The position numbers were made by a program, and so were the translations under genes. Shown here piece after piece: positions 1 through 64,000 of a stretch of DNA of 64,000 nucleotides; positions within the stretch are counted from its first letter, which is position 1; the number at the start of each line of letters is the position of its first letter. Source of the DNA: a virus; IMG/VR virus record IMGVR_UViG_3300042924_004713, positions 1 to 64,000 of that record. One strand, given 5' to 3'. Below the pieces are notes generated by a model, which searched no databases, was not told where the DNA came from, and was given only the letters and a program-made list of their open reading frames with translations.

Positions 1-562
1 GTTCCAACATCTGCCTAGGAATATGATCTCTCACATAAGCTGAAATATCAGCGTAGTTTGAGATCAAATAATTTTTGTCAGGGTAGGTTTTTTGATAAAT
101 CAATTGGTTAGAGGGTAGTAGGTCAATCATTACTTCATATACTACCACAACGCTTTGAGCGTGTAACTTTTTGATACTTAAATCAAACCACTGTTGCTGA
201 CTCTCAATCACAGGATCTACATCTTCTGGTGTGAGAATTACAGGTTCAAGATTGGGTCGCTGATCTTGACTGGCCAAGTGCCAAAGTTCTAGCCTATTGG
301 ACAGAGCATGCGAAACCAAGGCTTCCACAAGATTTCTACGCACACTGTATATTGGTGTCACGTAGTCTAGCTCTTGTGGTGAAAAAAAGTTATGGCTATG
401 AAAACAGGTTGGAATGTTTTTAAGCCATTGGATTTTGTCTAGATCATCTTTACTTTCAAGATGCACTATCAAACTTTGATATTTTCTTCGAGCAATATAA
501 CTTGCTAATAACACCGAGCCTGTGCGGCCCGGTGTCAGTACTGCCACACTATTTTTAAACAT
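1..562 (-). CDS. Partial sulfotransferase-like (P-loop) protein, runs off the left edge
   Basis: Not in ORF track; ATG at 562 reads MFKNSVAVLTPGRTGSVLLASYIAR..., a PSB-loop-like RTGS motif, later HSH and RRNLVEALVS; TAAGTA just upstream on the minus strand. Confidence 0.55.
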   Translation of the reverse strand, partial: MFKNSVAVLTPGRTGSVLLASYIARRKYQSLIVHLESKDDLDKIQWLKNIPTCFHSHNFFSPQELDYVTPIYSVRRNLVEALVSHALSNRLELWHLASQDQRPNLEPVILTPEDVDPVIESQQQWFDLSIKKLHAQSVVVVYEVMIDLLPSNQLIYQKTYPDKNYLISNYADISAYVRDHIPRQMLE

Positions 563-569
563 CCTGTAC

Positions 570-1307
570 TTATGAGTACAATTTTAGGATGTCAGATATG
601 ATTGGGTGACGTCGAATATCGCGGGTGCCCATTTCAATAAGTGTTAGGCCATTGACTTTTTCGCTGCTGAGTCTGCGACAAAGATCCAGTAGACCGTTGG
701 TTTGGATATTCCGGTCCGCTTGTTCAGTGTCACCCGTAACTGTGATCTTGCTGTCCTCACCAATGCGAGTGAGCAGCATTTTGAACTGTGCAGGTGTGGC
801 GTTTTGCATTTCGTCAGCAATGATCCAAGATCGCTTGAAAGTGCGCCCACGCATATAGGCCAAGGGAGAGATTTCAATGATCTGATCTTCTATCATGCGA
901 GTGATATCTCGCTGGTGATAATATTCCTGCAGCACATCAAACAATGGACGAGTCCATGGCTCCATTTTGCTCACAAGATTACCCGGTAAAAATCCATGCT
1001 TTTCATCTTCAACGCCCACTGCTGGTCTAGTGAGAATCAATCTGTCAACCTGACGGCTGCGCAGTGCTCTAATAGCTGCCAGCATGGTCAGATAGGTTTT
1101 GCCAGTGCCTGCAGGGCCCACAGTGACCACAATGGGTGTGTTTTCATCTAGTAGATTAACCACTAGGCGTTCTTGATTTATGCTCTTGGGACGAAGTTCT
1201 ACGGTACGGTTTGAGTTGTGTTGGCTGGGGAAAAAACTTATGTTGTTTACATCTTGTTCTACCAGGGTCATGCGTTTTTGAGCTTTGGCTCCGCGGGCTC
1301 TAGACAA
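570..1307 (-). CDS. phoH: PhoH-family ATPase
   Basis: GPAGTGKT, LTRPAV, GFLPG, YMRGRTF, DEMQN, GDTEQAD motifs; start placed at TTG 1307 after SD AAAGGAGG. Confidence 0.95.
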   Translation of the reverse strand: MSRARGAKAQKRMTLVEQDVNNISFFPSQHNSNRTVELRPKSINQERLVVNLLDENTPIVVTVGPAGTGKTYLTMLAAIRALRSRQVDRLILTRPAVGVEDEKHGFLPGNLVSKMEPWTRPLFDVLQEYYHQRDITRMIEDQIIEISPLAYMRGRTFKRSWIIADEMQNATPAQFKMLLTRIGEDSKITVTGDTEQADRNIQTNGLLDLCRRLSSEKVNGLTLIEMGTRDIRRHPIISDILKLYS

Positions 1308-1468
1308 TTCCAATCCTCCTTTGATCATGTCGCTACCTCCATGGATATTTAGACTGTTGCGTAGGTCTATGTGTGCTGATGTATCTGCATGGTCAAGCAT
1401 CATAAGTAAAGAGCTTGTCAGTAATTTTCCTAAAACCCAGCACCTTGACAGAGTCAATAAATAAGAAC

Positions 1469-2071
1469 ATGGACAAAGACCTTTTTTCCGATCACAGAGA
1501 TTACTGGAACGTAGCCCAGAATATAAAAAATATCTACGTTAGTCAAAATAGCCTGCTGACTTTGCTGGACTTTGAGCGTGTGCTTGACGAACTGGATCTT
1601 TATGCATTTCGCAACTGGAGCCTGGGCGAGCTGGTGCAGGGACCAGATGTTGGAAAATACACCGTGAGCTGCACATTTATGTGGCCGGAAAAACTCATGC
1701 CTGATCCGCGTGGTGCCAAAAGACTGCTGCCATTTGACTGTAATATTGAATTCAAAAAAACCCAGATCAAAATTCCTGTGAAAATTCAAGATCCAGGTGA
1801 TTATATTCCTGGTACCAAGAAAGCACGTATCATAGAAAAACCCATTTGGCTTGTGGAAATCACCATGCCCAAGGCCTTGATCAGCGACATACGCACAGGC
1901 TCCGTGGAATTTGAAGACGAGGAAATAGATCTAGCAGATCTGGATCAAGCCTATGAAGACGACCTGGATCAAGAACAGTATCAAGATCAATCTGCCTCAC
2001 CTGCACAGCAGGCCTTGGCAGCACCGCAGGCTCAACCGCAGCCTGGTGCAGCAGGAGCGATCAATGTCTGA
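1469..2071 (+). CDS. Hypothetical phage protein with acidic/Gln-Ala tail
   Basis: ORF; ATG 5 nt after TAAATA (1458-1463). Confidence 0.7.
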   Translation: MDKDLFSDHRDYWNVAQNIKNIYVSQNSLLTLLDFERVLDELDLYAFRNWSLGELVQGPDVGKYTVSCTFMWPEKLMPDPRGAKRLLPFDCNIEFKKTQIKIPVKIQDPGDYIPGTKKARIIEKPIWLVEITMPKALISDIRTGSVEFEDEEIDLADLDQAYEDDLDQEQYQDQSASPAQQALAAPQAQPQPGAAGAINV

Positions 2072-2606
2072 TCTACAGCCAATTTTTGAATCCTTGGAAT
2101 ACAAGGATCTCGTGGGCATGATGAAACCCACTATTCACATCGATGAATTTAGCAGCAAAATGGGCGATGATGATGATGTGATTGTGATCAGTTTTTATCT
2201 GCGCGACCAGCAAGCCGCCAAGGATCTCATGAACTGGTTTGAAAAAGGCTATGATTTTGTACTAGACGCAGATAGATCGCCAGGTGAAATCAAGCCCAAC
2301 AGATATCTAGTGTACATTGAAATTCTGCGTCGTAGCACCGCAGGTGCCAAGGTGCAAGACCTACTACGAGATCTTGAAACACTCACAGAGTACAAACTAG
2401 ATGATTGGGTCATGCACTACGAGGGCAAGGAACAGCCATTTTCACGTGATGAATTTGATCAGCTGGTGCCGTTGACTCCTGCTGCATACCGCGCCAAAAA
2501 AGAATCAGATCTAAATGAATGGCGTCAGCGAGCTGGACTTGACACCAAACCTATACACGAAAGAGATAGGTTACTAAGACAGTTGCAGAACGCAGCAGGA
2601 ATCTAA
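2064..2606 (+). CDS. Hypothetical phage protein
   Basis: ATG 2064 after AGGAG; begins MSDLQPIFE. Confidence 0.7.
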   Translation: MSDLQPIFESLEYKDLVGMMKPTIHIDEFSSKMGDDDDVIVISFYLRDQQAAKDLMNWFEKGYDFVLDADRSPGEIKPNRYLVYIEILRRSTAGAKVQDLLRDLETLTEYKLDDWVMHYEGKEQPFSRDEFDQLVPLTPAAYRAKKESDLNEWRQRAGLDTKPIHERDRLLRQLQNAAGI

Positions 2607-2608
2607 AA

Positions 2609-2935
2609 ATGCTATTACTTGACTTGATCATGGAACAGACTATCACACAGCCACCTGGTAAAGTTCCAGCAGCTGGTGGAGTACCAGTGCCTCCCACTGT
2701 GGACACATCTGGTGATGCAGCCAAGGCAGTGATAGCCAGTCCAAAGCCTGCGCCCAGCACAGCCAAACCACAGCCCACTGGTCAACCTGCACAACAAGCA
2801 CAACAGGCCAAGGCCGCACAACCAGCTGCTCAATCAGCTGCCGCGGCACAGTCAGCAGCACAGGAAAGTCAGGCCGAACTAGAAGAGCGTGTGATGAAAC
2901 GCCTTCAACAGTTGGCTGGCATGCTAGGTCGTTGA
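2609..2935 (+). CDS. Low-complexity Pro/Ala/Gln-rich protein
   Basis: ORF contiguous with upstream gene; begins MLLLDLIME. Confidence 0.6.
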   Translation: MLLLDLIMEQTITQPPGKVPAAGGVPVPPTVDTSGDAAKAVIASPKPAPSTAKPQPTGQPAQQAQQAKAAQPAAQSAAAAQSAAQESQAELEERVMKRLQQLAGMLGR

Positions 2936-3664
2936 TTTAACATATTCAAAATACAGTCGGCTGTTGCTGTCTTTTTTAAAGGTAGCAAGATGCAGTGCAA
3001 ACTCAGTTTCAAATTGTTTTACTGTGGCAAAATCCCAAGGAAAAATATCTACCCAGGGTCCAGCAGCATGAGCAATGCCTGGATTCACCCGCAGGTACAT
3101 GTGTCCACCCGGCGTCAATAAATTCACACAGTGTGCGATCCGCGCCTGAATATCATCGCGACTGTTGAAATTAATGCTGCCAAGAGCAATGATATGATCA
3201 TGCGATTCAGGAGGCACCTGATATTCTAGAATATCCACTTGATAGTCAGCACAGTTGTTATAGGGATCAATACCTATTAGATTTTGAATTCGGCCTTTGA
3301 ATGGATGATATCCACAGCCTACGTCCAGCACTGACCGTGGATTGTGTTTGTTGATTTCGTCTGCCAGAGCCCAGCCTGTGTAGGTATATTCGTCGGTTCT
3401 AGGTTTCCAGATCTCTCCAAAGAATCTTGCACTGTAACGAGTGTCAAGGTCATGCACAATTTCATTCAGGGTGCCTACAAAATCACAGGAGAGCTGTAGT
3501 TCGCGTTCGATATTGTCTTTGAACTTTTTATATCGTGCAGGAGTCCATGGCAATGTGTGCACCTGTGTGCTTTGGTCAAACCCACTGGCCAAGTTTCGGT
3601 ATCTGGCTAGGCCAAAACTCTGCTGAAGATTTTCCAGTATCAAACGAAAAATTTTGGTATTCAT
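2924..3664 (-). CDS. Class I SAM-dependent methyltransferase with extra N-terminal helical domain
   Basis: VLDVGCG motif I, IGID, LLTPGG. Confidence 0.8.
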   Translation of the reverse strand: MNTKIFRLILENLQQSFGLARYRNLASGFDQSTQVHTLPWTPARYKKFKDNIERELQLSCDFVGTLNEIVHDLDTRYSARFFGEIWKPRTDEYTYTGWALADEINKHNPRSVLDVGCGYHPFKGRIQNLIGIDPYNNCADYQVDILEYQVPPESHDHIIALGSINFNSRDDIQARIAHCVNLLTPGGHMYLRVNPGIAHAAGPWVDIFPWDFATVKQFETEFALHLATFKKDSNSRLYFEYVKSTT

Positions 3665-3756
3665 TGAATTTTTTCTAAATGGACTAAATATTTGTACACA
3701 AAGCCGTAAAAAATTTTATCCCCTTGTGTTTCCACATATATATCCTAGGAGAAATC

Positions 3757-4455
3757 ATGTTAACAGGAAAACAATTTGTTGAAAAAATTCGTGCCGAAAA
3801 CTCAGCTCTGTTTGAGGCCAGTCGTCACAATGTTCGTGCCTACTTTGAAAGCCAGCCCAGCCAGCAAGAACTGGTAGACCATTTTGTTGGTCGCATGGTA
3901 AACGAGCGCATGAACATGGTAGAAATCAGCCAGGCCATTGCTAACCTGCCCGCTGACACTGATCCAGTTGAACTGCAATTGCTAACACAGCAGGCGCATG
4001 ACGAAGCTGTGCATTTCCGCATGGTCAAAGAAGTTATTGAACACATTCAAGGTTCAGAAGTTGATGTTGAAGCAGCCATTGCTCGTGAAACAGCCAAGCC
4101 CACTGCCAAGGGCGCTGGTCTATTGGAAAAATACGGCGCACAAAACGACGAAGCCGCACTGGCAGCATATCAGCTAGTGGCAGAAGGTCGTGCTGAAGCT
4201 GTGTGGAACGAAATGGCAGACTGCATTGAAGATCAATACATTGCCACTCGCTATGCTAAAATTGCTAGAGACGAAGGCTTTCACAGCAAGATTGGTGCAC
4301 GTAAACTGGCTCAATTGGTTGAAAGCGCAGAAGAACAAGCACGTATTGAAAAACTAGTGAGTGCAATGCGTCGTGATCTGTATGACATCAGCTGCCGTAA
4401 CACCACTGCGGCCGAAGCAGGTCGTAAGCTGGTATCAGAAGCCTACGGTTGGTAA
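3757..4455 (+). CDS. Ferritin-like diiron-carboxylate protein
   Basis: Two DExxH motifs (HDEAVH, RDEGFH), each preceded by a helix Glu; SD AGGAG. Confidence 0.8.
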   Translation: MLTGKQFVEKIRAENSALFEASRHNVRAYFESQPSQQELVDHFVGRMVNERMNMVEISQAIANLPADTDPVELQLLTQQAHDEAVHFRMVKEVIEHIQGSEVDVEAAIARETAKPTAKGAGLLEKYGAQNDEAALAAYQLVAEGRAEAVWNEMADCIEDQYIATRYAKIARDEGFHSKIGARKLAQLVESAEEQARIEKLVSAMRRDLYDISCRNTTAAEAGRKLVSEAYGW

Positions 4456-4456
4456 A

Positions 4457-5005
4457 TTGCGCATAGGACTTACACAACGAGTCCTATATCACAGAGGTAG
4501 GGCTTATGACTCACTAGAGCAAGTGTGGTACGAATTTCTAGATGGTCATAAGCTCTTTTTAATTCCCAATACCAAAGACTACGATTATCAAGAGCTGTGT
4601 GCAAATCTTGATTGTCTTATAATAACCGGTGGTGATGACAGTGCAGTGCGTAGACGCACAGAACTCAAGGTTGCCACTATCATGATGCAGAGTTTCAAAC
4701 CCATACTGGGCATTTGTCATGGTGCTATGTTGCTCACAGATGTGCTGGGAGGCACCGTGACTGGCACAGATGGACACAGTGACACTGTTCACGAAATAAA
4801 CTATGCAGGCAGACGTATCATGGTCAACAGTCATCATGATCAAACCATAGGACGAGCCCACAATGCTGCCCGGGTCTTGGCCACTGATGATGACGGAAAC
4901 TGTGAAGCCTGGATTGACGGATTATTGGCTGGAATAATCTGGCATCCAGAACGCATGAAAGCACCATTTATTCCAGCAGAAATTCAACAGGTAATAAAAC
5001 TATGA
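4457..5005 (+). CDS. Class I glutamine amidotransferase / peptidase C26-like
   Basis: ITGG, GICHG nucleophile elbow, NSHH, WHPE triad; TTG start inferred. Confidence 0.85.
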   Translation: MRIGLTQRVLYHRGRAYDSLEQVWYEFLDGHKLFLIPNTKDYDYQELCANLDCLIITGGDDSAVRRRTELKVATIMMQSFKPILGICHGAMLLTDVLGGTVTGTDGHSDTVHEINYAGRRIMVNSHHDQTIGRAHNAARVLATDDDGNCEAWIDGLLAGIIWHPERMKAPFIPAEIQQVIKL

Positions 5006-5664
5006 TGATCAATATTCAAGGTGTGTTTGAAACTCAGGATCGCTGGCCTTTGCGAATTATCAAACTAGAAACAGGCGAAAGTCGTGCGTTTGATTATACT
5101 CGTGGCACATACTATATCATGTTGCAGAATGCCAGTTACTACAGCGATAATGTCAAATTTGAAGATGTTGATGCTGCGCTGTGTGTTAATAATCACTTTA
5201 CAATCAAGTGCGCACGTGGCAGCGCAGTGGTCGTTGAATATCTAGGACTGCGTTTGCTAGAAAGTCGTTACTATGTTCAGGATCAACTAGGACAAGGTAA
5301 TTTAAGTTATATAGATGGTGGCACTAACACCACTGCGGTGAATCCAGGTAGACTGGGTGATCCTGTTATCAACTACGTTCATTTTCCTGCGGGCATGACG
5401 CAGACCCTACACACCCATCCTAGTCATCGTGTGGGCATGGTACTCAAAGGCCGTGGACTAGTTGAATTGGACAACAGCGATTTTCCATTAAAACAGGGTG
5501 ATGCGTTTTTTCTGCAGCGTAATGTTCTGCATAATTTTACATGTCCTTACGACGAAGACGTGGTTTTATTTGTGTTTGCTCCAGATTCGGGCACAGGTCC
5601 TACAGACGAAGTAAATCCATTAAAAATCCGTACCTATATTGGCCAACAACGATATGCCCGCTAA
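5002..5664 (+). CDS. Cupin-domain protein
   Basis: HTHPSHRVGMVLKGRG and GDAFF...NVLHNF cupin motifs. Confidence 0.8.
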   Translation: MMINIQGVFETQDRWPLRIIKLETGESRAFDYTRGTYYIMLQNASYYSDNVKFEDVDAALCVNNHFTIKCARGSAVVVEYLGLRLLESRYYVQDQLGQGNLSYIDGGTNTTAVNPGRLGDPVINYVHFPAGMTQTLHTHPSHRVGMVLKGRGLVELDNSDFPLKQGDAFFLQRNVLHNFTCPYDEDVVLFVFAPDSGTGPTDEVNPLKIRTYIGQQRYAR

Positions 5665-6316
5665 AAGACTATTGATCCTAACAGGGCCTCAGGGCTCTGG
5701 AAATCATGTGCTGAGTAGAGTTTTTTCCTGGCATCCTGAAGTGCGTGGCTGGGACGCACTGAAAAGCAATTATTGGGTACCCAGTGACCAAGAGCCATTT
5801 GCAGAATTTTGGGTGCATCCAGAGCGTTTGACTGCTGATTATTTTCGGGATCATCAATATTATTTTGCCAATGTGAGTGCACCATTTTTCTATGACGGTG
5901 TAAGACAGTTGCCAAAAATACGCGAAGTTGCTGAACGTGCTGAGAGTTTTGGCGTAGAGGTAGTAGTGGCCATAGTGAGTCGGGATAAAAATATCAATGC
6001 CTATCAACAAGAACGTGTGGGAGGTGAGGTCACGCTGTATTCTGCAATCGAATACTATCAATCCGAGCTGCTGGAAAACTTTGAATGTCATTTTATCAGC
6101 AATGAAACCTTTTTTCTTTGGCACACAAACTATCTACAGTACCTGTCACGGTTACTGAGATTCCCCATAGATCTAGAACACAGCACTGAAATGATTGATG
6201 CCAACCCCAACAGAAAATACGTGGCAGCAGTGATAGATCACTGGTTAGACAAACACATACAAGCCGGACGCAGAAAATTTGTGGATCGTGTGCTTGACAA
6301 ACTACAGGAGAAATAA
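5654..6316 (+). CDS. P-loop/sulfotransferase-like protein
   Basis: N-terminal LLILTGPQGSGNH. Confidence 0.5.
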   Translation: MPAKRLLILTGPQGSGNHVLSRVFSWHPEVRGWDALKSNYWVPSDQEPFAEFWVHPERLTADYFRDHQYYFANVSAPFFYDGVRQLPKIREVAERAESFGVEVVVAIVSRDKNINAYQQERVGGEVTLYSAIEYYQSELLENFECHFISNETFFLWHTNYLQYLSRLLRFPIDLEHSTEMIDANPNRKYVAAVIDHWLDKHIQAGRRKFVDRVLDKLQEK

Positions 6317-7171
6317 ATGGCAGAACGCATATTGGTCATGGGACTACCTGGTGCAGGTAAAACCTATTTCGCAGAACGCTTGAAACAGTATCTTGAGAAT
6401 CATGGTACTATCAACAATATTGACCCCTCAAGAGCCTTGAGCATGGAAAACTACATAGGTGATTATCGTGTGCAAGTGGACTGGTTCAACGCTGATGAAA
6501 TACGTCGCAGATTCAATGACTGGGATTTCAGCCGTGATGGACGTATTCGTCAGAGTCTGCGTATGTTTGAATTTGCCATGAAATGCTCGGGTGATTATGC
6601 CCTGTGTGATTTTGTGGCGCCTCTGCCGGAAATGCGTGCTAACTTCAAAGCAGACTGGACTGTGTGGATTGATACAATTGATGCAGGCCGTTATGAGGAC
6701 ACCAATCGTGCGTTTGTGCCTCCCGAAGTATATGATTTTAGAATCACAGAACAGCATGCTGAACGTTGGGTGGAGTTTGTAGGTGAACACATACTAGATC
6801 AACGTCGTAGGCCTACGTTTGATTATCGCCGAGAAACAGTGCAGATGCTGGGACGTTGGCAACCTTGGCATAAGGGACATCGTGCGCTGTTTGACAGGCT
6901 GATCACACGCACCGGACAGGTGGTAATTCAAATACGAGATGTACAAGGCTGGCAGGGATCCAATCCATTTAGTTTTGAACAGGTTCGTGAAAGAATTCGC
7001 AGAGATCTAGATCCCCTGTATCAAGGACAATATCTAATTCAGCTGGTGCCAAACATCGTACACATTGGCTGGGGTCGCAACGTGGGCTACACCGCAGCAG
7101 AAGAAATATTTGATGATGATATTAATTGCATCAGCGGCACTGCGATCAGAGCACAAATGGGCTTGAAATGA
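6317..7171 (+). CDS. Adenylylsulfate-kinase-like domain fused to HxGH nucleotidyltransferase domain
   Basis: MGLPGAGKT P-loop, NADEIR, DFSRDGR, FVAP (CysC-like); C-terminal GRWQPWHKGH and ISGTAIR. Confidence 0.75.
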   Translation: MAERILVMGLPGAGKTYFAERLKQYLENHGTINNIDPSRALSMENYIGDYRVQVDWFNADEIRRRFNDWDFSRDGRIRQSLRMFEFAMKCSGDYALCDFVAPLPEMRANFKADWTVWIDTIDAGRYEDTNRAFVPPEVYDFRITEQHAERWVEFVGEHILDQRRRPTFDYRRETVQMLGRWQPWHKGHRALFDRLITRTGQVVIQIRDVQGWQGSNPFSFEQVRERIRRDLDPLYQGQYLIQLVPNIVHIGWGRNVGYTAAEEIFDDDINCISGTAIRAQMGLK

Positions 7172-7806
7172 AATATATTTTTGTAACAGGTGCGCCGGGT
7201 AGTAAATGGAGTTCGGTAATAAAAAATATCTACTACAGCCGTGACATAGATCGTTCGGATTTTAGTCATGCCCGCACCTACTATCATGATGCCAACGGAC
7301 ACATGGATTTGATGCATCTGGGCAGCTATTTTGACCCTGGCATGGAATTTGGCGACTGGTTTGATCGCATTGAAGGACACACTCGCAAGGAGTGCGAGGC
7401 AGAATTTGATCGGCCTTTTTCAGGCACAGGCGTTAGAATTATTCGCAGTCATGTGTTTGCACACAACATAGCGTATCTACGCACACACTGGCCTGACTCG
7501 CCGGTGATCATGGTACATCGTTCCGATGACGCCTGCCTGGGCTGGTGGGTAAAATGCGGACATTTTGATATTACCTATCCAGACTACAGTGCATACTACA
7601 AAGACCTGCGTGTGATGGCGCATCGTATTGAACAGCAAAATGGTGACATCAGCATGGTATGGCGACAGCAACCTGGTGTTGAACCCAAAAACAACATCGA
7701 GCTGTGTGCTGCTCTGGGTATTTCGGCTCCCACTCTTTCCTCGCACAAGCAGGTATATGAATATCATGACATCGAAGTAAAAGTCCTGGGAGCAAGAAAT
7801 GTCTAA
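7168..7806 (+). CDS. P-loop/sulfotransferase-like protein
   Basis: YIFVTGAPGSKWS, IIRSH, VIMVHR pattern. Confidence 0.45.
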   Translation: MKYIFVTGAPGSKWSSVIKNIYYSRDIDRSDFSHARTYYHDANGHMDLMHLGSYFDPGMEFGDWFDRIEGHTRKECEAEFDRPFSGTGVRIIRSHVFAHNIAYLRTHWPDSPVIMVHRSDDACLGWWVKCGHFDITYPDYSAYYKDLRVMAHRIEQQNGDISMVWRQQPGVEPKNNIELCAALGISAPTLSSHKQVYEYHDIEVKVLGARNV

Positions 7807-8473
7807 CGATTCAAGTTCTTGGCAGTGGTGCAAACAGCGCAGCAACTATCATTTTGATAACACAACATACGATCAAGCAGGCGATTACATACATCTCATG
7901 GGCAGGTTTGTGGGCGACTGGTCTCAGGAACTTGATCAGGTGCTGCAACAAACTCACAGTGTGACCTGGAGCACTCGCAAGAATTATCAAGGACAGTCTC
8001 GTGTGAGTCCTATGTTGGCTCAAGAGCTCTATGACCTTGAGTCAGTGGGAGCCGATCCTGATCTAGTGCTCACTGATCGCATGGATTATCCGGATCAAGT
8101 GCCTGTGTTTGCTCGCATGATTGAATACTTTGGCATGGAAAATTGTCGTAGTCAGATACACATACAACGCACCGGACAGATGTTTAATCTACACATAGAC
8201 AAACTGTATGAATATGCAGACCGTGCTGAAGATGTGTTTAGATTTGTTGTGATGCTCGCAGACTGGGAGCCCGGACAGTTTTACTGCTATGGAACCTATC
8301 AATACACACACTGGCAGGCCGGAGACTTCCACTGGTTTGATTGGCCCAACGTTCCACATGCCACTGCCAATGCCAGTCACACACCGCGACCCACACTGCA
8401 AATCACAGGGCGTGCCACTGGTATTACCAAACAACGGATCAATCAATTACATCTGGACCCGGTGTTTGTTTGA
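7799..8473 (+). CDS. Fe(II)/2OG oxygenase-like (double-stranded beta-helix) protein
   Basis: HID...H metal triad (LHIDK, PHATAN) and RxTLQITG. Confidence 0.65.
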   Translation: MSNDSSSWQWCKQRSNYHFDNTTYDQAGDYIHLMGRFVGDWSQELDQVLQQTHSVTWSTRKNYQGQSRVSPMLAQELYDLESVGADPDLVLTDRMDYPDQVPVFARMIEYFGMENCRSQIHIQRTGQMFNLHIDKLYEYADRAEDVFRFVVMLADWEPGQFYCYGTYQYTHWQAGDFHWFDWPNVPHATANASHTPRPTLQITGRATGITKQRINQLHLDPVFV

Positions 8474-9606
8474 TCAGAATCATGTTCCAATAGTGGTACG
8501 TCGTGAAAACGCCTGAGTTCCTGGCGACTGTGATCCAGTAACTGTTGTTCGGTATAGGGTTCACCAAGGCCTCGACTTTCTACCCACTGATTATACCATT
8601 CAACTGATTGGTCAAAATTGCGTGTGAGCAGTTTCTTTTCCAGCATGGTTTGTAGTTTGATAGGCACGTTGCTTACCAGAATCTTGTGGTCAACCAGTTC
8701 ATCTATGGCCTGTTGACTTTTTTTGTAGTTCAGCGCATTGTCACGTAGAAACACTTGGTCACGACTGCTGAGTGTGGCCACGGCTTCTCTTACTGTGCGT
8801 GGTGGTGTGGGCAGCGCACGGTCTTGTGATGGCCCAGGCAGCAACAGAGTACGATCATGTTCTAGTCTGGCTCCCACTGCACTCATGTCACTCACTAGAT
8901 AATGACATCGATTCCAGTCTCCAAACTCTATACCAAACATGTTGTTCCAGCTCAAGCGTTGAGTCTGATTTTGGAAAATATCTAGACCTAGGATATAGCT
9001 TTCGATATTTTTCATGTGAGTATCATATTGAAAGTAACTGTTCACATGAAAGTGTCGGTCGCACCAGTCTAGATAGTCTCTATAGGCGTCAAGATATTTC
9101 CATAGATTGGTACGATCAACAGTGATGCCATGCTGATAGAGATCTGCTAGGGTCTCAAACTTTTGCTCATGACTATAAACATTCAGTTGTTTGGTCTTGG
9201 TCACTATACACCAGCTCAATGCATGCTCGAATAGATTTTCCCTGCGAGCACTGATGATGTAAAAATTGTCATTGAGATATTGATAAAAAGGAATCTGCTG
9301 TGCTAGACTGTCTTCACGATTGCGCAGATGATACAGAGCAAGCCTAGAAGTCTTGTAGTGCTTGACACTGTCAAGCAGTGTGGTTATCTGCTCTAGAGTC
9401 TGAAAATATCCATACTGTCCTTTTTCTTTGCTTTTGCCCAGCACCTCGGTACGAAACACCGGACTGTAGTATTTGATAATTCCGTTGGTGAGCTCGTGAA
9501 GATTGATCACTGGTTGATCAAATTCATGAAACTGCATGTAAATGGTAATTAAACGCTGTAAAAGTGTGCTGCCCACACGATCTGGCGTAAGTATAAGAAC
9601 ATTCAT
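8443..9606 (-). CDS. Sulfotransferase-like protein
   Basis: LILTPDRVGSTLL PSB-loop-like start; RRENLFEHALSW resembles the 3'-phosphate-binding motif. Confidence 0.55.
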   Translation of the reverse strand: MNVLILTPDRVGSTLLQRLITIYMQFHEFDQPVINLHELTNGIIKYYSPVFRTEVLGKSKEKGQYGYFQTLEQITTLLDSVKHYKTSRLALYHLRNREDSLAQQIPFYQYLNDNFYIISARRENLFEHALSWCIVTKTKQLNVYSHEQKFETLADLYQHGITVDRTNLWKYLDAYRDYLDWCDRHFHVNSYFQYDTHMKNIESYILGLDIFQNQTQRLSWNNMFGIEFGDWNRCHYLVSDMSAVGARLEHDRTLLLPGPSQDRALPTPPRTVREAVATLSSRDQVFLRDNALNYKKSQQAIDELVDHKILVSNVPIKLQTMLEKKLLTRNFDQSVEWYNQWVESRGLGEPYTEQQLLDHSRQELRRFHDVPLLEHDSDQTNTGSRCN

Positions 9607-9648
9607 GGTAGTTGATTACTTAGTGAATTTTTTCAAGGTGAACACAAG

Positions 9649-10104
9649 ATGTTTTGGATAATTTCTTATTTGCCCAGCGACCTACTGTCAGCTATTGGTC
9701 TTATATTGCTGGGCGCAGGCGTGTTGATCACTGCCCTGGCATCATTGATAAAATTTGTGCCTGTGATCAATATGTATCGTTTGCACTTTCAAGTCTTGGG
9801 TGTGATCATACTGTTGGCAGGTGTGTATTTGCGTGGTGTGTTTGAAACTGAAATAGTCTGGCGAGAACGAGTACGAGTAGCAGAAGAAAAAGTTCGAGCC
9901 GCAGAAAAACAAGCCCAAGAAGCCACTGCACAAGTGGTCACAGAATATCGTGATCGGGTGAAAGTTGTAAAGCAAAAGGTTGAAGTTGTGAAAAAAGAAA
10001 TACAGGTTCAACGCGAGGTTATCAATGCCGACTGTAGACTGAATCCCACTGCTGTGGATCTTTATAATCGCAGTATTGCTGCGCCTGTGGAGAACAAAAA
10101 ATGA
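9649..10104 (+). CDS. Membrane-anchored coiled-coil protein, putative i-spanin (Rz-like)
   Basis: N-terminal TM helices, coiled coil, C-terminal Cys; overlaps a lipoprotein gene; near endolysin. Confidence 0.6.
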   Translation: MFWIISYLPSDLLSAIGLILLGAGVLITALASLIKFVPVINMYRLHFQVLGVIILLAGVYLRGVFETEIVWRERVRVAEEKVRAAEKQAQEATAQVVTEYRDRVKVVKQKVEVVKKEIQVQREVINADCRLNPTAVDLYNRSIAAPVENKK

Positions 10105-10412
10105 CTTTGGAAAAGAACCAGCAAAAACGCAGCTTCCTGATTGGCATGCTGCTGCTAATCCTGTTTGTGGTTGCCATGTGTTCGGGCTGCTCCACTCCGG
10201 TGCCAGTCACACAGAAATTTCCCGCTGCTGATCCTGTGATGATGGAGCCTGCCCCAGCACTGGTGGCCTTGCCCAAGGACACGGTGGAACTGGACAAGCT
10301 GATTGAAAACACAGCAGAAAACTATGGACGTTATCATGAAATGGTGCGCAGACTAGAACTCTGGCAAACATGGTACACCAAGCAGAAAAAGATATTTGAC
10401 TCCGTGCAATAA
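10101..10412 (+). CDS. Lipoprotein, putative o-spanin (Rz1-like)
   Basis: Hydrophobic stretch then SGC lipobox, Pro-rich mature part. Confidence 0.6.
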   Translation: MTLEKNQQKRSFLIGMLLLILFVVAMCSGCSTPVPVTQKFPAADPVMMEPAPALVALPKDTVELDKLIENTAENYGRYHEMVRRLELWQTWYTKQKKIFDSVQ

Positions 10413-10413
10413 C

Positions 10414-11289
10414 ATGCTGTTTCCGGATTTGATCTTGCACAGCCGTGTGAATCAAACCTGGCATACGTCGGGCATGGACAGTCTAGAACACTGCAACGAT
10501 CCACAGCATTTTCAAAACTATCCTTGGCCCATTGTTTATCAATACAACAGTCGTGGCTTCCGCGATCAAGAGTGGCCTAATAATTTTCAAGATGTGATTT
10601 GGTGCGTGGGCGACAGCTTCACAGTGGGCATAGGCTCGCCCTTGGAACACACCTGGCCCTGGCTGTTATCACAACACCTAAATCGGCGTATCATCAATGT
10701 CAGCATGGATGGCGCCAGTAATCAATGGATAGCTCGTAGAGCCAGTGAAATACTTGCATCTGGACTGGCATCGCACATGGTGATACAATGGAGCTACACA
10801 CATCGCCGTGAGAATCAGGACCTTGAGCAGCTGATTGATCAAAGATGGCGTGCGTTCTATCAAGACGTAAGAGATCACAGCTGGCCAGCGTGTCCTGCCT
10901 GGCAGCAGCGTGATCAGTTGCCAGTGAGAATTCAACAGGAACTTGCTCGTGATCCCTACTGGCAACAGATTGATCAGATACACGACGAAGAACGTAGAAT
11001 AGATGTGCCTAGAAGAGAAGCAGTGCTGGATCCCACTTTGAATTCTCAAAACTTTCGCGAGTGTTTGAATCAAGTGGAACACAGTCAGGGCATGATCAAG
11101 GTACTGCATACCTTTATACCAGACTGGAGCAATGATCCAGCGTTGACAGCGGAAATTCAGCAATGGCCCAGGCATAGAACCTGGTTGCCTGAAATTCAAC
11201 GCCTGGACTGGGCTCGTGATCACCATCATTATGACCTTAAAACAGCACACAAACTGGTGCTGGACATCCAAAATAAACTACTAGTATAA
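10414..11289 (+). CDS. SGNH-hydrolase-like protein
   Basis: YNSRGFRD, VGDSFT, GASN, terminal DHHH. Confidence 0.6.
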   Translation: MLFPDLILHSRVNQTWHTSGMDSLEHCNDPQHFQNYPWPIVYQYNSRGFRDQEWPNNFQDVIWCVGDSFTVGIGSPLEHTWPWLLSQHLNRRIINVSMDGASNQWIARRASEILASGLASHMVIQWSYTHRRENQDLEQLIDQRWRAFYQDVRDHSWPACPAWQQRDQLPVRIQQELARDPYWQQIDQIHDEERRIDVPRREAVLDPTLNSQNFRECLNQVEHSQGMIKVLHTFIPDWSNDPALTAEIQQWPRHRTWLPEIQRLDWARDHHHYDLKTAHKLVLDIQNKLLV

Positions 11290-11348
11290 CCAAGTGTGAT
11301 AGCTGCCCCTGTTTGCTAAATATTGGCAAACTACAACAGGGAGCTACA

Positions 11349-11963
11349 ATGGAGCTAAAACTCAACCAACTCAAAGAGATGGTGCACGGCATACCCTATG
11401 CTGAACAATGGCACCACGCACTGGAGCAACTACTTCCAGACTATCAAATCAATACCCCCAAGCGTATCGCAGCGTTTATTGCTCAATGTGCGCATGAGTC
11501 AGGTGGGTTTAGATTTGTCAGCGAAAATCTCAACTACAAAGCGGAAAGTCTCATGAAGGTTTTCCCCAAGTATTTTCACACCAAGGAATTGGCCAATGCC
11601 TATGCTAAAAATCCTGAAAAAATCGCCAACAGAGTCTATGCCAATCGCATGGGCAACGGAGACGAAGCATCAGGTGATGGCTTTAAGTATCGAGGCCGCG
11701 GATTAATTCAACTCACTGGCAAAGAAAATTATTCTTGGTTCGCAGCCAGTCTGCAGATTTCCCCCGAAGAAGCCACAGAGTACATGAGCACTTTTGAAGG
11801 TGCTGCTCAGAGCGCCTGTTGGTTCTGGGAGACCAACAACCTAAACAAAGAAGCCGACGCAGGTGATATCAAGCTCATGACACGCAAAATCAATGGTGGT
11901 TTCATTGGACTTGAGGATCGTATCAAACACTATAATCATGCACTGCATGTGCTAGGAGTATAA
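11349..11963 (+). CDS. Glycoside hydrolase family 19 endolysin
   Basis: AQCAHESGGF, ENLNY, YRGRGLIQLTG, TRKINGG; SD GGGAG. Confidence 0.92.
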   Translation: MELKLNQLKEMVHGIPYAEQWHHALEQLLPDYQINTPKRIAAFIAQCAHESGGFRFVSENLNYKAESLMKVFPKYFHTKELANAYAKNPEKIANRVYANRMGNGDEASGDGFKYRGRGLIQLTGKENYSWFAASLQISPEEATEYMSTFEGAAQSACWFWETNNLNKEADAGDIKLMTRKINGGFIGLEDRIKHYNHALHVLGV

Positions 11964-11964
11964 C

Positions 11965-12111
11965 ATGGCCAAAGCAAAACAAAGCGCAACCGCTGTAACA
12001 CACACTTCGGTACACAAGCGTACCAGTCAAGGTGGACGCAAACCCAAGACCAGTAGCATGAACAAAAATCGTCGTCGTGGGTTCAAAAAGAATCGTGGAC
12101 AGGGAAGATAA
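11965..12111 (+). CDS. Small basic protein (48 aa)
   Basis: Not in ORF track; MAKAKQSAT...MNKNRRRGFKKNRGQGR; SD AGGAG. Confidence 0.7.
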   Translation: MAKAKQSATAVTHTSVHKRTSQGGRKPKTSSMNKNRRRGFKKNRGQGR

Positions 12112-12112
12112 T

Positions 12113-12346
12113 ATGTCTATGAAATATCTAATGGCGTTGCTGGCACTGCCAGTGCTCATGGGCTGTCAGGAAAACTATCGTTATCCCTGTCAGGATCCTG
12201 ACAATTGGGAGAAAAAAGAATGCCAAAAACCCTATTGTAGTGCCAACGGTACCTGCCCCGAAGACCTAACACACTATGAAAAAGAAAAAGTCAACAGCGC
12301 AGCACCTCAACCTGTGCCTGCGCCTGCTCAAGGAGAATGCAAATGA
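12113..12346 (+). CDS. Cys-rich lipoprotein
   Basis: MKYLMALLALPVLMGC lipobox, four further Cys. Confidence 0.7.
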   Translation: MSMKYLMALLALPVLMGCQENYRYPCQDPDNWEKKECQKPYCSANGTCPEDLTHYEKEKVNSAAPQPVPAPAQGECK

Positions 12347-12807
12347 TTAAAGACATGTGGGAAGGCCCAAGATACACCACAGAAGAACTAAATGCCAGAT
12401 TAAAATTCTTTATTGGAATTGTGCTGGGATTGACCCTGTTTGGCATTGTGTTTGTGGTGCTATACAGTTTGATTTTTGTCACACAGCCCATGAATGGCAT
12501 GAGCCCAGTGGATAATAAATTCTTTGAATTGATTATTCCCATTGCTACGTTCTTAACTGGAACACTGTCAGGAATCATGCTAGCAGGTGATGACAAGGAT
12601 CTGCGTGCCAAGGCTCTAGAGTCTGCCAACAAGCCTTACACACCACCACCTGCACCAGCTCCTGTGCCTGCAGCCAAGTCTGTGAACAGTTTTGCTCCAG
12701 TGGCCGCAGCAGCACCAGTGGCTGCGTTCAGTGATTTTGTTCCGCAAGTGGTATCAGGGTTTGGTGGCAAGCCAGCACCAACTGAACCTCCGCATCCGGA
12801 GCTGTGA
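12343..12807 (+). CDS. Two-TM membrane protein (holin-like)
   Basis: Two hydrophobic helices, Pro-rich tail, in lysis cluster. Confidence 0.55.
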   Translation: MIKDMWEGPRYTTEELNARLKFFIGIVLGLTLFGIVFVVLYSLIFVTQPMNGMSPVDNKFFELIIPIATFLTGTLSGIMLAGDDKDLRAKALESANKPYTPPPAPAPVPAAKSVNSFAPVAAAAPVAAFSDFVPQVVSGFGGKPAPTEPPHPEL

Positions 12808-13049
12808 ACATGACATGGCTATGTCGCATGCTCACAGCAGAAGGTGAACGTTATCCTAGCAGCAAGCGTGTGATAACGTTTGTGGCCTTTGTGCTGGTGG
12901 CCGTGGGATTTTTTGCTGAAACTTTTTTTGGTTATACCACAAAACAATTTACCATGGAAAGTTTGATGTATATAGTACTAGGAGGCCTAGGATTCACGGC
13001 CTCAGAAAAATTTTCTAGAAAGGAAAAACAAAATGACGTATCTCAGTAG
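12804..13049 (+). CDS. Small two-TM membrane protein (holin-like)
   Basis: SSKR then two hydrophobic helices and a charged tail. Confidence 0.55.
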   Translation: MNMTWLCRMLTAEGERYPSSKRVITFVAFVLVAVGFFAETFFGYTTKQFTMESLMYIVLGGLGFTASEKFSRKEKQNDVSQ

Positions 13050-13236
13050 CATTCTATTCGCAATTATGTTGGCCATGAGCCTGCCTGTAATGGCCAATAA
13101 TCATGAAGCCAAGCCTGAAACCAAAAAAGTCTGTATCAAGACCAAAGATGCAAAGAGCGGCAAAGAAATCGAAAAGTGCCGTGATGTTAAGATACATAAA
13201 AAGCTCGAGGGCACTGAAATTCCACCTAAAAAATAA
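13033..13236 (+). CDS. Small secreted basic protein
   Basis: Signal peptide ending VMA; two Cys; Lys-rich. Confidence 0.6.
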
Positions 13237-13242
13237 TAGGTG

Positions 13243-13268
13243 AAAAAGGCCCCGGTGGGCCTTTTTTT
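13243..13268 (+). terminator. Intrinsic terminator, possibly bidirectional
   Basis: AAAAAGGCCC-cggt-GGGCCTTTTT hairpin with T7 tract. Confidence 0.85.
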
Positions 13269-14048
13269 ATGGATCATTACAAAACACTAGGTGTAGATCG
13301 ACGAGCTTCAGCTGAAGATATCAAACGTGCATTCCGCAAGTTGGCCATGCAACATCATCCAGATCGCGGAGGAGACGAAGCTCGTTTCAAAGAAATTCAA
13401 GCGGCTTATGATGTGTTAAGCGATCAGCAGCGTCGTGCTGAATATGACAATCCACGACCACAGGGCTTTAGATTTTCCACAGGTCCAGGTGCTGGCGGCT
13501 TTGACTTTGATCAAATATTCAATATGTTTGGCACTGACATGGGCAGACGTCCCATGCGTAGTCAATTAAGACTGAGTCTATGGATCACACTGCGTGATGT
13601 GGCACAAGGCGGTCGTCGCACACTGAATGTGAGCAGCAGCGCAGGATCAAATCTAGTGGAAATTGAAATTCCCGCCATGATCGATGATGGTGCCACTGTG
13701 CAGTATCCTAAAATGGCACCAGATGGTTCGGATCTCTTGGTACAGTTTAGAATCAAACCAGATCCGGTTTGGCAGCGTCAGGGCAGCACCCTGTTATTGG
13801 ATAAACCTGTGCTGATCTGGACTCTGCTTCAGGGAGGAGAAATCACTGTTAACACTCTCACCGATCAAACACTCACAGTGCGAGTTCCTGCTCATACTCG
13901 TCCGGGCACCATGCTGCGTGTGCGCGGTCATGGCTTGAAAGACAATCAAGGACGATCCGGTGATCTCATGGTACGTGTGCAAGCACAGCTTCCGGACACA
14001 GTCAGTCCAGAATTAATGGCTGCTATTCAACGTGAAACCCATGGCTAA
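13269..14048 (+). CDS. dnaJ: DnaJ/CbpA-type co-chaperone (no zinc finger)
   Basis: J domain with HPD, G/F-rich linker, C-terminal GDL motif. Confidence 0.93.
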
Positions 14049-14068
14049 GTATTTTTATACCAAAACTG

Positions 14069-14097
14069 TTGATCACAAAACCAAACTGCTGTACAAT
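14069..14097 (+). promoter_or_regulatory. Sigma70-like promoter
   Basis: TTGATC-17 nt-TACAAT upstream of clpA. Confidence 0.55.
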
Positions 14098-14123
14098 ACA
14101 TACTCAACTACCAAGGACTGGCA

Positions 14124-16385
14124 ATGACCCCAAACCCAGATATTGAAAAAATTGTAGATCATGCAATACAGTTGGCCAAAAAGCGCCAAAATGCCTATAT
14201 CACCGTGGAGCACGTACTTTTGGCCATGGTTATGTATCCTAGTTTTCGTAGAATACTAGAACGTTTTGGAACCAACTGTGATGCCTTGCAAGGTGAGGTC
14301 GAAGCCTATATTGACTCACAGAAAAACACAGCTCGTAATCCCACGGATCAGCCTAGAAAAACACACGCACTGGAGCGACTGTTTAATCGAGCACTGACTT
14401 CTGTGATGCTCACAGGTCGTCGTCAAACCAATGTGATCGATATCTATCTTAGTATCATGGCAGAATCACACAGCCATGCTCAGTATTTTTTGTTGAAGCA
14501 CGGAGTCAACAAACAGGCGTTCCTGGAGTTCTACAACAAACTACAAGGACGTGACGACGCTAGACTCAGTCCAGATCAGGCTAATGAAATTCTCAATGAG
14601 TACTGTACCAATCTCACTGACATGGCCAATCGTAGCCAGCTGGAGCCCATGATTGGTCGTGAGCGCGAAGTTGAAGAAATGATCACGGTGCTGGCCAAGA
14701 GATTCAAGAGCAATGTGCTCATGGTGGGCGATCCTGGTGTGGGCAAAACAGCCATTGTTGAAGGCCTAGCACAGGAAATGGCAGCAAATCGTGTGCCAGA
14801 GTTTCTACATGATCATGAACTATACAGTCTTGAAGTAGGCAGCTTGTTGGCAGGGTCAAAGTACCGCGGCGAATTTGAAGAAAAATTCAAGCTGGTCATG
14901 GCCGCATTGGAAACCAAAAAGAAATGCGTGTTGTTTATTGACGAAGCACACACCATGCGAGGCGCAGGTAGTTCAGGATCCAGTACCCTGGACATGGCCA
15001 ATATGATCAAGCCTGCTATCACCAAGGGCGCACTGAAAGTGATTGCCAGTACCACCTGGGAAGAGTATTACGAAAGTTTTGAAAAAGATCGTGCGCTGAT
15101 GCGACGTTTCTACAGACTCAGTATTGACGAACCCACGCCAGAGGTAACCGAACAGATCTTGATTGGCCTGAGTCCTAGATTAGAAAAGTTTCACAACGTG
15201 GAAATTACCACAGAAGCCATTACCACTGCGGTTGAACTTGCAGGTCGTTACATACACGACAAAAAGAATCCAGACAAGAGCATTGACCTTATTGATGCTG
15301 CCTGCGCACGTGAGCGTGTGAAAGACGCAGGCACTGTGCCTATCACTGCTGCCTTGATACAGGAACAGCTCAGCAAGGTCAGCGGAGTGCCTGTGGACAG
15401 ACTAACATCTGAAAGCAGCCAAAATGTCATTGGACTGGAAGGCAACATCAAGAGTCGACTGTATGGGCAAGACTCAGCTGTTGACTCTGTGTTGGAGAGA
15501 ATCTATATCAGCTTTGCAGGCATTGCCAAGGTGGGCAGACCCATTGCCAGCTTTTTGTTCCTAGGTCCAACGGGCACAGGCAAGACCGAACTGGCCAAGC
15601 TGTTGAGCAGCAATCTTGACATGAAGCTGCTGCGCTATGACATGAGTGAATATCAAGAGCGCCACACAGTGAGCAGTCTGATTGGTGCACCGCCCGGCTA
15701 TGTGGGCTTTGAAGACGGCAACGTGGGCGGTGGCAAGCTGATTTCAGATCTCAATAAAAATCCGTTTTCTATTCTTTTGTTTGACGAAATTGAAAAAGCA
15801 CACCCTGATGTGATCAATATCATGTTGCAGTTGCTGGACGAAGGACGCATTACCTCCAGTAATGGCAAAACAGTGGACTGCAAAAACACCATTGTGATCA
15901 TGACATCCAACCTGGGCGCACGTGACAACGAAAACAACAACATTGGTTTCAGTACCGAACTAGAACGCTCGGGCGAAGAAGATCGAGCCATGAAAGAGTT
16001 CTTCCGTCCTGAACTGCGCAATCGTATTGATCAGATCTGCAAGTTTAACAAACTTGACACTCTGGCAATCAAGAAGATCGTGGTTAAATTTGTTGAAGAA
16101 CTACGTGCGGGACTAACACAACACAATATTCGCATCAGTCTCAGCGAACCTGCTGTGAACTATCTGGCTGAACAGGGCTACGACAGCAAAATGGGCGCAC
16201 GTCCACTGAGTCGCAAGATTGATGAACTTATCCGTGTGCCATTGAGCAAGCGCATATTGTTTGAAAAACTGCGTGACTGTCAGATACATGTGGACTACGA
16301 TCAAGAGCTGAAGTTTGATGTCAAGCCCTTGATGACACATCGTGTGGAAAGTGACGGGCTCATAGTTGTAGACACGCCAGAATAA
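14124..16385 (+). CDS. clpA: ClpA-like AAA+ chaperone
   Basis: Clp N domain, two Walker A motifs (GDPGVGKT, GPTGTGKT), KYRGEFEE, PPGYVG, IGF loop, GARP; no ClpB middle domain. Confidence 0.92.
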   Translation: MTPNPDIEKIVDHAIQLAKKRQNAYITVEHVLLAMVMYPSFRRILERFGTNCDALQGEVEAYIDSQKNTARNPTDQPRKTHALERLFNRALTSVMLTGRRQTNVIDIYLSIMAESHSHAQYFLLKHGVNKQAFLEFYNKLQGRDDARLSPDQANEILNEYCTNLTDMANRSQLEPMIGREREVEEMITVLAKRFKSNVLMVGDPGVGKTAIVEGLAQEMAANRVPEFLHDHELYSLEVGSLLAGSKYRGEFEEKFKLVMAALETKKKCVLFIDEAHTMRGAGSSGSSTLDMANMIKPAITKGALKVIASTTWEEYYESFEKDRALMRRFYRLSIDEPTPEVTEQILIGLSPRLEKFHNVEITTEAITTAVELAGRYIHDKKNPDKSIDLIDAACARERVKDAGTVPITAALIQEQLSKVSGVPVDRLTSESSQNVIGLEGNIKSRLYGQDSAVDSVLERIYISFAGIAKVGRPIASFLFLGPTGTGKTELAKLLSSNLDMKLLRYDMSEYQERHTVSSLIGAPPGYVGFEDGNVGGGKLISDLNKNPFSILLFDEIEKAHPDVINIMLQLLDEGRITSSNGKTVDCKNTIVIMTSNLGARDNENNNIGFSTELERSGEEDRAMKEFFRPELRNRIDQICKFNKLDTLAIKKIVVKFVEELRAGLTQHNIRISLSEPAVNYLAEQGYDSKMGARPLSRKIDELIRVPLSKRILFEKLRDCQIHVDYDQELKFDVKPLMTHRVESDGLIVVDTPE

Positions 16386-16418
16386 TATCTTGGTGTTTAA
16401 TGAGCTAAATAACACACT

Positions 16419-16589
16419 ATGGCAAAAATACACGAAGAAGTATTGGTTATCAAAGTCAGCAGGTTAGTCAAAGACGATCAAAGTCTTGCTCATGGTTCCC
16501 TTATCACACCAGAAGCTGTGTCTGCGCTTGAACAGGTAGCACAGGAACTGGTGGGACCTGGGTCTGTTGTAGAAGTAGAACAGGCCTGA
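16419..16589 (+). CDS. Small hypothetical protein (56 aa)
   Basis: Not in ORF track; MAKIHEEVLVIKVSRLVKD...VVEVEQA; TAAATA at 16406-16411. Confidence 0.7.
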   Translation: MAKIHEEVLVIKVSRLVKDDQSLAHGSLITPEAVSALEQVAQELVGPGSVVEVEQA

Positions 16590-16614
16590 ACTACCCGCAC
16601 TTGCCCGGCACTGC

Positions 16615-17049
16615 ATGGCCTCAGTGACTTTTTCCTGCGACATTTCAGCACCCCTAGACGCGAACTTGCGTCTAGAAGTTTTCTGTGACGGTGCATCAGC
16701 AGCGGTATTTGAACCCGTACACAATCACAAATTCACATACACTTTTGCAGACAGTGTGGAACTCACGGATCACAAGATTGAGTTTGTGATGACAGGCAAA
16801 ACTCAGGATCACACTCAGGTTGATCACGCAGGCAATATCACAAGCGATTGCTTGATCTATATCACAAACAAACAGTTTGAAAACATTGATGTCAACTATG
16901 CTTTTGACAGCCATGCTGTGTATCACCATGATTTCAATGGCACCGCTGCTGCTGTGCAAGACGGTTTTTCAGGCATCATGGGCTGTAATGGACGTGTGAG
17001 TTTTGAGTTTACAACTCCTATCTACCTTTGGATGCTAGAAAACCTCTAG
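16615..17049 (+). CDS. Hypothetical protein
   Basis: ORF in operon context. Confidence 0.65.
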   Translation: MASVTFSCDISAPLDANLRLEVFCDGASAAVFEPVHNHKFTYTFADSVELTDHKIEFVMTGKTQDHTQVDHAGNITSDCLIYITNKQFENIDVNYAFDSHAVYHHDFNGTAAAVQDGFSGIMGCNGRVSFEFTTPIYLWMLENL

Positions 17050-17065
17050 CGGTAAATAATAGATC

Positions 17066-18124
17066 ATGCAAACACTTGTGATCTATCCCGGCCGTTTTCA
17101 TCCATTTCATCGTGGCCATTTGGCCAGTTATCACTGGCTCACCAAGAAATTTGGGGACAACTCTGTATTTGTGGCCACTTCAGGCAAACAGGAACCCGAA
17201 ACATCTCCGTTTAGCTTTGCAGACAAGCAGATGATGATGGTCAAACTGGGTATTCCCGCAGGACACGTGGTACAGGTCAAAAACCCTTACCAGGCACAGG
17301 AAATCACACAGAACTTTGATCCCAACGACACAGTGTTGATATTTGCTATCAGCGAAAAAGACGCTGAACGCATCAGTTTCAAACCCAAGCGTGATGGATC
17401 GCCTAGTTATCTACAGCCATTTCCTGAAAACGGCAAAGGACTCAAGCCCATGAGTCAGCATGGTTATGCCATACTAACTCCCAAGGTCAACTTCCGTGTA
17501 CAGGGTCAAGACGCAGACAGTGCTAGTCAGATACGCAAACTCTATGCACAAAGCAACGACTCGGGGCGTGACAGTATACTAGTGGATCTCTACGGTGATG
17601 CGGATGGTAATCTAAGAAAGATATTTGATCAACGGTTATTGCAGTCTGATGAAGCAGTGGTCAACGAAACTGTGTTGATCAATGATCCCGAGGCTGGCAT
17701 ACAGCTACGTCCGCCAGGCGGCATGGGCACATGGGATGAATCAAGTCTGGTTAAAAATCTCACCAGCAAGATAACCGATCTCAATAGACTGCTGTCAACT
17801 GGACAATATCGAGCACTATACCAGGTAATCTATGATCGCGGTACCTTGGAAAGCATGATCAAGGCACTGGCTGATCTAGAAAAATTCCGTGAACGTCAGG
17901 GACGTCGTCCCATTGCTCGTGGGCGTCAAATTGATATCAGTGCTGATTACCTTGAAGAAAAATGGAGTGAAAAATACAAACGCAGCATCAACTGCGCCAA
18001 TCCTCGAGGATTCAGCCAAAAGGCACACTGTGCTGGCCGTAAGAAAAACGAAGCCGCACTGGAATCCCTACGCCGTATGAAACAACGCATTCTAGAAATG
18101 CGCAAACGTTCAAAAGCCAAGTAA
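17066..18124 (+). CDS. HxGH nucleotidyltransferase-like domain plus C-terminal modules including a basic two-Cys peptide
   Basis: YPGRFHPFHRGH, SASQIR; tail EEKWSEKYKRSINCANPRGFSQKAHCAGRKK. Confidence 0.75.
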   Translation: MQTLVIYPGRFHPFHRGHLASYHWLTKKFGDNSVFVATSGKQEPETSPFSFADKQMMMVKLGIPAGHVVQVKNPYQAQEITQNFDPNDTVLIFAISEKDAERISFKPKRDGSPSYLQPFPENGKGLKPMSQHGYAILTPKVNFRVQGQDADSASQIRKLYAQSNDSGRDSILVDLYGDADGNLRKIFDQRLLQSDEAVVNETVLINDPEAGIQLRPPGGMGTWDESSLVKNLTSKITDLNRLLSTGQYRALYQVIYDRGTLESMIKALADLEKFRERQGRRPIARGRQIDISADYLEEKWSEKYKRSINCANPRGFSQKAHCAGRKKNEAALESLRRMKQRILEMRKRSKAK

Positions 18125-18182
18125 TTTTCTGCCTCTCTGTGCTACAATTAAATATCAAGCACTTTTTATCAGAGAGGAATTT

Positions 18183-19145
18183 ATGGTTGACCAAACAACA
18201 AACGACAGCGTAGCAGCAGAAAGTCTGCCCGTTGAATCTGCACCTGCTGAAGCACCTGCCGCGGATAACAACTCAACACAAATTCAAGTTAATGTTGATT
18301 TCCTAAGAAAAACTCGAGTACACATCTGCATGCCCTGCTATGGCGGCATGCTCACAGAACAATGCTTTATGAGCTTTGTTAAATGGGGCAATGCCTGCAG
18401 ACAACTGGGCATTGACTGGACTGTGGAAACCATGACCAATGAGAGTCTGATTTCACGAGCACGAAACACACTAGTGGCCAAATTCCTCAGTAATCCAGAA
18501 AGCACACACTTGATGTTTATTGACGCAGACATCGGCTGGGAGCCTTGGCATCTGCTGGCTCTGCTTAACCATGACAAGGATGTTGTGGGAGGTCTTTATC
18601 CCATGAAAACCATTCCTGTGAAATGGTGTGTGAACGGCATTCCTGGTGCTCCAGACAATGACCCCAATGGACTACTAGAAGTTACCAAGACTGGCACAGG
18701 ATTTCTGTTGATCAAACGCGAGGTATTTGAAAAACTCAAGGCACACCCTGCTGTAAAGCCTTTTGCCAATGACATTGGACTTGACGCTAGCCTAGACAAA
18801 GACATGAAAACCTACTTTGACACTGCTGTGCGCGAAAATCGTTACTACAGTGAGGATTGGACCTTCTGCGAAAACTGGCGCGATCTGGGCGGTCAGGTCT
18901 GGGTGGATAAGCGTATTCTTCTGCGTCATGTGGGCACACATACCTTTGATTTCGCTACACAGGAAAACATGTATCGTGAACTGCACAAAGTAGCACAGGC
19001 CAATGGCAAAGCCTTGAACGCCGACAGTGATCTAACACAGCCTGTGCCTGCTCCTGTGGTATCAGGTCCAGAACCAGTGGCTGCTCCTGTGAAAGCTCGC
19101 GTACTAAGCGCCAGCGAGAATCTAGAAACCGAGCCAGCTGCCTAA
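18183..19145 (+). CDS. GT-A-fold glycosyltransferase-like protein
   Basis: ICMPCYGG, ISRARN, LMFIDAD, GTGFLLIKR, SEDWTFC. Confidence 0.75.
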   Translation: MVDQTTNDSVAAESLPVESAPAEAPAADNNSTQIQVNVDFLRKTRVHICMPCYGGMLTEQCFMSFVKWGNACRQLGIDWTVETMTNESLISRARNTLVAKFLSNPESTHLMFIDADIGWEPWHLLALLNHDKDVVGGLYPMKTIPVKWCVNGIPGAPDNDPNGLLEVTKTGTGFLLIKREVFEKLKAHPAVKPFANDIGLDASLDKDMKTYFDTAVRENRYYSEDWTFCENWRDLGGQVWVDKRILLRHVGTHTFDFATQENMYRELHKVAQANGKALNADSDLTQPVPAPVVSGPEPVAAPVKARVLSASENLETEPAA

Positions 19146-19163
19146 ACAATAAATACAGTTCAT

Positions 19164-22100
19164 ATGCATATCGATGAACTGGAAAATTATAATTTAGCCG
19201 ACGCTGTACGATTTCACGACGAGCTGAATCCTGGACTTTGGGGCAAAGACGAACATCTGCGCCCCGAAGTTCGTGAAGCACTGCTGCGCATTGCAGACGA
19301 TTTTCGTGAATTTCTAGGTGTTAGTGATCTTGAAGTTCAAGACATCACTATTTCTGGCAGCAATGCTGCCTATAATTACACCCCCAACAGTGATATTGAT
19401 CTACATCTAGTGGTCAATATTCCCGAGCTTGACGATGAAGTCTATCGCGAATTATTCAACGCGAAAAAATATCAATACAACGATCAGCACGATATTCGTG
19501 TGCGCGACGCTGATGTTGAACTCTATGTGCAACCAGCCAATGATCCGCATATCAGCCAAGGCATCTATAGCCTAGTAAACAACAAGTGGCTGTCAGTTCC
19601 CCGACGTCAACGAGCCAAGATAGATGACGACAGTGTGCGTCACAAGGCCGAAGATCTAGAAGCTAGAATCAATCAGGCCATTGAATCTGGCGATCGTGAA
19701 ACCATGGATCGCTTGTGGCAAAAGATCAAGGACATGCGCAAAAGCGGACTAGAACAAAAAGGTGAATTCAGTACAGAAAACCTAGTGTTCAAGATGCTGC
19801 GTGTGAACAAATTAATAGAACGTCTGCAAACAGCACGTCAAGCAGCACGTGATCAAGAACTCAGCCTTAGCGAAAGAAAACGCAAGAAGTCTCGTAAACG
19901 CTATGCATATGGTGGTTACTGGTATCCAGGCTACAGCTATTATGGCAGCGGTTCTGAAGGCAGTGACAGTGGTGGCGATGGCGGCGGTGAAAGTGTTCAA
20001 GAAGACGTAGGCTCAACCTGGGATGGAGTGAGTCCTACCACAAGAATGTTCACTAGCGAACAAGAACACACTGAAAACAAAAACGTAATTGGTAAATTTG
20101 CTAGATTTGTGGCACAGCAGATAGGCATGAGCAAGTTGCCACGTATCCGTGTCACACGAGATCCAAAATGGAGTTCCAAAAACGGTACATTTGGACACTA
20201 TGATCAAAATACACAAACACTGACCATTAGTCTGGCCAATCGCCATATCATGGATGTGCTTAGAACCATGGCTCACGAGCTAGTGCATGCACATCAGGAT
20301 CGCGAACATGGCTTGCCTAGCACAGCTGGCAAGACTGGTAGTCCATATGAAAACGAAGCCAATGCGGTGGCGGGTCGTATCATGCGACGTTGGGCCAAGA
20401 AACATGGCAATATGTTTGATCAGCCTGCCACAGAAGACTATGATCCCAATGCCAGACCTCCAGGACCTGAAACCAAACCCACTATGCCAGCTGGCACTGT
20501 GAGAGTTGATGTTAGTGATGTGTATGACTGGTACAAACTAGGACAGCACATCAGTGACCTCGAAGGTCTAGGCAAACATGATTTTGGCAAAGGACCGCCT
20601 AGTGCTATTTTTAGTTTTGGTGACGAAGACACCGAACACAAATATATTAACAATCTGAAGCGCACTGGCCTTGATGTCACGGACATTGATCCACGCGATC
20701 CCAATCAGCCGCCAGGCATGAAGAAAATCAAAACAGATCCAACCTATAATGTTGATGAAGATTGGAAAAGCAGTCTAGGTGCAGCAGCCGCGGCTGCATG
20801 TATTGCAGGCACACCAGGCTGTGCTACCACTAACACAGATAGCAGTCCCACTGCTGATGTGCTAAGAGGTGTACAAACTGTAGGACGTACAGCACAGGCA
20901 GTAAAGGACATGGGCGTGGGTGGCGCCAAAGAAGAACTAATCAATCAACTTCGTGACAAACTGCGCGGTATACGTGAAGCCACTGGTTACATTCCCACAA
21001 AAAAACAAGCTCGTGATCCTAGATTCTCCATGGCCTTGACAAAGGATATTCAGCCAGGCCAGATTGGCAAGGAAGCAAACAAACTAAAGTTAGACACTGA
21101 CAGTCAAGGTCATCCTGCGCTGTTAATGAAACGTCTTAACAATCTGCTGGAATCAGTTAAGACAGACGAACAATTAGACGAAGACGAACTGTTTGAACTC
21201 AAAATGAGTCCCAGCAATCTGGCCAAAATGGCCAAAGACATTGATGCTAGAGCTGGTCTAGAGTTTGAAATGTATGTGCCTAATGTAGACGCCGACGACG
21301 AGGAATTTGAATCCGAGCCGGATTACGGTGCCGACGAATATTTCCCTATGGGTCCAGGCTGGCAGAGTGATGTTATGGATTTCTTCCGTGGTGGAGATAT
21401 GAGCAGTCCTAGAGTTCTTATTCAACGGGCAATTGATGAACTAAATGAAAATTTTTATGAGTGGGTTGGCGAGCAAGAAGAAGAGTTTTTAGCATCCAAC
21501 GAAGGACGAGAACGAGCCATAGAAATCGCTACCAGCAATGTAAGCAGAGACGATTTTGAAACAGACGAAGAATATGAAGCTGCCGTTCGCGAATACCTGA
21601 CAGACAATGAAGACGACATTAGAGATGAATTAATAGACGAATTCCGCGATGATCTTGATAGCAAGTTCGAAGAATGGCTAGACGATCAAGGCATTCGTAT
21701 GATGGCAGATTTTGCGAGCGAATACGGTTTAGAATGGCCATATTGGACCGAGCCAGATGATTACAGCAGAGGCGGAGCAGACATCGACGACGTAGCACGA
21801 GACTTCCAAGATGCTGTTGGACGTCCGGTGAAAACTGGTGGTTATCACAGCGGTGCTTATAGTCAAACCAATAACTATCGTGTGGAAACAGACAGTAGCT
21901 TGAGTGATCCAGACGAACCAGGTGATGCAGGCTTGGAGTTTATCAGTCCGCCCTTGACCATTCCTGAGATGCTGGGAGATATCAAAAAGATCACTGCCTG
22001 GGCTAATCGTGTGGGTGCATATACCAATGACACCACTGGCCTACACATGAATATCAGTGTACCAGGGTACAGCATGCAAAAGCTAGACTATGTAAAGTTG

Positions 22101-23975
22101 GCCATGTTCTTGGGCGACAACTATGTTCTAGAGCAGTTTGGTCGTGCAGGAAATACCTATTGCAAGTCAGCCCTGAATAAAATCAAAGCAGAAGTAAAAC
22201 AAGATCCCGCAAGACTCAAAAACATGCTTCAGGCCATGCAGGGAGAATTAAACAGCATAGCCAGCAAAATTGTTCATACCGGCAACACTGACAAATATAC
22301 CAGCATCAACACCAAGGACAATCGTGTGGAGTTTCGCAGTCCTGGCGGCGATTATCTTGACATATTAGCCAACGATCCTGCACAGATCACAAACACACTG
22401 CTGCGCACAGTGGTAGCTTTGGATGTGGCCATGAAACCTGAAGCGTTCCGTCAAGAGTACATGAAAAAGCTGTACAAGACTCTCACACCAACGGAATTCA
22501 CAGGCGGTCGAGGCGAGCGTCAAACTAGATTGGAATCACAGACCAACGAGGTCGCTGACCTGCTCAGCAAGTACATCGCAGGTGAATTGCCGCAGTCAGC
22601 ACTAAAAAGCTTTATCCAGCAGATTAAGAAAAAGCGTGACGATAAGAAGCAGCCACCAGAAACGCAAACACCTAGTCGTGATCAAGAGTTTTCAGGCACT
22701 TGGGAAATTGTGGCTCGTAATACCGACGAAGTAGTACGCCAATTTAGTGGTGTTGGTAATGCCATAAGAGATGCTGAAGTGTGGGCAAGAAGATGGGCAA
22801 TGGATACCGGATATGATGATCCGTACTATGTGCGCCCTGTAATGCGACCAAGAACCGCGCCACCTGAAACCTCCATTTATCAAATTGTAAACTACCAAGA
22901 CGGTGAAGTGTTAAGTCCGGGACTAAACATGCCTTGGGTTTATGCTCGTGCTCTTGCTGATGATATAGCTCGGCGTCGTGGTATGGGTAGAGCCGACATC
23001 AGAATTGTTGACCTAGAAAACAATCAGACCTATAGTTTTGAAGGTAGACTGATACAGCCAAGTGTGAGAGCCACTGCCGGGGAACCTGTACCAGCTGGTA
23101 GTGTAGGTGGTGGATTCGCTCGAGCACCACATACCAGCATATATCAATTGATTGATAATAGAAATGGTCAAATAATGCTAGGCGGCGAAACAAGAACTTT
23201 TGCTGACACCGTAGAGAAGGCCAATATTTTAATGCGTGACTATAGGCTTACAGCTGATGATATTAGAATTGTTGATATGTATACCAATACTGTATATGAT
23301 ATCAATGGTCGTCCTGTAAGTGGCAACAATGCTAATACTTCTAGCATAGATGGCGAGCAAAGCACAGATGCCAACTACGAAATCATTGATCTTGAAACTC
23401 GTGGACCAGTTTTTAGATTCATTGCCAACACCGATCAAGAAGCACAGAGAAAGTTTATAGATTGGTTGGAAGCAGGTGATCGCTTTATTGGCCAGTATTA
23501 TTGGCGTAGAATTGAAGGTCGTGGCATACCAGGGTCAACAGCAGAACTGCAACGACAGCGATCAGATCAGCAAGTACAAGGTTTTAGAGTCTCTTATACC
23601 GTTACCCATGACGATGAAGTTAGAAATAACACTGTGACTATTCAAGCCCGTAATGCTGACGCTGCAATGGATGTTATGAGAACTAATTTACAACGGGCTG
23701 GATATGAGGTTCTTAGAATTGAAGCTGAACCTGTGGCACAAACTCTAGAGCCACCACCAGAAACAGTAGATATTTCAATGCCCGGTCAGGCTCGCGGAAC
23801 AGAAAGCTTACCACCCGGCAACACTCGCTGGTTGATACTTGATCCAAACGACCGTGAAGTATATAGTTTTGTACATCGTAGTAATCAAGGCGAAGCAAAT
23901 CAATATGCTGTGAACTGGCTAAGACAAAACGGTCTACTAGGCAGTGGCGAATTCATGGTGGTGCCAGCAAGATGA
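19164..23975 (+). CDS. Large polyvalent protein: Pol-beta nucleotidyltransferase, HExxH metallopeptidase, putative amidoligase, C-terminal repeats
   Basis: GSNAAY..SDIDLH; MAHELVH..E.EANA; GLEFE, GLEFISPP, TGLHMNIS, VEFR; duplicated TSIYQ...DIRIVD modules. Confidence 0.8.
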   Translation: MHIDELENYNLADAVRFHDELNPGLWGKDEHLRPEVREALLRIADDFREFLGVSDLEVQDITISGSNAAYNYTPNSDIDLHLVVNIPELDDEVYRELFNAKKYQYNDQHDIRVRDADVELYVQPANDPHISQGIYSLVNNKWLSVPRRQRAKIDDDSVRHKAEDLEARINQAIESGDRETMDRLWQKIKDMRKSGLEQKGEFSTENLVFKMLRVNKLIERLQTARQAARDQELSLSERKRKKSRKRYAYGGYWYPGYSYYGSGSEGSDSGGDGGGESVQEDVGSTWDGVSPTTRMFTSEQEHTENKNVIGKFARFVAQQIGMSKLPRIRVTRDPKWSSKNGTFGHYDQNTQTLTISLANRHIMDVLRTMAHELVHAHQDREHGLPSTAGKTGSPYENEANAVAGRIMRRWAKKHGNMFDQPATEDYDPNARPPGPETKPTMPAGTVRVDVSDVYDWYKLGQHISDLEGLGKHDFGKGPPSAIFSFGDEDTEHKYINNLKRTGLDVTDIDPRDPNQPPGMKKIKTDPTYNVDEDWKSSLGAAAAAACIAGTPGCATTNTDSSPTADVLRGVQTVGRTAQAVKDMGVGGAKEELINQLRDKLRGIREATGYIPTKKQARDPRFSMALTKDIQPGQIGKEANKLKLDTDSQGHPALLMKRLNNLLESVKTDEQLDEDELFELKMSPSNLAKMAKDIDARAGLEFEMYVPNVDADDEEFESEPDYGADEYFPMGPGWQSDVMDFFRGGDMSSPRVLIQRAIDELNENFYEWVGEQEEEFLASNEGRERAIEIATSNVSRDDFETDEEYEAAVREYLTDNEDDIRDELIDEFRDDLDSKFEEWLDDQGIRMMADFASEYGLEWPYWTEPDDYSRGGADIDDVARDFQDAVGRPVKTGGYHSGAYSQTNNYRVETDSSLSDPDEPGDAGLEFISPPLTIPEMLGDIKKITAWANRVGAYTNDTTGLHMNISVPGYSMQKLDYVKLAMFLGDNYVLEQFGRAGNTYCKSALNKIKAEVKQDPARLKNMLQAMQGELNSIASKIVHTGNTDKYTSINTKDNRVEFRSPGGDYLDILANDPAQITNTLLRTVVALDVAMKPEAFRQEYMKKLYKTLTPTEFTGGRGERQTRLESQTNEVADLLSKYIAGELPQSALKSFIQQIKKKRDDKKQPPETQTPSRDQEFSGTWEIVARNTDEVVRQFSGVGNAIRDAEVWARRWAMDTGYDDPYYVRPVMRPRTAPPETSIYQIVNYQDGEVLSPGLNMPWVYARALADDIARRRGMGRADIRIVDLENNQTYSFEGRLIQPSVRATAGEPVPAGSVGGGFARAPHTSIYQLIDNRNGQIMLGGETRTFADTVEKANILMRDYRLTADDIRIVDMYTNTVYDINGRPVSGNNANTSSIDGEQSTDANYEIIDLETRGPVFRFIANTDQEAQRKFIDWLEAGDRFIGQYYWRRIEGRGIPGSTAELQRQRSDQQVQGFRVSYTVTHDDEVRNNTVTIQARNADAAMDVMRTNLQRAGYEVLRIEAEPVAQTLEPPPETVDISMPGQARGTESLPPGNTRWLILDPNDREVYSFVHRSNQGEANQYAVNWLRQNGLLGSGEFMVVPAR
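22869..23320 (+). repeat. Diverged tandem protein repeat (2 copies, about 60 aa)
   Basis: TSIYQIVNYQDGEVL...ADIRIVDLENNQTYSFEGR vs TSIYQLIDNRNGQIM...DDIRIVDMYTNTVYDINGR; boundaries approximate. Confidence 0.75.
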
Positions 23976-25549
23976 GAGCCAGCGAGTTTATTGTAGAATC
24001 AAAGATACCTGATGTGGTCTATCACGGCACGGCATCTGCCAACCTCACCAACATAATGAAACACGGTATCAAACCCAAGTTAAATCGTTATGCATACTCC
24101 AATAGACAACACGGTGGCGGAATAGCAACAGGTTTAGAACTAGAGCCAGGTAAACGTAGAAGTGATTTAGAAACTATCAGCACCAGTGTGAACTTTGACA
24201 ACAGTTTAGAGTATGCCAAATTGGGTGGCAGCACAGGTTCAGGCTCTCCTGGCGTGGTACTAGCGTTTCGTCCATTGCCCAGTGATAGCTTTGAAGAAAC
24301 CGGCATGCCTGGTGAAGTTGTATTCCGCAATGCTATCTCTCCAGATAGACTACAAATAGTCTGGCCCCAACGACTAGCGGGCAAAGAAAAACAACTCGCA
24401 CAAAAAGCCGAAAAGAAAAAACAATCAGGTGCTGAAAAAACACAGCAGATCAAAAGCATTAACCAGCAACTCAAAGCCGCAGGTTCTAGTATAAGAATCA
24501 AGTCAACCAACCCTAATACTGCAAGAATTGCCATATGGTTTATGGATCCTGACAACCCTGTACAGGTAGGCAACACCAACATAGATGATCAAAATTTCGC
24601 AGTATTCTTGAAAAAAGAACTAGCTAACCCTGCACCCAACAAACAACGCTATTATGGTAGAACCAATTGGTTAAATGAATTCGCTCCTGAAGGATTTGAG
24701 CAATACAGTTTATACACCGGTGATGGTGTTAGAAATCATTTAGTTGATAAATTTTCGTCATTAAACGCAGCCAAGGAAGAAGTTGAGTTTATATGGGACT
24801 CAGATCCCGAAGCTCGTCTGGCTATATGGTTTATTAAAAATCTAAATGATGAAGTGGTGTGGTCCTATGATCCACAGGAAATAGCGGATGCGCCAAGATA
24901 TCAGTTTAGAAAAAAATCTGATGATCTTGAAGAAATGAATCGTAGAGGATTCCTAGGAGCCATGGGAGCAGGTGCAATGGCTGCTGCGGGAGTTCCCTCA
25001 CAAGCAGCTAACAAGGTGGGACCACCCATGCTCAGTGCCAACATTGGTGCAGAAGAGGCTCTTCATCGTGCGGCTCGTGCTGCTGGCATACGTGGCGTGG
25101 AACTTGCGCAGTTTCTAGCACAGTGTTATCATGAGTCTGGCGGCTTTAAATACATGCAAGAACTAGGTGATCCACGTTATTTTCTACGATACGATCCTAG
25201 AGTAGATCCTGCCAAGGCACGTGTGCTAGGTAATGTAAAGCCAGGAGATGGTGAACGCTACAAGGGTCGTGGATTTATACAGATCACTGGCAGAGATAAC
25301 TATCGTAGAGCCGGTGAAGCTCTGGGTCTGCCCTTGGAAGACCGGCCAGAACTCGCAGCTAGAATGGATGTGGCAGCACGTATTGCAGTATGGTATTGGA
25401 AACAAAGAGTCAAGCCCAATGTGTCTAATTTCAATGACACTCGTGCGGTGACTCGGCAAATCAATCCCAACATGCGCGGTCTTGAAGATCGACATGAAAA
25501 TTTCAAAGACTATAAAAAGGTCTTTAGTATGAATTGGAAAGCTGTATGA
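23972..25549 (+). CDS. Polyprotein: ADP-ribosyltransferase-fold domain, middle module, Tat-signal-like segment and GH19 lysozyme
   Basis: VYHGT..STS..YA..EVVF; EEMNRRGFLGAMGAG; AQCYHESGGF, YKGRGFIQITG. Confidence 0.8.
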   Translation: MRASEFIVESKIPDVVYHGTASANLTNIMKHGIKPKLNRYAYSNRQHGGGIATGLELEPGKRRSDLETISTSVNFDNSLEYAKLGGSTGSGSPGVVLAFRPLPSDSFEETGMPGEVVFRNAISPDRLQIVWPQRLAGKEKQLAQKAEKKKQSGAEKTQQIKSINQQLKAAGSSIRIKSTNPNTARIAIWFMDPDNPVQVGNTNIDDQNFAVFLKKELANPAPNKQRYYGRTNWLNEFAPEGFEQYSLYTGDGVRNHLVDKFSSLNAAKEEVEFIWDSDPEARLAIWFIKNLNDEVVWSYDPQEIADAPRYQFRKKSDDLEEMNRRGFLGAMGAGAMAAAGVPSQAANKVGPPMLSANIGAEEALHRAARAAGIRGVELAQFLAQCYHESGGFKYMQELGDPRYFLRYDPRVDPAKARVLGNVKPGDGERYKGRGFIQITGRDNYRRAGEALGLPLEDRPELAARMDVAARIAVWYWKQRVKPNVSNFNDTRAVTRQINPNMRGLEDRHENFKDYKKVFSMNWKAV

Positions 25550-26274
25550 AAATCACAGAATTTGTCACGGAAGACTGGCAAAAGACCAATCGCAAGGACA
25601 AGACCTCGGGCATGAGCCGCAAGGCAGTTAAACAATACCGCCGTGAAAATCCCGGCAGTAAACTGCAAACCGCTGTGACCACCAAGCCCAGCAAGTTGAA
25701 AAAAGGTTCTAAGAGCGCCAAGCGTCGCAAGAGCTTTTGTGCTAGAATGCGTGGCATGAAGAAATCACGCACTTCAGCCAAAACAGCTAGAAATCCCAAT
25801 TCAAATATTAATAAAGCACTGCGCCGTTGGAACTGCGAAAGCATTGAGCAAATGCAAGAGCTGGTAATGATTGCCGAGCAAAAGATCGCTGCGTTGCGGC
25901 AAGGTGTGGCGGAAGATCAAGAAGATATCGTAGCCGTCATTGATGGTGTACGTTCGGATAGAACTTACAACGATAGATATCACGCACACAATTCTTTATC
26001 AAAACTAGTGGGATATGGCAAAGCCAAGGTAGCAGAATTGTATATTAACGGCGAAAAAGTAGAACACTTTGAACTAGGAAAAAAATATATTGATTTTGAA
26101 CCCAAGAGTCTAGGTTCAATGTCAGAGGCAGGTCCATTCTCATACGGTGCCAAGAAGCCTAGAAAAGGTAGTGTGGCAGATCTTGCTGCAAAGAAACGCC
26201 AAGAACAGGAAAAAGGCAAGCTGCCTGCGGAACCTAAAGACCATATGGTTGGCACAGCACGGATAATCAAATAA
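25546..26274 (+). CDS. Modular protein with very basic N-terminal module
   Basis: MKITEFVTE, then K/R-rich RRKSFCARM...ALRRWNC; further modules after VAE and MSE. Confidence 0.75.
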   Translation: MKITEFVTEDWQKTNRKDKTSGMSRKAVKQYRRENPGSKLQTAVTTKPSKLKKGSKSAKRRKSFCARMRGMKKSRTSAKTARNPNSNINKALRRWNCESIEQMQELVMIAEQKIAALRQGVAEDQEDIVAVIDGVRSDRTYNDRYHAHNSLSKLVGYGKAKVAELYINGEKVEHFELGKKYIDFEPKSLGSMSEAGPFSYGAKKPRKGSVADLAAKKRQEQEKGKLPAEPKDHMVGTARIIK

Positions 26275-26275
26275 A

Positions 26276-26812
26276 ATGAGAGCACAAGAATTTTTAAAAG
26301 AAGAAACAGGCAATGAGCAAGATTTAGAATCTCTCAAGGAAGCCTGCGAAAACTGGATGGAAATGTATTTTGATGCTAATGACATCAATACAATTTTAAC
26401 ACATCCTTATAGTCAACAATTCAAGCAACCACCAGCCGGTATAGAAAAACTTTATCGTGGACTGGTAGTTGCCGGTGGAAAAGTAAAGGCGGTGCCCGGT
26501 AAAAGCAATAGAAAGTTTGTGGCCTATGCCACACACCCCTACGGTGCTGAAGCATTCTTGGCCAGTCTTGATGTTGGCGGTCGTAAAGTAATCATTGAAA
26601 AACAGTTTAACCCCGCTGACTTTGTGTTAGACTTCACAGGCCTGTATGAAAGTTTGTTTCCTGATCAAGGTCTTCACAATCGGTATGAAACTGAATACGA
26701 AGTTTGGATGCGAGCCACAAGATACTATCAGTCAGCGTCAGAGCAAGAAATAATTAAAGACACTGCCTGGGGTCAGACCGACGACGGTGAACCAGGTAGA
26801 GGAAATCTCTAA
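26276..26812 (+). CDS. Putative ADP-ribosyltransferase-fold protein
   Basis: MRAQEFLKE tag; LYRGL, aromatic-AT strand, ETEYEV (ExE). Confidence 0.55.
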   Translation: MRAQEFLKEETGNEQDLESLKEACENWMEMYFDANDINTILTHPYSQQFKQPPAGIEKLYRGLVVAGGKVKAVPGKSNRKFVAYATHPYGAEAFLASLDVGGRKVIIEKQFNPADFVLDFTGLYESLFPDQGLHNRYETEYEVWMRATRYYQSASEQEIIKDTAWGQTDDGEPGRGNL

Positions 26813-27357
26813 TGAGAGCTTCTGAGTTTATCGCAGAAGGTGTGTCAGTGAGAGATCAGATCCTAGCTGATGTTAAAAAACACGGCGGTGATACCGATGA
26901 TTACTTTGTAAGATACACCAGTGTTGATAAACTAGGCTTCAGCGCACGTCAATGGTTTTCTAGAACCCCCGATGTGGATCATCCAAAATTTCACGTGGAC
27001 TTTATAGGACACGATGTGGGTCGATTGGCACTTTGGTTTTATCCCTTGAAAACTGCCATGGACACCAGTAGAACTCTGTATGGCAGTGAACAACCCTATG
27101 TATGGTTGGTCAAGCTCCGTCCTGATGCTTGGCTACAGACTGTCAAGCGTGGCGACAACACAGTTGAGCCGCCACCTCCAGGCAAACAAAGAGTGGGAAT
27201 ACTGCGCATGAGTCAACCTCCTGCTGCTATCTTTTTCCGGCCCGCATTTGATGTGATTGGTAGATATTATGATTATGCCTCTAGACACAAAAGACATGGT
27301 GAAGTCAAAGGGCCTCCCCCGCCCACACTGTTCCAAAGAATTCGGGGTGAACGATGA
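26812..27357 (+). CDS. Hypothetical protein with MRASEFIAE tag
   Basis: ORF coupled to upstream stop (TAATG). Confidence 0.7.
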   Translation: MRASEFIAEGVSVRDQILADVKKHGGDTDDYFVRYTSVDKLGFSARQWFSRTPDVDHPKFHVDFIGHDVGRLALWFYPLKTAMDTSRTLYGSEQPYVWLVKLRPDAWLQTVKRGDNTVEPPPPGKQRVGILRMSQPPAAIFFRPAFDVIGRYYDYASRHKRHGEVKGPPPPTLFQRIRGER

Positions 27358-27377
27358 AAACATTTAGGAACTAGACC

Positions 27378-28475
27378 ATGCGCTTACACGAAATTCAACA
27401 ACAGCGTAGACCGCATCTTTTTCTTGACATGGATGGTGTTCAAGCAGACTTCTTTTCAGCCTGGGCACGCTTGTTTGGCAAAGAACGCTACAAAGAAATA
27501 GGCAATCGCGCACAACGCGAAGCCACTATCGCAGATCTCAATGCACGTGGTCCTGAATTTGTAGAAGAATTCTTTACAAACTTGCCTGTGTTGCCTGGTG
27601 CGCAGACTCTAATTAAGTTTCTACGTGACAATGATATCAAGTACACAATTCTAAGTGCGCCGCTGCGTGGCAACGAAGCTGCTAGTATCCGCGGAAAGTT
27701 GGCATGGTTAGATCGCCATCATCCTGGCACATCTGCCACTGCGATCTTCACAGGCGAAAAACAACGCTATGCCACTACCAATGGTGAACCAAATGTGCTA
27801 GTTGATGACTTCAAGAAATATGTGAATGCCTGGACCGCAGATGGTGGCATTGCTGTGCTGTATCGTTGGAATAATGTTGGCGCTGCAATTGAACAGTTGA
27901 AAAAGATCTATGGATTAGAGCCAGGTGCTCAGGTCAACAGTCTTGATGCATTACAAGAGGCAGTGGTAGGCACGCTGTATCCTAAAAAAATACTAGGCAC
28001 TGCTAGAGTAGGTGACTTGTCTATTCCTATACACCGTCATCTATATGATCAAGCGCAGAGCCGTGGAATTGATCTAAAAACCATAGAACGCACACTGCGT
28101 AGACTGCCCAGAATAGCCAGCAAACTCAAAAAAATTGAAGCAGGAAACAAGGTATGGGTTTACAACCCTCACGATGAAATTAGTCTAGGCTTTTTTGCAC
28201 TGGACAGTGGTGGATATTTGTTGAACACAGTGATTCCCAATGCGCCACATCAACAGGGAGTTACTGATGTGATACGCATGTATGAAGCAGACATTGAAGA
28301 AAATTTTGCAGACGGTAAAGTCAAGGGCCGGAGCCGGCCTGGGCGTGTAAAACGTGCGGGTGCCAGTTGTGATGGCAGTGTAACCAGTTTAAGAGCCAAG
28401 GCCAAAAAATACAGCGGCGAACGAGGTCGAATGTACCATTGGTGTGCAAACATGAAATCAGGACGTCAAAAATGA
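27378..28475 (+). CDS. HAD-family 5'(3')-deoxyribonucleotidase-like domain plus two extra modules
   Basis: LFLDMDGV, ILSAP, K, LVDD; tail ENFADGKVKG...C...HWCANMKSGR. Confidence 0.8.
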   Translation: MRLHEIQQQRRPHLFLDMDGVQADFFSAWARLFGKERYKEIGNRAQREATIADLNARGPEFVEEFFTNLPVLPGAQTLIKFLRDNDIKYTILSAPLRGNEAASIRGKLAWLDRHHPGTSATAIFTGEKQRYATTNGEPNVLVDDFKKYVNAWTADGGIAVLYRWNNVGAAIEQLKKIYGLEPGAQVNSLDALQEAVVGTLYPKKILGTARVGDLSIPIHRHLYDQAQSRGIDLKTIERTLRRLPRIASKLKKIEAGNKVWVYNPHDEISLGFFALDSGGYLLNTVIPNAPHQQGVTDVIRMYEADIEENFADGKVKGRSRPGRVKRAGASCDGSVTSLRAKAKKYSGERGRMYHWCANMKSGRQK

Positions 28476-28894
28476 GAGACCTACTTAATATACTAGAAGC
28501 AGTGAGCCGCGGCTGTCCTCCTGCAACACAAGACATTGATCTTAATCTAAAGAATCGTCAGAAGGCCATAGAAGAATATCATTATGGCCCGCTGAATCCC
28601 AATGAACCCAATGAAGAATACTGGGCTGAACTAGCCGACAAATGGAATACCAGTGATATTGAATCTGTAAAACAGAATCGCTGTGGCAACTGTGCTGCAT
28701 TTGACATCTCAGAAAAAATGCTGGACTGCATTGCCACTGGTATTGGTGCAGAACCCGGATCAGATCCACATGATACCATAGATGCTGGTCAGCTAGGCTA
28801 CTGTAAGTTTTTGAAATTCAAATGTGCTGCCAAGCGTACCTGCGATGCCTGGGTAGAGGGTGGTCCTGTGACAGGAGAAAAAAATGAGAGCTAA
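28472..28894 (+). CDS. Cys-rich protein with HiPIP-like Cys spacing
   Basis: RCGNCAAF...GYCKFLKFKCAAKRTCDAW. Confidence 0.55.
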   Translation: MRDLLNILEAVSRGCPPATQDIDLNLKNRQKAIEEYHYGPLNPNEPNEEYWAELADKWNTSDIESVKQNRCGNCAAFDISEKMLDCIATGIGAEPGSDPHDTIDAGQLGYCKFLKFKCAAKRTCDAWVEGGPVTGEKNES

Positions 28895-29258
28895 AGAATT
28901 TGTAAAAAAGTCCGCCACTGAAGCTGAAATGCCCTGGAAGGATGCAGTGGATGCAGGTGCCATGACCACACAACAGGGTGCCAAAATAGCTGCCAGTGAT
29001 ATTTCTCAAGCCATTGGTGATTTGGAAAAAAATCAAGCTGCCATTGGTAAAGAAATTGCCACACAAAGAGCTGCTGCCAATTCAGTGCCCTCCAACGTAC
29101 AAGTGACCAGCATGAAGCCAGATGGCAGTTGGACCGGACGTGAGCTACCCAAAACTACTAAAATTGGTCCTATTTCAATTACACGAGGCAGCGGTAATCC
29201 TGTAGCCGGCGGTGCAGTGAAAAAAGCACCACCTGCCTATCCCCCAGGCGCCATCTAA
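28884..29258 (+). CDS. Hypothetical protein with MRAKEF tag
   Basis: SD AGGAG; ORF. Confidence 0.65.
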   Translation: MRAKEFVKKSATEAEMPWKDAVDAGAMTTQQGAKIAASDISQAIGDLEKNQAAIGKEIATQRAAANSVPSNVQVTSMKPDGSWTGRELPKTTKIGPISITRGSGNPVAGGAVKKAPPAYPPGAI

Positions 29259-29323
29259 AAATACACCTGCTGATTTCAGGCCACTAAGTACCAGGCGAAA
29301 ATTCGCTTTTTATAGGAGACTTT

Positions 29324-30262
29324 ATGGCAACCAAAAAACCGGCCAAAAAAACAGCAGCGCCAGCTAAGAAAGCAGCCGCTCCTGTAGCCAAAAAACCCGT
29401 GGCAAAAGCAGCCAAGGCCAAACCCAAGGCTCGAGCCAAACCCCGTGCGCAGGTAGTTGAAGCTGTGGAACAGGAACTGGAATTCAAACCAGTGAGCAGT
29501 TTCTTGAGCATGCATGCTGCCATGGATCCCGAGGCACAAGCAGCCATGATCGCAGAGCAGACCAAACGTGCGTTTGATGTTGAAGCCTATGTACAATTTA
29601 ATGTGGCTCAAACACAGGTAGCAAGATCAATCGTTGAAGAAAACGTCACTGACGCCATGCAGAGCTGGGCTATCAATGCCGGTGGTAATCGTGAAATGAT
29701 CATGCGTACCACAGACGATGTTTATCGCAATCGTCTCATGATGTTGAATCTGTTGAAGCCCGAGAATCCTGTGGAAGCAGCGTTTCAGGAAAGCATGATC
29801 AACAAGACCAAACTGGAATATCTGCAACATCGTAATGTCATGAACCGTCGCATGGCTGATATTGCATATGAAATGGCCAATGCTATCAAGGCCATTGGTG
29901 CAGCGTCGGAGAAATTCTATAATGCCAACGAAGAAATGGCAGCATTTATCAACGACACCGCAGACGAAAATGCAGTATGGTTTGATGGTGAGCTGCGTAA
30001 AATGATGCGTGAAGCCTCAAATGTCACAAATGATCAGCGTATTCAGCACACCATGGAAGTGAGTCAGCTGCTAGCAAATGATGCACAAACAGGCCGTGCT
30101 CGTATTCGCGAAGTTGCAGAATTTGCACAGGGTCTTGGTGACAGTCTGCAGGAACTGCAAGAGTCAGGCAATGAACTGCGCGAAGAAGTGATTAATATTC
30201 GTGAAAAGATCGACGCAGGTCAACGCCGTATCGCTGACACCATTGTAAACAAGCGTAAATAA
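29324..30262 (+). CDS. Coiled-coil protein with histone-H1-like Lys/Ala/Pro N-terminus
   Basis: KKPAKKTAAPAKKAAAPVAKK; SD AGGAG; TAAGTA upstream. Confidence 0.75.
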   Translation: MATKKPAKKTAAPAKKAAAPVAKKPVAKAAKAKPKARAKPRAQVVEAVEQELEFKPVSSFLSMHAAMDPEAQAAMIAEQTKRAFDVEAYVQFNVAQTQVARSIVEENVTDAMQSWAINAGGNREMIMRTTDDVYRNRLMMLNLLKPENPVEAAFQESMINKTKLEYLQHRNVMNRRMADIAYEMANAIKAIGAASEKFYNANEEMAAFINDTADENAVWFDGELRKMMREASNVTNDQRIQHTMEVSQLLANDAQTGRARIREVAEFAQGLGDSLQELQESGNELREEVINIREKIDAGQRRIADTIVNKRK

Positions 30263-30264
30263 AT

Positions 30265-30516
30265 GTGGCCCAGATACGTTGGTGCTGGCGTTGGTACGAT
30301 GGACATACCGCAGTAGCTAGAAACAGTCTGCGTAGGTCCCGTATACTAAACCAGTTACGCCGTATACATAGACAACACCCCGCTTTGAAATTCACAGTCA
30401 AACGCGGGGAGTTTTTTATAGAAGCATGGTTTGTGGATACAAATGATCTGCTGATATTTGCTTTGATATGGCCACCAACTTGTCCTGTGTGGGAGAAATT
30501 TGATGATATTTCCTGA
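30265..30516 (+). CDS. Hypothetical protein
   Basis: ORF fills the gap between genes. Confidence 0.5.
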   Translation: MAQIRWCWRWYDGHTAVARNSLRRSRILNQLRRIHRQHPALKFTVKRGEFFIEAWFVDTNDLLIFALIWPPTCPVWEKFDDIS

Positions 30517-30787
30517 TATGCCTAAACGTCAACACTGGTGGGATCAACACACTGAACCTGTGTCGCCAGTTGCAGTTGAAACCCACACTGTGGTTGTGCC
30601 AGAACTCACGGCTGTCAGCGCCGAAGAATGGTTTGCCAAACATTTTCCAGACACAGTGCCCACAGCTTTGCCCAGTCACCGTGAGCCTTTTGACTGGCGT
30701 AAAGATCCACGGGGCACAGCAGAATTTGCTGCGCTGTGTGGGTTCTTGATAGCATGGGTAGCCTACTGGTATCAAGTATCTCACTAA
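30503..30787 (+). CDS. Hypothetical protein with C-terminal TM helix
   Basis: ORF; hydrophobic C-terminus. Confidence 0.5.
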   Translation: MIFPDMPKRQHWWDQHTEPVSPVAVETHTVVVPELTAVSAEEWFAKHFPDTVPTALPSHREPFDWRKDPRGTAEFAALCGFLIAWVAYWYQVSH

Positions 30788-30794
30788 ATAATTG

Positions 30795-31010
30795 ATGCGC
30801 TTGAATGAACTATTTGAAAACTTGGTACAAAACTATGATCTATACCAAGCTCAGGTGAAAATACAGCAGCCTGGTTATCTAGGACGTATCAACGTCACGG
30901 TGAGTGCGCCCAGCGCCGCTGCGGCACGAGCACTGATCAAAGCACAGTATAATGTAAAAACACATGATATTGGCCAAGTTCGTCGCATGCCCGCAGGAAA
31001 GAAACTATAA
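30795..31010 (+). CDS. Small protein with MRLNELFE tag
   Basis: TAAATA 30785-30790 directly upstream. Confidence 0.7.
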   Translation: MRLNELFENLVQNYDLYQAQVKIQQPGYLGRINVTVSAPSAAAARALIKAQYNVKTHDIGQVRRMPAGKKL

Positions 31011-31432
31011 TGCGTGCTAGAGAGTTTGTTCCAAGAGCCTGGTATGTAACAGTAAACGGTGATCCTGGCATTCTCACAAGAAACACCACACCTGGTGAAC
31101 AGCCCTGGAGAGTCACTTGGTTTGATAGAGAAGATCATGAACCCAATGGTCACACGGACATCAGCAAACTACAAGCCCGTCAGATTCAACGCGGTAACAA
31201 CATAGAAGTTGTAGATCAAGACATAATTTACTATATAGATGCCGGTGAAGAACTTGCGGAAAACAGTTTGTTCTGGCGCCAATATCCTTGTACCAAAGAC
31301 TGTTCAGGTCACCAAGCAGGTGATTCCTGGGCACAGGCACGCGGTATCACAGATGTAACACAATGCCCTCCTGGCAACAGCAACAGCTGGTGGGAAGGCT
31401 GCAAAAGCGAAGCCGAAAAACGTCCTTATTAA
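31010..31432 (+). CDS. Two-module protein with MRAREF tag and Cys-rich tail
   Basis: CTKDCSGHQAG...C...WWEGC after ELAE. Confidence 0.7.
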   Translation: MRAREFVPRAWYVTVNGDPGILTRNTTPGEQPWRVTWFDREDHEPNGHTDISKLQARQIQRGNNIEVVDQDIIYYIDAGEELAENSLFWRQYPCTKDCSGHQAGDSWAQARGITDVTQCPPGNSNSWWEGCKSEAEKRPY

Positions 31433-31435
31433 GCT

Positions 31436-33334
31436 ATGAAACAAAATGTGTATCTTTATGCTCCTAACTTTGAGTCAGGACATGGAAATGTAACGTCGGT
31501 GTGGCTACCCTATACAGTGGGCTGTATCTGGAGTTACGCCATGACCGATCAAAGGCTACGAGATAACTTTAATTTGTGTGGTCTTGGGTTCCTGCGTGAT
31601 CCAGTTGATCAAGTGGTTGATAGTCTTGACAACCCAGCGGTGTGTGGATTTAGTACCTATATCTGGAACGAAAACTACAACCTTGCTCTCAGTAAGGCTA
31701 TCAAGCAAAGGTATCCCAATTGCTTGATCTTGTTTGGTGGTCCTAATGTGCCCAATGAAGAAGAAGTTCTGCGACAGTGGCGCAAGGATCATGCCTGGAT
31801 TGATGTATCCATTAGATACGAGGGAGAAATTGCGTTTAAAAATGTGTTGCATGATATTCTTGACAACAAGGTCAAAAGAGACTATGTGGCACATAGAGTA
31901 GAAGATCTTGAAGTGCCTAGTCCTTATCTAACCGGACTGTTTGACGACATTGTCAAAGACAAACAATTCATGTACTCCATGACCATTGAGACCAATCGTG
32001 GTTGTCCATTTCCCTGTACCTTTTGCGACTGGGGTAGTTTGACCTATGCCAAGATCAAGAAATTTCCCTTGGAAAAAGTTTTTGCAGAAATAGAGTGGTC
32101 AGGACGTAACCAAATTGAGTTTATTAGTCTAGCTGATGCTAACTTTGGCGTGTTTCCTGAGCGTGATCAAGCCATTGCCGAATGTTTTATTGAAACCAAG
32201 AAAAAATATGGGTATCCACAGCAGATCAGTTGTACATGGTACAAAAACTCCAATGAAGTAATTTTAAACATAGCCGAGGATCTTACACGTCATGGCCTAA
32301 ACCGTGGACTCACACTAAGTGTACAAAGCATGCACGAGCCCACGCTCACTGCTATCAAACGCAAGAACATGAAGATCAATGATCAGAGTCTGCTGTTTCA
32401 AGAATGCAATCGTAGACACATACCTTTTTATACCGAGCTGATTCTAGGCATGCCCGAAGAAACACTGGCCAGCTGGCGTCAAGGCCATTTGGATCTAATT
32501 GAAATGGGCCAGCATGGTTGTGTGTACATGGCTCCCATTGAGCTGCTGCGCAACGCAGAAATGACCAAACAGATTGATCAGTACAAGATCAAAAGCACAG
32601 TGATATCTGACTATTGGACCTGTGCTCGCAGCGGTATCAGCGAGTGCCAACACATAGCCACGGAAACCAATACCATGTCCACTGATGACATGATAGATGC
32701 TACTATTTTTTCCTGGATGATAATTTCATTTCATCATCACGGCTGGACAGAGCTATATTCAAGATATCTACACAAGCGTGGCTGGAGCTACAAACAGATC
32801 TACGATAATCTTGAAACATGGTTAATGAGCCACCCTTACTACAGCCAACAAATAGCAAAGTTTAGAAGCACAGTGAGTGATTTTTACCATCACAGTAGAA
32901 GCATTGAATACTATGCTCTCTGGGAAGGCGTAAAAAACATGTATGTGGATAGACAACAACATCTTGACAACATAGCAGCATGGTTTCAAACTCTTTGTCA
33001 AGATGACTGCTGCGATGAAATAATTGAACTACAAAGGCATTGGATAATTGATCCATATGGAACCAGTAAGAACACAGTGGAACTGCCCAGTAACTTGATC
33101 TATTGGATATTAGATCTAGAACCCGTGGTAACCAAATCCCCCATACAGTGTGAATTTTCCACTAGCCAAACCGAGTCATGGGCTAACCTAGAGGAGTTCC
33201 TGAGTTTTGTTGTGCTACGCAGAAAAGAAAGTTTTGGCAAAGCCATTGTTAATATTTTGCCGCAACAAACACCAGCTGATTTTGAACTAAATATGGAATG
33301 TCCAATGACATTGTCAAACTTGTCTGTAAGCTAG
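31436..33334 (+). CDS. B12-binding-domain radical SAM protein
   Basis: GFSTYIWN, GGP, EGE, RGCPFPCTFC (CxxxCxxC), DANFG, ELILGMPEET. Confidence 0.9.
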   Translation: MKQNVYLYAPNFESGHGNVTSVWLPYTVGCIWSYAMTDQRLRDNFNLCGLGFLRDPVDQVVDSLDNPAVCGFSTYIWNENYNLALSKAIKQRYPNCLILFGGPNVPNEEEVLRQWRKDHAWIDVSIRYEGEIAFKNVLHDILDNKVKRDYVAHRVEDLEVPSPYLTGLFDDIVKDKQFMYSMTIETNRGCPFPCTFCDWGSLTYAKIKKFPLEKVFAEIEWSGRNQIEFISLADANFGVFPERDQAIAECFIETKKKYGYPQQISCTWYKNSNEVILNIAEDLTRHGLNRGLTLSVQSMHEPTLTAIKRKNMKINDQSLLFQECNRRHIPFYTELILGMPEETLASWRQGHLDLIEMGQHGCVYMAPIELLRNAEMTKQIDQYKIKSTVISDYWTCARSGISECQHIATETNTMSTDDMIDATIFSWMIISFHHHGWTELYSRYLHKRGWSYKQIYDNLETWLMSHPYYSQQIAKFRSTVSDFYHHSRSIEYYALWEGVKNMYVDRQQHLDNIAAWFQTLCQDDCCDEIIELQRHWIIDPYGTSKNTVELPSNLIYWILDLEPVVTKSPIQCEFSTSQTESWANLEEFLSFVVLRRKESFGKAIVNILPQQTPADFELNMECPMTLSNLSVS

Positions 33335-33585
33335 ATTGCCGCTGGGAAGGGCTTGCCCCAACCTATCGCGCCTGGGTCAACAATGAGCTGTTTACCGAAC
33401 GCACTTGGATTTGGACTGAAAACTATATTGAAGAAATATTTCAAGTCAAGGCCATACCCGGAAAATACCGTATTAGATTTGAGTTGGTACAGCCCTGTCT
33501 AGCGGACTTGATTTTTCTAGAAATGCGAGCATTGCACGGTCCAGTGCGTGTAAAAAGTGGTGGCATATTTTTGATTGATTCTTAA
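33298..33585 (+). CDS. Hypothetical protein
   Basis: TAAATA 33288-33293 upstream. Confidence 0.6.
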   Translation: MSNDIVKLVCKLDCRWEGLAPTYRAWVNNELFTERTWIWTENYIEEIFQVKAIPGKYRIRFELVQPCLADLIFLEMRALHGPVRVKSGGIFLIDS

Positions 33586-33586
33586 C

Positions 33587-33763
33587 ATGAGAGCAAGAGA
33601 ATTCATAGGCGAAGATGTATCAACTACCAGCGCCAGTATTGCCCCGGTTGCACAGAGCCTGGGACACATGCCAATGATCAGTCGCATGGGCCGAGTGCCT
33701 ACTGTGCATAAATATCAGACTAGAAAACCTAAACGGACTAAAAATGCTGGCAGAATCGCTTAA
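33587..33763 (+). CDS. Small basic protein with MRAREFIGE tag
   Basis: Shared N-terminal tag. Confidence 0.65.
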   Translation: MRAREFIGEDVSTTSASIAPVAQSLGHMPMISRMGRVPTVHKYQTRKPKRTKNAGRIA

Positions 33764-34187
33764 AACTATATTGGCTTCAAGCTACGCTTATGTGATCAAA
33801 GCGCAGTTTTTTCATTGGAACGTAGAAGGGCCTGACTTTGCTCAACTGCATGATTTCTTTGGCAAGATCTACGAAGAAGTCTATGACAATTCCATTGATC
33901 GCTGTGCTGAATTCATCAGAGTACTTGATGACTACGCTCCGGGTAGTTTTGAACGATTCGCGGAACTGTCTATTATATCTGGACAAATCAAAGTACCTCG
34001 TGCTCGACTCATGCTGGAAGAACTATTACAAGATACAAATAATATGTTGGCATTGTTAAACACTGCGTTTCAAGAAGCAGATGCAGATCAACAGCAAGGT
34101 ATTGCTGACTTTCTGGCCGAACGAATTGACGCCATGGGCAAACATCGTTGGATGTTGAGATCGTTTCTCAAGGAAGCACGAGCATGA
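33744..34187 (+). CDS. dps: Dps/ferritin-family protein
   Basis: HWNVEGPDFAQLHDFF, DRCAE, KHRWML. Confidence 0.92.
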   Translation: MLAESLKTILASSYAYVIKAQFFHWNVEGPDFAQLHDFFGKIYEEVYDNSIDRCAEFIRVLDDYAPGSFERFAELSIISGQIKVPRARLMLEELLQDTNNMLALLNTAFQEADADQQQGIADFLAERIDAMGKHRWMLRSFLKEARA

Positions 34188-35065
34188 ACGATATCTACAC
34201 CATCCTAGCCAGACTGGAAGCCATACAAGAAGGCAGTACCACGCCAACTAAACTGTCAAAAGATCTCAACCCGCAACAAAAAGCAGTGCCTCAATTGCCT
34301 GCTCTGTTCAAGCCTAATAAGATTTCAGTTCTGGGTGCCAAAACTGATCCAGATCATCCCATGCGTGGTTACGCAGTGGGTGCAAGTGAAAGTGCTGAAA
34401 CCGAAGTAGAAGAAGACTGGCGCAGTGCCGCAGCAGCAGGTGCATTGGCCGCTGCTAACCTTCTGGGTACACCGGCTCAAGCAACAGAACCTGTGAAACC
34501 AATCACAGTAGCGCATGTGACCATAGATGGTGAAACACGCACATACAATCTTGGTGATAGATTTAAAAGTTCCAAAGAAGCAGAAAAGTTTATCAGCGAT
34601 GTACTAGATCGTCAAGGGCTGTCAGGTTACAGTCTTGACATCAAGACCGGCGTGCCAAAGAACACAGACAGCACAGCAATGAAAGAACAAATAATCGCAG
34701 CCGAAGACATGCTGGGCAAAATACGTCGTGACTTAGCAGATTACCTCCGCAGCGTAGAAGATGAACTAGTGGGACGAGATAGATCACTGATACGCAAGGC
34801 CAAGCAAGAACTCGCCAAACCTGACATTGAAAAGTTTCTACCAGTCAAAGTTATCAGCACCGACGATGGTAAAGAACTCAGAATACATGGCAACGAAGAC
34901 GATGGATTTAGAATCAGTGTGCATGAAAAAATGCTACCCACTGCATTTGAAAGCCTTGAAGAAGCCAGCATGGCCTGCGAAATGTACTGTGCTCGTAGGC
35001 GTGGCCAGCCCATGGAAGCCAATCCAGACTACGTGGATGAGCGCGACAGCACAGCAAAGCATTAG
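34184..35065 (+). CDS. Modular hypothetical protein with internal signal-peptide-like segment
   Basis: MNDIYTILARLEAIQE; internal VEEDWRSAAAAGALAAANLLGTPAQA. Confidence 0.7.
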   Translation: MNDIYTILARLEAIQEGSTTPTKLSKDLNPQQKAVPQLPALFKPNKISVLGAKTDPDHPMRGYAVGASESAETEVEEDWRSAAAAGALAAANLLGTPAQATEPVKPITVAHVTIDGETRTYNLGDRFKSSKEAEKFISDVLDRQGLSGYSLDIKTGVPKNTDSTAMKEQIIAAEDMLGKIRRDLADYLRSVEDELVGRDRSLIRKAKQELAKPDIEKFLPVKVISTDDGKELRIHGNEDDGFRISVHEKMLPTAFESLEEASMACEMYCARRRGQPMEANPDYVDERDSTAKH

Positions 35066-35067
35066 AT

Positions 35068-35149
35068 GACCACCTTAGGACCGTAAGTGTTGGTCGTAGG
35101 CGGCTGCTGCCTGTGAACTAGAACCGCTACCTCTCGTTCCAAAGTGAGC
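35068..35149 (+). ncRNA. Candidate structured RNA (three hairpins, possible pseudoknot), family not recognised
   Basis: GC-rich intergenic; GACCA/TGGTC with CTTA/TAAG; AGGCGG/CTGCCT; GAAC.AGA/TCT.GTTC. Confidence 0.5.
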
Positions 35150-35168
35150 TTTTATAATAACAATAATA

Positions 35169-35372
35169 ATGATCTACACCAGATGGATCGACGACGAAGA
35201 ATGGTACCATGTGTGCAATGATCATGGCGACTGTTTGATCCACACACGCAACCGACAACTGGCCTATTTTGTAGAACAACACAGTCGTGGTCTACCCCGT
35301 GGTTTATATCTGAGCATTGGCGGAGATCGACGTAGAGATAAAAAGCGTCCGTTGTTTAGGCGTCAACGCTGA
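35169..35372 (+). CDS. Hypothetical protein
   Basis: ORF. Confidence 0.5.
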   Translation: MIYTRWIDDEEWYHVCNDHGDCLIHTRNRQLAYFVEQHSRGLPRGLYLSIGGDRRRDKKRPLFRRQR

Positions 35373-36109
35373 CGCTGCCAAACATACCTTGCACCACGAT
35401 TTAGCGTTTGATCCTGAGTTTCACCAATGAATCCTTGATAGGCTGACATCACAGGCGTTTGTCCTAGAGCTTCGCTGATCATGGGCACAACACTGAGATG
35501 ATCTATACGAATGTCCATGCACAGCCTGCCTCCAATTCGCAAACTTTGCAACACCTGTGGCCAGTACATTTCAAACGGTAGATGCCAACACCAGCACCAT
35601 GTGCTGATCACAAGATCTAGATCCTGTGGCCAAGGGCTATCTGGTGGTTGGAGCACGAAACGCTGCCTAGCCAACTGGTTCGCTGTTAACAATTCTTCAA
35701 CCACGGGCCAAGAATTATAATAGGGATGATCTGATCCATGTCTGACATAGTATGCAGGATCATAGGTAAAGTCGTTTTGATCAACCAGCCAAAATCTAGA
35801 TTCTGGAAGTATCTTGGCAGCTATGATGTCCAGTATGCCTAATCCAGAACCAAGGTCCAATATCCTAGCATCAGCAGCTAGATCAAACGCACCTAGACGT
35901 TCGCATCTTTGCCAGTGCCATGTATAATATTCTGACAGTTTACCGGAAAGATCAGGAGCTGCACTGTTGATAAAATTACCGGTTTGAATTTTAACTAGAT
36001 TCTCACAGAGAGGATCTATAGGAAACTGTAGATCAACATTTTGGAATTTAGTTACAACAGAAAAATCTATCTGTGGAAATGTGGGTTTGAAAGTCAAAAC
36101 AGTTGACAC
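35363..36109 (-). CDS. Class I SAM-dependent methyltransferase
   Basis: ILDLGSGLG, WLVD, DLVIS, LRIGG; start uncertain. Confidence 0.8.
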   Translation of the reverse strand: MSTVLTFKPTFPQIDFSVVTKFQNVDLQFPIDPLCENLVKIQTGNFINSAAPDLSGKLSEYYTWHWQRCERLGAFDLAADARILDLGSGLGILDIIAAKILPESRFWLVDQNDFTYDPAYYVRHGSDHPYYNSWPVVEELLTANQLARQRFVLQPPDSPWPQDLDLVISTWCWCWHLPFEMYWPQVLQSLRIGGRLCMDIRIDHLSVVPMISEALGQTPVMSAYQGFIGETQDQTLNRGARYVWQRQR

Positions 36110-36131
36110 CTATTGAAGTAGAAGCTAAAAT
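36103..36131 (+). promoter_or_regulatory. Sigma70-like promoter
   Basis: TTGACA-17 nt-TAAAAT. Confidence 0.8.
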
Positions 36132-36149
36132 ACTTATCTAGGAGGATTT

Positions 36150-36407
36150 ATGAACCGAACATTCAGTGCAGAACAAAAAGCCAAACTCACGCAATTGATC
36201 AACGAAGGCATGCAGGTCATGCACGAAGTTGAAACACTCAATGGTGGTTTGAGCGACACTATCAAGGCAGTTGCAGAAGAATTGGAAATCAAACCCAATG
36301 TTTTGAAAAAAGCCATTAGACTCGCTCACAAAGCTGAATTTGGCAAAGAACAGCAGGATCATGCACTACTAGAAGAGATTCTTACCACAGTAGGCAAGAC
36401 TTTGTGA
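36150..36407 (+). CDS. Small dsDNA-binding protein (T4 DsbA/GapR-like)
   Basis: Size and helical pattern (IKAVAEELEIKPNVLKKAIRLAHK); SD AGGAGG. Confidence 0.55.
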   Translation: MNRTFSAEQKAKLTQLINEGMQVMHEVETLNGGLSDTIKAVAEELEIKPNVLKKAIRLAHKAEFGKEQQDHALLEEILTTVGKTL

Positions 36408-37450
36408 CCCGTAGAATCATTTTATTTGATTCAAAAAACTATCAAAACCAGGTCTGTCTAAGTCCGTTTGTCAGTGTTGAAATAGATGTACAAGGTAATG
36501 TGCGAATGTGTGGCTGTCAGGCCTGGATGCCCACCATCGTAGGAAATCTGTTTGAACAGAGTTTGCCAGAGATGTTGTCGTCGCCTTTGGCTCGTGCTAT
36601 TAGAACCAGTATAGCCGATGGAACCTATAGATACTGCAATGAAAAAACCTGTGGTATTATTGCCAGTGGAGCACTGAACAGTGTTCACACAGTTCCACCA
36701 GAAGTCGCACTGCAACTCAAAGACAACACCAGATGGAGCTTGCCACATGAAATTTTCTTGGCAGGTGACTTGACCTGTAATCTAAGCTGTCCAAGCTGTA
36801 GGAACAGTGTGATCACAGTGCCTGATCACGAAGTAGAGCAACAGATGCGGCTTGGTGAAATTCTCAGAGCTAATCTTTTTCCTGAACCCACTGATCAGTC
36901 AATAAAAATACATGTCAGCACCAGTGGTGAGGTGTTTGCAAGCCCAAGACTACTGTCTTTTATCAACAGCCTGGATGTTGATCAGTTTCCTAATCTTAGA
37001 CTACATCTGCAGACCAATGGACTACTGATGCCTGCAAGATGGCATCGTTTGGGCAACATGGCTCAACGAGTTGACAAGGTCACAGTCACAGTTGATGCTG
37101 CCCAAGCTAATACATATGAGCTCCTAAGACGCGGCGGTCGTTGGGCCGACATTGTCAAAGCTCTGGAGTGGAGTTCAGATCACTGTGTGGCCAACAACAT
37201 TGACCTGCATCTTCGTATGGTGGTTCAACGTGACAATTGGCAGCAGATGCAAGAGTTCTATGACATGGCCATGCTATATAAAGCAACCCTGGTTGAGTTT
37301 ACTCGCATCAGCAACTGGGGGACTTTTGATGCTGTGGCCTTTGCTGAGGTTGACGTTTTTGATCCACAACATGATCAATATGTTCCAGCACAAAACCTGC
37401 TACAACAAATAAGAATTTTGCCAAATGTGTTTGTTTCTGGCGGATTATAA
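36404..37450 (+). CDS. Radical SAM protein with N-terminal SPASM/twitch-like Cys domain
   Basis: CLSPF..GNVRMC..GNL..C; TCNLSCPSC; SGE, LQTNG. Confidence 0.85.
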   Translation: MTRRIILFDSKNYQNQVCLSPFVSVEIDVQGNVRMCGCQAWMPTIVGNLFEQSLPEMLSSPLARAIRTSIADGTYRYCNEKTCGIIASGALNSVHTVPPEVALQLKDNTRWSLPHEIFLAGDLTCNLSCPSCRNSVITVPDHEVEQQMRLGEILRANLFPEPTDQSIKIHVSTSGEVFASPRLLSFINSLDVDQFPNLRLHLQTNGLLMPARWHRLGNMAQRVDKVTVTVDAAQANTYELLRRGGRWADIVKALEWSSDHCVANNIDLHLRMVVQRDNWQQMQEFYDMAMLYKATLVEFTRISNWGTFDAVAFAEVDVFDPQHDQYVPAQNLLQQIRILPNVFVSGGL

Positions 37451-37459
37451 GATTGTTTG

Positions 37460-37488
37460 TTGACATTCTTTGCTTTTTTATATACAAT
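37460..37488 (+). promoter_or_regulatory. Sigma70-like promoter; probably leaderless transcript
   Basis: TTGACA-17 nt-TACAAT, ATG 6 nt after the -10 box. Confidence 0.8.
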
Positions 37489-37494
37489 AACTAG

Positions 37495-40161
37495 ATGAGT
37501 TATGTTGACGCCCTTTTTGATCGTGACCACGATCGCATACATGTAGTAGAACGCAGAAACGGCGAACGCCGTTATCAAGAATATCCTGCCAACTATGTTT
37601 TCTATTATGATGATCCTCGCGGTAAGTTTCAGAGCATATATGGAACTCCCGTGTCTAGATTCTCTACACGGAGTAACAAGGAGTTTCGTAAGGAACTGCG
37701 TATTCAAAGTGGAAAACAATGTTATGAGTCGGACATCAATCCGGTATTTCGTTGTCTAGAGGACAACTACAAAGGCCAGGATGCACCCAAACTCAACGCA
37801 GCATTTTTTGACATTGAAGTAGACTTTGATCCTGAACGTGGTTACAGCAGACCCGACGATCCTTTCAACGCAATCACAGCCATCTCGGTATATCTTGGTT
37901 GGTTGGATCAACTAGTGACCATGGCAGTGCCACCGCGCAGTGTGAGCATGGAGACTGCACAGGATCTTGTGAAAGATTTCCCCAACACTTTTTTGTTTGG
38001 CACAGAAGCAGAGATGTTGGCTATGTTTTTGGATCTCATAGACGATGCTGACGTGCTGTCGGGTTGGAACTCAGAAGGCTATGATATTCCCTACACAGTT
38101 CAACGTATCACTAGAGTTCTCAGCAAAGATGACACACGCAAATTCTGTTTATGGGGACAGTTTCCAAAACAACGAACGTTTGAACGCTTTGGTGCAGAAG
38201 CCCTGACATTTGACCTTGTGGGTCGAGTGCATATGGACTATATGCAACTTTATAGGAAATACACTTATGAAGAACGTCACAGCTACAGCCTTGATTCAAT
38301 CCTTGAATACGAAGAACTTGAGGGCAAGACCAAATACGAAGGTACGTTGGATCAACTCTACAATCAAGACTTCCGCAAGTTCATCGAGTATAACAGACAA
38401 GACGTTAATGGACTGGCCTCGCTCGACAAAAAGCTCAAGTTCTTGGATCTAGCCAACACACTAGCACATGAAAACACAGTGCTGCTGCCTACCACAATGG
38501 GTGCAGTGGCTGTGACAGAACAGGCTATTATTAACGAAGCCCACGAACGTGGTATGGTTGTGCCCAACAGACAGGAGAGACACAGTGATGACGACACACA
38601 AGCGGCAGGTGCCTATGTTGCTTATCCCAAAAAAGGGCTCCACGAATGGATTGGCTCCATTGACATCAACAGCCTCTATCCCTCAGCGATCCGCGCTCTT
38701 AACATGGCACCGGAGACCATTGTTGGCCAACTCCGGCCGCACATGACCAATCGGTATATACAAGAAAGGCAACAGCAAGGCATGAGCTTTGCTGCTTCAT
38801 GGGAAGGATTGTTTGGCACACTAGAATATACCGCTGTTATGGAACAACAGCGGGGCACTGAAATCATTATTGATTGGCAATCAGGCGAAGAGTCAGTTCA
38901 CAGTGCAGCAGAAGTATGGCGCATGATTTTTGACAGTCGTCAACCTTGGATGCTCAGTGCCAATGGTACTATTTTTACTTACGAACGCGAAGGCGTGGTT
39001 CCTGGCTTGCTGAAACGTTGGTATGCTGAACGTAAGGACATGCAGAAAAAAGCCAGAGAATACGAAGGAGTAGATGATGCACAATTTGAATACTGGGACA
39101 AACGCCAACTCGTCAAGAAGATTAATCTTAATAGTTTGTATGGCGCTATTCTTAACCCCGGTTGTAGGTTTTTTGATAAGCGCATTGGTCAGTCTACTAC
39201 TCTTACTGGACGGGCGATTGCGAAGCACATGGACGCACACGTCAACGAATGCCTCACAGGACGATACGACCACGTCGGAGAAACCATAATCTATGGCGAC
39301 ACAGACTCATGTTACTTTTCTGCTTGGCCTGTGCTCAAGAAAGAAGTAGAGTCTGGGCGAATGGAATGGAACAGCGATATCTGTATTCAACTCTACAATG
39401 GCATTGCAGATCAAGTCAACGAAAGCTTCCCTGCTTTCATGGAAACAGCTTTTCATGTGCCAAGAGAAATGGGTTCAGTGATACGCGGCGGGCGTGAACT
39501 TGTGGCCACCAAGGGTCTGTTTATCACCAAGAAACGCTATGCTGTGATGTACATAGACAAAGAAAACAAACGTGTTGACATCAACGGCAAGCCGGGCAAG
39601 GTCAAGGCCATGGGGCTTGATCTCAAACGTTCAGACACTCCCAAGGTAATTCAAGACTTCTTGAGTGAAGTTCTCAATGATGTGCTACAAGGCGCCAATC
39701 GTGAACAGATAGTGGAAAAGATACGTCAGTTTAAATTTGATTTTAAAGAGCGCCCAGGTTGGGAAAAAGGTTCACCCAAGCGTGTGAACAACTTGACCAA
39801 GTTTGTGAAAGCCGAAGAACGCGAAGGTAGAGCCAATATGCCAGGACATGTACGTGCTGCCATGAACTGGAATGTTATGCGTAAAATGATGGGCGATAAC
39901 TATTCAATGCAGATCATGGATGGCGCCAAGGTAATTGTTTGTAAACTCAAAAACAATCCATTGAACTGGACATCAATTGCCTATCCCACAGATGAGCTGC
40001 ACTTGCCTCAATGGTTTAGAGAACTGCCATTCGATGACAATGGCATGGAATCAACTGTGATTGATGGCAAAGTAGATAATCTACTGGGTGTGTTGGACTG
40101 GGATCTGGAAGGCTCAACCAATACTACCAACACTTTTCAAAGTCTATTTGATTTTTCATGA
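37495..40161 (+). CDS. Family B DNA polymerase (T4 gp43-like)
   Basis: FDIE, GWNSEGYD, YNRQD exonuclease motifs; DINSLYPS, KINLNSLYG, YGDTDS, KKRY. Confidence 0.97.
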   Translation: MSYVDALFDRDHDRIHVVERRNGERRYQEYPANYVFYYDDPRGKFQSIYGTPVSRFSTRSNKEFRKELRIQSGKQCYESDINPVFRCLEDNYKGQDAPKLNAAFFDIEVDFDPERGYSRPDDPFNAITAISVYLGWLDQLVTMAVPPRSVSMETAQDLVKDFPNTFLFGTEAEMLAMFLDLIDDADVLSGWNSEGYDIPYTVQRITRVLSKDDTRKFCLWGQFPKQRTFERFGAEALTFDLVGRVHMDYMQLYRKYTYEERHSYSLDSILEYEELEGKTKYEGTLDQLYNQDFRKFIEYNRQDVNGLASLDKKLKFLDLANTLAHENTVLLPTTMGAVAVTEQAIINEAHERGMVVPNRQERHSDDDTQAAGAYVAYPKKGLHEWIGSIDINSLYPSAIRALNMAPETIVGQLRPHMTNRYIQERQQQGMSFAASWEGLFGTLEYTAVMEQQRGTEIIIDWQSGEESVHSAAEVWRMIFDSRQPWMLSANGTIFTYEREGVVPGLLKRWYAERKDMQKKAREYEGVDDAQFEYWDKRQLVKKINLNSLYGAILNPGCRFFDKRIGQSTTLTGRAIAKHMDAHVNECLTGRYDHVGETIIYGDTDSCYFSAWPVLKKEVESGRMEWNSDICIQLYNGIADQVNESFPAFMETAFHVPREMGSVIRGGRELVATKGLFITKKRYAVMYIDKENKRVDINGKPGKVKAMGLDLKRSDTPKVIQDFLSEVLNDVLQGANREQIVEKIRQFKFDFKERPGWEKGSPKRVNNLTKFVKAEEREGRANMPGHVRAAMNWNVMRKMMGDNYSMQIMDGAKVIVCKLKNNPLNWTSIAYPTDELHLPQWFRELPFDDNGMESTVIDGKVDNLLGVLDWDLEGSTNTTNTFQSLFDFS

Positions 40162-41102
40162 AACTAAGTGATTTGGTTCACTACAGAAACATACTACTGG
40201 CCAATCGCAGCCAGGAATGGCGCTGGCCTTTGCAAAACTATCTTGATCTGCAACAACGCAGTATGAGACAAAATGTTGATACCCGTAATAAGTTTGAAAC
40301 ACAATTGGAACACAACATTGGTCAAGTGGCCACGGCACTGGGAAATCTAGAAGACTGTATCACTGACATCATTGCCAATGTAAACAAGATGATATCAGAA
40401 ATAGAACCACAGTACTTTGCTAAAAGCTACAATTGGTATCAACAAGAATCCAGTTTTGAAACAGTGGATTACATATTGAATCGTAGACTACGGGTGCCTG
40501 CGGAAGACTTTGAACCTTTGCAATATCGTGTTAAAAATCTTACCGACTGGCGTTATCCATTGCTGTGCATACGCCCCGGACGTGAAGATCATATACGCTG
40601 GTTGGTGCCAGCGCATCCGTTGTATATTGCAGATACCGAACATGAACTGTTAAAACCTGCCATTGAACTGTTCAATCCTAAATATCAAAGACATCTACGT
40701 CCTTATAAGATTCGCGAGGATCACAGTCAGATGTTTGACTTTATTCCAGACGAACAGTTGGGGTTGATCTATTCCTATTACTTTTTTAATTTTAGACCGT
40801 TTGAAGTAATCAAACGATATCTGTCTGAACTGTATCACAAACTCAGACCAGGTGGATCAATCATCTTTACCTTTAACAACTGCGACTACTCAGGCGGTGT
40901 GCGTTTAACTGAAAATCAGTTTTGTTGTTACACTCCTGGTAAGATGTTGCAACGCTTGGTTGAAAGTCTGGGTTTTATCCACATGGAAACCTGCAACACC
41001 GACAACGGACTATACTGGATGCACCTACAACGTCCGGGCAATCTTGAAACTTTACGTGCTGGGCAGAACCTTGCAAAAATCATTCCTAAAACAGTTGAAT
41101 GA
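40158..41102 (+). CDS. Coiled-coil plus degenerate methyltransferase-like domain
   Basis: LYHKLRPGGSIIFTF; motif I degenerate. Confidence 0.5.
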   Translation: MKLSDLVHYRNILLANRSQEWRWPLQNYLDLQQRSMRQNVDTRNKFETQLEHNIGQVATALGNLEDCITDIIANVNKMISEIEPQYFAKSYNWYQQESSFETVDYILNRRLRVPAEDFEPLQYRVKNLTDWRYPLLCIRPGREDHIRWLVPAHPLYIADTEHELLKPAIELFNPKYQRHLRPYKIREDHSQMFDFIPDEQLGLIYSYYFFNFRPFEVIKRYLSELYHKLRPGGSIIFTFNNCDYSGGVRLTENQFCCYTPGKMLQRLVESLGFIHMETCNTDNGLYWMHLQRPGNLETLRAGQNLAKIIPKTVE

Positions 41103-41140
41103 TCTAAATATCTCTGTTATCATATACAAAAGGAGAACAC

Positions 41141-41863
41141 ATGAGAGACCAATTACTTGATCTAGTTGAACACACCTATGACCTTGGCTGCATTGATCTA
41201 ATCAAGATCGATGGCACGGACAAAGAAACCACAATTTTTGGCTACGCCGAAAACAAAAACGTAGTACTAGAAGGCAAATTTCATACACCAGTGGCCGAAT
41301 TCATTGGACACTTTGGTATGCCCAATCTCAGCAAGTTGAAAATTCTGCTGAACTTGCCTGAGTATCGAGAAAACGCCAAGCTCAGTATCACCAAGAAAAC
41401 CAACGGTGATCCTGATGGCGTATACTTTGAAAATCAAACAGGTGACTTTCACAACACCTATAGATTCATGTCAGCTGACATCGTGAGTCAACAAGTGAAA
41501 GATGTCAAGTTCAAAGGAGTGAACTGGGACGTGGAGTTTGAACCCACTGTGGCGTCAATTCAAAGACTTCGCATGCAGGCACAGGCCAACTCAGATGAAC
41601 CTTTGTTGCAGGTACAGGTTGACAAACAGAATCTCAAGTTCTTGTTTGGTGATCACAGCACACATGCTGGCAACTTTGTGTTTCATGCAGGAGTATCCGG
41701 TGTTCTAAAACGTCCATGGGCATATCCAGTGGCAGTGGTACAATCAATTTTGAATCTCAATGGTGACAAGAAAGTTCGTTTTTCAGATGGTGGAGCTGCT
41801 GAAATCGTGGTTGATTCTGGATTGGCTACCTACAGCTACATTATGCCCGCACATCAGAAATGA
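41141..41863 (+). CDS. Probable DNA polymerase sliding clamp (gp45-like)
   Basis: 240 aa, close to the polymerase, FGMPNLSKL pattern, terminal YSYIMPA strand. Confidence 0.55.
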   Translation: MRDQLLDLVEHTYDLGCIDLIKIDGTDKETTIFGYAENKNVVLEGKFHTPVAEFIGHFGMPNLSKLKILLNLPEYRENAKLSITKKTNGDPDGVYFENQTGDFHNTYRFMSADIVSQQVKDVKFKGVNWDVEFEPTVASIQRLRMQAQANSDEPLLQVQVDKQNLKFLFGDHSTHAGNFVFHAGVSGVLKRPWAYPVAVVQSILNLNGDKKVRFSDGGAAEIVVDSGLATYSYIMPAHQK

Positions 41864-42228
41864 TAAAAACTATTTCGTCTTCTAGCGCCTTTGTTCAAGT
41901 CACTGGTGGTTTTCCATCAAGCGGACCATACCTACAGACTCCCGCAGTGGCAGGACCTCCTCCTGCTGTTGGAGCTGTGAAATTTGATTCTGCCTCACAA
42001 AACCTACAGGTATGGGATGGCTTCAACTGGTTGAATATGTACACTAGTCATGCCATGGTTGGTTTAAACCCAGCCGCTGAAGACGCAATTAAGTGGGCTC
42101 AACAAAAACAAAAAGAAGAACAAGAACTTGAAGAACTTATGCAACGATCTCCTGCGCTGCGTGATGCCTATGAAAAATTCCAAATAGTAAAGACACTAGC
42201 CACTAATGAAAACAGACAACCAGCATGA
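41860..42228 (+). CDS. Hypothetical phage protein
   Basis: ORF; C-terminal PALRDAYEKF helix. Confidence 0.65.
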   Translation: MIKTISSSSAFVQVTGGFPSSGPYLQTPAVAGPPPAVGAVKFDSASQNLQVWDGFNWLNMYTSHAMVGLNPAAEDAIKWAQQKQKEEQELEELMQRSPALRDAYEKFQIVKTLATNENRQPA

Positions 42229-43744
42229 TCTAACTGCTGCACAAAACGACTATGCTGTGTTTCTTCCAGCAGTGAGTAGTTTTTACAGTACCTATATAGG
42301 ACGTCAACGCTATGAACAGTATGTAGAAGCCACACGCATGCCTGCAGGCATTCCTGACATGGAAATGATGAACTTCTTTAATGATCAAAAGGCATTGTTT
42401 CCTTATCGTTGGGCACTGTATTCTGCAGGACATGCCAATCTGGATCTTACCAAACCAGATCCACGTGAAGACATGATGCGTAATCGAGGTAGTCACACAA
42501 CTCTACTCTGTGACTCTGGTGGATTTCAGATTGCCAAGGGTGTATGGGAGGGAGACTGGCGAGATCCTAAATGTCCGCGAGCTCAAAAGAAACGCGAAGC
42601 AGCACTGAAGTGGCTTGATGGCATGGCTGACTATGGCATGACCTTGGATATTCCCACATGGACTGCCAATGTACCTGGCGCTACAGAAAAAACAGGCATT
42701 AGAGACTACAACGATGCTGTTGCGGCTACACACTATAACAATGAATATTTCATTAAACATCGTCGTGGTGTTGCAGAAGGTGGCACACGTTTCTTGAACG
42801 TTTTGCAAGGAGCCAATCATACCGAAGCAGACGCATGGTATGATCTAATGAAACAGTATTGTGATCCCAAAAAATATCCTGGGCGCCATTTCAACGGCTG
42901 GGGCATGGGAGGACAAAACATGTGTGATGTGCATCTGGTTCTCAAAAGAATAATCACATTGATACATGACGGCTTGTTAGAAAAGGGTGTACATGACTGG
43001 ATGCACTTTTTAGGTACCTCCAAACTTGAGTGGGCAGTATTGCTTACAATCATACAACGCTCAGTACGGCGATACCACAACTCCGACTTCACCATTTCAT
43101 TTGACTGTGCTAGTCCATTTTTGGCCACAGCCAATGGACAACTATATCACACCATTACCACAAAAGATCGAGATAAATGGAGTTATCAAATGAGTCCCAC
43201 AGCAGACAACAAAAAGTTTGCCACTGACTCTAGATCATTCCGTGATGCTGTGATGCAAGAAGGTATTCATCCTGCGTTTGAAGATTCTCCAATATCTGCT
43301 AGACTAAAAATATCCGACGTGTGTGTATACAAGCCTGGCGACCTAAACAAAATTGGCAAGGAAGGACGCACATCATGGGATAGTTTCAGTTATGCCTTGC
43401 TCATGGGACACAATGTGTGGATGCATATCGAAGCCGTACAACGTGCCAACCGAGAGTTTGACACAGGAACATCTCCAGACATGCTGGTGCATCCTCTCAA
43501 TTCAGACTATGATGTGGCAAAAATTATTGATCAAATATTTGCCGCACGTGATCGACAACGCAGTCTACAGATCATAGATGATCATGCTCGTGTGTGGGAA
43601 CGAGTGATTGGGACTCGCGGTTTCACTGGTAAACGAGCAGTCAATGCCAACTCAATGTTCAACAGTCTGTTTGAAACAGTTGAAGACATCGAAACCACAG
43701 ATGAATTGGATCAGGCCAAACTGGATGCATTGGAAGCTGAGTAA
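42206..43744 (+). CDS. dpdA: TGT-fold transglycosylase, DpdA-like (7-deazaguanine insertion)
   Basis: DSGGFQ, MTLDIP, VLQG, GMGG, HFLG, SFD motifs; located with replication and folE/queD/queE genes. Confidence 0.8.
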   Translation: MKTDNQHDLTAAQNDYAVFLPAVSSFYSTYIGRQRYEQYVEATRMPAGIPDMEMMNFFNDQKALFPYRWALYSAGHANLDLTKPDPREDMMRNRGSHTTLLCDSGGFQIAKGVWEGDWRDPKCPRAQKKREAALKWLDGMADYGMTLDIPTWTANVPGATEKTGIRDYNDAVAATHYNNEYFIKHRRGVAEGGTRFLNVLQGANHTEADAWYDLMKQYCDPKKYPGRHFNGWGMGGQNMCDVHLVLKRIITLIHDGLLEKGVHDWMHFLGTSKLEWAVLLTIIQRSVRRYHNSDFTISFDCASPFLATANGQLYHTITTKDRDKWSYQMSPTADNKKFATDSRSFRDAVMQEGIHPAFEDSPISARLKISDVCVYKPGDLNKIGKEGRTSWDSFSYALLMGHNVWMHIEAVQRANREFDTGTSPDMLVHPLNSDYDVAKIIDQIFAARDRQRSLQIIDDHARVWERVIGTRGFTGKRAVNANSMFNSLFETVEDIETTDELDQAKLDALEAE

Positions 43745-43751
43745 ACTGAGT

Positions 43752-43780
43752 TTGACATAATTTGTGTTGTGTTATAAAAT
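43752..43780 (+). promoter_or_regulatory. Sigma70-like promoter
   Basis: TTGACA-17 nt-TAAAAT. Confidence 0.75.
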
Positions 43781-43810
43781 TGCAATAGATTATTTGTGAC
43801 AGGAAAAAGA

Positions 43811-44020
43811 ATGTACCAAGATCAAATACGCCAACTAGAAGTTCAACATCGAGACCTAGACAACAAGATTGACACACTGGAAAAAACCGGCATCTATGAA
43901 GACCTGCGTTTGCAAGAGCTCAAAAAACGCAGACTCATGGTACGAGATCAACTCAGTGAACTAAGACGCAGACAGTTTGAACACGATCACGAACGAGTTA
44001 ATTACGACGATTATGAATAG
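43811..44020 (+). CDS. DUF465/YdcH-like small coiled-coil protein
   Basis: LEVQHRDLDNKI...LQELKKRRLMVRDQL. Confidence 0.7.
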   Translation: MYQDQIRQLEVQHRDLDNKIDTLEKTGIYEDLRLQELKKRRLMVRDQLSELRRRQFEHDHERVNYDDYE

Positions 44021-44543
44021 ATTAGGACATCACAACGCCAACTTCTTTATTGGTAATGAAGTTGAGCATACACCCGCACACGGCAAGCGAACTCTGTTTG
44101 TGGTTGGGTATCAACCCGTGGAAGATATACAGGCAGTGTTAGATGAACACAACAGTTGGACAGACCCTGCTCTACATATCAAGCATATCTTTTTTGGTGC
44201 CAATGACAGCTATCATCCATTGACCAACCCAGATATCGTGGGCTGGGAAAACATCATACACAGTTTTTTGATGCGAGGATACTGGTGTAGTCTTGACATT
44301 CCTTTCAAGTACGTGGCTGAATTCAACGAAAGTGGGCTGTGCGAACACAATCGCTTTATTCCTATAATCAAGGTTCCTGTGCCTTATATCAGATTGTGGA
44401 ACTATAATACCTGTGTGAAAATTGATGACAAAGATTTCGCTGATACCAATCCAGGTGTCTGGGTACACAGACTGCATGACCTCATGCACACAGATTGCTT
44501 TACTGATTGGAGCATGTACAACGACGACAAGGTGACAACATGA
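44013..44543 (+). CDS. Hypothetical phage protein
   Basis: ORF between dpdA-like and dpdL-like genes. Confidence 0.7.
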   Translation: MNRLGHHNANFFIGNEVEHTPAHGKRTLFVVGYQPVEDIQAVLDEHNSWTDPALHIKHIFFGANDSYHPLTNPDIVGWENIIHSFLMRGYWCSLDIPFKYVAEFNESGLCEHNRFIPIIKVPVPYIRLWNYNTCVKIDDKDFADTNPGVWVHRLHDLMHTDCFTDWSMYNDDKVTT

Positions 44544-44851
44544 AATGGTTTGATCAATGGTTTATACGTAAATCTAAATGGGCCTGGGAAAACAAACATT
44601 TGGTGCGTGATGCATACGAAAGCGAGGGTAAATTGGTGAGTTCACAAGCAGTGGAAACTGACCTACATGACTTTAACGATGGTTTGAGAATAGCTGTGAA
44701 AAAAGTTATAGGTGGGTCTGTGGTTACATTCAAAACCTACGATAGAAAAATTGATCGTAGCACAGACAGAACCTATATAATCACTAACGAACAAGATTTC
44801 AATACCGAACTTGGTAAGATTATTACCATGGAAAGTATGCGTCAACATTAA
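44540..44851 (+). CDS. Hypothetical protein
   Basis: ATGA-coupled ORF. Confidence 0.65.
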   Translation: MKWFDQWFIRKSKWAWENKHLVRDAYESEGKLVSSQAVETDLHDFNDGLRIAVKKVIGGSVVTFKTYDRKIDRSTDRTYIITNEQDFNTELGKIITMESMRQH

Positions 44852-45306
44852 TGCAACAACCTCCAAAAATCCTTTATCGCGTAACCAGTCTCGCTGACAG
44901 ATCGGTTAGAGTTCATCATGTTTTACAGCGTCTGAGTAGGGACCAGGTTGTGCGCATTGACCAGTGGTATATGTGGGGGCAAGGCTTTGTTGCCGAGCAC
45001 ACAGATCTCGCCAGATATACCAAGTTTATTGAATGTGATCCCGAGCTAGGTTACCAGGTAGAAAACGAAGTTGCATCAAACTTTCAGTGGGAAGGACCAG
45101 ACTGGAATGAAAAAGCTCAACATCGCATGCAAAAAGATCTTGCCAAAGGTGGAGTACAAAGAATAGTGGAACAACAAAGCAGTTGGAAGCTGCTTGAAAC
45201 AAAAATATGGATCAATGCACCGTTTAGAGTTGACGAAGTTGACTTTTTAAACAATAATATAGTACTCAAGATTGATGTACCTTACAAAGGACAGATTAGA
45301 GCATGA
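44851..45306 (+). CDS. Hypothetical protein
   Basis: TAATG-coupled ORF. Confidence 0.6.
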   Translation: MQQPPKILYRVTSLADRSVRVHHVLQRLSRDQVVRIDQWYMWGQGFVAEHTDLARYTKFIECDPELGYQVENEVASNFQWEGPDWNEKAQHRMQKDLAKGGVQRIVEQQSSWKLLETKIWINAPFRVDEVDFLNNNIVLKIDVPYKGQIRA

Positions 45307-45788
45307 ACTCACAAGAATACATTGACGTTTTAGAATCACACCTACAGGCCTCATTGGACACTAGGAATCGTATTGTGCAACAGGCCAAAAGACAGATTTG
45401 GGTTACGTTCCGCAAAGAAGGCATTCACAAGTATCCAGCGGCTGCTACTGATCCTAATCTAGCCACAGGAGATGCATATGACGTTTCGTTTTTGGCCAAT
45501 GCACATCGCCATATATTTCATTTTAGGGTGTCAATCGACGTATGGCACAATGACCGTGATATCGAGTTCATCCAATTCAAACGATGGCTGGAATCACTGT
45601 ATTCAGGGCAAGAAAATTGTTTGCGATTGGACTACAAAAGCTGCGAAATGATCGCAGATGACTTATACAATCAGATTGCTCAACGTTACCCAGATCGAGA
45701 TATCTGTATTGAAGTAAGTGAAGATGGTGAAAACGGTTGCTGTGTTTACTACAACACACATCAACCTTCTATGAAAGTAAAAATCTAA
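45303..45788 (+). CDS. T-fold QueD paralogue, DpdL-like
   Basis: EGIH, LANAHRHIF (LxxxHRHxF), IEF, SCEMIA, VSEDGENG. Confidence 0.65.
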   Translation: MNSQEYIDVLESHLQASLDTRNRIVQQAKRQIWVTFRKEGIHKYPAAATDPNLATGDAYDVSFLANAHRHIFHFRVSIDVWHNDRDIEFIQFKRWLESLYSGQENCLRLDYKSCEMIADDLYNQIAQRYPDRDICIEVSEDGENGCCVYYNTHQPSMKVKI

Positions 45789-45797
45789 AGGACTACT

Positions 45798-45989
45798 ATG
45801 CCTAATCTAAATAAACTAAACAAGGTTAATGAAACAGTATCAATCTATCGCTATGACAACGGTTGGATGGTTGAAGTTGGTGGCCGTGATGACGACGATG
45901 AGTGGGTAACTGCTAAAGTGATTTGCAACACAGAAGTAGAAGTACTTGATTTAATTAAACAATACAATACACTACCATTGGTGAACTAA
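45798..45989 (+). CDS. Small hypothetical protein
   Basis: ORF with SD. Confidence 0.6.
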   Translation: MPNLNKLNKVNETVSIYRYDNGWMVEVGGRDDDDEWVTAKVICNTEVEVLDLIKQYNTLPLVN

Positions 45990-45999
45990 GGAGATTGAA

Positions 46000-46218
46000 A
46001 TGGCCAAGCCTGTAATCAAGCCAAACCCTCGTGTAACTCAAGTGTTTGATGACCTCGAACGTTATCTTGAATTCTGTCAAGAGTTTGGTTACCGTTACAA
46101 TGAAGCAGAACTTTACAACTGGAAGAGCTATGCTTATCAACAGTTTATGAAGTTCTCTCAAGGCAAACCAGTAAAAGACATGTGGTTTCAAGACCAGCGT
46201 AGGCCTGGGAGACCATAA
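46000..46218 (+). CDS. Small hypothetical protein
   Basis: SD AAGGAG. Confidence 0.65.
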   Translation: MAKPVIKPNPRVTQVFDDLERYLEFCQEFGYRYNEAELYNWKSYAYQQFMKFSQGKPVKDMWFQDQRRPGRP

Positions 46219-46220
46219 TA

Positions 46221-47423
46221 ATGAAAAAACTTTACTACATGGGGCTTGAAAGTTATCAAGCTCGTTACACTCTACAACTAACTGAATGGAATCGACGTGT
46301 GTTTGAACGTCGTGGGTTAGATGTGGTATATGTTCCAGGCACTGCTATAGACAACTCACAGGCCATATCTGTGGGACAGGTTCTAGACGCACATGGTAGA
46401 AGTTACTTTGGCATGAGCCAAATGATGAATCTCGTGCAAATGCATAAGAACGGAGAGATTAGGCATGATGATGTTATCTACTTTGAGGACATGTTTCAAC
46501 CCGGTATCGAGAGCCTACCTTACATATTTGATCAGGTCCCTCGTGATCAGCGTCCCCGTGTTTTTGTTAGGTGTCTTGCTCAGTCCATTGATCCTGATGA
46601 CTTTGTTCATGTATGGGGTCTTGAAAAGTGGATGGCGCATTACGAACGCATGGTCAATGAGTTCGCTACCGGAATTCTCGCCACAAATGAGGAGATGGTT
46701 GCTCATATGCGTATTGCTGGATGGCGTGCTCCTATCTATAATATTTCTGGCCTAGCATTTGGCAAACAAGAAGTGCTGGAACGCATTGGTGGTTCTGACA
46801 ACATCACTCCATTCAACCAACGTCCCATGAGAGTGGGCTTTGCTGCTCGATTTGATCAAGAAAAGCAGCCAGGCTTTTACATGGACTTGATTGATATGTG
46901 GAACAACCAAGCTGATTTCCCAGTGGAGTTTTGCTTGTTCTCTGGTGGGCCACTGCGTTCGAACAATCCAGAGTATATCGCTCGAGCTCGTGATCTTGAA
47001 GCACAAGGTCTCCTGACCATTCATGAGAATCTAACCAAGAATGATTACTATGATCTGCTCAATAACACGCGAGTTCTTTTCAATTGCGCACTACAAGATT
47101 GGGTGTCAAACACTGTTAGTGAAGCTGATACCCTGGGTTGCAATGTATTATACCCTGCTTATCGTAGCTTCCCAGAAACTTTTGCAAATGATCCCAACCG
47201 TCTTTATGTTCCTTGGAGCATTGATGATGCATTCCACAAGCTGGAGAATCTACTGAAAGCACCACATCACAACATGGGCTTGATTTCAGATTGGAACGAT
47301 GGCACAGTGGATCGTGTGGTCGATATCATACTAGGACATGGTGAACAATGGAATCGCAGCGGCAATCGCTACAGAGATCATTTGCCCGGTGACAAATATC
47401 ATGTTAGAAAAATAGGTGAGTAA
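46221..47423 (+). CDS. GT-B-fold glycosyltransferase
   Basis: FAARFDQEKQP, ALQDWVSNTVSEA, LYPAYRSFPE. Confidence 0.8.
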   Translation: MKKLYYMGLESYQARYTLQLTEWNRRVFERRGLDVVYVPGTAIDNSQAISVGQVLDAHGRSYFGMSQMMNLVQMHKNGEIRHDDVIYFEDMFQPGIESLPYIFDQVPRDQRPRVFVRCLAQSIDPDDFVHVWGLEKWMAHYERMVNEFATGILATNEEMVAHMRIAGWRAPIYNISGLAFGKQEVLERIGGSDNITPFNQRPMRVGFAARFDQEKQPGFYMDLIDMWNNQADFPVEFCLFSGGPLRSNNPEYIARARDLEAQGLLTIHENLTKNDYYDLLNNTRVLFNCALQDWVSNTVSEADTLGCNVLYPAYRSFPETFANDPNRLYVPWSIDDAFHKLENLLKAPHHNMGLISDWNDGTVDRVVDIILGHGEQWNRSGNRYRDHLPGDKYHVRKIGE

Positions 47424-47462
47424 CTTGCTGGCTAAATACTGGCTCTACTCAATAACTCCCCC

Positions 47463-48383
47463 ATGAAAATATTCATTACCGGCAGTAACGGCTTTATCGG
47501 CCAACATCTTTTGCCTTTGTTACAACAACGTCATACTGTGGTTGAGCTTGTTAGCGACCTTAGAGATCATGCCAAGGTTGTAGCTGAACTGCAAGCAGCT
47601 AACCCAGATATAGTAGTACATCTGGCTGCTCGCACCGAAGTTGAAAAAAGTTTTTATGAGCAAGTTACTTTTAGTGACATCAACTACGTGGGCAGTGTTA
47701 ATCTCATCGACGCAGCCAGCAAGTTAAGTAATCTCAAAAACTTTGTGTTTGCTAGTACCATGGAAGTCTATGGCTGGCAACCTATCAGCGATGAAGTCCG
47801 TGATCATGGCAAACCACTTGTGTCATTGGCTTTTGACGAAAACACTGTGCCCAATCCCAATGCTCCTTATGCAGTGGCAAAGCTAGCAGTGGAAAAATAC
47901 TTGGAATATGCTCATCGTGCTCTAGGTCTACCTTTCACAGCATTACGACAAACCAACAGCTATGGTCGTGGTGACAATGACTTCTTTGTAACAGAACAAA
48001 TTGTCACACAGATGTTGCAAGGTCTTGATGTAGTGAAGTTAGGCTATGCCGAACCCTATAGAAACTTTATCTGGATTGAAGATTTGTTGCAAGCCTGGAT
48101 GCAAGTGATTGAAAATCCTGAGCAATGCAATCAAGGCAAGATCTACACCGTGGGTCCTGACAATCCAATCAAGATAAGAGATTATGCAGAAAAGATTGCA
48201 GGCATGATTGGCTGGCAAGGCGAAATAAAATGGAATACCAAGCCGCATCGTCCCGGAGAAATCTACTGGTTAAATTCGGGTACCACAGCTATTACTCGTG
48301 ATCTTGGATGGCGCCCTGTGATTGATATGGACACAGGTTTAGAAAAGACTATAAAAATATGGCGCCAGAAATTCAACAAATAA
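47463..48383 (+). CDS. NAD-dependent nucleotide-sugar epimerase/dehydratase
   Basis: ITGSNGFIG, HLAA, ASTMEVYG, PYAVAK (YxxxK). Confidence 0.92.
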   Translation: MKIFITGSNGFIGQHLLPLLQQRHTVVELVSDLRDHAKVVAELQAANPDIVVHLAARTEVEKSFYEQVTFSDINYVGSVNLIDAASKLSNLKNFVFASTMEVYGWQPISDEVRDHGKPLVSLAFDENTVPNPNAPYAVAKLAVEKYLEYAHRALGLPFTALRQTNSYGRGDNDFFVTEQIVTQMLQGLDVVKLGYAEPYRNFIWIEDLLQAWMQVIENPEQCNQGKIYTVGPDNPIKIRDYAEKIAGMIGWQGEIKWNTKPHRPGEIYWLNSGTTAITRDLGWRPVIDMDTGLEKTIKIWRQKFNK

Positions 48384-48913
48384 AACAAGGACACATTGAC
48401 CTATCACGGTTTGGTGATTGGCACGAGAACTGTGATTTTGTTACACACCCAGATCCATGGAGTGGATTTAGTCCTGTGTATGCAGTTGATCGAGAACGTT
48501 ATTTTAATATCACTGAGATAGCCATTGCTCGCAACATACCCGAGAGTCTTGAACACTATCTCTCGCAGCAATTTGCTTTTTTGTCCGATAAAGTTTATGC
48601 AGCACATCTAATTCCAGCAGGCAAGATATTACCATGGCATCAAGATGCATATCGAATCTACTGTGAAAAACGAGCAATCACAGATTTATCATTGATCACT
48701 AGAGTAATCATCTTTGTACAGGACTGGAAGGTTGGACACGGTCTACAAGTGGGTGATAGATCCATTGGCACCTGGCAGCGAGGAGATTGGGTGTCATGGC
48801 AAGGCGATACTCCGCATCTAGTGTATAACCTAGGTCAAGATCCAAGATATACCCTGCAGATTACTGGCACAAAAATGTCAAACAATCTTGACCACGACCT
48901 AAATATTCTGTAA
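48359..48913 (+). CDS. Fe(II)/2OG oxygenase-like protein
   Basis: PWHQD...PHLVYN...RYTLQITG; same motif layout as 7799-8473. Confidence 0.65.
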   Translation: MAPEIQQIKQGHIDLSRFGDWHENCDFVTHPDPWSGFSPVYAVDRERYFNITEIAIARNIPESLEHYLSQQFAFLSDKVYAAHLIPAGKILPWHQDAYRIYCEKRAITDLSLITRVIIFVQDWKVGHGLQVGDRSIGTWQRGDWVSWQGDTPHLVYNLGQDPRYTLQITGTKMSNNLDHDLNIL

Positions 48914-48922
48914 ACTAGCAAC

Positions 48923-48947
48923 AGTCATCCTCGACTCAAACTCGGAG
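48923..48947 (+). promoter_or_regulatory. Candidate SD-occluding mini-pseudoknot in the folE leader
   Basis: AGTC/GACT stem, loop ATCCTC whose TCC complements GGA of the SD. Confidence 0.35.
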
Positions 48948-48954
48948 AAAAACA

Positions 48955-49779
48955 TTGTCAAACACTTATACCCCTGATCCACTACTCAACACACCTGTAG
49001 ACACAGAGTTTCAGCCACAAACCTATCAAGATCGATATGTGCCTTTGCCCACAAAGGTCTATGTCAAGGCCGGCGAAGTTGGACGACGCCAAGAATATGT
49101 GTCAGATCTAATCAAAGCTCGGATGAAGACTGATAACAAACGTTTTTGGGCCGGTGACAACATCAGTGACTATATCACAGCAGAACAAAAGAGTCAGCTA
49201 ATTGATGAAGCCACCGAAGCCTTTGAGCTTGTGTTGGATCGATTGTTGATTGATCGTGAAAACGATCCTAACTCACAAGGCACAGCCAGGCGCTTGGCCA
49301 AGATGTACTTCAATGAAATAATGGCAGGTAGATACGAACCAAGTCCCAACGCCACAGCTTTTCCAAACGACACAGAAGATCGTTATGAGGGCATGCTGGT
49401 TGTACGCAGTGAGCTTCGTAGTATGTGTAGTCACCATCACCAACCAGTCAGCGGAGTTGCATATATTGGTATCATTGCTGCGGAAAAACTCATTGGTTTG
49501 TCTAAGTACACTCGTATCGCCCAATGGTGCGCTCGTCGTGGCACACTACAGGAAGAGCTGTGCAATGATATCGCCAGAGAAATCATGAAAGCCACAGGCA
49601 GCAAAAACGTAGGTGTATACATTCAAGCCACACACGGTTGCTGTGAAAATCGCGGCATCATGGCACATTCAAGTCTAACACAAACCACTGTATTGACCGG
49701 AGCTTTCAAAGACGATCCCAGCGTCAAGAAAGAGTTCATGGACAATATCAAACTTCAACAAGAATTCGCTCCGAGGTAA
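48955..49779 (+). CDS. folE: GTP cyclohydrolase I
   Basis: TARRLAK, SMCSHH, IGLSKYTR, LQEEL, HGCCENRG; TTG start after GGAG. Confidence 0.95.
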   Translation: MSNTYTPDPLLNTPVDTEFQPQTYQDRYVPLPTKVYVKAGEVGRRQEYVSDLIKARMKTDNKRFWAGDNISDYITAEQKSQLIDEATEAFELVLDRLLIDRENDPNSQGTARRLAKMYFNEIMAGRYEPSPNATAFPNDTEDRYEGMLVVRSELRSMCSHHHQPVSGVAYIGIIAAEKLIGLSKYTRIAQWCARRGTLQEELCNDIAREIMKATGSKNVGVYIQATHGCCENRGIMAHSSLTQTTVLTGAFKDDPSVKKEFMDNIKLQQEFAPR

Positions 49780-49781
49780 TC

Positions 49782-49949
49782 ATGGAAATACAACCCAAAG
49801 ACACAAGCAAAGGACATTTTTATGTTAGTCTTGCCAAAAGCGGCATTAGGATATTTGCTGGAGGCGTGTTGATGGTAGGAAACTTTTGGCTAGCAGGAGT
49901 ATGCATCGTACTGGCTGAAGTATTAGGCGTAGTGGAGGAAATAGTATGA
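49782..49949 (+). CDS. Small membrane protein (55 aa)
   Basis: Not in ORF track; MEIQPKDTSKGHFYVSLAKSGIRI...LAEVLGVVEEIV; SD GAGG; ATGA coupling. Confidence 0.7.
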   Translation: MEIQPKDTSKGHFYVSLAKSGIRIFAGGVLMVGNFWLAGVCIVLAEVLGVVEEIV

Positions 49950-50314
49950 GTGTGTTTCTAGACCAGATGGCTTTTATGTTGGCTTGCGATCAAACAGTTG
50001 GCAAGTTCAACCAAGAACAATTCAACATGTATCTAAGCTTGATACAAGAAGAAGCAGACGAACTTGCACAAGCTATCCAACAGCATGACAAAGTTGAAAC
50101 CTTGGATGCATTGATTGACATCTTAGTGGTTACCATTGGTGCTATTCACAGCCTTGGAGTAGATGCCGAGGGAGCCTGGAACGAAGTGTTGGTTAGTAAT
50201 TTGGCCAAGATTGACAAAGACACTGGTAAAGTGCGCAAACGCGAAGATGGCAAAGTTCTTAAACCAGAAGGCTGGCAACCTCCTAATCTTGGAAAATACG
50301 TTCGTCCACTGTAA
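49946..50314 (+). CDS. MazG-like all-alpha NTP pyrophosphohydrolase
   Basis: LIQEEADEL, ETLDALID, SNLAK, DGKVLKP. Confidence 0.85.
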   Translation: MSVFLDQMAFMLACDQTVGKFNQEQFNMYLSLIQEEADELAQAIQQHDKVETLDALIDILVVTIGAIHSLGVDAEGAWNEVLVSNLAKIDKDTGKVRKREDGKVLKPEGWQPPNLGKYVRPL

Positions 50315-50324
50315 AGGATTCAGC

Positions 50325-50573
50325 ATGAAGAATGAACTACCAAAAGACTTTTACAAAAACCAAGCCAGTGCTGTGATAGATCGAGTTAGAAATCTCAAAA
50401 CCTGGGAAATCACTAGAGTGCTTGACGAGCCGTTGGAATTTAGAGGAGGTCCTGTGCCTTTTGATATCAAGGCCGATCAAAAACGTGCTTGGTTCAAAGT
50501 GATAGCATTGACCAAACAAGAAGCAGAGCAGATGGTCGATGATTGGATGCGAGGAGCAGACCATGATCTCTGA
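50325..50573 (+). CDS. Hypothetical protein
   Basis: SD AAGGA; ORF. Confidence 0.6.
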   Translation: MKNELPKDFYKNQASAVIDRVRNLKTWEITRVLDEPLEFRGGPVPFDIKADQKRAWFKVIALTKQEAEQMVDDWMRGADHDL

Positions 50574-50952
50574 TCTTGATCGTGCTATCGCAGACAAAAG
50601 AGCTCCTTGGACTGAGATAGAACGCACCGAATCTTTGTACACAGTGTTCAGAGATGCATTTGCAGTGACTCCTGGACATTTGTTGTTTGTTCCCGCACAA
50701 GAAACCTGGGAATGTGTTGCGGCCTGCTATCAAGCTGCTTACGAAACTGGAGCAGCCGGTGTGACGCAGGGTCAATGGGACGCTTTTAACATCGGACAAA
50801 ATGTTGGTGAGGCTGCTGGACAAACTGTGATGTATCCACATGTTCACATGATACCACGTAGACAAGGTGATTGTGCTGATCCCACGGGTGGAGTACGTGG
50901 AGTGATTTCCAGTCAACAAAACTACAAACGACCTGGATATATCAAACCATGA
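50563..50952 (+). CDS. HIT-family nucleotide hydrolase
   Basis: VTPGHLL, NVGEAAGQTV, YPHVHMIPR. Confidence 0.9.
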   Translation: MISDLDRAIADKRAPWTEIERTESLYTVFRDAFAVTPGHLLFVPAQETWECVAACYQAAYETGAAGVTQGQWDAFNIGQNVGEAAGQTVMYPHVHMIPRRQGDCADPTGGVRGVISSQQNYKRPGYIKP

Positions 50953-51851
50953 AGAAACTTTTGACTATGTTGTTGCTGTTGACTATGTCAGTTTCAGTCA
51001 ACGCTAAAAAATCTACGTCGCATCACCCAGCAGTTTGGGTCTACAACATTACCAAACAAGAGATAGTTACCGCACGGTTTCACAATGAGACCATGCCCAT
51101 TGCCAGTATAACCAAACTCATGACCGCCATGGTATCCTTGGATTATGATCGCGATCTTGAGAGAAAAATCACAATGTTGCCGGGTGGACGACTGCCCGCA
51201 GGTGAACACAGTCGTCGTGATGTAATGACAGCAATGTTGGTGCGCAGTGATAACATAGCAGCCGAAAGCATAGCCAGGGACTATCCTGGAGGTCGTAAAG
51301 ACTTTATCAAGGCCATGAATCGCAAGGCACAGGAGATTGCCATGGTTGGTGCCAGATTCATGGATCCCACAGGACTGAGTTCTAGCAACGAAGCCACTGC
51401 TGGCAGCGTGGGCAACATGGTGCAGATTGCATCACTGTATCCTTTCATTGTGGAAACCAGTGTGAAAAAGCATGTGCTATTTGAGGTCAATAGAAAACGA
51501 AAGATTAGAACAATTTCTATTGACAATACTAACAAGCCCTTGCTTATGGAGTTTGACCAAATACGTGTGAGCAAAACTGGTTTTACAAATTCAGCTGGTT
51601 GGTGTGTGGGCATGTTAGTAGAAAGCAAAGGTCAGGAGTTTGTGATTGTGATTCTTCACAGTGAAAGCAAACAAAAAAGATATGAGCTAGCGAAATCTAC
51701 CATTTACAATAATTTGGTTGATCATGAAGTTGATAATGTGGTCAATGACTCAGATCCCCAACCAGAACCTGCGCCAGAACCAGAAACCATTGACAAAACA
51801 ATTTATAGATGGTATAATAAGTTTTGGCTGTCAATAACCGGCAAATCCTAA
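50949..51851 (+). CDS. Peptidase S11 D-Ala-D-Ala carboxy/endopeptidase (PBP7-like), secreted
   Basis: Signal peptide; ASITK (SxxK), SDN, KTG. Confidence 0.92.
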   Translation: MKKLLTMLLLLTMSVSVNAKKSTSHHPAVWVYNITKQEIVTARFHNETMPIASITKLMTAMVSLDYDRDLERKITMLPGGRLPAGEHSRRDVMTAMLVRSDNIAAESIARDYPGGRKDFIKAMNRKAQEIAMVGARFMDPTGLSSSNEATAGSVGNMVQIASLYPFIVETSVKKHVLFEVNRKRKIRTISIDNTNKPLLMEFDQIRVSKTGFTNSAGWCVGMLVESKGQEFVIVILHSESKQKRYELAKSTIYNNLVDHEVDNVVNDSDPQPEPAPEPETIDKTIYRWYNKFWLSITGKS

Positions 51852-51865
51852 CTGGGAGAAATAAC

Positions 51866-52474
51866 ATGGCTAATTGGAAGGTTTCAACCTACTATAAAAA
51901 GTCCTGCGAAGAACATGAGTACTATTACAAAGATGGTGCTAGTATCATCCGTAAAACAGGTTATCGTTGGAGTAGTTTTTTTATAGAAACAGACGACGAC
52001 AATCCTCCTGAGTTTGAATTTGACTACGTACCAGGGGGCGACGGCAAACTAGACAGCATCAACATGTATGATTGCTGTGTAAACAACATTGTAAATTCAG
52101 AACTTGATTCAATGAGCGATGGCTGTTGGGAAGATATTGAGTTTCCTGAAGACATGGATGAGGAAGAACAAGAACGCTTGCTAGAAGCGTTTGATGAATC
52201 CAGCATCTACGAAGTTCTTGAAGGCGAAGAAGGTTGGAGTCAAAACGATACTGAAGCCTGGGTATGGGGACCAATTCTTATTGAAGACGAACAAGGTAAT
52301 CGTGTGAAAATCATCTGCGCTGACAAACAAGGTCGTGCTGTGGAATTCAAAGAGGATGATGAAGAAGAAATTACCTTTGACGAACTGGCCCAAATCAATC
52401 CCGAAGAACAAGCTGTTCGAGATAGTATGCCTGTATGGCCTTTCCCCACTGGTACTAGCGAGGAATCAAAATGA
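51866..52474 (+). CDS. Acidic hypothetical protein
   Basis: SD GGGAG; D/E-rich. Confidence 0.7.
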   Translation: MANWKVSTYYKKSCEEHEYYYKDGASIIRKTGYRWSSFFIETDDDNPPEFEFDYVPGGDGKLDSINMYDCCVNNIVNSELDSMSDGCWEDIEFPEDMDEEEQERLLEAFDESSIYEVLEGEEGWSQNDTEAWVWGPILIEDEQGNRVKIICADKQGRAVEFKEDDEEEITFDELAQINPEEQAVRDSMPVWPFPTGTSEESK

Positions 52475-52788
52475 CTCTAGAAGAAGCAGTTGAACTAATA
52501 GAAAATCTCAACGAAGAAGCACATCAACTGGCATGGGATGCGTGGACCGAAGCAGATGAACTAGGAGACTCCGAAGACGAGGATGACTGGATCGCTGCTG
52601 AAGAAAAACGTGAAGAAGCCAGTGAGGAACAGTCGCAACACTTCAGAGATCTGTATCATGAGTTGTCAGAAGAAGATCAAGCCGGTATTATTAATTGGCT
52701 TCAACAAGACGAAGACTTTAGAGAGCAGTTTTCTTCGTGGTTTGGTGATGATCAATATCAAATTGAGTTTGATTTTTTAGAAGACTAA
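52471..52788 (+). CDS. Very acidic small protein
   Basis: 37 D/E and 4 K/R in 105 aa (hand count). Confidence 0.7.
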   Translation: MTLEEAVELIENLNEEAHQLAWDAWTEADELGDSEDEDDWIAAEEKREEASEEQSQHFRDLYHELSEEDQAGIINWLQQDEDFREQFSSWFGDDQYQIEFDFLED

Positions 52789-52799
52789 ATATCAATCAC

Positions 52800-52863
52800 A
52801 GCGGCCTTCCTGGCTCTTCATCCCGCTTTACAAATTCTGCAGGCCTATATTAACTTATAGGAG
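52800..52863 (+). promoter_or_regulatory. Candidate switchable RNA leader of queD
   Basis: AGCGG/CCGCT stem; CCTATA/TATAGG hairpin over the SD; alternative GGCCT/AGGCC pairing. Confidence 0.5.
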
Positions 52864-52869
52864 AATTAC

Positions 52870-53388
52870 GTGCTTTACCTAAATGAAACACAACCCCCAA
52901 GAACTTACAAATATGTAAGCACCAAAGAGTATCATGATGCTTTTCCCTGTGCGTATCGCCAATGGCGTGCGGATAGTCATTGTAACTTGATTCATGGTTA
53001 CAGTTTTAGCATGAAGTTCTACTTTGGCACAGATCTACTTGATGTGCGCAACTGGGCAGCTGACTATGGCGGCCTTAAAGAGCTTAAAAAGATTCTAGAA
53101 GATCAATTTGATCATACCTTGCTAGTAGCCATGGATGACCCAGAACTAGAAACATTCAAATTACTGCAAGAAAAGAAGTTAGCCAAACTTACTATTCTTC
53201 CTAGACTAGGCTGCGAAGGCCTAGCCGATATGCTGTACAAGTATGTGAATGGCGTGTATATTCCTGATATGTGGGGGCCTGGAGAGTCTGAAAGACTTTG
53301 GTGCTTCCGTGTGGAAGTACGCGAAACACAAAGCAACATGGCGTTCCGTGAGGGTCACCGTGAATGGGATGAAGATCTGTTTGCGTAA
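52870..53388 (+). CDS. queD: 6-carboxy-5,6,7,8-tetrahydropterin synthase
   Basis: HCNLIHGY, DYGGLKELK, FDHTLL, CEGLA, VEVRET. Confidence 0.88.
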   Translation: MLYLNETQPPRTYKYVSTKEYHDAFPCAYRQWRADSHCNLIHGYSFSMKFYFGTDLLDVRNWAADYGGLKELKKILEDQFDHTLLVAMDDPELETFKLLQEKKLAKLTILPRLGCEGLADMLYKYVNGVYIPDMWGPGESERLWCFRVEVRETQSNMAFREGHREWDEDLFA

Positions 53389-53539
53389 TTTTTGGAGACT
53401 ATGGGCCAAAGCCCTAGGAGAAAAAGCCACTCAATCTGATTCTGAATCTGACAAAGTGGCTTTGATTCGCTCTGGTATTGTACTGATCTACATTGTCACA
53501 AATTTTTTTATCATAGCAGGTATTATTAGGCACTGGTAG
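53381..53539 (+). CDS. Small membrane protein
   Basis: WRLWAKALGEKA followed by a TM helix; TTG start inferred. Confidence 0.6.
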   Translation: MRNFWRLWAKALGEKATQSDSESDKVALIRSGIVLIYIVTNFFIIAGIIRHW

Positions 53540-53557
53540 TGTGCTAGGAGTAAACAT

Positions 53558-53773
53558 ATGAGTCAACGTATTCAAGAACTTGCCGATCAAGCCAAAGAGT
53601 CAGTGCCAAAAAATATACTGGCTCCTGATCTATGGATAAAAGAATACAATCGAATATTTGCGGAATTGATCATCAAAGAATGTGCTGGTCAGTTTAATCT
53701 TGTGTATACTGACGAGCAGTATCAACGTAGAATAGACAAAACTATACTCAAACATTTTGGCTTGTACGCATGA
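53558..53773 (+). CDS. Hypothetical phage protein
   Basis: SD AGGAG; FAELIIKEC motif also in 54247-54579. Confidence 0.65.
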   Translation: MSQRIQELADQAKESVPKNILAPDLWIKEYNRIFAELIIKECAGQFNLVYTDEQYQRRIDKTILKHFGLYA

Positions 53774-54009
53774 GATACTGGACCATATGTTATCCTGATC
53801 GTCATCCCACACAAGACTTTGATATTGATCGCTGGGAGACTCTGTCAGATCAGGAGATACTGGATTCCTATTGGGATTATTGGTCAGGTAAAATGCTTGA
53901 AAAAGGTCCTAATGATTCTTGCACCTATGAGAACTGCATTACTGATTGGTGTATTGTACACTGGGCAGCTCGCAATCGTTGGCGTGAAATCAAGGAGTAC
54001 TATGAATGA
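53770..54009 (+). CDS. Hypothetical phage protein
   Basis: ATGA-coupled, Trp-rich. Confidence 0.65.
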   Translation: MRYWTICYPDRHPTQDFDIDRWETLSDQEILDSYWDYWSGKMLEKGPNDSCTYENCITDWCIVHWAARNRWREIKEYYE

Positions 54010-54263
54010 AACCCTTGATCTATAAGTTTCATCATTGGGCCAAGATTTGGGAACGAATCAAACAAGATAATCCTCCCAGTGTATATCTCATACGCAGCAA
54101 CATGCGGAAGACGCTGGGATTCACAGTGCGTGAGCATTTACACTTTGACAGAGAAAGTCATAGCTATCGGCCTGAGGTACATCTAGATTTTTATGGTGAA
54201 AAGTACCTTAGTCATTTTTTACTCAAGTACGGAAATATCAAACATCATGACGAGACCAAGTGA
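54006..54263 (+). CDS. Hypothetical phage protein
   Basis: ATGA-coupled. Confidence 0.65.
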   Translation: MKPLIYKFHHWAKIWERIKQDNPPSVYLIRSNMRKTLGFTVREHLHFDRESHSYRPEVHLDFYGEKYLSHFLLKYGNIKHHDETK

Positions 54264-54579
54264 TTTCCCTGACTTTGATCGAGCCTACAAGTCGGTGCTG
54301 TTACCAGACAATCCTGACAGGTTTGACCATATAGCGGCACAGGCTAATTTTAATATCTATCACAACGATCTTTGGCGCGGCACAGCGCGACGATTCGCTG
54401 AGTACATCGTGGAAGAGTGTGCGCAGTGCTGTGGAAGCCAGGCAGACAAAAAGGCCATACGAAAAAGATTTGGTTTGCCTATTGAAGATCCAGTGAAATA
54501 TCCGGGACCGGATCCCTTGGGCAGTGTACAATCTCAATATGCCCGAGAGTATAATCTTCCAAAAACAGATGAAACCTAG
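54247..54579 (+). CDS. Hypothetical phage protein
   Basis: ORF; FAEYIVEEC motif. Confidence 0.55.
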   Translation: MTRPSDFPDFDRAYKSVLLPDNPDRFDHIAAQANFNIYHNDLWRGTARRFAEYIVEECAQCCGSQADKKAIRKRFGLPIEDPVKYPGPDPLGSVQSQYAREYNLPKTDET

Positions 54580-55684
54580 CCATTTTTATTTTGACAATCG
54601 CATTCTAGAAAAAGAACAACTGCTGTTCAATCATGCTCGTTATGTGGGACATGAACTGTTGGTTCCTGGCCTGGGTAACTATGCTGTGATCCCACAGGAA
54701 GGCGATGGTAGAATGTTGATCAACAACAGTGATGGCGTGCAACTCATGAGCAATGTGTGCAGACATCGACAAGCAACTATCTTGCAGGGATCAGGACATC
54801 ATGCACAAATTGTTTGCCCACTGCATGGTTGGACCTATGACAATCACGGCAAGCTCATTGGTGCGCCTTTTTTTGATCCATGCCCAGATCGACATTTACA
54901 AAAGTTTACCACTCAATCCTGGCATGGATTGATATTTGAACAAGGTCATTTTGATCTGGTAAAAGCACTAGATCAAATCACTCACAAGTCTTATTTTAAC
55001 TTTAACAACTATGCGTTTCACAGCCGCCAGCAGCATTGGTGCAACTATAATTGGAAGACCTTTGTTGAAGTATACTTAGAAGACTATCATGTGGATGCAT
55101 TTCATCCAGGACTAGGTAACTTTGTAGATTGCAAACAGCTTACTTGGCAATTCAATGATCACTACAGTGTGCAGAGTGTGGGGATCAAACAGCGTTTACA
55201 GACTCCGGGCACACCTGTGTATCGTACCTGGCACAAAGCAGTAACTGACAGATGCCGTCCAAATCTACCAGACTATGGAGCCATTTGGTTGTTGATATAT
55301 CCCAACGTCATGGTAGAGTGGTATCCAGAGGTCTTGGTAATCAGCAGTGTATGGCCAGAGTCACCACAACGAACTTTGAACATAGTGGACTTTTACTATC
55401 CCGAAGAAATCGCACACTTTGAAGCAGATTTCGTAGAAGCACATCAAGCTGCCTACATGGAGACCTGCTACGAAGATGATGAAATAGCTGAACGCATGGA
55501 TCGCGGTCGTAGGCATCTTGACAGTCGAGGAGCCAATGACACAGGTCCTGTACAAGATCCTATGGAAACAGGACTAAAGAAATTTCATGATTACTACGAC
55601 CAATGGATTTTTACAGAACAACATAGAGCGTATGTCGCGCCGCGCATTGAAGATCCAGGCAGCGAAGGCGGAACATTGGATTGA
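54569..55684 (+). CDS. Rieske non-heme iron oxygenase alpha subunit
   Basis: NVCRH...CPLHGWTY Rieske motif; NWK..E...EDYHVDAFH and ED mononuclear iron site. Confidence 0.93.
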   Translation: MKPSHFYFDNRILEKEQLLFNHARYVGHELLVPGLGNYAVIPQEGDGRMLINNSDGVQLMSNVCRHRQATILQGSGHHAQIVCPLHGWTYDNHGKLIGAPFFDPCPDRHLQKFTTQSWHGLIFEQGHFDLVKALDQITHKSYFNFNNYAFHSRQQHWCNYNWKTFVEVYLEDYHVDAFHPGLGNFVDCKQLTWQFNDHYSVQSVGIKQRLQTPGTPVYRTWHKAVTDRCRPNLPDYGAIWLLIYPNVMVEWYPEVLVISSVWPESPQRTLNIVDFYYPEEIAHFEADFVEAHQAAYMETCYEDDEIAERMDRGRRHLDSRGANDTGPVQDPMETGLKKFHDYYDQWIFTEQHRAYVAPRIEDPGSEGGTLD

Positions 55685-55976
55685 TCAGATCATGCCCATA
55701 GCTCGAATACCCAACTCATTGCTGCAAGAAGTAGGACAATGGAGTTTGATACGCTCGGAGATCAACAAAACCATTGCAGAGCAAAACAATCACGCTAATT
55801 ATCAGCAGCAGCAACGTATTGATCAACTGCATGAGGCACGTAGAATTCTACGTAACTACCACTATCAGAAAGACACTGAATGGATACGCAATTACGAATT
55901 CTATGAGTCGATCAAAGAACAACGCCTACTAGCAAGACACACCGTGAGAGGTATTTTTGTCGATCGTTACGTTTAA
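55632..55976 (+). CDS. Hypothetical protein
   Basis: ORF; start uncertain. Confidence 0.45.
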   Translation: MSRRALKIQAAKAEHWIDQIMPIARIPNSLLQEVGQWSLIRSEINKTIAEQNNHANYQQQQRIDQLHEARRILRNYHYQKDTEWIRNYEFYESIKEQRLLARHTVRGIFVDRYV

Positions 55977-55996
55977 ATTACAAGCAAGGAAACAGA

Positions 55997-56833
55997 ATGG
56001 AAAATTCCAAAAATCACAAATTTGATATAGCAGTGTTGCTGCCTACTAGAGGTCGTACCACTGCACTGATGCGCAGCATCATGAGTCTAGTTAATAGAAC
56101 AAGAAATCTTGATCGTATTCAATTCTTTATTGGGCTTGATGAAGATGACACAGTGGGTATAAACTATTGGCAGACCGAAGTAGAACCATTGCTGCGTCAA
56201 CGCTCTGCTAACTTTACTGCCATGGTATTTGAGCCTTTGGGATATATCAGACTCAACGAATATGTAACCGAACTAGCCAAACATTCGGATAGCAAGTGGT
56301 TGATGTTCTGGAATGACGATGCAATCATGGAGAGTCAGAACTGGGACGAGGAAATAATGAAATATCAAGGACAGTTCAAGGTGCTAGCAGTACACACGCA
56401 TCGTGAACATCCTTATAGCATTTTCCCCATAGTGCCAAGAGATTGGCTGGATCTTTTTGGTTACATGAGTCCACATCAACTCAGCGATGCTTGGATCAGT
56501 CAGATAGGATATTTGGTTGATATCTGGGAACGCATACCAGTTTGGGTCACACATGATCGTTTTGACCTCACCGGCAACAACAACGATGACACGTACAATA
56601 ATCGTCCTCAATTAGAAAATCAACCTGACAATCCAGAAGATTTTCACAGCAACAAATGGCACACTCGCAGAGTCAATGATGCTGAACGTTTGAGTCAACT
56701 GTTGGCTTCTAGAGGCATTGATCAAACTTGGTGGGAAAATTGCAAATCAGGCAAACAAGATCCCTGGGTCAAACTCAGTGCTAACGACATAAACAAACAA
56801 ATGACACAAACGAGAACAGTTAATGGCCAATAA
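55997..56833 (+). CDS. GT2-like glycosyltransferase
   Basis: IAVLLPTRGR, LDEDD, MFWNDD. Confidence 0.75.
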   Translation: MENSKNHKFDIAVLLPTRGRTTALMRSIMSLVNRTRNLDRIQFFIGLDEDDTVGINYWQTEVEPLLRQRSANFTAMVFEPLGYIRLNEYVTELAKHSDSKWLMFWNDDAIMESQNWDEEIMKYQGQFKVLAVHTHREHPYSIFPIVPRDWLDLFGYMSPHQLSDAWISQIGYLVDIWERIPVWVTHDRFDLTGNNNDDTYNNRPQLENQPDNPEDFHSNKWHTRRVNDAERLSQLLASRGIDQTWWENCKSGKQDPWVKLSANDINKQMTQTRTVNGQ

Positions 56834-57605
56834 CAGTGAACTGGTAGAAAAAATTCAAGCCTATTGGGACAGGCAACCCTGTAACATTAGGCATAGTCAA
56901 AAACCTCTAGGCAGCGTAGAATACTTTGAAGAAGTCACAGCTCGTCGCTATAGAGTTGAGCCTCATATCTTGGACTTTGCGCAGTTTCATCGCTGGCAGG
57001 GCAAGAGAGTATTAGAAATTGGCTGTGGTATTGGCACTGATGCCGAGCAGTTTGTGCGTCATGGTGCAGAATATGTGGGCATTGACATATCAGATGCCAG
57101 TCTACAAATCTGTCGTGAAAGATTCAAGGTCATGGATCTTCATGGAGAATTCCACAATGTAAACCTATTGGATCCAGATCACATGGATCTTGGTCAGTTT
57201 GATCTTGTGTACAGTTATGGAGTCATACATCATAGTCCAGACATTGATCATCACATCACTGAGATACACAAGCTTTTGCGACCAAACGGTGAGTTTAGAT
57301 TCATGGTCTATGCCAAGAATTCATGGAAATATGCCATGATTCAAAAAGGACTTGATCAGTTTGAAGCACAAGCAGAATGTCCTTATGCTGAGGCCTTTAC
57401 TAGAGATGAAATTGAGGACATGTTAGATGGAATTTTTGACATCGAACGTATTAGACAAGCGCACTGTTTCATGTATAATGTAGCTGCATATCGCGAAGGT
57501 AGATATGAACTTGAACCCTGGTTTGCAGCAATGAGTGACACTATGCGTGATGCTGTGAGAGAATATCTGGGTTGGCATCTTTTGGTCAAGGCACGTAAAA
57601 AATGA
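56823..57605 (+). CDS. Class I SAM-dependent methyltransferase
   Basis: VLEIGCGIG, GIDIS, FDLVYSYGVIHH, LRPNG. Confidence 0.92.
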   Translation: MANNSELVEKIQAYWDRQPCNIRHSQKPLGSVEYFEEVTARRYRVEPHILDFAQFHRWQGKRVLEIGCGIGTDAEQFVRHGAEYVGIDISDASLQICRERFKVMDLHGEFHNVNLLDPDHMDLGQFDLVYSYGVIHHSPDIDHHITEIHKLLRPNGEFRFMVYAKNSWKYAMIQKGLDQFEAQAECPYAEAFTRDEIEDMLDGIFDIERIRQAHCFMYNVAAYREGRYELEPWFAAMSDTMRDAVREYLGWHLLVKARKK

Positions 57606-58168
57606 AAAAAATTCATATTTCTGACAAAGAAGTACGAGGCATGGTATTGGATATCCTGCGTCAAATGACTCAAGATCGTTGGCTTCCGGACTATGTGGTT
57701 GGACTCACTCGTGGTGGACTTGTACCTGCTAACATGATAAGCCAGTACTTGAAAGTGCCCATGGAGACTCTCAAGGTCAGCCTGCGTGACCAAAATTCTG
57801 AACCCGAAAGTAATCTGTGGATGGCCGAGGATGCATTTGGTTACATACCTCAAGAACAGCGAGGTGCGTCAGGAACAGTGACTGATCCTGCACTGCGCAA
57901 AAAAATCTTGATTGTGGACGATATCAACGACAGCGGCGCTACATTCAACTGGATTACCAAAGATTGGCCATCTGGCTGTATGCCAAATGAAACACATGTT
58001 TGGCGAGCTATTTGGAATCATTCGGTGAGATTTGCTGTGTTGGTAGACAACGCCAGCAGCAAGTCTGAGGTTTCTATGAACTATAGTGCTCGTACAATCA
58101 ACAAGTTCGAAGATCCTAGTTGGATTGTTTTTCCCTGGGAGCAATGGTGGCATCCAACAAAAATTTGA
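57602..58168 (+). CDS. Type I purine phosphoribosyltransferase (Gpt-like)
   Basis: VGLTRGGLVPA, ILIVDDINDSGAT PRPP loop, WIVFPWE. Confidence 0.9.
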   Translation: MKKIHISDKEVRGMVLDILRQMTQDRWLPDYVVGLTRGGLVPANMISQYLKVPMETLKVSLRDQNSEPESNLWMAEDAFGYIPQEQRGASGTVTDPALRKKILIVDDINDSGATFNWITKDWPSGCMPNETHVWRAIWNHSVRFAVLVDNASSKSEVSMNYSARTINKFEDPSWIVFPWEQWWHPTKI

Positions 58169-58193
58169 CACAACACACTAACTCAAGTATAAT
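58165..58193 (+). promoter_or_regulatory. Consensus sigma70 promoter; probably leaderless transcript
   Basis: TTGACA-17 nt-TATAAT, ATG 6 nt after the -10 box. Confidence 0.88.
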
Positions 58194-58199
58194 CTACAC

Positions 58200-59066
58200 A
58201 TGGAAAAGATAACCTATACTGAAATTTTCTACAGCCTACAAGGCGAAGGAATGTATGCTGGCGTGCCCAGCATTTTCTTTCGTACCTATGGTTGTAACTT
58301 TAGATGCCGTAAATTTGGTAGATCACAAGATGAACAGATTGACGGACATAATCCTGAAGTGGTTGAAATCATCAAAAACATTGCACAGTACAATAAATTT
58401 GAAGACCTACCTCTGGTGACCACAGGATGCGATACCTATGCGTCAATCTATCCCGAGTTCAAGCGTTTCAATCAACAAGAAACAGTGTCAACCATTGCTG
58501 ATCAAATCCATGCACTATTGCCTGGTAACGTATGGCAAGATTCACATTTGATCATCACAGGTGGTGAGCCCTTGCTGGCCTATCAACAACTGTATCCGGA
58601 ACTCTTAGAACTGTGTAGAGCCAAGGGACTGCGACATCTTACATTTGAAACCAACGGTACTCAAAAGATCTATCCTGAAGTAGAAGAATATCTGTTTCAA
58701 GAGTTCACAAGACATGGACGCGACTTTGAGAACTTGACATTCAGTGTGAGTCCTAAACTGCCGTGTTCTGGTGAACCGTTTGAACGAGCCATACAACCTG
58801 AAGTTGTGCATCAATACGCATTGTATGGTCGAGTATACTTGAAATTTGTAGTGGCTACTCAGCAAGACGTAGAAGACGCAGAACGTGCTGTGGCCGAGTA
58901 TCGCAAACACAACGTGAACTGTCCAGTGTATCTCATGCCTGTGGGTGGTGTACCACAGGTGTATAACTTGAATACTCAACAGGTTGCACAGCTAGCACTG
59001 GAGAGAGGATGGCGTTACAGTCCAAGGCTACAAGTTGATATTTGGCGCAACGCATGGGGAACGTAA
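58200..59066 (+). CDS. queE: 7-carboxy-7-deazaguanine synthase (radical SAM)
   Basis: EIFYSLQGEG, RTYGCNFRC...GCDT, ITGGEPL, ETNGT, SPK, SPRLQ. Confidence 0.93.
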   Translation: MEKITYTEIFYSLQGEGMYAGVPSIFFRTYGCNFRCRKFGRSQDEQIDGHNPEVVEIIKNIAQYNKFEDLPLVTTGCDTYASIYPEFKRFNQQETVSTIADQIHALLPGNVWQDSHLIITGGEPLLAYQQLYPELLELCRAKGLRHLTFETNGTQKIYPEVEEYLFQEFTRHGRDFENLTFSVSPKLPCSGEPFERAIQPEVVHQYALYGRVYLKFVVATQQDVEDAERAVAEYRKHNVNCPVYLMPVGGVPQVYNLNTQQVAQLALERGWRYSPRLQVDIWRNAWGT

Positions 59067-59209
59067 GCAGTCCTTGTGTGAATATCTGTCGCATGCAAAA
59101 CAACATCTGTATAGGCTGCTTGAGAACATTAGAAGAAATAGCCAATTGGCTTTATTATAGTGATCAAGAGAAACAGGAAATATTACAACAACTGGAGACA
59201 AGAAAATGA
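59054..59209 (+). CDS. DUF1289-like four-Cys protein (51 aa)
   Basis: Not in ORF track; SPCVNICRM...CIGCLRTLEEIANW. Confidence 0.8.
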   Translation: MGNVSSPCVNICRMQNNICIGCLRTLEEIANWLYYSDQEKQEILQQLETRK

Positions 59210-59433
59210 CAGAAACCAAACAACGTACCATTGCTAGAATGGTAAGCTATCGCATCACAGCCTGGCTGTTTACTATCTTCTGGACTTGGTTGTTCACAGA
59301 AGATGTAGCATCTGCCACAACGTTTGCCACTGCCTTGCATATCTTGCTCAGTATTGATTATTACATTCACGAACGTGTATGGCTAAAGATCAAATGGGGC
59401 AAAATAACGGACAAAGATCATGGGACTGTTTGA
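59206..59433 (+). CDS. DUF2061-like small membrane protein
   Basis: ETKQRTIARMVSYR...YYIHERVWLKIKWG. Confidence 0.75.
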   Translation: MTETKQRTIARMVSYRITAWLFTIFWTWLFTEDVASATTFATALHILLSIDYYIHERVWLKIKWGKITDKDHGTV

Positions 59434-59827
59434 TAAATTTTTTAAATCTAAACCAGAAAAGTCAGTGCAACCACGCACTAGCGAGACTGAGCATAGACCA
59501 CCTCCAGCACGTAAAAAAACTGCCAAGGAACTGGCCACTGAACGTGGAGAAGCCTATGTTGGTATTGTGAGTTTTGATCTTAATGCTGACGACATCAACT
59601 CAGGCAGTTTTGAACTAGAGTGGAATGACAAATTTATCACAAATCTTGTGCGTGCTGGATATCAAATGAAGCCAAACGAGCCCGAAGACGTGATTGTGGA
59701 TCGTTGGTTTCAAAACATCTGCCGAAATGTTGTAATGGAAACCTGGGAACAGGAACAAGCAATGCGTGCCTCGGGTATCTATGTGCGTACCACTGACATA
59801 GGCAATGGTCGCAGCGAGGTTTCATGA
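59420..59827 (+). CDS. Hypothetical phage protein
   Basis: ORF. Confidence 0.7.
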   Translation: MGLFDKFFKSKPEKSVQPRTSETEHRPPPARKKTAKELATERGEAYVGIVSFDLNADDINSGSFELEWNDKFITNLVRAGYQMKPNEPEDVIVDRWFQNICRNVVMETWEQEQAMRASGIYVRTTDIGNGRSEVS

Positions 59828-60015
59828 TTGAACGTGAACGCATAAACTATCTACTACTGAGTGCGCTGGGCAGTGCAGAACTAGTTTACCAATGGTGGCA
59901 TTCCAGAAATGCGGCTTTTGAATACGCTACACCTGAAGAGATCTGGCAGGAAGCACCTGAACGTGTGGCCAATTATGTGATACGAGCAGTAAACGTGGGA
60001 GGAGATTACTTTTGA
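59824..60015 (+). CDS. Small protein resembling the Xre/MbcA/ParS antitoxin C-terminal domain
   Basis: LGSAELVYQWWHSRNAAFEYATPEE pattern. Confidence 0.5.
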   Translation: MIERERINYLLLSALGSAELVYQWWHSRNAAFEYATPEEIWQEAPERVANYVIRAVNVGGDYF

Positions 60016-60485
60016 TTTTTAATCATATCAAAACTCTCAAAGAACAAGGCAAGCGTATAGGCATAACTTTTAGCACGTTTGATCTGTTGCATGCAGGGCA
60101 TGTGGCCATGTTGGCCGAAGCTAAGAATCACTGTGACTATTTGATTGCAGGTCTACAAACTGATCCAACCATTGATAGACCTGATACTAAAAATGCTCCA
60201 ATACAAAGCATTGTTGAGCGGCAGATTCAACTAGCTGCCTGTAGATATGTTGACGAAGTCGTGGTGTATCAAACCGAACAGGATCTAATTGATCTGCTGC
60301 TGATCTTGCCCTTGGATGTTAGAATACTGGGTGTAGAATACAAAGAACGTTCGTTCACTGGTGACAACGAATGTTATAATCGTGGTATCGAACTGGTTTT
60401 CAATTCTAGAGATCATAGTTTTTCCAGTTCCAGTCTTCGCAAACGTGTGATACATGCCGAAACACAACGTGCTCTGCAGTCATGA
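60012..60485 (+). CDS. Cytidylyltransferase (TagD/RfaE-like)
   Basis: STFDLLHAGH, YVDEV, FSSSSLR. Confidence 0.9.
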   Translation: MIFNHIKTLKEQGKRIGITFSTFDLLHAGHVAMLAEAKNHCDYLIAGLQTDPTIDRPDTKNAPIQSIVERQIQLAACRYVDEVVVYQTEQDLIDLLLILPLDVRILGVEYKERSFTGDNECYNRGIELVFNSRDHSFSSSSLRKRVIHAETQRALQS

Positions 60486-60691
60486 GACGATACTTCGCTA
60501 GCACATTCAATATCACTGACACTGATATGGATATCATGGAGCACATACGTTGGTGCAGAAATAATCTAGGTGAACGTGGCCGTGACTGGGACTTCAGCGG
60601 CAATAACCGACGAGTACAGGTCTGGGTCAGAGAAGGGTCGCCTCAATTTACTTTTTACGAACTAAAATATGGTAGTCTACGTCAACGGTGA
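60482..60691 (+). CDS. Hypothetical protein
   Basis: ATGA-coupled. Confidence 0.6.
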   Translation: MRRYFASTFNITDTDMDIMEHIRWCRNNLGERGRDWDFSGNNRRVQVWVREGSPQFTFYELKYGSLRQR

Positions 60692-61367
60692 TAGTCATGC
60701 TGCTGCGGCCGAAGCAGCGGTGCCATTTGGTTGGGCCGAAGACGATCCCTTTTATTATGGCATGGGCAAAAGACCACACCCTGAAAATGAACGTGTGAGT
60801 TTTGGTTGTGAGATAGCCAATCGTCTACATGCTATCTTGGACATAGATGCACAGTCCGGAGCCAGTAATGCCAGAATCATGCGCACCACTAGGCAATGGT
60901 TGGATCATGCACAACCCAGTGCCAAAGACCTTGTGATAATTCAATGGAGTACCTGGGAACGCGAAGAGTGGTTGATTGATGGTGAATACTACCAAGTGGG
61001 CGCATCAGGCACTGATTCAGTTCCCGAATCACACCAAGACCAATACAAAGAATTTGTTCAAAAGGTGGATTGGGTGGCCTGTAGAAATCATTGGCACCGA
61101 GCTATATGGAATCTACACTGTGAACTAGCCGAGCAAAAAGTTCCACATTTATTCTTCAACGGTAATAACCATTTCCTAGGCGAAACTGAGTTGTTGGACT
61201 GGCAACACAGTTTTATTGGGCCCTATGATCCAAACAGCACCTACGATGCCCTACTGCGCCTAAATGGTTACAAACCTGTTAACAGTCACAGCTGGCATTT
61301 TGGAGCAGATGCCCATTGCTTTTGGGCGGATTATGTGCTACAATATGTTCACGATCATATACTCTAG
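60669..61367 (+). CDS. SGNH-hydrolase-like protein
   Basis: VNGDSH, GASNARI, IQWS, terminal HFGADAH. Confidence 0.6.
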   Translation: MVVYVNGDSHAAAAEAAVPFGWAEDDPFYYGMGKRPHPENERVSFGCEIANRLHAILDIDAQSGASNARIMRTTRQWLDHAQPSAKDLVIIQWSTWEREEWLIDGEYYQVGASGTDSVPESHQDQYKEFVQKVDWVACRNHWHRAIWNLHCELAEQKVPHLFFNGNNHFLGETELLDWQHSFIGPYDPNSTYDALLRLNGYKPVNSHSWHFGADAHCFWADYVLQYVHDHIL

Positions 61368-61374
61368 GTGACCT

Positions 61375-62397
61375 ATGCATTACTTGCTGATTGACACTGC
61401 CAACATGTTTTTCCGAGCTCGACATGTGGCACACAGAGCCAGTTCCACTGAAGAAAAAGTTGGTTATGCTCTACACATCACCCTGGCTGCTATCAATAAG
61501 GTAGCCAAGAAATTCAATGCTGATCACGTGGTGTTTGCATTGGAGGGACGGTCGTGGCGCAAAGACTTCTACGCTCCCTACAAGAAAAACCGTGCTGTGG
61601 CTCGTGCTGCGCTCACAGAAGCAGAAGCCGAAGAAGATCGAGTGTTTTGGGAAACCTATGATCACTTTACTAAATACCTAGAGCAGGGCACAAACTGTTC
61701 GGTCATACGTCACCCTGAAGCAGAAGCTGACGATATCATTGCTAGATGGATACATCTGCATCCCCAGGATCATCACACTATTGTCAGCAGTGACACTGAT
61801 TTTGTGCAACTCATCGCCCCTAATGTAAATCAATTCAATGGTATTCAAGACGAGTTGATCACACTAGAAGGTGTGTTTGATGCACGTGGTCGTGAAGTCG
61901 TAGATAAAAAAACCAAACAACCTAAACGTATCCCCGACCCAGAGTGGTTATTGTTTGAAAAATGCATGCGAGGCGATGCATCTGACAATGTGTTCTCTGC
62001 ATATCCAGGTGTTCGTGTCAAGGGCACAAAAAACAAAGTAGGATTAATGGAAGCATTTGAAGATCGCCATGCACGTGGTTATGCATGGAACAATCTGATG
62101 TTGCAAAGGTGGACAGATCATGATGGTCAAGAACATCGTGTGTTAGATGACTACATTCGCAACAAACAACTTATTGACCTCACAGCTCAGCCTGACGAAG
62201 TCAAGTATAAAGTTGACTCAGCTATTCGTGAACAGGTTTCGCACAAAGACATTGGACAAGTAGGTGTGCGATTCATGAAGTTCTGTGGTAAGTTTGATTT
62301 GCAAAAAATCAGCGAACAGGCAGAACAGTATGCACAATGGTTGAATACAATATACCAAGGAGTATTGAATGATAATAGCCAAGCCCGTAGTACCTGA
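61375..62397 (+). CDS. 5'-3' exonuclease / T4 RNase H-like (FEN family)
   Basis: LLIDTAN, SWRK..YK.NR, EADD, SSDTDF.QL, GDASDN. Confidence 0.92.
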   Translation: MHYLLIDTANMFFRARHVAHRASSTEEKVGYALHITLAAINKVAKKFNADHVVFALEGRSWRKDFYAPYKKNRAVARAALTEAEAEEDRVFWETYDHFTKYLEQGTNCSVIRHPEAEADDIIARWIHLHPQDHHTIVSSDTDFVQLIAPNVNQFNGIQDELITLEGVFDARGREVVDKKTKQPKRIPDPEWLLFEKCMRGDASDNVFSAYPGVRVKGTKNKVGLMEAFEDRHARGYAWNNLMLQRWTDHDGQEHRVLDDYIRNKQLIDLTAQPDEVKYKVDSAIREQVSHKDIGQVGVRFMKFCGKFDLQKISEQAEQYAQWLNTIYQGVLNDNSQARST

Positions 62398-62803
62398 TCG
62401 TTTTTGGATACTAAAACAAAACGACGAAAAGGTCGGAAACATTCAGGCCACTGCTAATGGATACACAGTTAAAATTCTAGATCAAGTTGAGATCTACAAA
62501 AGTGTTCGCACAATCAAACAACGTGTGGGCATTGACTTTGAACCAGCTGTTAAGACCAACAAAAAGCCTCAGAATCAAGTACATGGATTTGAAACTGGTT
62601 GTAATGCATACAACGGCATCTATGAAGTGCGTAGGCAGTTACCACTGTTTACCAAAACTCGCAAGAGCAAGAGTTGGTATGCAGCTGGATGGTATAAGGT
62701 AATGCAGAATCGCACATGGCGTGTGGTACGCAATCCAAAACTGATCACACTGCAACGCTATCCCTATCATGGCCCTTTTCACAGTGAACAGGAAGCACAA
62801 TGA
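62369..62803 (+). CDS. Hypothetical phage protein
   Basis: SD AAGGAG. Confidence 0.7.
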   Translation: MIIAKPVVPDRFWILKQNDEKVGNIQATANGYTVKILDQVEIYKSVRTIKQRVGIDFEPAVKTNKKPQNQVHGFETGCNAYNGIYEVRRQLPLFTKTRKSKSWYAAGWYKVMQNRTWRVVRNPKLITLQRYPYHGPFHSEQEAQ

Positions 62804-63006
62804 GCATGCACATCAATCGCTTTGTGGACAGGATCAAAGCACATGAAAGTCGTGCGGCCAAGGACTTTGTTATGACCATGCAGGATGCAAGGGATCTGCA
62901 TGCTGACATTACCAAGCTCTTGATGCAGCTACAAGCCGCTGCTGAACAAAAGAATTCTCAAAGCGAAGTCATAAACATCGAAGTCACTGGTGGTGGCTTT
63001 AAATAA
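62800..63006 (+). CDS. Hypothetical phage protein
   Basis: ATGA-coupled. Confidence 0.65.
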   Translation: MSMHINRFVDRIKAHESRAAKDFVMTMQDARDLHADITKLLMQLQAAAEQKNSQSEVINIEVTGGGFK

Positions 63007-63055
63007 AAACTACATGGTTTTTGGCATAAATATTGAATTGAAGTAAGGAGATGCT

Positions 63056-63376
63056 GTGTCTAGACCCAAGCCAAAAATCCTAGTAGAACTCACAGATAAA
63101 AATACCTATCGTACAGAACAAGTGCTGGCCAGCGAGGGTATCTGGGCTGTGTTTTTTGATGGCGCTCCTATCAATCTCAAAACTGCCAACATGTTGCAGC
63201 AGTTTCCTGGTCCCAAATACAAAAAGGTCAGCTTTAGCAATCCCGGACATGCAATCAACTTGGCCAAAAAGCTGAATAGCCAATTTCGTACCAACAAATT
63301 CACCGTGGTGTTGCTACGTGCTGGAGATCAAGTGTATCCTCCGGTCACTGGAACCTCCAGTGAATCGCAAAGCTGA
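63056..63376 (+). CDS. Hypothetical phage protein
   Basis: TAAATA 63027-63032, SD AAGGAG, GTG start. Confidence 0.7.
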   Translation: MSRPKPKILVELTDKNTYRTEQVLASEGIWAVFFDGAPINLKTANMLQQFPGPKYKKVSFSNPGHAINLAKKLNSQFRTNKFTVVLLRAGDQVYPPVTGTSSESQS

Positions 63377-63722
63377 AATCACTCGTAGAGTATTAGATCT
63401 GCTGCCTGAGCCAGATCGTGTGCCTTTTGAAGTTGCCATGAACACCTGGTGGCGTAATCTTAGAAACAAAGGTGGTTTGTCGCTGACCGATCTAGGACTA
63501 CGTGTGTTCAAAGAGCAAGCAGAATTGGAGTGTCATGAATTTGTGATACCACGAGATCAGCCCATATCGCAAGGTAGCCTGTTGAGATTGGATCGTGGAC
63601 AACAGTGGCCATATCACTTGGATAAAAAGAGACGTATTACCTTTTTTGGCAGCAGAGAAGCCATGATGATGGCGCTGTACGGTAATTTTTCTAACTACGT
63701 ATACAGATTATCAGAACGTTAG
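63360..63722 (+). CDS. Hypothetical phage protein
   Basis: ORF; GTG start inferred. Confidence 0.6.
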   Translation: MNRKAEITRRVLDLLPEPDRVPFEVAMNTWWRNLRNKGGLSLTDLGLRVFKEQAELECHEFVIPRDQPISQGSLLRLDRGQQWPYHLDKKRRITFFGSREAMMMALYGNFSNYVYRLSER

Positions 63723-63792
63723 CAAAACAACAACTCTTGCATCTTTGTTAAGAAATTTGGCGAAATGTCTGTTGTTTTTTTCAAAAACTAGG

Positions 63793-63821
63793 TTGACCTG
63801 GTATAAATAAAAATGTAAAAT
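63793..63821 (+). promoter_or_regulatory. Sigma70-like promoter with nested T4-type late motif
   Basis: TTGACC-17 nt-TAAAAT; TATAAATA at 63802-63809 inside the spacer. Confidence 0.7.
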
Positions 63822-63828
63822 AGATGCT

Positions 63829-63954
63829 ATGATGACTTCAATACTTTCATTATCCGCGATGCACAAATGTCCCACACAGAGTGGCCTATCAACATGGCTC
63901 CAGTTTGGGTATACCCGTGCGATCAAGATTAATGATAGTGGGGGGTCCAAGTAG
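63829..63954 (+). CDS. Putative leader peptide (41 aa)
   Basis: Not in ORF track; MMTSILSLSAMHKCPTQSGLSTWLQFGYTRAIKINDSGGSK; ATG 7 nt after the -10 box; stop lies inside a hairpin. Confidence 0.5.
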   Translation: MMTSILSLSAMHKCPTQSGLSTWLQFGYTRAIKINDSGGSK

Positions 63955-63990
63955 ATCAAGCATCAAGCAACATGCGTCTACTAGGGCCCT
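63942..63990 (+). promoter_or_regulatory. Hairpin overlapping the leader stop codon (antiterminator-like)
   Basis: GGGGTCC/GGGCCCT, AGTAGA/TCTACT and GCAT/ATGC pairings. Confidence 0.55.
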
Positions 63991-64000
63991 GGAAGTAAAA

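Follow-up and report, generated by a model that had tools for sequence, protein, structure and literature searches.

Which proteins a phage injects along with its DNA has been established in just a few model phages, yet anti-restriction, host takeover and wall breaching by such proteins settle how the first minutes of infection go. The capsid targeting sequence (CTS) of phage T4, by which such proteins reach the head, is already in use for loading foreign proteins. The CTS (Mullaney and Black 1996, via PMC5694885; review, PMC3012670) is all that the diverse T4 internal proteins have in common, and Alt is cut at ITE-6 and LTE-619 (PMC3012670, PMC5694885). Cutting after Glu with a hydrophobic P3 residue is the habit of the gp21 protease family (PMC5694885). 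In the T4 record (AF158101), IPII and IPIII begin MKTYQEFIAE/A, IPI begins MKTFKEF...ITE/A and Alt begins MELITELFDE (a slash follows the Glu of each actual or candidate site).

The window analysed here is a stretch of 64,000 nt (positions 1 to 64,000 of IMG/VR record IMGVR_UViG_3300042924_004713), part of a 166 kb contig. Its region 17066-35065 is probably a cargo island of a T4-related lake phage of about 350 kb, in which a version of the CTS would mark proteins for the head, an S77 protease would cut both tags and module junctions, and the pieces would be injected. An earlier note had read the region as tag-and-cleave cargo; this reading was supported, and every part of it that can be tested on sequence came out as predicted.

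The N-terminal tag and its carriers

Ten genes between 23972 and 33763 open with versions of the nonamer M-R/K-x-x-E-F/I/L-x-x-E, and all ten starts read as the earlier note had given them:

23972..25549, + strand: tagged cargo gene, 525 aa, MRASEFIVE/
25546..26274, + strand: tagged cargo gene, 242 aa, MKITEFVTE/
26276..26812, + strand: tagged cargo gene, 178 aa, MRAQEFLKE/, acidic, no known family
26812..27357, + strand: tagged cargo gene, 181 aa, MRASEFIAE/, basic
27378..28475, + strand: tagged cargo gene, 365 aa, start MRLHEI
28472..28894, + strand: gene with a diverged tag, 140 aa, MRDLLNILE/A
28884..29258, + strand: tagged gene, 124 aa, start MRAKEF, MRAKEFVKKSATEAE
30795..31010, + strand: tagged gene, 71 aa, MRLNELFE/N, resembling the T4 Alt start
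31010..31432, + strand: tagged gene, 140 aa, MRAREFVPR, with no Glu site immediately behind the tag
33587..33763, + strand: tagged gene, 58 aa, MRAREFIGE/D, very basic (pI 11.6)

The pattern M-[RK]-x-x-E-[FILV]-x-x-E is matched in full by six of the ten, and the others match it in part. The start of 30795 is one residue shorter, that of 28472 has diverged (its homologues begin MRDILNMLE, MRNFINLLE and MRDLINLME), and 27378, 28884 and 31010 carry no Glu at position 8-9 and no site right behind the tag; in 28884 the candidate sites are ATE13 or EAE15. Hydrophobic-x-Glu closes the tag in seven genes (IVE, VTE, LKE, IAE, ILE, LFE and IGE). Searching all six frames of the full contig for MR..E[FILV] yielded 11 matches, eight being gene starts within 23972-33587 and the other three a 14-aa ORF, a 33-aa ORF and one internal position. 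The starts at 2064 and 2609, previously listed as similar tags, did not hold up: 2064 is internal to a longer ORF with homologues that begin at other positions, and homologues of 2609 are lacking. Among the genes of 17066-35065, the canonical tag is absent from 17066, 18183, 19164, 29324, 31436, 33298, 33744 and 34184.

The likeness to the T4 CTS is close (MRASEFIAE against MKTYQEFIAE), the EFIAE of 26812 being identical to that of IPII and IPIII. Behind the tag the cargo proteins show no relation to each other, as had been claimed. Homologues of 26812 on two further contigs are likewise tagged, and an Atlas search with this protein gave weak leads only, to ADP-ribosyltransferase-like clusters. 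When a stand-alone homologue of the N-terminal part of 23972 is modelled with AF2, tag residues 1-11 lie outside the fold (pLDDT 36); Foldseek matches of that homologue to the KptA/Tpt1 fold are weak (E at least 0.09). Megablast of the region against cultured phages found no match, and neither did tblastn of 26812 and of one member of a large tagged family of 117-141 aa. Coupling between the island genes is tight, stop codons overlapping start codons, and a B12-binding radical-SAM gene (31436-33334) sits between tagged genes.

Modules and their borders

Several proteins of the island, tagged and untagged, are chains of modules:

19164..23975, + strand: untagged polyvalent protein, 1603 aa
17066..18124, + strand: untagged NMN-adenylyltransferase-like enzyme with a C-terminal basic two-Cys module (KWSEKYK...)
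34184..35065, + strand: untagged protein, 293 aa, conserved amphipathic start
24926..24934, + strand: junction-site codons LEE321/ within 23972, aligned with the IAE/ tag end of a stand-alone tagged GH19 protein
28293..28301, + strand: junction-site codons IEE308/ within 27378, aligned with ILE/ of a stand-alone tagged protein, MKVSEILE/NFADG

The 23972 product consists of the tag, an ART/Tpt1-like module (aa 10 to about 240), LNE236/, a middle module, LEE321/, a Tat-like hydrophobic segment and a GH19 lysozyme-like domain. Tagged stand-alone homologues exist for aa 1 to about 243, and at another locus (L012) the Tat-like and GH19 module directly follows a tag (MRAVEFIAE/IDRRGFLG). The AF2 model of the whole protein is poor (mean pLDDT 45) and uninformative on the junctions. 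In 27378, an NT5C 5'-nucleotidase domain is followed by LQE194/, a middle module, IEE308/ and a basic NFADGK two-Cys module, while 25546 carries, after its tag, a basic DUF6321 module (DWQKTNRK...) and a C-terminal part of no assigned family.

The long 19164 protein joins several unrelated effector domains in one chain: a nucleotidyltransferase (NTP_transf_2), a K/R-Tyr/Gly-acidic linker to VQE280/, an HExxH metallopeptidase-like module, ATE424/, a further module, VDE532/, a DW plus hydrophobic segment, IRE605/, LFE678/, an Amidoligase_2 module and C-terminal repeats. The HExxH motif is present, with Pfam matches to DUF6782, M78 and M76 that are weak and below cut-off (E about 0.01-0.1). Its start, MHIDEL, agrees with the tag at positions 1, 5 and 6 only. 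In 17066 the two-Cys module is attached at LEE298/ (nt 17951-17959); this architecture is found again in two other proteins (P0042 and P0052), and a KWSEKYK-type module directly follows a tag at locus L040 (MRAGEFITE/AWSEKYK). In 34184, VEE77/ (nt 34406-34414) precedes DW and an Ala/Gly-rich hydrophobic segment. As written, the proposal that one tag loads a polyprotein fails for 19164, 17066 and 34184, because these have junction sites and no canonical tag.

Fourteen x-x-E junctions had been proposed, and 11 have comparative support, including VQE280/D, ATE424/D, VDE532/D and LFE678/L in 19164, LEE298/K in 17066, LNE236/F and LEE321/M in 23972, LQE194/A and IEE308/N in 27378, and VEE77/D in 34184. 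IRE605/A of 19164 coincides with a similarity break only, and VNE201/T (17066) and VAE123/D (25546) lie near similarity breaks only. MSE194/A (25546) is a further candidate site.

Modules that follow the tag in one protein were also located inside another protein, with the tag stripped before BLAST. Among the 28 borders found in this way, all at tag-selected loci, Glu occupies P1 at 20 (background 6.4%, p 2e-18) and [LIVMF]xE is present at 16 (background 1.8%, p 3e-21). A tag-independent test used HMMER with the DUF6321 part of 25546 against 1.84 billion representatives. The module is internal in 136 of the best 150 matches, and [LIVM]xE stands at the border in 130 of these 136 (background 2.2%), although the border motifs of one module family share ancestry (e.g., EQGVAE/DW), and such counts are not independent events. 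Module shuffling in relatives thus breaks at [LIVM]-x-E, as predicted, and the rule holds in at least ten unrelated module families. More than half of the proteins with an internal DUF6321 module (85/136) start M[RK]xx[EDQN][FILVM]. Modules of the island are also recombined on other contigs in mosaic architectures. The occurrence of the DUF6321 module in small Pelagibacter and cyanobacterial podophages was counted against the cargo island reading.

Internal sites may in part be inherited along with the modules. It is conceivable, though unlikely, that only the tags are removed, as a CTS, and that the internal [LIVM]-x-E motifs stay uncut, as fusion remnants or as the modules' own N-terminal flanks, so that multi-domain proteins are packaged and injected whole, a route suggested for numerous polyvalent proteins. 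DUF6321 borders do share more than the site (P5 Gln in 54/136, P6 Glu in 47/136), which suggests descent; one library protein has a complete internal tag (MKIEEFINE/DW), and some polyvalent proteins are delivered unprocessed (Iyer et al. 2017, PMC5512222). Against this, a tag-like nonamer is kept beyond its last three residues at only 3 of the 136 borders, whereas Glu at P1 (134/136) and V, L, I or M at P3 (130/136) persist across much sequence divergence, and at least ten unrelated module families follow the one rule. Moreover, [LIV]xE occurs at 0.83 of expectation elsewhere in tagged proteins versus 1.17 in untagged ones (z -2.55), while the control motifs xD, xK and xQ show no depletion in tagged proteins; such a depletion is expected if these sites are cut.

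Prohead protease and distribution of the tag

The earlier note had suggested looking for a gp21-like protease elsewhere in the genome, and one is encoded further along the contig:

contig 161175-161813: gp21-type S77 prohead protease (PF03420 profile match, 91.4 bits, E 4e-27, at 161235-161675)

It is 36% identical to T4 gp21 and belongs to a head module in T4 order (portal, acidic core protein, protease, scaffold, gp23-like capsid protein), about 125 kb from the cargo island. The gp23-like protein (31% identical to that of T4) has ILE34 and LKE42 just ahead of its first conserved block. The T4 late-promoter motif TATAAATA is rare, with three occurrences in 166 kb.

A DNA pattern for MRAxEFIxE was searched in IMG/VR and in bacterial genomes. 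At least 144 matches were found at 120 or more IMG/VR loci, all at ORF starts, and the tagged ORFs form about 30 unrelated cargo clusters in uncultured giant phages. All five near-complete tag carriers (340-525 kb) encode an S77 protease; those of intermediate size are fragments (11-27%). The bacterial genomes searched (596 Gb) gave 56 pattern matches, only 24 of them start-like, and several of these represent the same phage families inside MAGs. Judged by these matches, the tag is phage-specific, its bacterial occurrences being rare and mostly out of context. In a complete relative (G003) the flanking genes are kept while nearly all tagged genes in the same slot are different. A pattern scan of five cultured relatives found no tag in the nearest ones (PA5oct, SCTP-2, ph0011 and Hallingskeid) and one candidate in Phosso.

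It is improbable that the tag and junction motif serve a machine outside the head, be it the HExxH module, autoprocessing either cytoplasmic or delivered proteins, or a radical-SAM maturase for which the tag is a common leader. Stand-alone tagged versions of the HExxH module of 19164 do occur, polyvalent proteins have been proposed to undergo autoprocessing by metallopeptidases (Iyer et al. 2017, PMC5512222), and the radical-SAM gene lies among tagged genes. A homologue of that gene is absent from 1.05 Mb around tags (120 loci), and the best one in a complete relative is 47 kb from the tags; for want of co-location, the radical-SAM leader idea was rejected. The HExxH profile matches are weak, cleavage after Glu with a hydrophobic P3 is a gp21-family trait, and the tag all but matches the T4 CTS.

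The tag is conserved at the peptide level, because its codons differ (Arg AGA, CGC or CGT; Ala GCC, GCA or GCT; Ser AGC or TCT) and the DNA upstream of the tagged starts shows no relation between genes. A feature of the nucleic acid, e.g., a translation-initiation region or a recombination cassette of the PeSL kind known from T4-type phages, is a very improbable explanation of the shared starts: the genes are tightly coupled and T4-type hyperplastic regions do shuffle via conserved regulatory DNA (PMC4122927), but the free variation of synonymous and six-fold-degenerate codons contradicts it, and the tag Glu aligns with internal Glu residues far from start codons.

Proposed processing and comparison with known systems

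In the cargo island reading, the nonamer would be this lineage's form of the T4 CTS and would dock freshly made proteins onto the prohead scaffolding core. Its last three residues, [ILV]-x-E, would be the site at which the phage's gp21-type S77 protease removes the tag after shell closure. The longer proteins would be chains of independently shuffled modules linked by a bare protease site, [VLIM]-x-E, and cut to separate pieces within the prohead. These putative pieces (an ART/Tpt1-like enzyme, a GH19 wall hydrolase, a 5'-nucleotidase, a metallopeptidase-like module, an amidoligase and small basic two-Cys peptides) would remain in the head alongside the DNA and enter the host at infection. Core binding, cleavage, virion retention and injection are taken here from the T4 analogy, by which a large and exchangeable set of proteins is probably packaged, cleaved into pieces and injected by the phage.

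A more speculative and rather doubtful proposal makes the prohead protease the processing station of a combinatorial delivery system, with one address tag, a shuffled chain and [VLI]-x-E linkers to be cut. The N-termini exposed by cutting would give some pieces a new address once they are injected, e.g., the Tat-like signal before the GH19 hydrolase, with the DW plus Ala/Gly hydrophobic segments of 19164 and 34184 as further candidates. The small basic two-Cys modules (DUF6321, KWSEKYK, NFADGK) might then bind DNA and act as carriers with which an untagged enzyme, e.g., the NMN adenylyltransferase, gets into the head. In that case, the injected sets of thousands of uncultured T4-related phages could be read from their genomes alone.

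If the cargo island reading is correct, the address tag and border rule would allow candidate injected proteins of uncultured T4-related giant phages to be listed from sequence, would single out numerous families without assigned function as probable early effectors or anti-defence proteins, and would explain polyvalent-protein processing by the head protease and not by the proteins' own peptidase domains. The tags and linkers would also be natural parts with which to load phage heads with foreign proteins.

Phage P1 likewise loads its head with defence-countering proteins (DarA, DarB and DdrB), some of them proteolytically processed, and injects them (PMC9024508; PMC5512222), but P1 loading follows an ordered protein-protein hierarchy with no common short tag, and its head protease family is unrelated. 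In the phiKZ-like giants (phiKZ, 201phi2-1, SPN3US), many head-internal proteins are cut after the Glu of a three-residue motif, sometimes at several sites (PMC5694885, PMC10052503), and inner-body and ejection proteins have N-terminal propeptides common to paralogues. Theirs is an S80 protease with small P3 residues (A/S/G-x-E) and long propeptides, whereas the lake phage has an S77 protease and V, L, I or M at P3 in 130 of 136 borders; no universal nonamer tag or module-border rule is described for them (PMC5694885, PMC10052503).

The polyvalent proteins of Iyer, Burroughs, Anand, de Souza and Aravind (2017, PMC5512222) are, like those of the island, chains of shuffled effector domains (2-15) with extensive mosaicism. 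They share nucleotidyltransferase, ART, lysozyme and amidoligase-type domains, with metallopeptidases as against a metallopeptidase-like module in the island, and for both, loading into the head and injection are predictions. That study proposes processing by the proteins' own metallopeptidase domains, and describes no shared N-terminal head tag and no prohead-protease sites at domain borders. Unlike polyvalent genes, those of the island do not adjoin portal, MuF or terminase genes. In T4-like cyanophages, a homologous module protein is found between terminase genes.

The closest counterpart is the IPI, IPII, IPIII and Alt set of T4. Both phages have a short N-terminal tag ending in [IL]-x-E, a gp21-family protease in their own genome, cargo that is common only in its tag and varies between close relatives, and an enzyme of ART type as one of the cargo proteins; Alt, too, has an internal cut. 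The lake phage, about 350 kb, uncultured and only distantly related by its protease and capsid protein, differs in a tag with one residue fewer and MRA in place of MKTY at its beginning, in having at least ten tagged genes in one island where T4 has four, scattered, and in a cargo that includes large enzymes and multi-module chains with bare protease sites at their borders. In this reading, the island is a variant of the T4 internal-protein system.

N-terminal tags in the window and in other genomes

Ten proteins in the window were claimed to start almost identically, and all ten N-termini were confirmed as written. They follow, some of them only in part, a nonamer, M-R/K-x-x-E-F/I/L-x-x-E, referred to here as the tag; genes are named by their start coordinates, and a slash marks a cut-type position after Glu. 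Two further tag-like starts that had been put forward (2064 and 2609) fell away: homologues of the longer ORF that contains 2064 begin at other positions, and for 2609 there are none. When the whole contig was searched in six frames for MR..E[FILV], 11 matches came up; eight of them are gene starts within 23972-33587, and the remaining three resemble chance. The proteins behind the tags show no similarity to each other. Their cargo includes an ART/Tpt1-like module plus GH19 (23972), DUF6321 (25546) and an NT5C nucleotidase (27378), and seven match no known family. In the AF2 model of a stand-alone homologue, tag residues 1-11 (pLDDT 36) lie outside the fold.

A DNA pattern encoding MRAxEFIxE gave at least 144 matches at no fewer than 120 loci in IMG/VR. 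Every match listed falls at an ORF start, with a median of 7 open codons upstream, and the complete ORFs among them (n = 132) have a median of 128 aa and are all at least 30 aa long. Stripped of the tag, the proteins among the matches listed form about 30 unrelated clusters, including GH19+LysM, ParB_N+DUF6886, a kinase-like protein and DUF6934. The S77 prohead protease was found in all five near-complete tag carriers (340-525 kb) and in three of five partial ones, among the matches listed, and ten carriers of middle size represent 11-27% of genomes about as large. The same pattern gave only 56 matches across 596 Gb of bacterial and archaeal genomes; only 24 of these are start-like, and several of the 24 clearly belong to the same phage families, binned in MAGs. 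The tag is widespread and phage-specific. Genuine tagged phage genes occur on three contigs of one Haliscomenobacter MAG (L166, L201, L205; L-numbers denote loci or contigs from the tag scans), three of one Fischerella MAG (L164, L191, L206) and L187 of a Polynucleobacter MAG. These contigs are probably mis-binned phage DNA and are alone no evidence of host.

The tag pattern was absent from four of five cultured relatives. The sole tag-like start, MRYNEFSKE, is in Sinorhizobium phage Phosso, where it opens an 80-aa hypothetical protein (L149, 237360-237602) just upstream of the head module, making Phosso a potential cultured test case. The tagged family met most often, with 76 of 142 proteins among the matches listed (117-141 aa), usually occurs as tandem pairs, both members ending in a conserved SP-x-x-x-FKGYPR, for example at 263121-263878 (L139) of G003, a complete 353-kb relative, and at L007, L008, L009, L029, L033, L066 and L069. 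It was not found in the 166 kb of this phage, and possibly corresponds to the abundant internal proteins of T4.

Cut-type sites at module borders

Modules of the window proteins recur in proteins of other contigs in many differing combinations. Tags were stripped, the cargo alone was searched, and modules were kept if they lay no more than 2 residues from the tag in one protein and internally in another. Glu aligned with the last Glu of the tag (P1) in 20 of the 28 non-redundant borders (background 6.4%, p 2e-18), and [LIVMF]-x-E was present in 16 (background 1.8%, p 3e-21). P3 was hydrophobic in 61% of borders, compared with 4-18% at adjacent positions.

Internal borders of window proteins aligned with tagged starts elsewhere
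17066: DYLEE298/KWSEKYK with MRAGEFITE/AWSEKYK
23972: DDLEE321/MNRRGFLG with MRAVEFIAE/IDRRGFLG
27378: DIEE308/NFADGK with MKVSEILE/NFADG
27378: ALQE194/AVVG with MRLFEIEYQQFLSVCE/ATVG
19164: ELFE678/LKMSP with MRAQEFEPKKQLDE/IAMNP

L047 repeats ATE424/DYDPN and TYNVDE532/ of 19164 beside different neighbour modules, and stand-alone tagged homologues of 23972 (257-260 aa) end about 7 residues past LNE236. VQE280/ of 19164 ends a linker cassette that recurs in many contigs, straight after tags or between modules (window 19870-20003, 19164 aa 236-280; also L011, L047, L048, L059, L085, L092, L117). It consists of a K/R run, a Tyr/Gly run (YGGYGYY) and an acidic stretch of Gly that closes with GGGES-V/I-x-E/.

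A tag-independent set of borders was obtained with the DUF6321 part of 25546, used without its tag in a HMMER search against 1.84 billion representatives (3001 matches). The module is internal in 136 of the best 150. With the register set for the GE-NWSKH subfamily before counting, P1 was Glu in 134 and P3 was V/L/I/M in 130 (background 2.2%) of these 136 borders, which are not independent events, since the flank is partly inherited within this one module family (P5 Gln and P6 Glu are common). A tag-like nonamer is kept at only 3/136, so what the borders have in common with the tag is its cleavage part alone; M[RK]xx[EDQN][FILVM] starts occur in 85 of the 136 proteins. The border rule was seen again in at least ten unrelated module families. 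The bolder half of the earlier note's finding, that internal module borders carry the cut-type site, holds. The strongest rival, in which the tags function as proposed and the internal sites are inherited, uncut remnants, draws on the partly inherited DUF6321 flank; the recurrence of the rule in unrelated families speaks against it, and we consider it improbable. No paper was found on the tag in these phages or on a protease-site rule at polyvalent-protein borders.

Tagged proteins contain [LIV]-x-E at 0.83 of expectation (weighted, 29 clusters), compared with 1.17 in untagged proteins of the same genomes (z -2.55), and in them [LIV]-x-D, -K and -Q show no such deficit. Depletion of this kind is expected of proteins that meet a protease cutting at the motif.

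Untagged neighbours and other features of the island

The idea that one tag loads a polyprotein does not apply as stated to 19164, 17066 and 34184, which have junction sites without a canonical tag. These three may enter the head via basic modules or variant N-termini (MHIDEL, MNDIYTILARLE), or not at all. The amphipathic start of the 34184 family (MNDIYTILARLE, MSNDIRHILDRL) is similar to a second N-terminal motif, MS-x-I-L/F-K-G-L-(x)-N-E, on about ten polyproteins with internal DUF6321 (P0010, P0011, P0018, P0020, P0021, P0028, P0034, P0037, P0041 and P0057 of the DUF6321 search). This motif may be a second address tag.

Further features of the island (window coordinates)
17066-18124: untagged NMN-adenylyltransferase-like enzyme (also P0042, P0052) with repeated [LI]-x-E fusions to small basic two-Cys modules (KWSEKYK/DUF6321)
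20004-20435 (19164 aa 281-424): HExxH metallopeptidase-like module (MAHELVHAHQ)
20760-20830 (19164 aa 533-556) and 34415-34485 (34184 aa 78-100): DW-hydrophobic segments (also L011, L052)
24935-25010 (23972 aa 322-346): Tat-like segment MNRRGFLGAMGAGAMAAAGVPSQAA between LEE321/ and the GH19 domain
29324-30262: 312-aa protein, mid-island and untagged, with a Lys/Ala/Pro-rich histone H1-like N-terminus (MATKKPAKKTAAPAKKAAAPVAKKP...), then a helical region
31436-33334: B12-binding radical-SAM enzyme, among tagged genes
33744-34187: Dps/ferritin-like protein, among tagged genes

Many relatives keep Dps at the edge of the island, but not the radical-SAM gene. The Tat-like segment also directly follows the tag in L012, and an untagged stand-alone GH19 protein (L115) starts with MSRRNFMKGAAA; the proposed cleavage at LEE321/ would leave a wall hydrolase with an exposed export signal. 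E/DW(K/R) followed by an Ala/Gly-rich hydrophobic segment recurs right after cut-type sites (DWKSSLGAAAAAACIAGTPGCA, DWRSAAAAGALAAANLLGTPAQA), and may insert into membranes or act like part of a lipoprotein. The HExxH module also stands alone (128-140 aa; L005, L079, L091), with the tag-like starts MRARHFLCE and MKIRDLLFE. It could itself do the processing, in line with the proposal of Iyer et al. for polyvalent proteins, but its family matches are weak and the site fits gp21 habits. The radical-SAM gene at 31436 lies among tagged genes, as would suit a tag serving as leader for that enzyme; this idea was rejected, because the gene is not co-located with tags (no homologue in 1.05 Mb around tags among the loci listed; best G003 homologue 47 kb from tags). 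A nucleic-acid feature rather than a peptide signal is excluded by the codon pattern: tag codons differ (Arg AGA/CGC/CGT; Ala GCC/GCA/GCT; Ser AGC/TCT), the DNA 5' of the tagged start codons is unrelated among genes, and conservation is at the peptide level.

Head module and comparison with T4

The window covers the first 64 kb of a contig from IMG/VR that is 166 kb long and has an estimated completeness of 48%. The earlier note had called for a gp21-like protease elsewhere in the genome, and one is present in a T4-order head module near the far end of the contig, beyond the window.

Head module (contig coordinates)
158200: portal gene
159948 and 160263: small ORF and acidic core protein
161175-161813: S77 prohead protease (PF03420, 91 bits; 36% identity to T4 gp21)
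161827: gp22-like scaffold
162932: gp23-like capsid protein (31% identity to T4 gp23)

Judged by the protease, the closest cultured phages (50-57% identity) are Phosso, Pseudomonas phage PA5oct, Salicola phage SCTP-2 and RaK2-like coliphages. In the gp23-like protein, ILE34 and LKE42 immediately precede the first conserved block, a position close to the T4 LTE65/A site.

DUF6321 is present in small podophages too, which makes the modules older and more widespread than the proposed delivery route. T4-like cyanophages carry, between the terminase genes, a 427-aa protein with the same small modules joined at INE/S, VDE/A, VSE/G and TNE/D, annotated as structural in some records; an adjoining small ORF starts MKSFQDFLQE.

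The region is probably an enlarged, modular T4-type capsid-targeting system of an uncultured giant freshwater phage lineage, and by analogy its tagged proteins would be packaged, cleaved and injected. T4 internal proteins are a diverse set with nothing in common except the capsid targeting sequence (PMC3012670), which brings them all into the core (PMC5694885). Cleavage by gp21 is after Glu, and the cut sites in Alt are ITE-6 and LTE-619 (PMC5694885). The T4 internal-protein genes are known to be variable (PMC4122927), and this is matched by the island: G003 keeps the flanks (DnaJ-like, Clp-like and NMN adenylyltransferase-like genes, the 18183 homologue, polyvalent protein, Dps and the 34184 homologue), and almost all tagged genes in the slot between them differ. 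The T4 tag proposed as the model was borne out in the T4 record (AF158101), where MKTYQEFIAE/A opens both IPII and IPIII and shares EFIAE with MRASEFIAE of 26812. IPI starts with MKTFKEFTSTTTPVSTITE/A, and the start of Alt, MELITELFDE, is resembled by MRLNELFE of 30795.

Follow-up and report, generated by a model that had tools for sequence, protein, structure and literature searches.

The locus at 20750-20980 raises the question of why a bacterial-type, export-like signal should lie buried inside a phage protein, next to a site of the type cut by head proteases. The source is an uncultured giant T4-type lake phage with a genome of 166 kb and 1,732 six-frame open reading frames (ORFs). The window is the stretch of 64,000 nucleotides analyzed here, and it contains two such signals, one in a 1603-aa protein and one in a 293-aa protein. 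Signals of this kind are present in hundreds of related phage proteins and always follow immediately on a head-protease-type site. The reading favored here, with a slightly better than even chance of being correct, is that the cassette would be a Sec-type signal, unmasked by the protease, on cargo that is packaged in the head and injected. Among the papers searched, none gave a relevant account of a protease-unmasked signal peptide in phage head proteins.

The copy in the 1603-aa ORF reads ...TYNVDE↓DWKSSLGAAAAAACIAGTPGCATTNTD..., where the arrow marks the predicted cut, VDE↓DWKSS... spans 20751-20828, and D533 corresponds to nucleotide 20760. The copy in the 293-aa ORF reads ...ETEVEE↓DWRSAAAAGALAAANLLGTPAQATEPV..., where VEE↓DWRSA... 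spans 34406-34483 and D78 corresponds to nucleotide 34415. Both possess E-D-W-(K/R)-S, an uncharged Ala-rich core, and G-T-P, and diverge beyond this point; these elements are read in both ORFs at the places given in a preliminary description of this DNA. The n-regions are DWK and DWR, and the uncharged h-regions are SSLGAAAAAACIAG and SAAAAGALAAANLLG. A six-frame search of the whole genome (166 kb) matches the motif at these two copies only. A looser DNA pattern, E-D-W-K...G.AA, gives mostly chance matches. The pairwise likeness of the copies is weak, with a local score of 65 vs 44.4 +/- 6.5 for shuffled sequences (shuffle maximum 73, z ~3.2). When the six-frame ORFs are ranked by a cassette profile built without the window rows, the 293-aa protein is first (E 1.1e-7), the 1603-aa protein is second (E 0.016), and the next ORF has an E of 2.2. 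By these values, the 34415 copy clearly belongs to a large family, and the 20760 copy counts as divergent or marginal. The coordinates of both proteins and their neighbors are collected in Table 1.

Table 1. Features of the two cassette-bearing proteins and the gene array between them.
Feature	Coordinates	Strand	Basis or remarks
1603-aa modular protein	19164..23975	+	N-terminal nucleotidyltransferase, HExxH region, inserted modules, domain in common with Atu_ph07/RsoM2USA proteins, C-terminal small repeats
V-D-E, residues 530-532, putative prohead-protease-type site directly ahead of the signal-like segment	20751..20759	+	NVDE kept in 71%-identical homologue L081
Signal-like segment DWKSSLGAAAAAACIAGTPGCAT, divergent Cys-bearing, lipobox-like cassette variant	20760..20828	+	Profile E 0.016; the one close relative retains both Cys
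Passenger of 50 residues, up to the next hydrophobic-x-E site (GIRE605)	20829..20978	+	Sequence
Gene array, products starting with T4-CTS-like tags MRASEFIVE, MKITEFVTE, MRAQEFLKE, MRASEFIAE, MRDLLNILE, MRLNELFE, MRAREFIGE	23972..33613	+	Sequence
Neighboring gene: L-E-E, then Tat-type signal MNRRGFLGAMGAGAMAAAGVPSQA, ahead of GH19 domain	24926..25006	+	Layout as in cassette, export address differs
293-aa modular protein: tag, module A, cassette and passenger, module C	34184..35065	+	Start overlaps stop of ferritin/Dps-like gene
N-terminal tag MNDIYTILARLEAIQE, capsid-targeting-sequence-like, ends I-Q-E	34184..34231	+	Sequence
V-E-E, residues 75-77, putative prohead-protease-type site	34406..34414	+	Sequence, family alignment
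Sec-type signal-like segment DWRSAAAAGALAAANLLGTPAQA: n-region with R, Ala-rich h-region, A-Q-A c-region	34415..34483	+	pLDDT <50, outside fold; profile E 1.1e-7
Passenger: small beta-beta-alpha-beta domain, ends AMKE168	34484..34687	+	Predicted fold, sequence
C-terminal module C	34688..35062	+	Relatives link it to module A with the cassette absent or with an RMF or SutA-RBD insert

The range 20750-20980 is exactly the fragment from V530 to GIRE605. The 73-residue insert at 533-605 is flanked by the x-x-E sites NVDE↓ and GIRE↓A, is kept in one close relative, and is missing from the distant homologues L082-L084. Homologues without the insert are joined at (I/V/T)-x-E↓(S/A/G)SGYIP. Module boundaries coincide with x-x-E sites. 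In a lipobox, the h-region ends in [LVI][ASTVI][GAS]-C. The 20760 copy lacks an A-x-A and reads G-C-A-T instead; A-A-A precedes C546 and T-P-G precedes C553, neither of which is canonical, and both cysteines are conserved in the single close homologue. The N-terminus of the 1603-aa protein, MHIDELEN, falls within the nucleotidyltransferase family and is at best an uncertain tag. The nucleotidyltransferase is below the Pfam cut-off and matches PHROG 36119 at 1.7e-43. A Pfam search found no MPTase family for the region with the HExxH motif, and an ESM Atlas fold search with the 533-605 piece returned nothing.

The cassette family has the consensus hydrophobic-[D/E]-E↓G-W-K-x-K, followed by an Ala/Gly-rich core and an A-x-A about 22 residues on. 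A 35-column profile identifies 387 representative proteins at E<=1e-3, and a DNA-pattern scan of IMG/VR gives 79 loci with 81 sites and 12 passenger clusters. At least 12 passenger families, unrelated to one another, follow the segment. The carrier contigs derive from freshwater metagenomes. The reusable unit of cleavage site plus signal peptide proposed in the preliminary description is well supported for the 34415 type; the 20760 copy is a marginal match. A link between cassettes and radical-SAM genes was considered and rejected: a homologue of either radical-SAM gene is present in the fetched flanks of just 1-2 of the 79 loci.

For the anatomy, 155 sites were counted; they lie in 143 of the 150 proteins ranked highest by the profile. 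The profile includes upstream columns and is slightly biased toward sites with E and a hydrophobic P3; P1 is E at 155/155 sites, P3 is V/L/I/M/F at 152/155, and P1' is G or D. Since Glu precedes the cassette at every site, the proposed tie to an upstream E site stands in the homologues. The Trp of G-W-K is present at 144/155 sites, and the first 6 residues after the Glu have a mean net charge of +1.45 (+1 or +2 at 154/155). A small-x-small site follows 22.1 +/- 1.9 residues from the new N-terminus, with A.A in 143/154; in the 34415 copy, A-Q-A is residues 21-23 by the same count. The core is ~13-17 residues long and is of Ala/Gly/Leu composition family-wide, and the maximum 19-mer Kyte-Doolittle value averages 1.16, under the usual transmembrane threshold. 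In the 12 residues ahead of the cut, the mean net charge is -3.0 vs +0.1 for background. The cassette is never N-terminal: its earliest start is residue 14, the median over the 155 sites is 201, and some sites reach residue ~1184, behind large folded enzymes. The shortest carriers (139-180 aa) still have a tag and leader ahead of it, and several cassettes can occur in one protein. Conservation of the segment matches that of the folded passenger.

Gram-negative Sec preproteins follow the von Heijne n/h/c model, with the -3/-1 rule for signal peptidase I. The cassette shares with these signals a positively charged n-region, an uncharged Ala/Leu/Gly core in the place of the hydrophobic h-region (about 7-15 residues in Sec signals), Gly/Pro before the c-region, an A-x-A at ~22 residues, and a polar mature start. 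Unlike Sec signals, it is never at the translated N-terminus and has an acidic flank and an invariant Glu ahead of it; this non-N-terminal position is the feature that sets it apart. The G-W-K start is also unusually conserved, far beyond the need of a generic n-region, which hints at another recognition event. Hydrophobicity is below that of the phage's own N-terminal signals: its ordinary secreted proteins have Leu-rich signals with 10-mer Kyte-Doolittle values of 2.5-3.5, vs 1.5-2.1 for the buried signals.

Most cassette-bearing proteins begin with T4-like capsid-targeting tags, and a strict tag pattern is found in 75/135 carriers vs 22/174 genome ORFs. Window tags ending in FIVE↓S, FVTE↓D, and FIAE↓G agree with the P3/P1/P1' pattern of the cassette. 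The genome encodes a Peptidase_S77 (T4-type prohead protease; 91 bits at 161235-161675), and by PHROGs it has genes for a portal, a protease, and a major head protein. Glu is the residue after which prohead proteases of the T4 type cleave (PMC5694885). In phage T4, the internal proteins IPI, IPII, and IPIII and the Alt protein bear a capsid-targeting sequence, undergo processing by gp21, and enter the host together with the DNA (PMC9026906, PMC5694885). The lake phage resembles T4 in its protease and in its short MKTYQEFIAE-type N-terminal tags, which end in hydrophobic-x-Glu and are placed on unrelated cargo. The T4 cargo, in contrast, acts in the cytoplasm with no export signal known behind its cut sites, whereas the cassette class opens with a Sec- or Tat-type signal, and many of the predicted cuts here are internal and separate several modules. 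In the neighboring gene of the array, L-E-E is followed by a Tat-type signal (RRGFL...SQA) ahead of a GH19 lysozyme; this would be an export address paired with a periplasmic substrate, a wall hydrolase.

When the two window proteins and two other carriers were compared with cultured phages, by near-identical DNA search and by protein search, only upstream modules were recovered, and no cassette or passenger. By DNA polymerase, the cultured phages nearest to the lake phage are Sinorhizobium phage Phosso, Agrobacterium phage Atu_ph07, and E. coli phage Turkey3, and none of them has a cassette at E<=1. Across the window, the T4 late-promoter motif TATAAATA occurs once, vs 1.26 matches expected, showing no enrichment.

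Common passengers include the beta-beta-alpha-beta domain, the DDPNINRLTGKP family, and the KYDPSW family. The cassette and small domain of the 293-aa protein recur at 55-78% identity at differing positions in unrelated proteins, and 8/8 near-length relatives with the module-B passenger retain the tag and leader. One relative is automatically named SlyB by a source. In an AlphaFold2 model, the 34415 segment is outside the folded passenger (pLDDT <50). For the beta-beta-alpha-beta passenger, a PDB fold search gave no match at E<=1e-3, and the ESM Atlas gave weak small-domain neighbors only. A search for a stand-alone form of one passenger returned the query alone. A Pfam search of ten carriers and 140 post-cassette stretches found only one GH19, one TAT_signal, and one Pterin_4a, and neither Pfam nor fold searches recognized a periplasmic function in the passengers. 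The preliminary description suggested superinfection exclusion, the role of T4 Spackle and Imm, which act early in the periplasm or membrane. This role gained no support: the passengers match no known family and have no sequence or fold likeness to Spackle or Imm. Spackle and Imm are synthesized once infection has begun and bear ordinary N-terminal signals or anchors, which would set them apart from the cassette cargo.

What is observed is how the cassette is built, that it is conserved and portable, and that the genome has a protease gene; from these we infer packaging, cleavage, injection, export, and roles for the passengers. A precursor with a T4-like capsid-targeting tag would be loaded into the prohead, where the T4-type prohead protease would cut after Glu at the hydrophobic-[D/E]-E sites on either side of each module. 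The cut would strip the strongly acidic flank and expose a new N-terminus, G/D-W-K/R, with a positive n-region, an Ala/Gly core of low hydrophobicity, and an A-x-A ~22 residues in. A fragment of ~70-90 residues would leave the head along with the DNA and enter the next host, whose post-translational Sec pathway would export it and whose signal peptidase I would trim it; the Cys-bearing copy of the 1603-aa protein may enter the lipoprotein pathway instead. For the export step, the argument draws on textbook signal-peptide features. Because T4-like capsid-targeting tags occur together with a T4-type prohead protease, we prefer unmasking within the capsid, with export once the next host is reached, over release in the producing cell.

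A wider proposal, to which we give an even chance, is that T4-type giant phages use a three-part label made up of a capsid tag, an acidic-masked head-protease site, and a Sec, Tat, or lipoprotein signal. Envelope-bound proteins would stay cytoplasmic in the producer, be packed in the head, and be unmasked by maturation cleavage. The Sec or Tat machinery of the next host would then deliver them to the periplasm within seconds of injection, before phage gene expression.

The polyvalent proteins of phages and conjugative elements are large, combine many unrelated effector domains, and are thought to be packaged, delivered with DNA, and cut up (Iyer, Burroughs, Anand, de Souza, Aravind 2017, PMC5512222). 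The 1603-aa protein may be similar, with a putative nucleotidyltransferase and an HExxH region. Its processing is ascribed to the head protease at x-x-E, unlike polyvalent proteins, where it is ascribed to an embedded metallopeptidase. Signal peptides, periplasm, and transmembrane segments in polyvalent proteins are not mentioned in that study (PMC5512222).

Several other readings draw on parts of the same evidence. In adenovirus protein VI and the nodavirus gamma peptide, a maturation cleavage in the capsid exposes a hydrophobic N-terminal peptide for the membrane of the next cell. By analogy, the capsid protease could expose a Trp-Lys-flanked small-xxx-small (glycine-zipper-like) helix that inserts in the host membrane at ejection and opens or lines the DNA entry path or tethers cargo. 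The conserved G-W-K is in keeping with such a membrane-active or anchoring peptide, as interfacial Trp beside Lys is typical at the ends of membrane helices; so are the small-xxx-small spacing repeated in the core (AGAALAGAAALGGGGA), the relative named SlyB, and the several cassettes possible per protein. This reading is nevertheless unlikely. The segment is short and of low hydrophobicity, A-x-A and the polar switch behind it are kept ~22 residues in across unrelated passengers, and glycine-zipper Pfam families have no match at E<=1 in ten carriers. Breaching a membrane needs no dozen different passengers, and the twin-arginine signal in the same slot of the neighboring gene is sensible only as an export address. 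In the proposed Sec-type reading, maturation cleavage likewise unmasks an N-terminal segment acting at the next cell's membrane; protein VI and the gamma peptide, however, disrupt membranes and have no passenger, whereas the cassette resembles a cleavable export signal with varied passengers. The capsid would be uninvolved if the segment were an internal signal-anchor in the producing cell, where the uncut precursor inserts, its downstream part crosses, and signal peptidase I frees a periplasmic piece for lysis control or exclusion. This is the simplest form of the preliminary description's idea, A-x-A would work alike, and internal start-transfer sequences are known in bacteria. We consider it quite unlikely, since the acidic flank and weakly hydrophobic core make a poor SRP or signal-anchor substrate, and the sites lie deep in their proteins, some behind large folded enzymes. 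Without cutting, module C would also cross the membrane, yet it accompanies the cytoplasm-acting RMF and SutA-RBD inserts as well. Enrichment of the carriers in capsid-type tags and the normal Leu-rich N-terminal signals on the phage's ordinary secreted proteins also argue against it.

It is very improbable that the segment has no function, as a relic signal peptide from fused secreted-protein genes or a low-complexity Ala-rich linker, with chance likeness between the window copies. The weak pairwise likeness and the marginal 1603-aa copy would fit, and A-x-A arises easily by chance in Ala-rich sequence. For the 34415 type, this reading is largely refuted by the invariant E, G, W, and K in 387 representative proteins, by the at least 12 passenger families, and by segment conservation equal to that of the folded passenger. 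None of the carriers (0) has the segment at the N-terminus, as would be expected of a source secreted-protein gene. Hardly credible is a RiPP-like pathway, in which the tags would be recognition leaders for the array-encoded radical-SAM enzyme (31436-33334) and the x-x-E sites would serve in leader removal: a B12-binding radical-SAM gene does lie inside the array, but the carriers are long multi-domain enzymes and not short precursor peptides.

If the protease-unmasked Sec-type reading is true, injected phage proteins reach beyond the cytoplasm, and pre-made proteins could remodel or defend the envelope of the new host. Proteolysis would be the switch from packaging substrate to secretion substrate, and a Sec signal could function when created by cleaving a finished protein. 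The pattern x-x-E↓GWK.K-Ala/Gly-AxA would be a searchable handle on several hundred dark-matter passenger domains, which are probably periplasmic. It would also suggest a design for periplasmic protein delivery with T4-type packaging vectors.

Two segments of the genome carry an E↓DW motif, where the arrow marks the putative cut after Glu, and both lie where the preliminary description had placed them (see table). The motif is found in none of the remaining six-frame ORFs of the genome. As a bare pair, the two copies are not strongly alike. Their pairwise local alignment scores 65 vs. 44.4 +/- 6.5 for shuffles (best shuffle, 73), and comparison of their DNA gives no notable similarity. The proposal that both belong to one shared cassette holds for the 34415 copy, which recurs in unrelated proteins. 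The 20760 copy is a marginal family member; against a profile built without window rows it has an E value of 0.016 and ranks second in the genome (next ORF, 2.2). Both window copies have D at P1', the rare form.

Features of the window and of the full record that concern the cassette (nucleotides, unless residues are stated)
Feature	Location	Details
Ordinary Leu-rich N-terminal signal/lipoprotein-like small ORFs	10101-10412, 12113-12346, 13033-13236, 50949-51851 (+)	e.g., MSMKYLMALLALPVLMGC, MKKLLTMLLLLTMSVSVNA; far more hydrophobic than the buried signals
753-aa ClpA/ClpB-like double AAA+ protein	14124-16385 (+)	just upstream of the array; phrog_4871, E 7.5e-237
1603-aa ORF	19164-23975 (+)	...TYNVDE↓DWKSSLGAAAAAACIAGTPGCATT...; D533 at nt 20760
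Small-domain copies, C-terminal third of 1603-aa protein	22900-23975 (+)	several, diverged, ~60-70 residues; motifs such as SIYQIVNYQDGEVL, SIYQLIDNRNGQIM, NYEIIDLETRGPVF, RWLILDPNDREVYSF
Array of tagged genes	23972-33613 (+)	tags MRASEFIVE, MKITEFVTE, MRAQEFLKE, MRASEFIAE, MRDLLNILE, MRLNELFE, MRAREFIGE
Tagged 525-aa protein	23972-25549	...DDLEE↓MNRRGFLGAMGAGAMAAAGVPSQA↓ANK..., then GH19 domain (match confirmed)
L-E-E + twin-arginine signal	24926-25006 (+)	in the 525-aa protein
242-aa protein	tag at 25546-25581 (+)	tag end V-T-E↓D-W-Q-K, the E↓D-W junction of both flagged sites
B12-binding radical-SAM enzyme	31436-33334 (+)	mid-array; product not tagged
Ferritin/Dps-like gene	33744-34187 (+)	PF00210, E 9e-18; stop overlaps 293-aa gene start (ATGA)
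293-aa ORF	34184-35065 (+)	...ETEVEE↓DWRSAAAAGALAAANLLGTPAQATE...; D78 at nt 34415
Module A	residues 1-78	293-aa protein
Cassette	residues ~72-162	293-aa protein
Module C	residues 168-287	293-aa protein
Second radical-SAM-like gene	36404-37450 (+)	just past the array; product not tagged
Portal	record far end	phrog_213
Head maturation protease	record far end	phrog_207; Pfam Peptidase_S77, 91 bits
Conserved protein in T4 scaffold-gene position	head module, record far end	
Major head protein	record far end	phrog_138

The exact degenerate DNA pattern E-G-W-K-x-K-x-A-[G/A]-A-A-L-A occurs at 81 sites in 79 IMG/VR loci, and one ORF can hold two cassettes. A 35-column profile from 38 distinct cassettes was searched against 1.84 billion representative proteins. 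This search for the cassette and its passengers, which the preliminary description had proposed, gives 387 proteins at E<=1e-3 (19 at E<=1e-10). In the 79 loci of the DNA pattern, the sequences behind the signal-like segment form 12 unrelated clusters. Judged by these clusters, the segment is portable by itself, apart from its passenger. No passenger matches a known family, which lends no support to a role in superinfection exclusion, and no carrier was found among the cultured phages searched.

The cassette had been expected to be tied to an upstream Glu in homologues, and it is. Among 155 sites in 143 of the best 150 of the 387 proteins, P1 is Glu in all 155, P3 is V/L/I/M/F in 152, P2 is D/E in 133, P1' is almost always G (152 sites; D in 2), and P2' is W in 144. 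Among the matches listed, profile scores range from 44 to 85 bits, so a cassette lacking Glu would still be listed; the Glu tie is therefore not an artefact of the profile. The unusually strict G-W-K start may mean that the protease favors these residues at its subsites, or that the motif is recognized a second time. Hydrophobic-x-E-[G/D]-W sites number five in the whole genome, three of them within the array. The module DWQK(T/A)N(R/K)RDKT.GMSRKAVK of the 242-aa protein is seen again at the C-terminus of a carrier at another locus (L051).

In these 155 sites (best 150 of 387 proteins), the first six residues after Glu have a net charge of +1 or +2 and are followed by an uncharged, Ala/Gly/Leu-rich core. 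Next come Gly/Pro and a small-x-small site, on average 22.1 +/- 1.9 residues after Glu (A.A in 143 of 154), with polar sequence beyond. An n/h/c layout of this kind is that of the textbook Sec signal peptide of Gram-negative bacteria. The cassette is never N-terminal in this set, starting at residue 14 at the earliest and at residue 201 in the median. Over the 12 residues ahead of the cut, net charge averages -3.0 vs. a background of +0.1 (sd 1.9), and this acidic stretch abutting the n-region should block signal recognition. Even the shortest carriers differ from simple preproteins. Those of 139-157 aa run from MKAKEFIPASKPRNF... through ~45 basic residues to D-[I/V]-D-E↓GLKSK..., and those of 160-300 aa read M-[K/R]-I-N-E-I-I-T-E-S-x-E-L-E-E↓GWKSK.... 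In many short carriers (P0123-P0130, P0145), a basic leader, KPRNFVAKNQKTAGAGAHKDKK..., lies between tag and cut site; it matches Pfam DUF7230 slightly below cut-off (E 5e-6).

The 293-aa protein is modular, as mapping of 274 relatives from a search of 5.8 billion proteins indicates. Module A is joined straight to module C in the 185-aa relative P0034. In P0024, P0026, and P0021, the A...C scaffold holds other inserts, which are candidates for injected host-takeover modules. They resemble PF04957 (ribosome modulation factor) and PF20661 (SutA RNA-polymerase-binding domain), with every match under the curated cut-off. The cassette recurs, with 55-78% identity, at residue 10, 50, 120, 200, or 300 of proteins that are not otherwise related. 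Its layout is [V/I/L]-[D/E]-E, G-W-K-S-K, AGAALAAANLLGSPAQA, and a ~55-residue domain. AlphaFold2 predicts beta-beta-alpha-beta for the domain (pLDDT ~80) and leaves the Ala-rich segment unstructured (pLDDT <50). Homologues of the neighboring ferritin/Dps-like gene occur in 6 of 79 cassette loci.

The flagged range in the 1603-aa protein (20750-20980) coincides exactly with residues 533-605. By comparison of homologues this piece is an inserted unit, a signal-like segment plus 50 residues, because distant homologues lack it and, in the window, NVDE↓ and GIRE↓A flank it. A homologue of 71% identity, encoded by another contig, retains NVDE↓DWKSALGTAAAAACIAGTPGCATT, including both Cys residues. 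In three more distant homologues the entire piece is missing, and the HExxH region is followed by the next module at the junction (I/V/T)-x-E↓(S/A/G)SGYIPTK. A-x-A is absent from the 20760 copy. Cys546 is preceded by A-A-A and Cys553 by T-P-G, both non-canonical as a lipobox, and the copy is possibly a lipoprotein signal. The distant homologues end in repeats similar in kind to the small-domain copies of the window.

The window makes up the first 64 kb of one IMG/VR virus record, which is 166,408 bp long with an estimated completeness of ~48% (CheckV). The record encodes a T4-type head module and a DNA polymerase whose nearest matches are in giant phages, e.g., Sinorhizobium phage Phosso and Agrobacterium phage Atu_ph07 (46-50% identity). 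In T4, a capsid-targeting sequence of 10 residues directs internal proteins into the prohead. It is cut off by the prohead protease gp21, with residues 8 and 10 controlling the processing (PMC9026906). Cutting after Glu is common to the prohead proteases of T4, phiKZ, and SPN3US (PMC5694885). The N-terminus of the 293-aa protein is MNDIYTILARLEAIQE, and a strict tag pattern is found in 75 of 135 cassette carriers, compared with 22 of 174 ORFs from the genome itself. Hydrophobic-x-E also marks other module boundaries, e.g., V-K-E↓A at the end of the cassette passenger. A long polyprotein (L037:7139-8686 (+)) with a repeated Q-G-V-A-E↓G junction between modules is a clear example of putative cargo delimited by cut sites. 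One of its modules is nearly duplicated, with KCASLAAKYFNSEGLQRQYDIDEYIK present twice. The ClpA/ClpB-like protein has homologues in the retrieved flanks of 27 of the 79 cassette loci, which may reflect conserved synteny with a cytidylyltransferase gene or a functional link, e.g., cargo unfolding.

We lean towards the cassette being a Sec signal on head-packaged, injected cargo that a protease would unmask. The strongest argument that the buried segments are export addresses is the twin-arginine signal of the 525-aa protein, which occupies the same slot as the Sec-type segments, ahead of an enzyme with a cell-wall substrate. A membrane-active or anchoring peptide is unlikely, as the best 19-residue Kyte-Doolittle mean (1.16; best 150 of 387 proteins) falls short of that typical of membrane-spanning segments. 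Kyte-Doolittle 10-mer maxima are 1.5-2.1 for buried signals vs. 2.5-3.5 for ordinary N-terminal signals of the phage's own small ORFs, which show that the phage employs predicted normal signals too. Low signal hydrophobicity is expected of post-translational SecA/SecB substrates.

That the segment acts in the producing cell, as an internal signal-anchor, seems rather improbable. A relic or chance similarity is very improbable and is largely excluded for the 34415 type, and there is little chance that the tags serve a radical-SAM enzyme instead of the capsid, such a gene being near the cassette in only 1-2 of 79 loci.

The literature searched, which covered few subscription journals, gave no account of phage head proteins with an export signal that a protease unmasks, and a paper on polyvalent proteins makes no mention of signal peptides or periplasm (PMC5512222). 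The system would resemble T4 internal proteins up to injection and an ordinary Sec preprotein after it. Among the features that define signal peptides is an N-terminal position, which the cassette lacks, and this missing position is what makes the cassette of interest.

Follow-up and report, generated by a model that had tools for sequence, protein, structure and literature searches.

The window analysed here is a stretch of 64,000 nucleotides, the first 64 kb of a 166,408-bp IMG/VR virus record (44% G+C) that is estimated to be 48% complete. An open reading frame on the plus strand at 23972..25549 encodes a protein of 525 aa, which we call P0001. The features of this gene and of its neighbours are as follows.

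11349..11963, plus strand: canonical GH19 endolysin, with neither tag nor signal.
19164..23975, plus strand: 1603-aa multi-domain protein, upstream of the P0001 gene, whose start is overlapped by its stop.
23972..25549, plus strand: whole P0001 gene (tag, ART-like domain, small domain B, candidate cut site, Tat-type signal, GH19 muramidase).
23972..23998, plus strand: N-terminal tag MRASEFIVE (aa 1-9), ending in IVE and similar to the T4 capsid-targeting leader.
23999..24559, plus strand: domain A (aa 10-196), predicted ADP-ribosyltransferase (ART) fold.
24671..24679, plus strand: LNE (aa 234-236), second of the [LIV]xE motifs, placed in the low-confidence linker that joins domains A and B.
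24686..24889, plus strand: domain B (aa 239-306), small mobile domain.
24926..24934, plus strand: LEE (aa 319-321), candidate prohead-protease cut site directly ahead of the signal.
24935..25009, plus strand: Tat-type signal MNRRGFLGAMGAGAMAAAGVPSQAA (aa 322-346).
25061..25531, plus strand: GH19 muramidase domain (aa 364-520).
25546..27357, plus strand: three more tagged genes (MKITEFVTE, MRAQEFLKE, MRASEFIAE), next in the array after the P0001 gene.

The initial annotation had described a Tat-like RRxFL stretch about 320 residues into this protein, right after DLEE, and the stretch is indeed there: DDLEE occupies aa 317-321 (nt 24920-24934) and is followed by MNRRGFLGAMGAGAMAAAGVPSQAA and then by the GH19 domain. 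The fused reading frame is real and not an assembly artefact, because a diverged orthologue (P0003, 526 aa, 88% identity) keeps the fusion and contigs from three other lake-water runs span nt 24935 without any difference. One metatranscriptome contig covers 24288-24512, a position from which it cannot inform on the transcript end or on an internal start. The AlphaFold model of P0001 consists of three confident globules (aa 10-196, 239-306, and 349-522), which are joined by residues with pLDDT below 50 (197-211, 219-238, and 307-348, except residue 325); a lone helix (aa 320-338) is modelled within the last of these stretches.

By its sequence matches, the C-terminal part of P0001 is a GH19 domain of the phage muramidase branch, with predicted activity. 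PF00182 matches aa 373-486 (4e-10; 40.3 bits against a cut-off of 25.5), phrog_181 (endolysin) matches aa 364-518 (5.5e-44), and solved phage GH19 lysins are matched as well (7r6s, 2e-24; 4ok7, 4e-20). Two glutamates about nine residues apart, E388 (in HES) and E397 (in MQE), are invariant in 22 aligned relatives, and from established knowledge of GH19 enzymes we take them to be the catalytic pair. The domain is distinct from the endolysin at 11349, as had been proposed, and because that separate, signal-less enzyme is present, the GH19 domain of P0001 is not needed for lysis. For domain A, the nearest fold is Tpt1/KptA (AF2 pLDDT 84; Foldseek 9ldi/8tfi, E 7e-5 to 2e-4); its YHGT motif (aa 17-20) is invariant in alignment A2, and Tpt1 profiles from Pfam and NCBIfam match it weakly. 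Members of the domain A family also bear the tag. Domain B is found at varying positions in other proteins. For P0004, an unfused relative of the N-terminal part, the neighbour gene list (the gene list alone was read) contained no adjacent GH19 gene.

The segment that follows LEE has the layout of a twin-arginine (Tat) signal. Its N-R-R-G-F-L fits the motif (S/T)-R-R-x-F-L, and 22 uncharged, Ala/Gly-rich residues then form a weakly hydrophobic h-region that ends in SQA before A, a signal-peptidase-type end. The Tat model TIGR01409 gave 18.3 bits on aa 322-380 and 15.6 bits on aa 322-525; scores were 13-22 bits on the five fragments tested and 13.4-22.2 bits on relatives, and so lie around the cut-off of 16.7. 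A complex prediction for E. coli TatC and the signal segment (alignment A3), run without controls, scored 0.00, a value that counts neither for nor against Tat recognition. We found no TatA or TatC gene in the 166-kb phage record, itself about half of the estimated genome. In the translation product the signal is internal, starting at residue 322, and the inferred cut would be needed to place it at the N-terminus. Among known Tat substrates, a short n-region does not preclude export.

Sequence searches yielded hundreds of metagenomic relatives of the C-terminal module, and for family statistics we classified 220 cluster representatives. Half of these (110) contain RR[GSN]F[LM], 94 have instead an Ala-rich stretch headed by W[KR] (Sec-like), and 16 have neither. 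RR-class proteins have S (61), D (31), T (15), or N (3) immediately ahead of RR. Their uncharged stretch, with a median length of 19 residues, is rich in Ala (35%) and Gly (27%), all 110 have an AxA-like end, and the first charged residue beyond the uncharged stretch is K or R in 92. RRGFL is invariant in the 22 aligned relatives, at a mean column identity of 60% (alignment A1), and this invariance, together with the presence of RR[GSN]F[LM] in 110 of the 220 representatives, indicates that the RR motif is not a chance occurrence. Conservation of RR among homologues, on which the initial annotation had staked its reading, thus holds for the aligned relatives and for only half of the family as a whole. 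Some members (P0149 and P0213) carry a tag and GH19 but no signal. Tat cannot be essential to the module, since 94 of the 220 carry the W[KR] signal and some have no signal at all.

The candidate cut motif, [LIV]xE, occurs only three times in P0001, at aa 7-9 (the end of the tag), 234-236, and 319-321, and all three motifs lie in the tag or in linkers, because the AlphaFold model puts the second and third outside the globules. The 429 globular residues contain none; when the sequence was shuffled 20000 times with its composition preserved, 39 shuffles gave this result. Across the 220 GH19 domains, which are homologous so that the counts are not independent, 93 such motifs were observed against 238 expected from composition, and 139 domains had none. 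Tagged ORFs had an observed/expected [LIV]xE ratio of 1.00, and the untagged ORFs that share their loci had one of 1.15 (p 1e-4 by Mann-Whitney test), whereas the control motifs [LIV]xD, Ex[LIV], and [LIV]xK gave nearly equal ratios in the two sets. Judged from the sequences, this placement and depletion is the pattern expected for proteins that share the prohead with a protease of such specificity.

The motif is also kept in position relative to the signal. The junction that the initial annotation proposed to look for, a Glu followed by xxRRxFL, is present in relatives in the form [LIVF]xE-x(1-3)-RR: in 105 of the 110 RR-class members, [LIVF]xE stands 1-3 residues upstream of the RR motif, whatever precedes it. 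A relative that co-occurs in one lake sample and has a different N-terminal domain (...VGYQDDELVN) is represented by a contig that can be aligned to the window only from nt 24932, which places a module border at the cut motif. Comparison thus supports LEE as a candidate site that behaves like a protease site ahead of the signal.

Standalone and fused forms of the RR class share this junction. The 66 standalone forms are about 205-220 aa long, and in them the tag abuts RR directly (MRAxEFIxE-IDRRGFLG); one of them, P0124 (MRASEFIIE-IDRRGFLG), is 87% identical to the C-terminal part of P0001. In the 44 fused forms, unrelated domains stand between tag and signal (dCMP-deaminase-like, GGCT/AIG2, GNAT, and ART domains, amidoligase-bearing giant proteins, and uncharacterised domains), so that the signal lies 80-450 residues deep. 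A cut after Glu would nevertheless create the same mature end in every architecture, with RR at position 3-5. A FastTree phylogeny of the GH19 domain requires that RR-class proteins changed between the standalone and the fused state 14 times or more, and that the signal class changed 22 times or more; both numbers are approximate, because the tree is a quick one of a short domain.

In T4, gp21 cuts off the capsid-targeting leader after Glu. The P0001 leader resembles MKTYQEFIAE of T4 IPII/IPIII (T4 sequences from NC_000866), a type of sequence that is known as the capsid-targeting sequence and is the route of T4 internal proteins into the prohead core (PMC3012670; PMC5694885). In this genome the tag is restricted to co-directional genes at 23972-33587, and in 1268 kb of related viral loci, 235 tagged ORFs share the strand of the GH19 gene, against 3 that do not. 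Tag residues are kept while synonymous codons vary, which points to selection on the tag peptide, and many proteins that lack a signal also begin with this tag. The 1603-aa protein has its own buried signal-like stretch, DWKSSLGAAAAAAC, which directly follows NVDE and starts at nt 20748; its homologues in three related loci (L014, L019, and L047) themselves end in a signal and GH19. The W[KR] stretch precedes non-GH19 pieces both at nt 20748 and at nt 34403.

The record also encodes T4-type head proteins, among them the following (genome coordinates).

161271-161813: T4-type prohead protease (Peptidase_S77, PF03420, 4.3e-27).

A gp23-type capsid gene (PF07068, 2.2e-100) is found beside it, with a coiled-coil scaffold gene between the two. 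By its capsid protein the phage is closest, among cultured phages, to the jumbo phages PA5oct, Vibrio phage 2.275.O, Phosso, and fHe-Yen9-03 (63-68% identity), and both the tag pattern and homologues of the 1603-aa protein are missing from these four genomes. At least 18 metagenome runs from lake water or freshwater contain the P0001 gene. A tblastn search with the tag and Tat part (P0124:1-75) gave no match in 50,697 GenBank phage records, a result to which the low-complexity filter may contribute. The module is almost absent from bacterial genomes (two matches among 185,579 species genomes, both on small MAG contigs). One of these contigs is binned as Burkholderiaceae, which is too weak a basis for assigning a host. 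The source is an uncultured giant T4-like phage of lake water, and its head genes and the leader make it probable that P0001 is packaged in the head. The initial proposal that cleavage after LEE unmasks the signal finds partial support: the placement of the site, the kept spacing, and the T4-like leader and head genes speak for it, and the retention of RR in only about half of the family speaks against it.

We infer a possible course of events from the sequence features and the way they are conserved and spaced, from the head genes of T4 type, and from where the cut motifs lie and where they are depleted. We give an even chance to the reading that P0001 is a T4-type head-cargo polyprotein whose maturation exposes a Tat signal on a muramidase, with injection of this enzyme and its export by host machinery to follow. 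The leader MRASEFIVE would direct P0001 into the prohead core, where the prohead protease would cut after [LIV]xE at aa 9, 236, and 321. The products would be an ART-fold effector, a small domain, and a GH19 muramidase with the new N-terminus MNRRGFLG..., which would constitute a Tat signal with a two-residue n-region. The matured enzyme would exit the capsid with the DNA and take up its fold once in the cytoplasm of the new host cell, and the host Tat system would export the folded GH19 protein post-translationally. Signal peptidase would cut after SQA, and the GH19 enzyme would then act on peptidoglycan. Against this reading, a muramidase that reached the periplasm so early would bring the phage no obvious advantage and might even damage its own infection.

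The likeliest of the alternatives, though unlikely in itself, is that the Ala/Gly-rich stretch is a membrane element and not a Tat substrate, either a SAR-like signal-anchor or an ejection-protein insertion peptide that acts at or from the inner membrane, so that GH19 reaches the wall without Tat, as T7 gp16 does. The composition of the stretch (35% Ala, 27% Gly) is like that of established SAR domains, and a general membrane role would fit both the non-RR hydrophobic stretch at the same place in half of the family, with none in a few members, and the occurrence of the W[KR] stretch before non-GH19 pieces. However, the RRGFL that is invariant against 60% mean identity, the S, T, D, or N before RR, and the AxA-like end throughout the RR class are features of a cleavable Tat signal that an anchor does not need, and they therefore argue against a membrane element. 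In addition, SAR endolysins have an N-terminal, uncleaved signal-anchor, whereas the stretch in P0001 is internal and has a kept AxA-type end.

The signal might also act in the producing cell, if the MRAxEF tag were not capsid-targeting and the tag and RR stretch together formed the long Tat signal of an exported lysis enzyme. The standalone forms lend themselves to this idea, as RR lies within the first 15 residues in all 66 and could act N-terminally without a cut, and precomputed Pfam matches to TAT_signal exist for three of these proteins. We nonetheless consider it improbable, because it does not account for the depth of the signal in the 44 fused forms, for the T4-leader-like character of the tag and its presence on many signal-less proteins, or for cut motifs that sit at domain borders and are depleted inside domains, and because the genome has a separate endolysin without a signal.

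The initial annotation had offered ATG 24935 as an internal start from which a separate Tat-GH19 protein would be made on the same mRNA, and had remarked that this codon lacks a good SD. The remark proved correct: over the 18 nt that precede ATG 24935, SD-like pairing is absent (+0.2 kcal/mol, compared with -8.5 at the start of the P0001 gene), and we found no promoter-like site upstream of 24935 on the plus strand. An in-frame ATG does stand exactly two codons ahead of RR, and 51 of the 110 RR-class relatives have M at that place, but the equivalent codon in fused relatives is TTA (seven distinct sequences), ATA, or ATT, which makes an internal start unlikely as a general explanation. Internal initiation also leaves the upkeep of the upstream [LIVF]xE unexplained, and we regard it as very improbable for P0001. 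Slightest of all is the chance that uncut P0001 is a bitopic membrane protein with cytoplasmic enzyme domains, one membrane helix, and a periplasmic GH19 domain, since the single predicted helix (aa 320-338) between globular parts and the basic residues ahead of it, which fit the established positive-inside rule, are countered by the weak hydrophobicity of the stretch for a stable anchor and by a tag, a kept cut motif, an AxA-like end, and standalone forms that would all go unexplained.

The proposed head-cargo polyprotein can be compared with several known systems. With T4 IPI, IPII, IPIII, and Alt it shares a short N-terminal leader ending in [LI]xE (MRASEFIVE in P0001, MKTYQEFIAE in T4), and the T4-type protease, scaffold, and capsid genes and the variable array of tagged genes are further points of likeness to the T4 internal proteins. 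These proteins are injected with the DNA, and Alt is a packaged ADP-ribosyltransferase, to which the ART-fold domain among the putative cargo here corresponds. P0001 differs in having several domains on one leader, joined at further cut motifs, and in having cargo with a complete export signal that the predicted cut would make N-terminal; we know of no T4 internal protein with a secretion signal. The T4 leader has already been used to package foreign proteins (PMC3012670).

Polyvalent proteins are multi-domain effectors, with ART and lysozyme domains among others, that are thought to enter with the DNA and to be processed into units (Iyer et al. 2017, PMC5512222). P0001 resembles them in its several unrelated domains (ART fold, domain B, and GH19), modelled as separate globules. 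A zincin peptidase has been proposed for the processing of polyvalent proteins (PMC5512222), whereas the joints in P0001 look like prohead-protease sites and some of the units bear export signals; the terms "signal peptide," "twin-arginine," and "transmembrane" do not occur in the text of the polyvalent-protein paper (PMC5512222). The resemblance to bacterial Tat signals extends to the S/T-RR-x-F-L motif, the weakly hydrophobic h-region, the AxA end, and the basic residues beside the cut; the difference is one of position, as the signal is preceded by 321 residues in P0001 and by a 9-residue acidic leader in the standalone forms.

T7 gp16 and T4 gp5 are wall-cutting enzymes borne by the particle, as is proposed for P0001, and they get to the wall from the outer side and have no secretion signal. 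Endolysins with a signal or a SAR domain are a further parallel, as lysins that cross the membrane by a host pathway; their route is Sec, and they are made in the dying cell. Some T6SS effectors reportedly go from the cytosol of the target cell to its periplasm, and share with the proposed muramidase the re-export of a delivered, wall-acting effector by the recipient, although the delivery machine is another one. In the literature we found no Tat-dependent phage lysin, no publication that joins "twin-arginine," "ejection proteins," and "bacteriophage," and no paper that describes the layout of tag, cut site, Tat signal, and GH19.

Phage proteins that enter with the DNA are generally assumed to work in the cytoplasm or where they come in. 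We put at somewhat below even the likelihood that a two-step address code operates across a widespread lineage of uncultured giant T4-like phages, in which the leader would load proteins into the head, cuts at [LIV]xE would expose Tat-, Sec-, or lipoprotein-type signals, and the translocases of the new host would route the injected proteins to the periplasm or membranes. If this is true, host machinery could route injected proteins to a second compartment by means of a conserved export signal that reaches the N-terminus only once the head has matured. The roles of virion cargo would then be wider, and might include early envelope remodelling, the exclusion of other phages, or counter-defence, and these phages would offer a natural design for bringing folded proteins to the periplasm by means of phage particles.

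The window carries a co-directional gene array (23972-33760) whose products all begin with an MR/KxxEF tag, the short T4 capsid-targeting-like leader that ends in [LIV]xE, the candidate cut motif of the prohead protease. When the 166-kb record was scanned with a short core pattern of the tag, M[RK]x(1-3)[ED][FLIVM], only three loose matches were found outside the array (at 40158, 84812, and 85030), and the [LIV]xE ending was present in none of the three. The features considered here are:

14124-16385, 753-aa protein, full-length match to phrog_4871 "ATP-dependent protease" (7.5e-237)
20748-20870, NVDE plus DWKSSLGAAAAAACIAGTPGC, inside ORF 19164-23975
23972, 25546, 26276, 26812, 27378, 28884, 30795, 31010, and 33587, co-directional starts of genes in the array encoding the N-terminal MR/KxxEF tag
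34403-34490, EVEE, DWRSAAAAGALAAANLLGTPAQA, and T, separated by putative cuts, inside ORF 34184-35065
L091:946-1761, PSSM2_123 of Prochlorococcus phage P-SSM2, internal DFEFVNE, putative cut, G, before a DUF6321 module

Only a few genes separate the phrog_4871-matching gene from the cargo array downstream of it. Positions 24288-24512 are identical to a 225-nt contig assembled in a freshwater metatranscriptome library, which may be a transcript or carried-over DNA.

The protease may also accept aromatic residues at the [LIV] position of the cut motif, because [FYW]xE is likewise lower in tagged than in untagged ORFs (observed/expected 0.88 versus 1.04; related viral loci L003-L082 plus the genome).

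In the product of window gene 25546, the DUF6321 module comes after the tag. In PSSM2_123, a structural-cluster protein of a cultured T4-like cyanophage, DFEFVNE-G stands internally ahead of the same module and looks like a tag remnant.

The multi-domain, 1603-aa product of ORF 19164-23975 contains an internal [LIV]xE motif (NVDE) followed, across the putative cut, by an Ala-rich, signal-like stretch with Cys at its end, which may be a lipoprotein-type signal. The third buried signal-like stretch, in ORF 34184-35065, is directly behind a VEE motif and is followed downstream by a domain of unknown function. Two metagenomic relatives, P0149 and P0213 (MRAIEFLAELQKPMNQ...), combine the tag with GH19 without any hydrophobic signal, and thus an export signal is not obligatory for the putatively packaged GH19 module.
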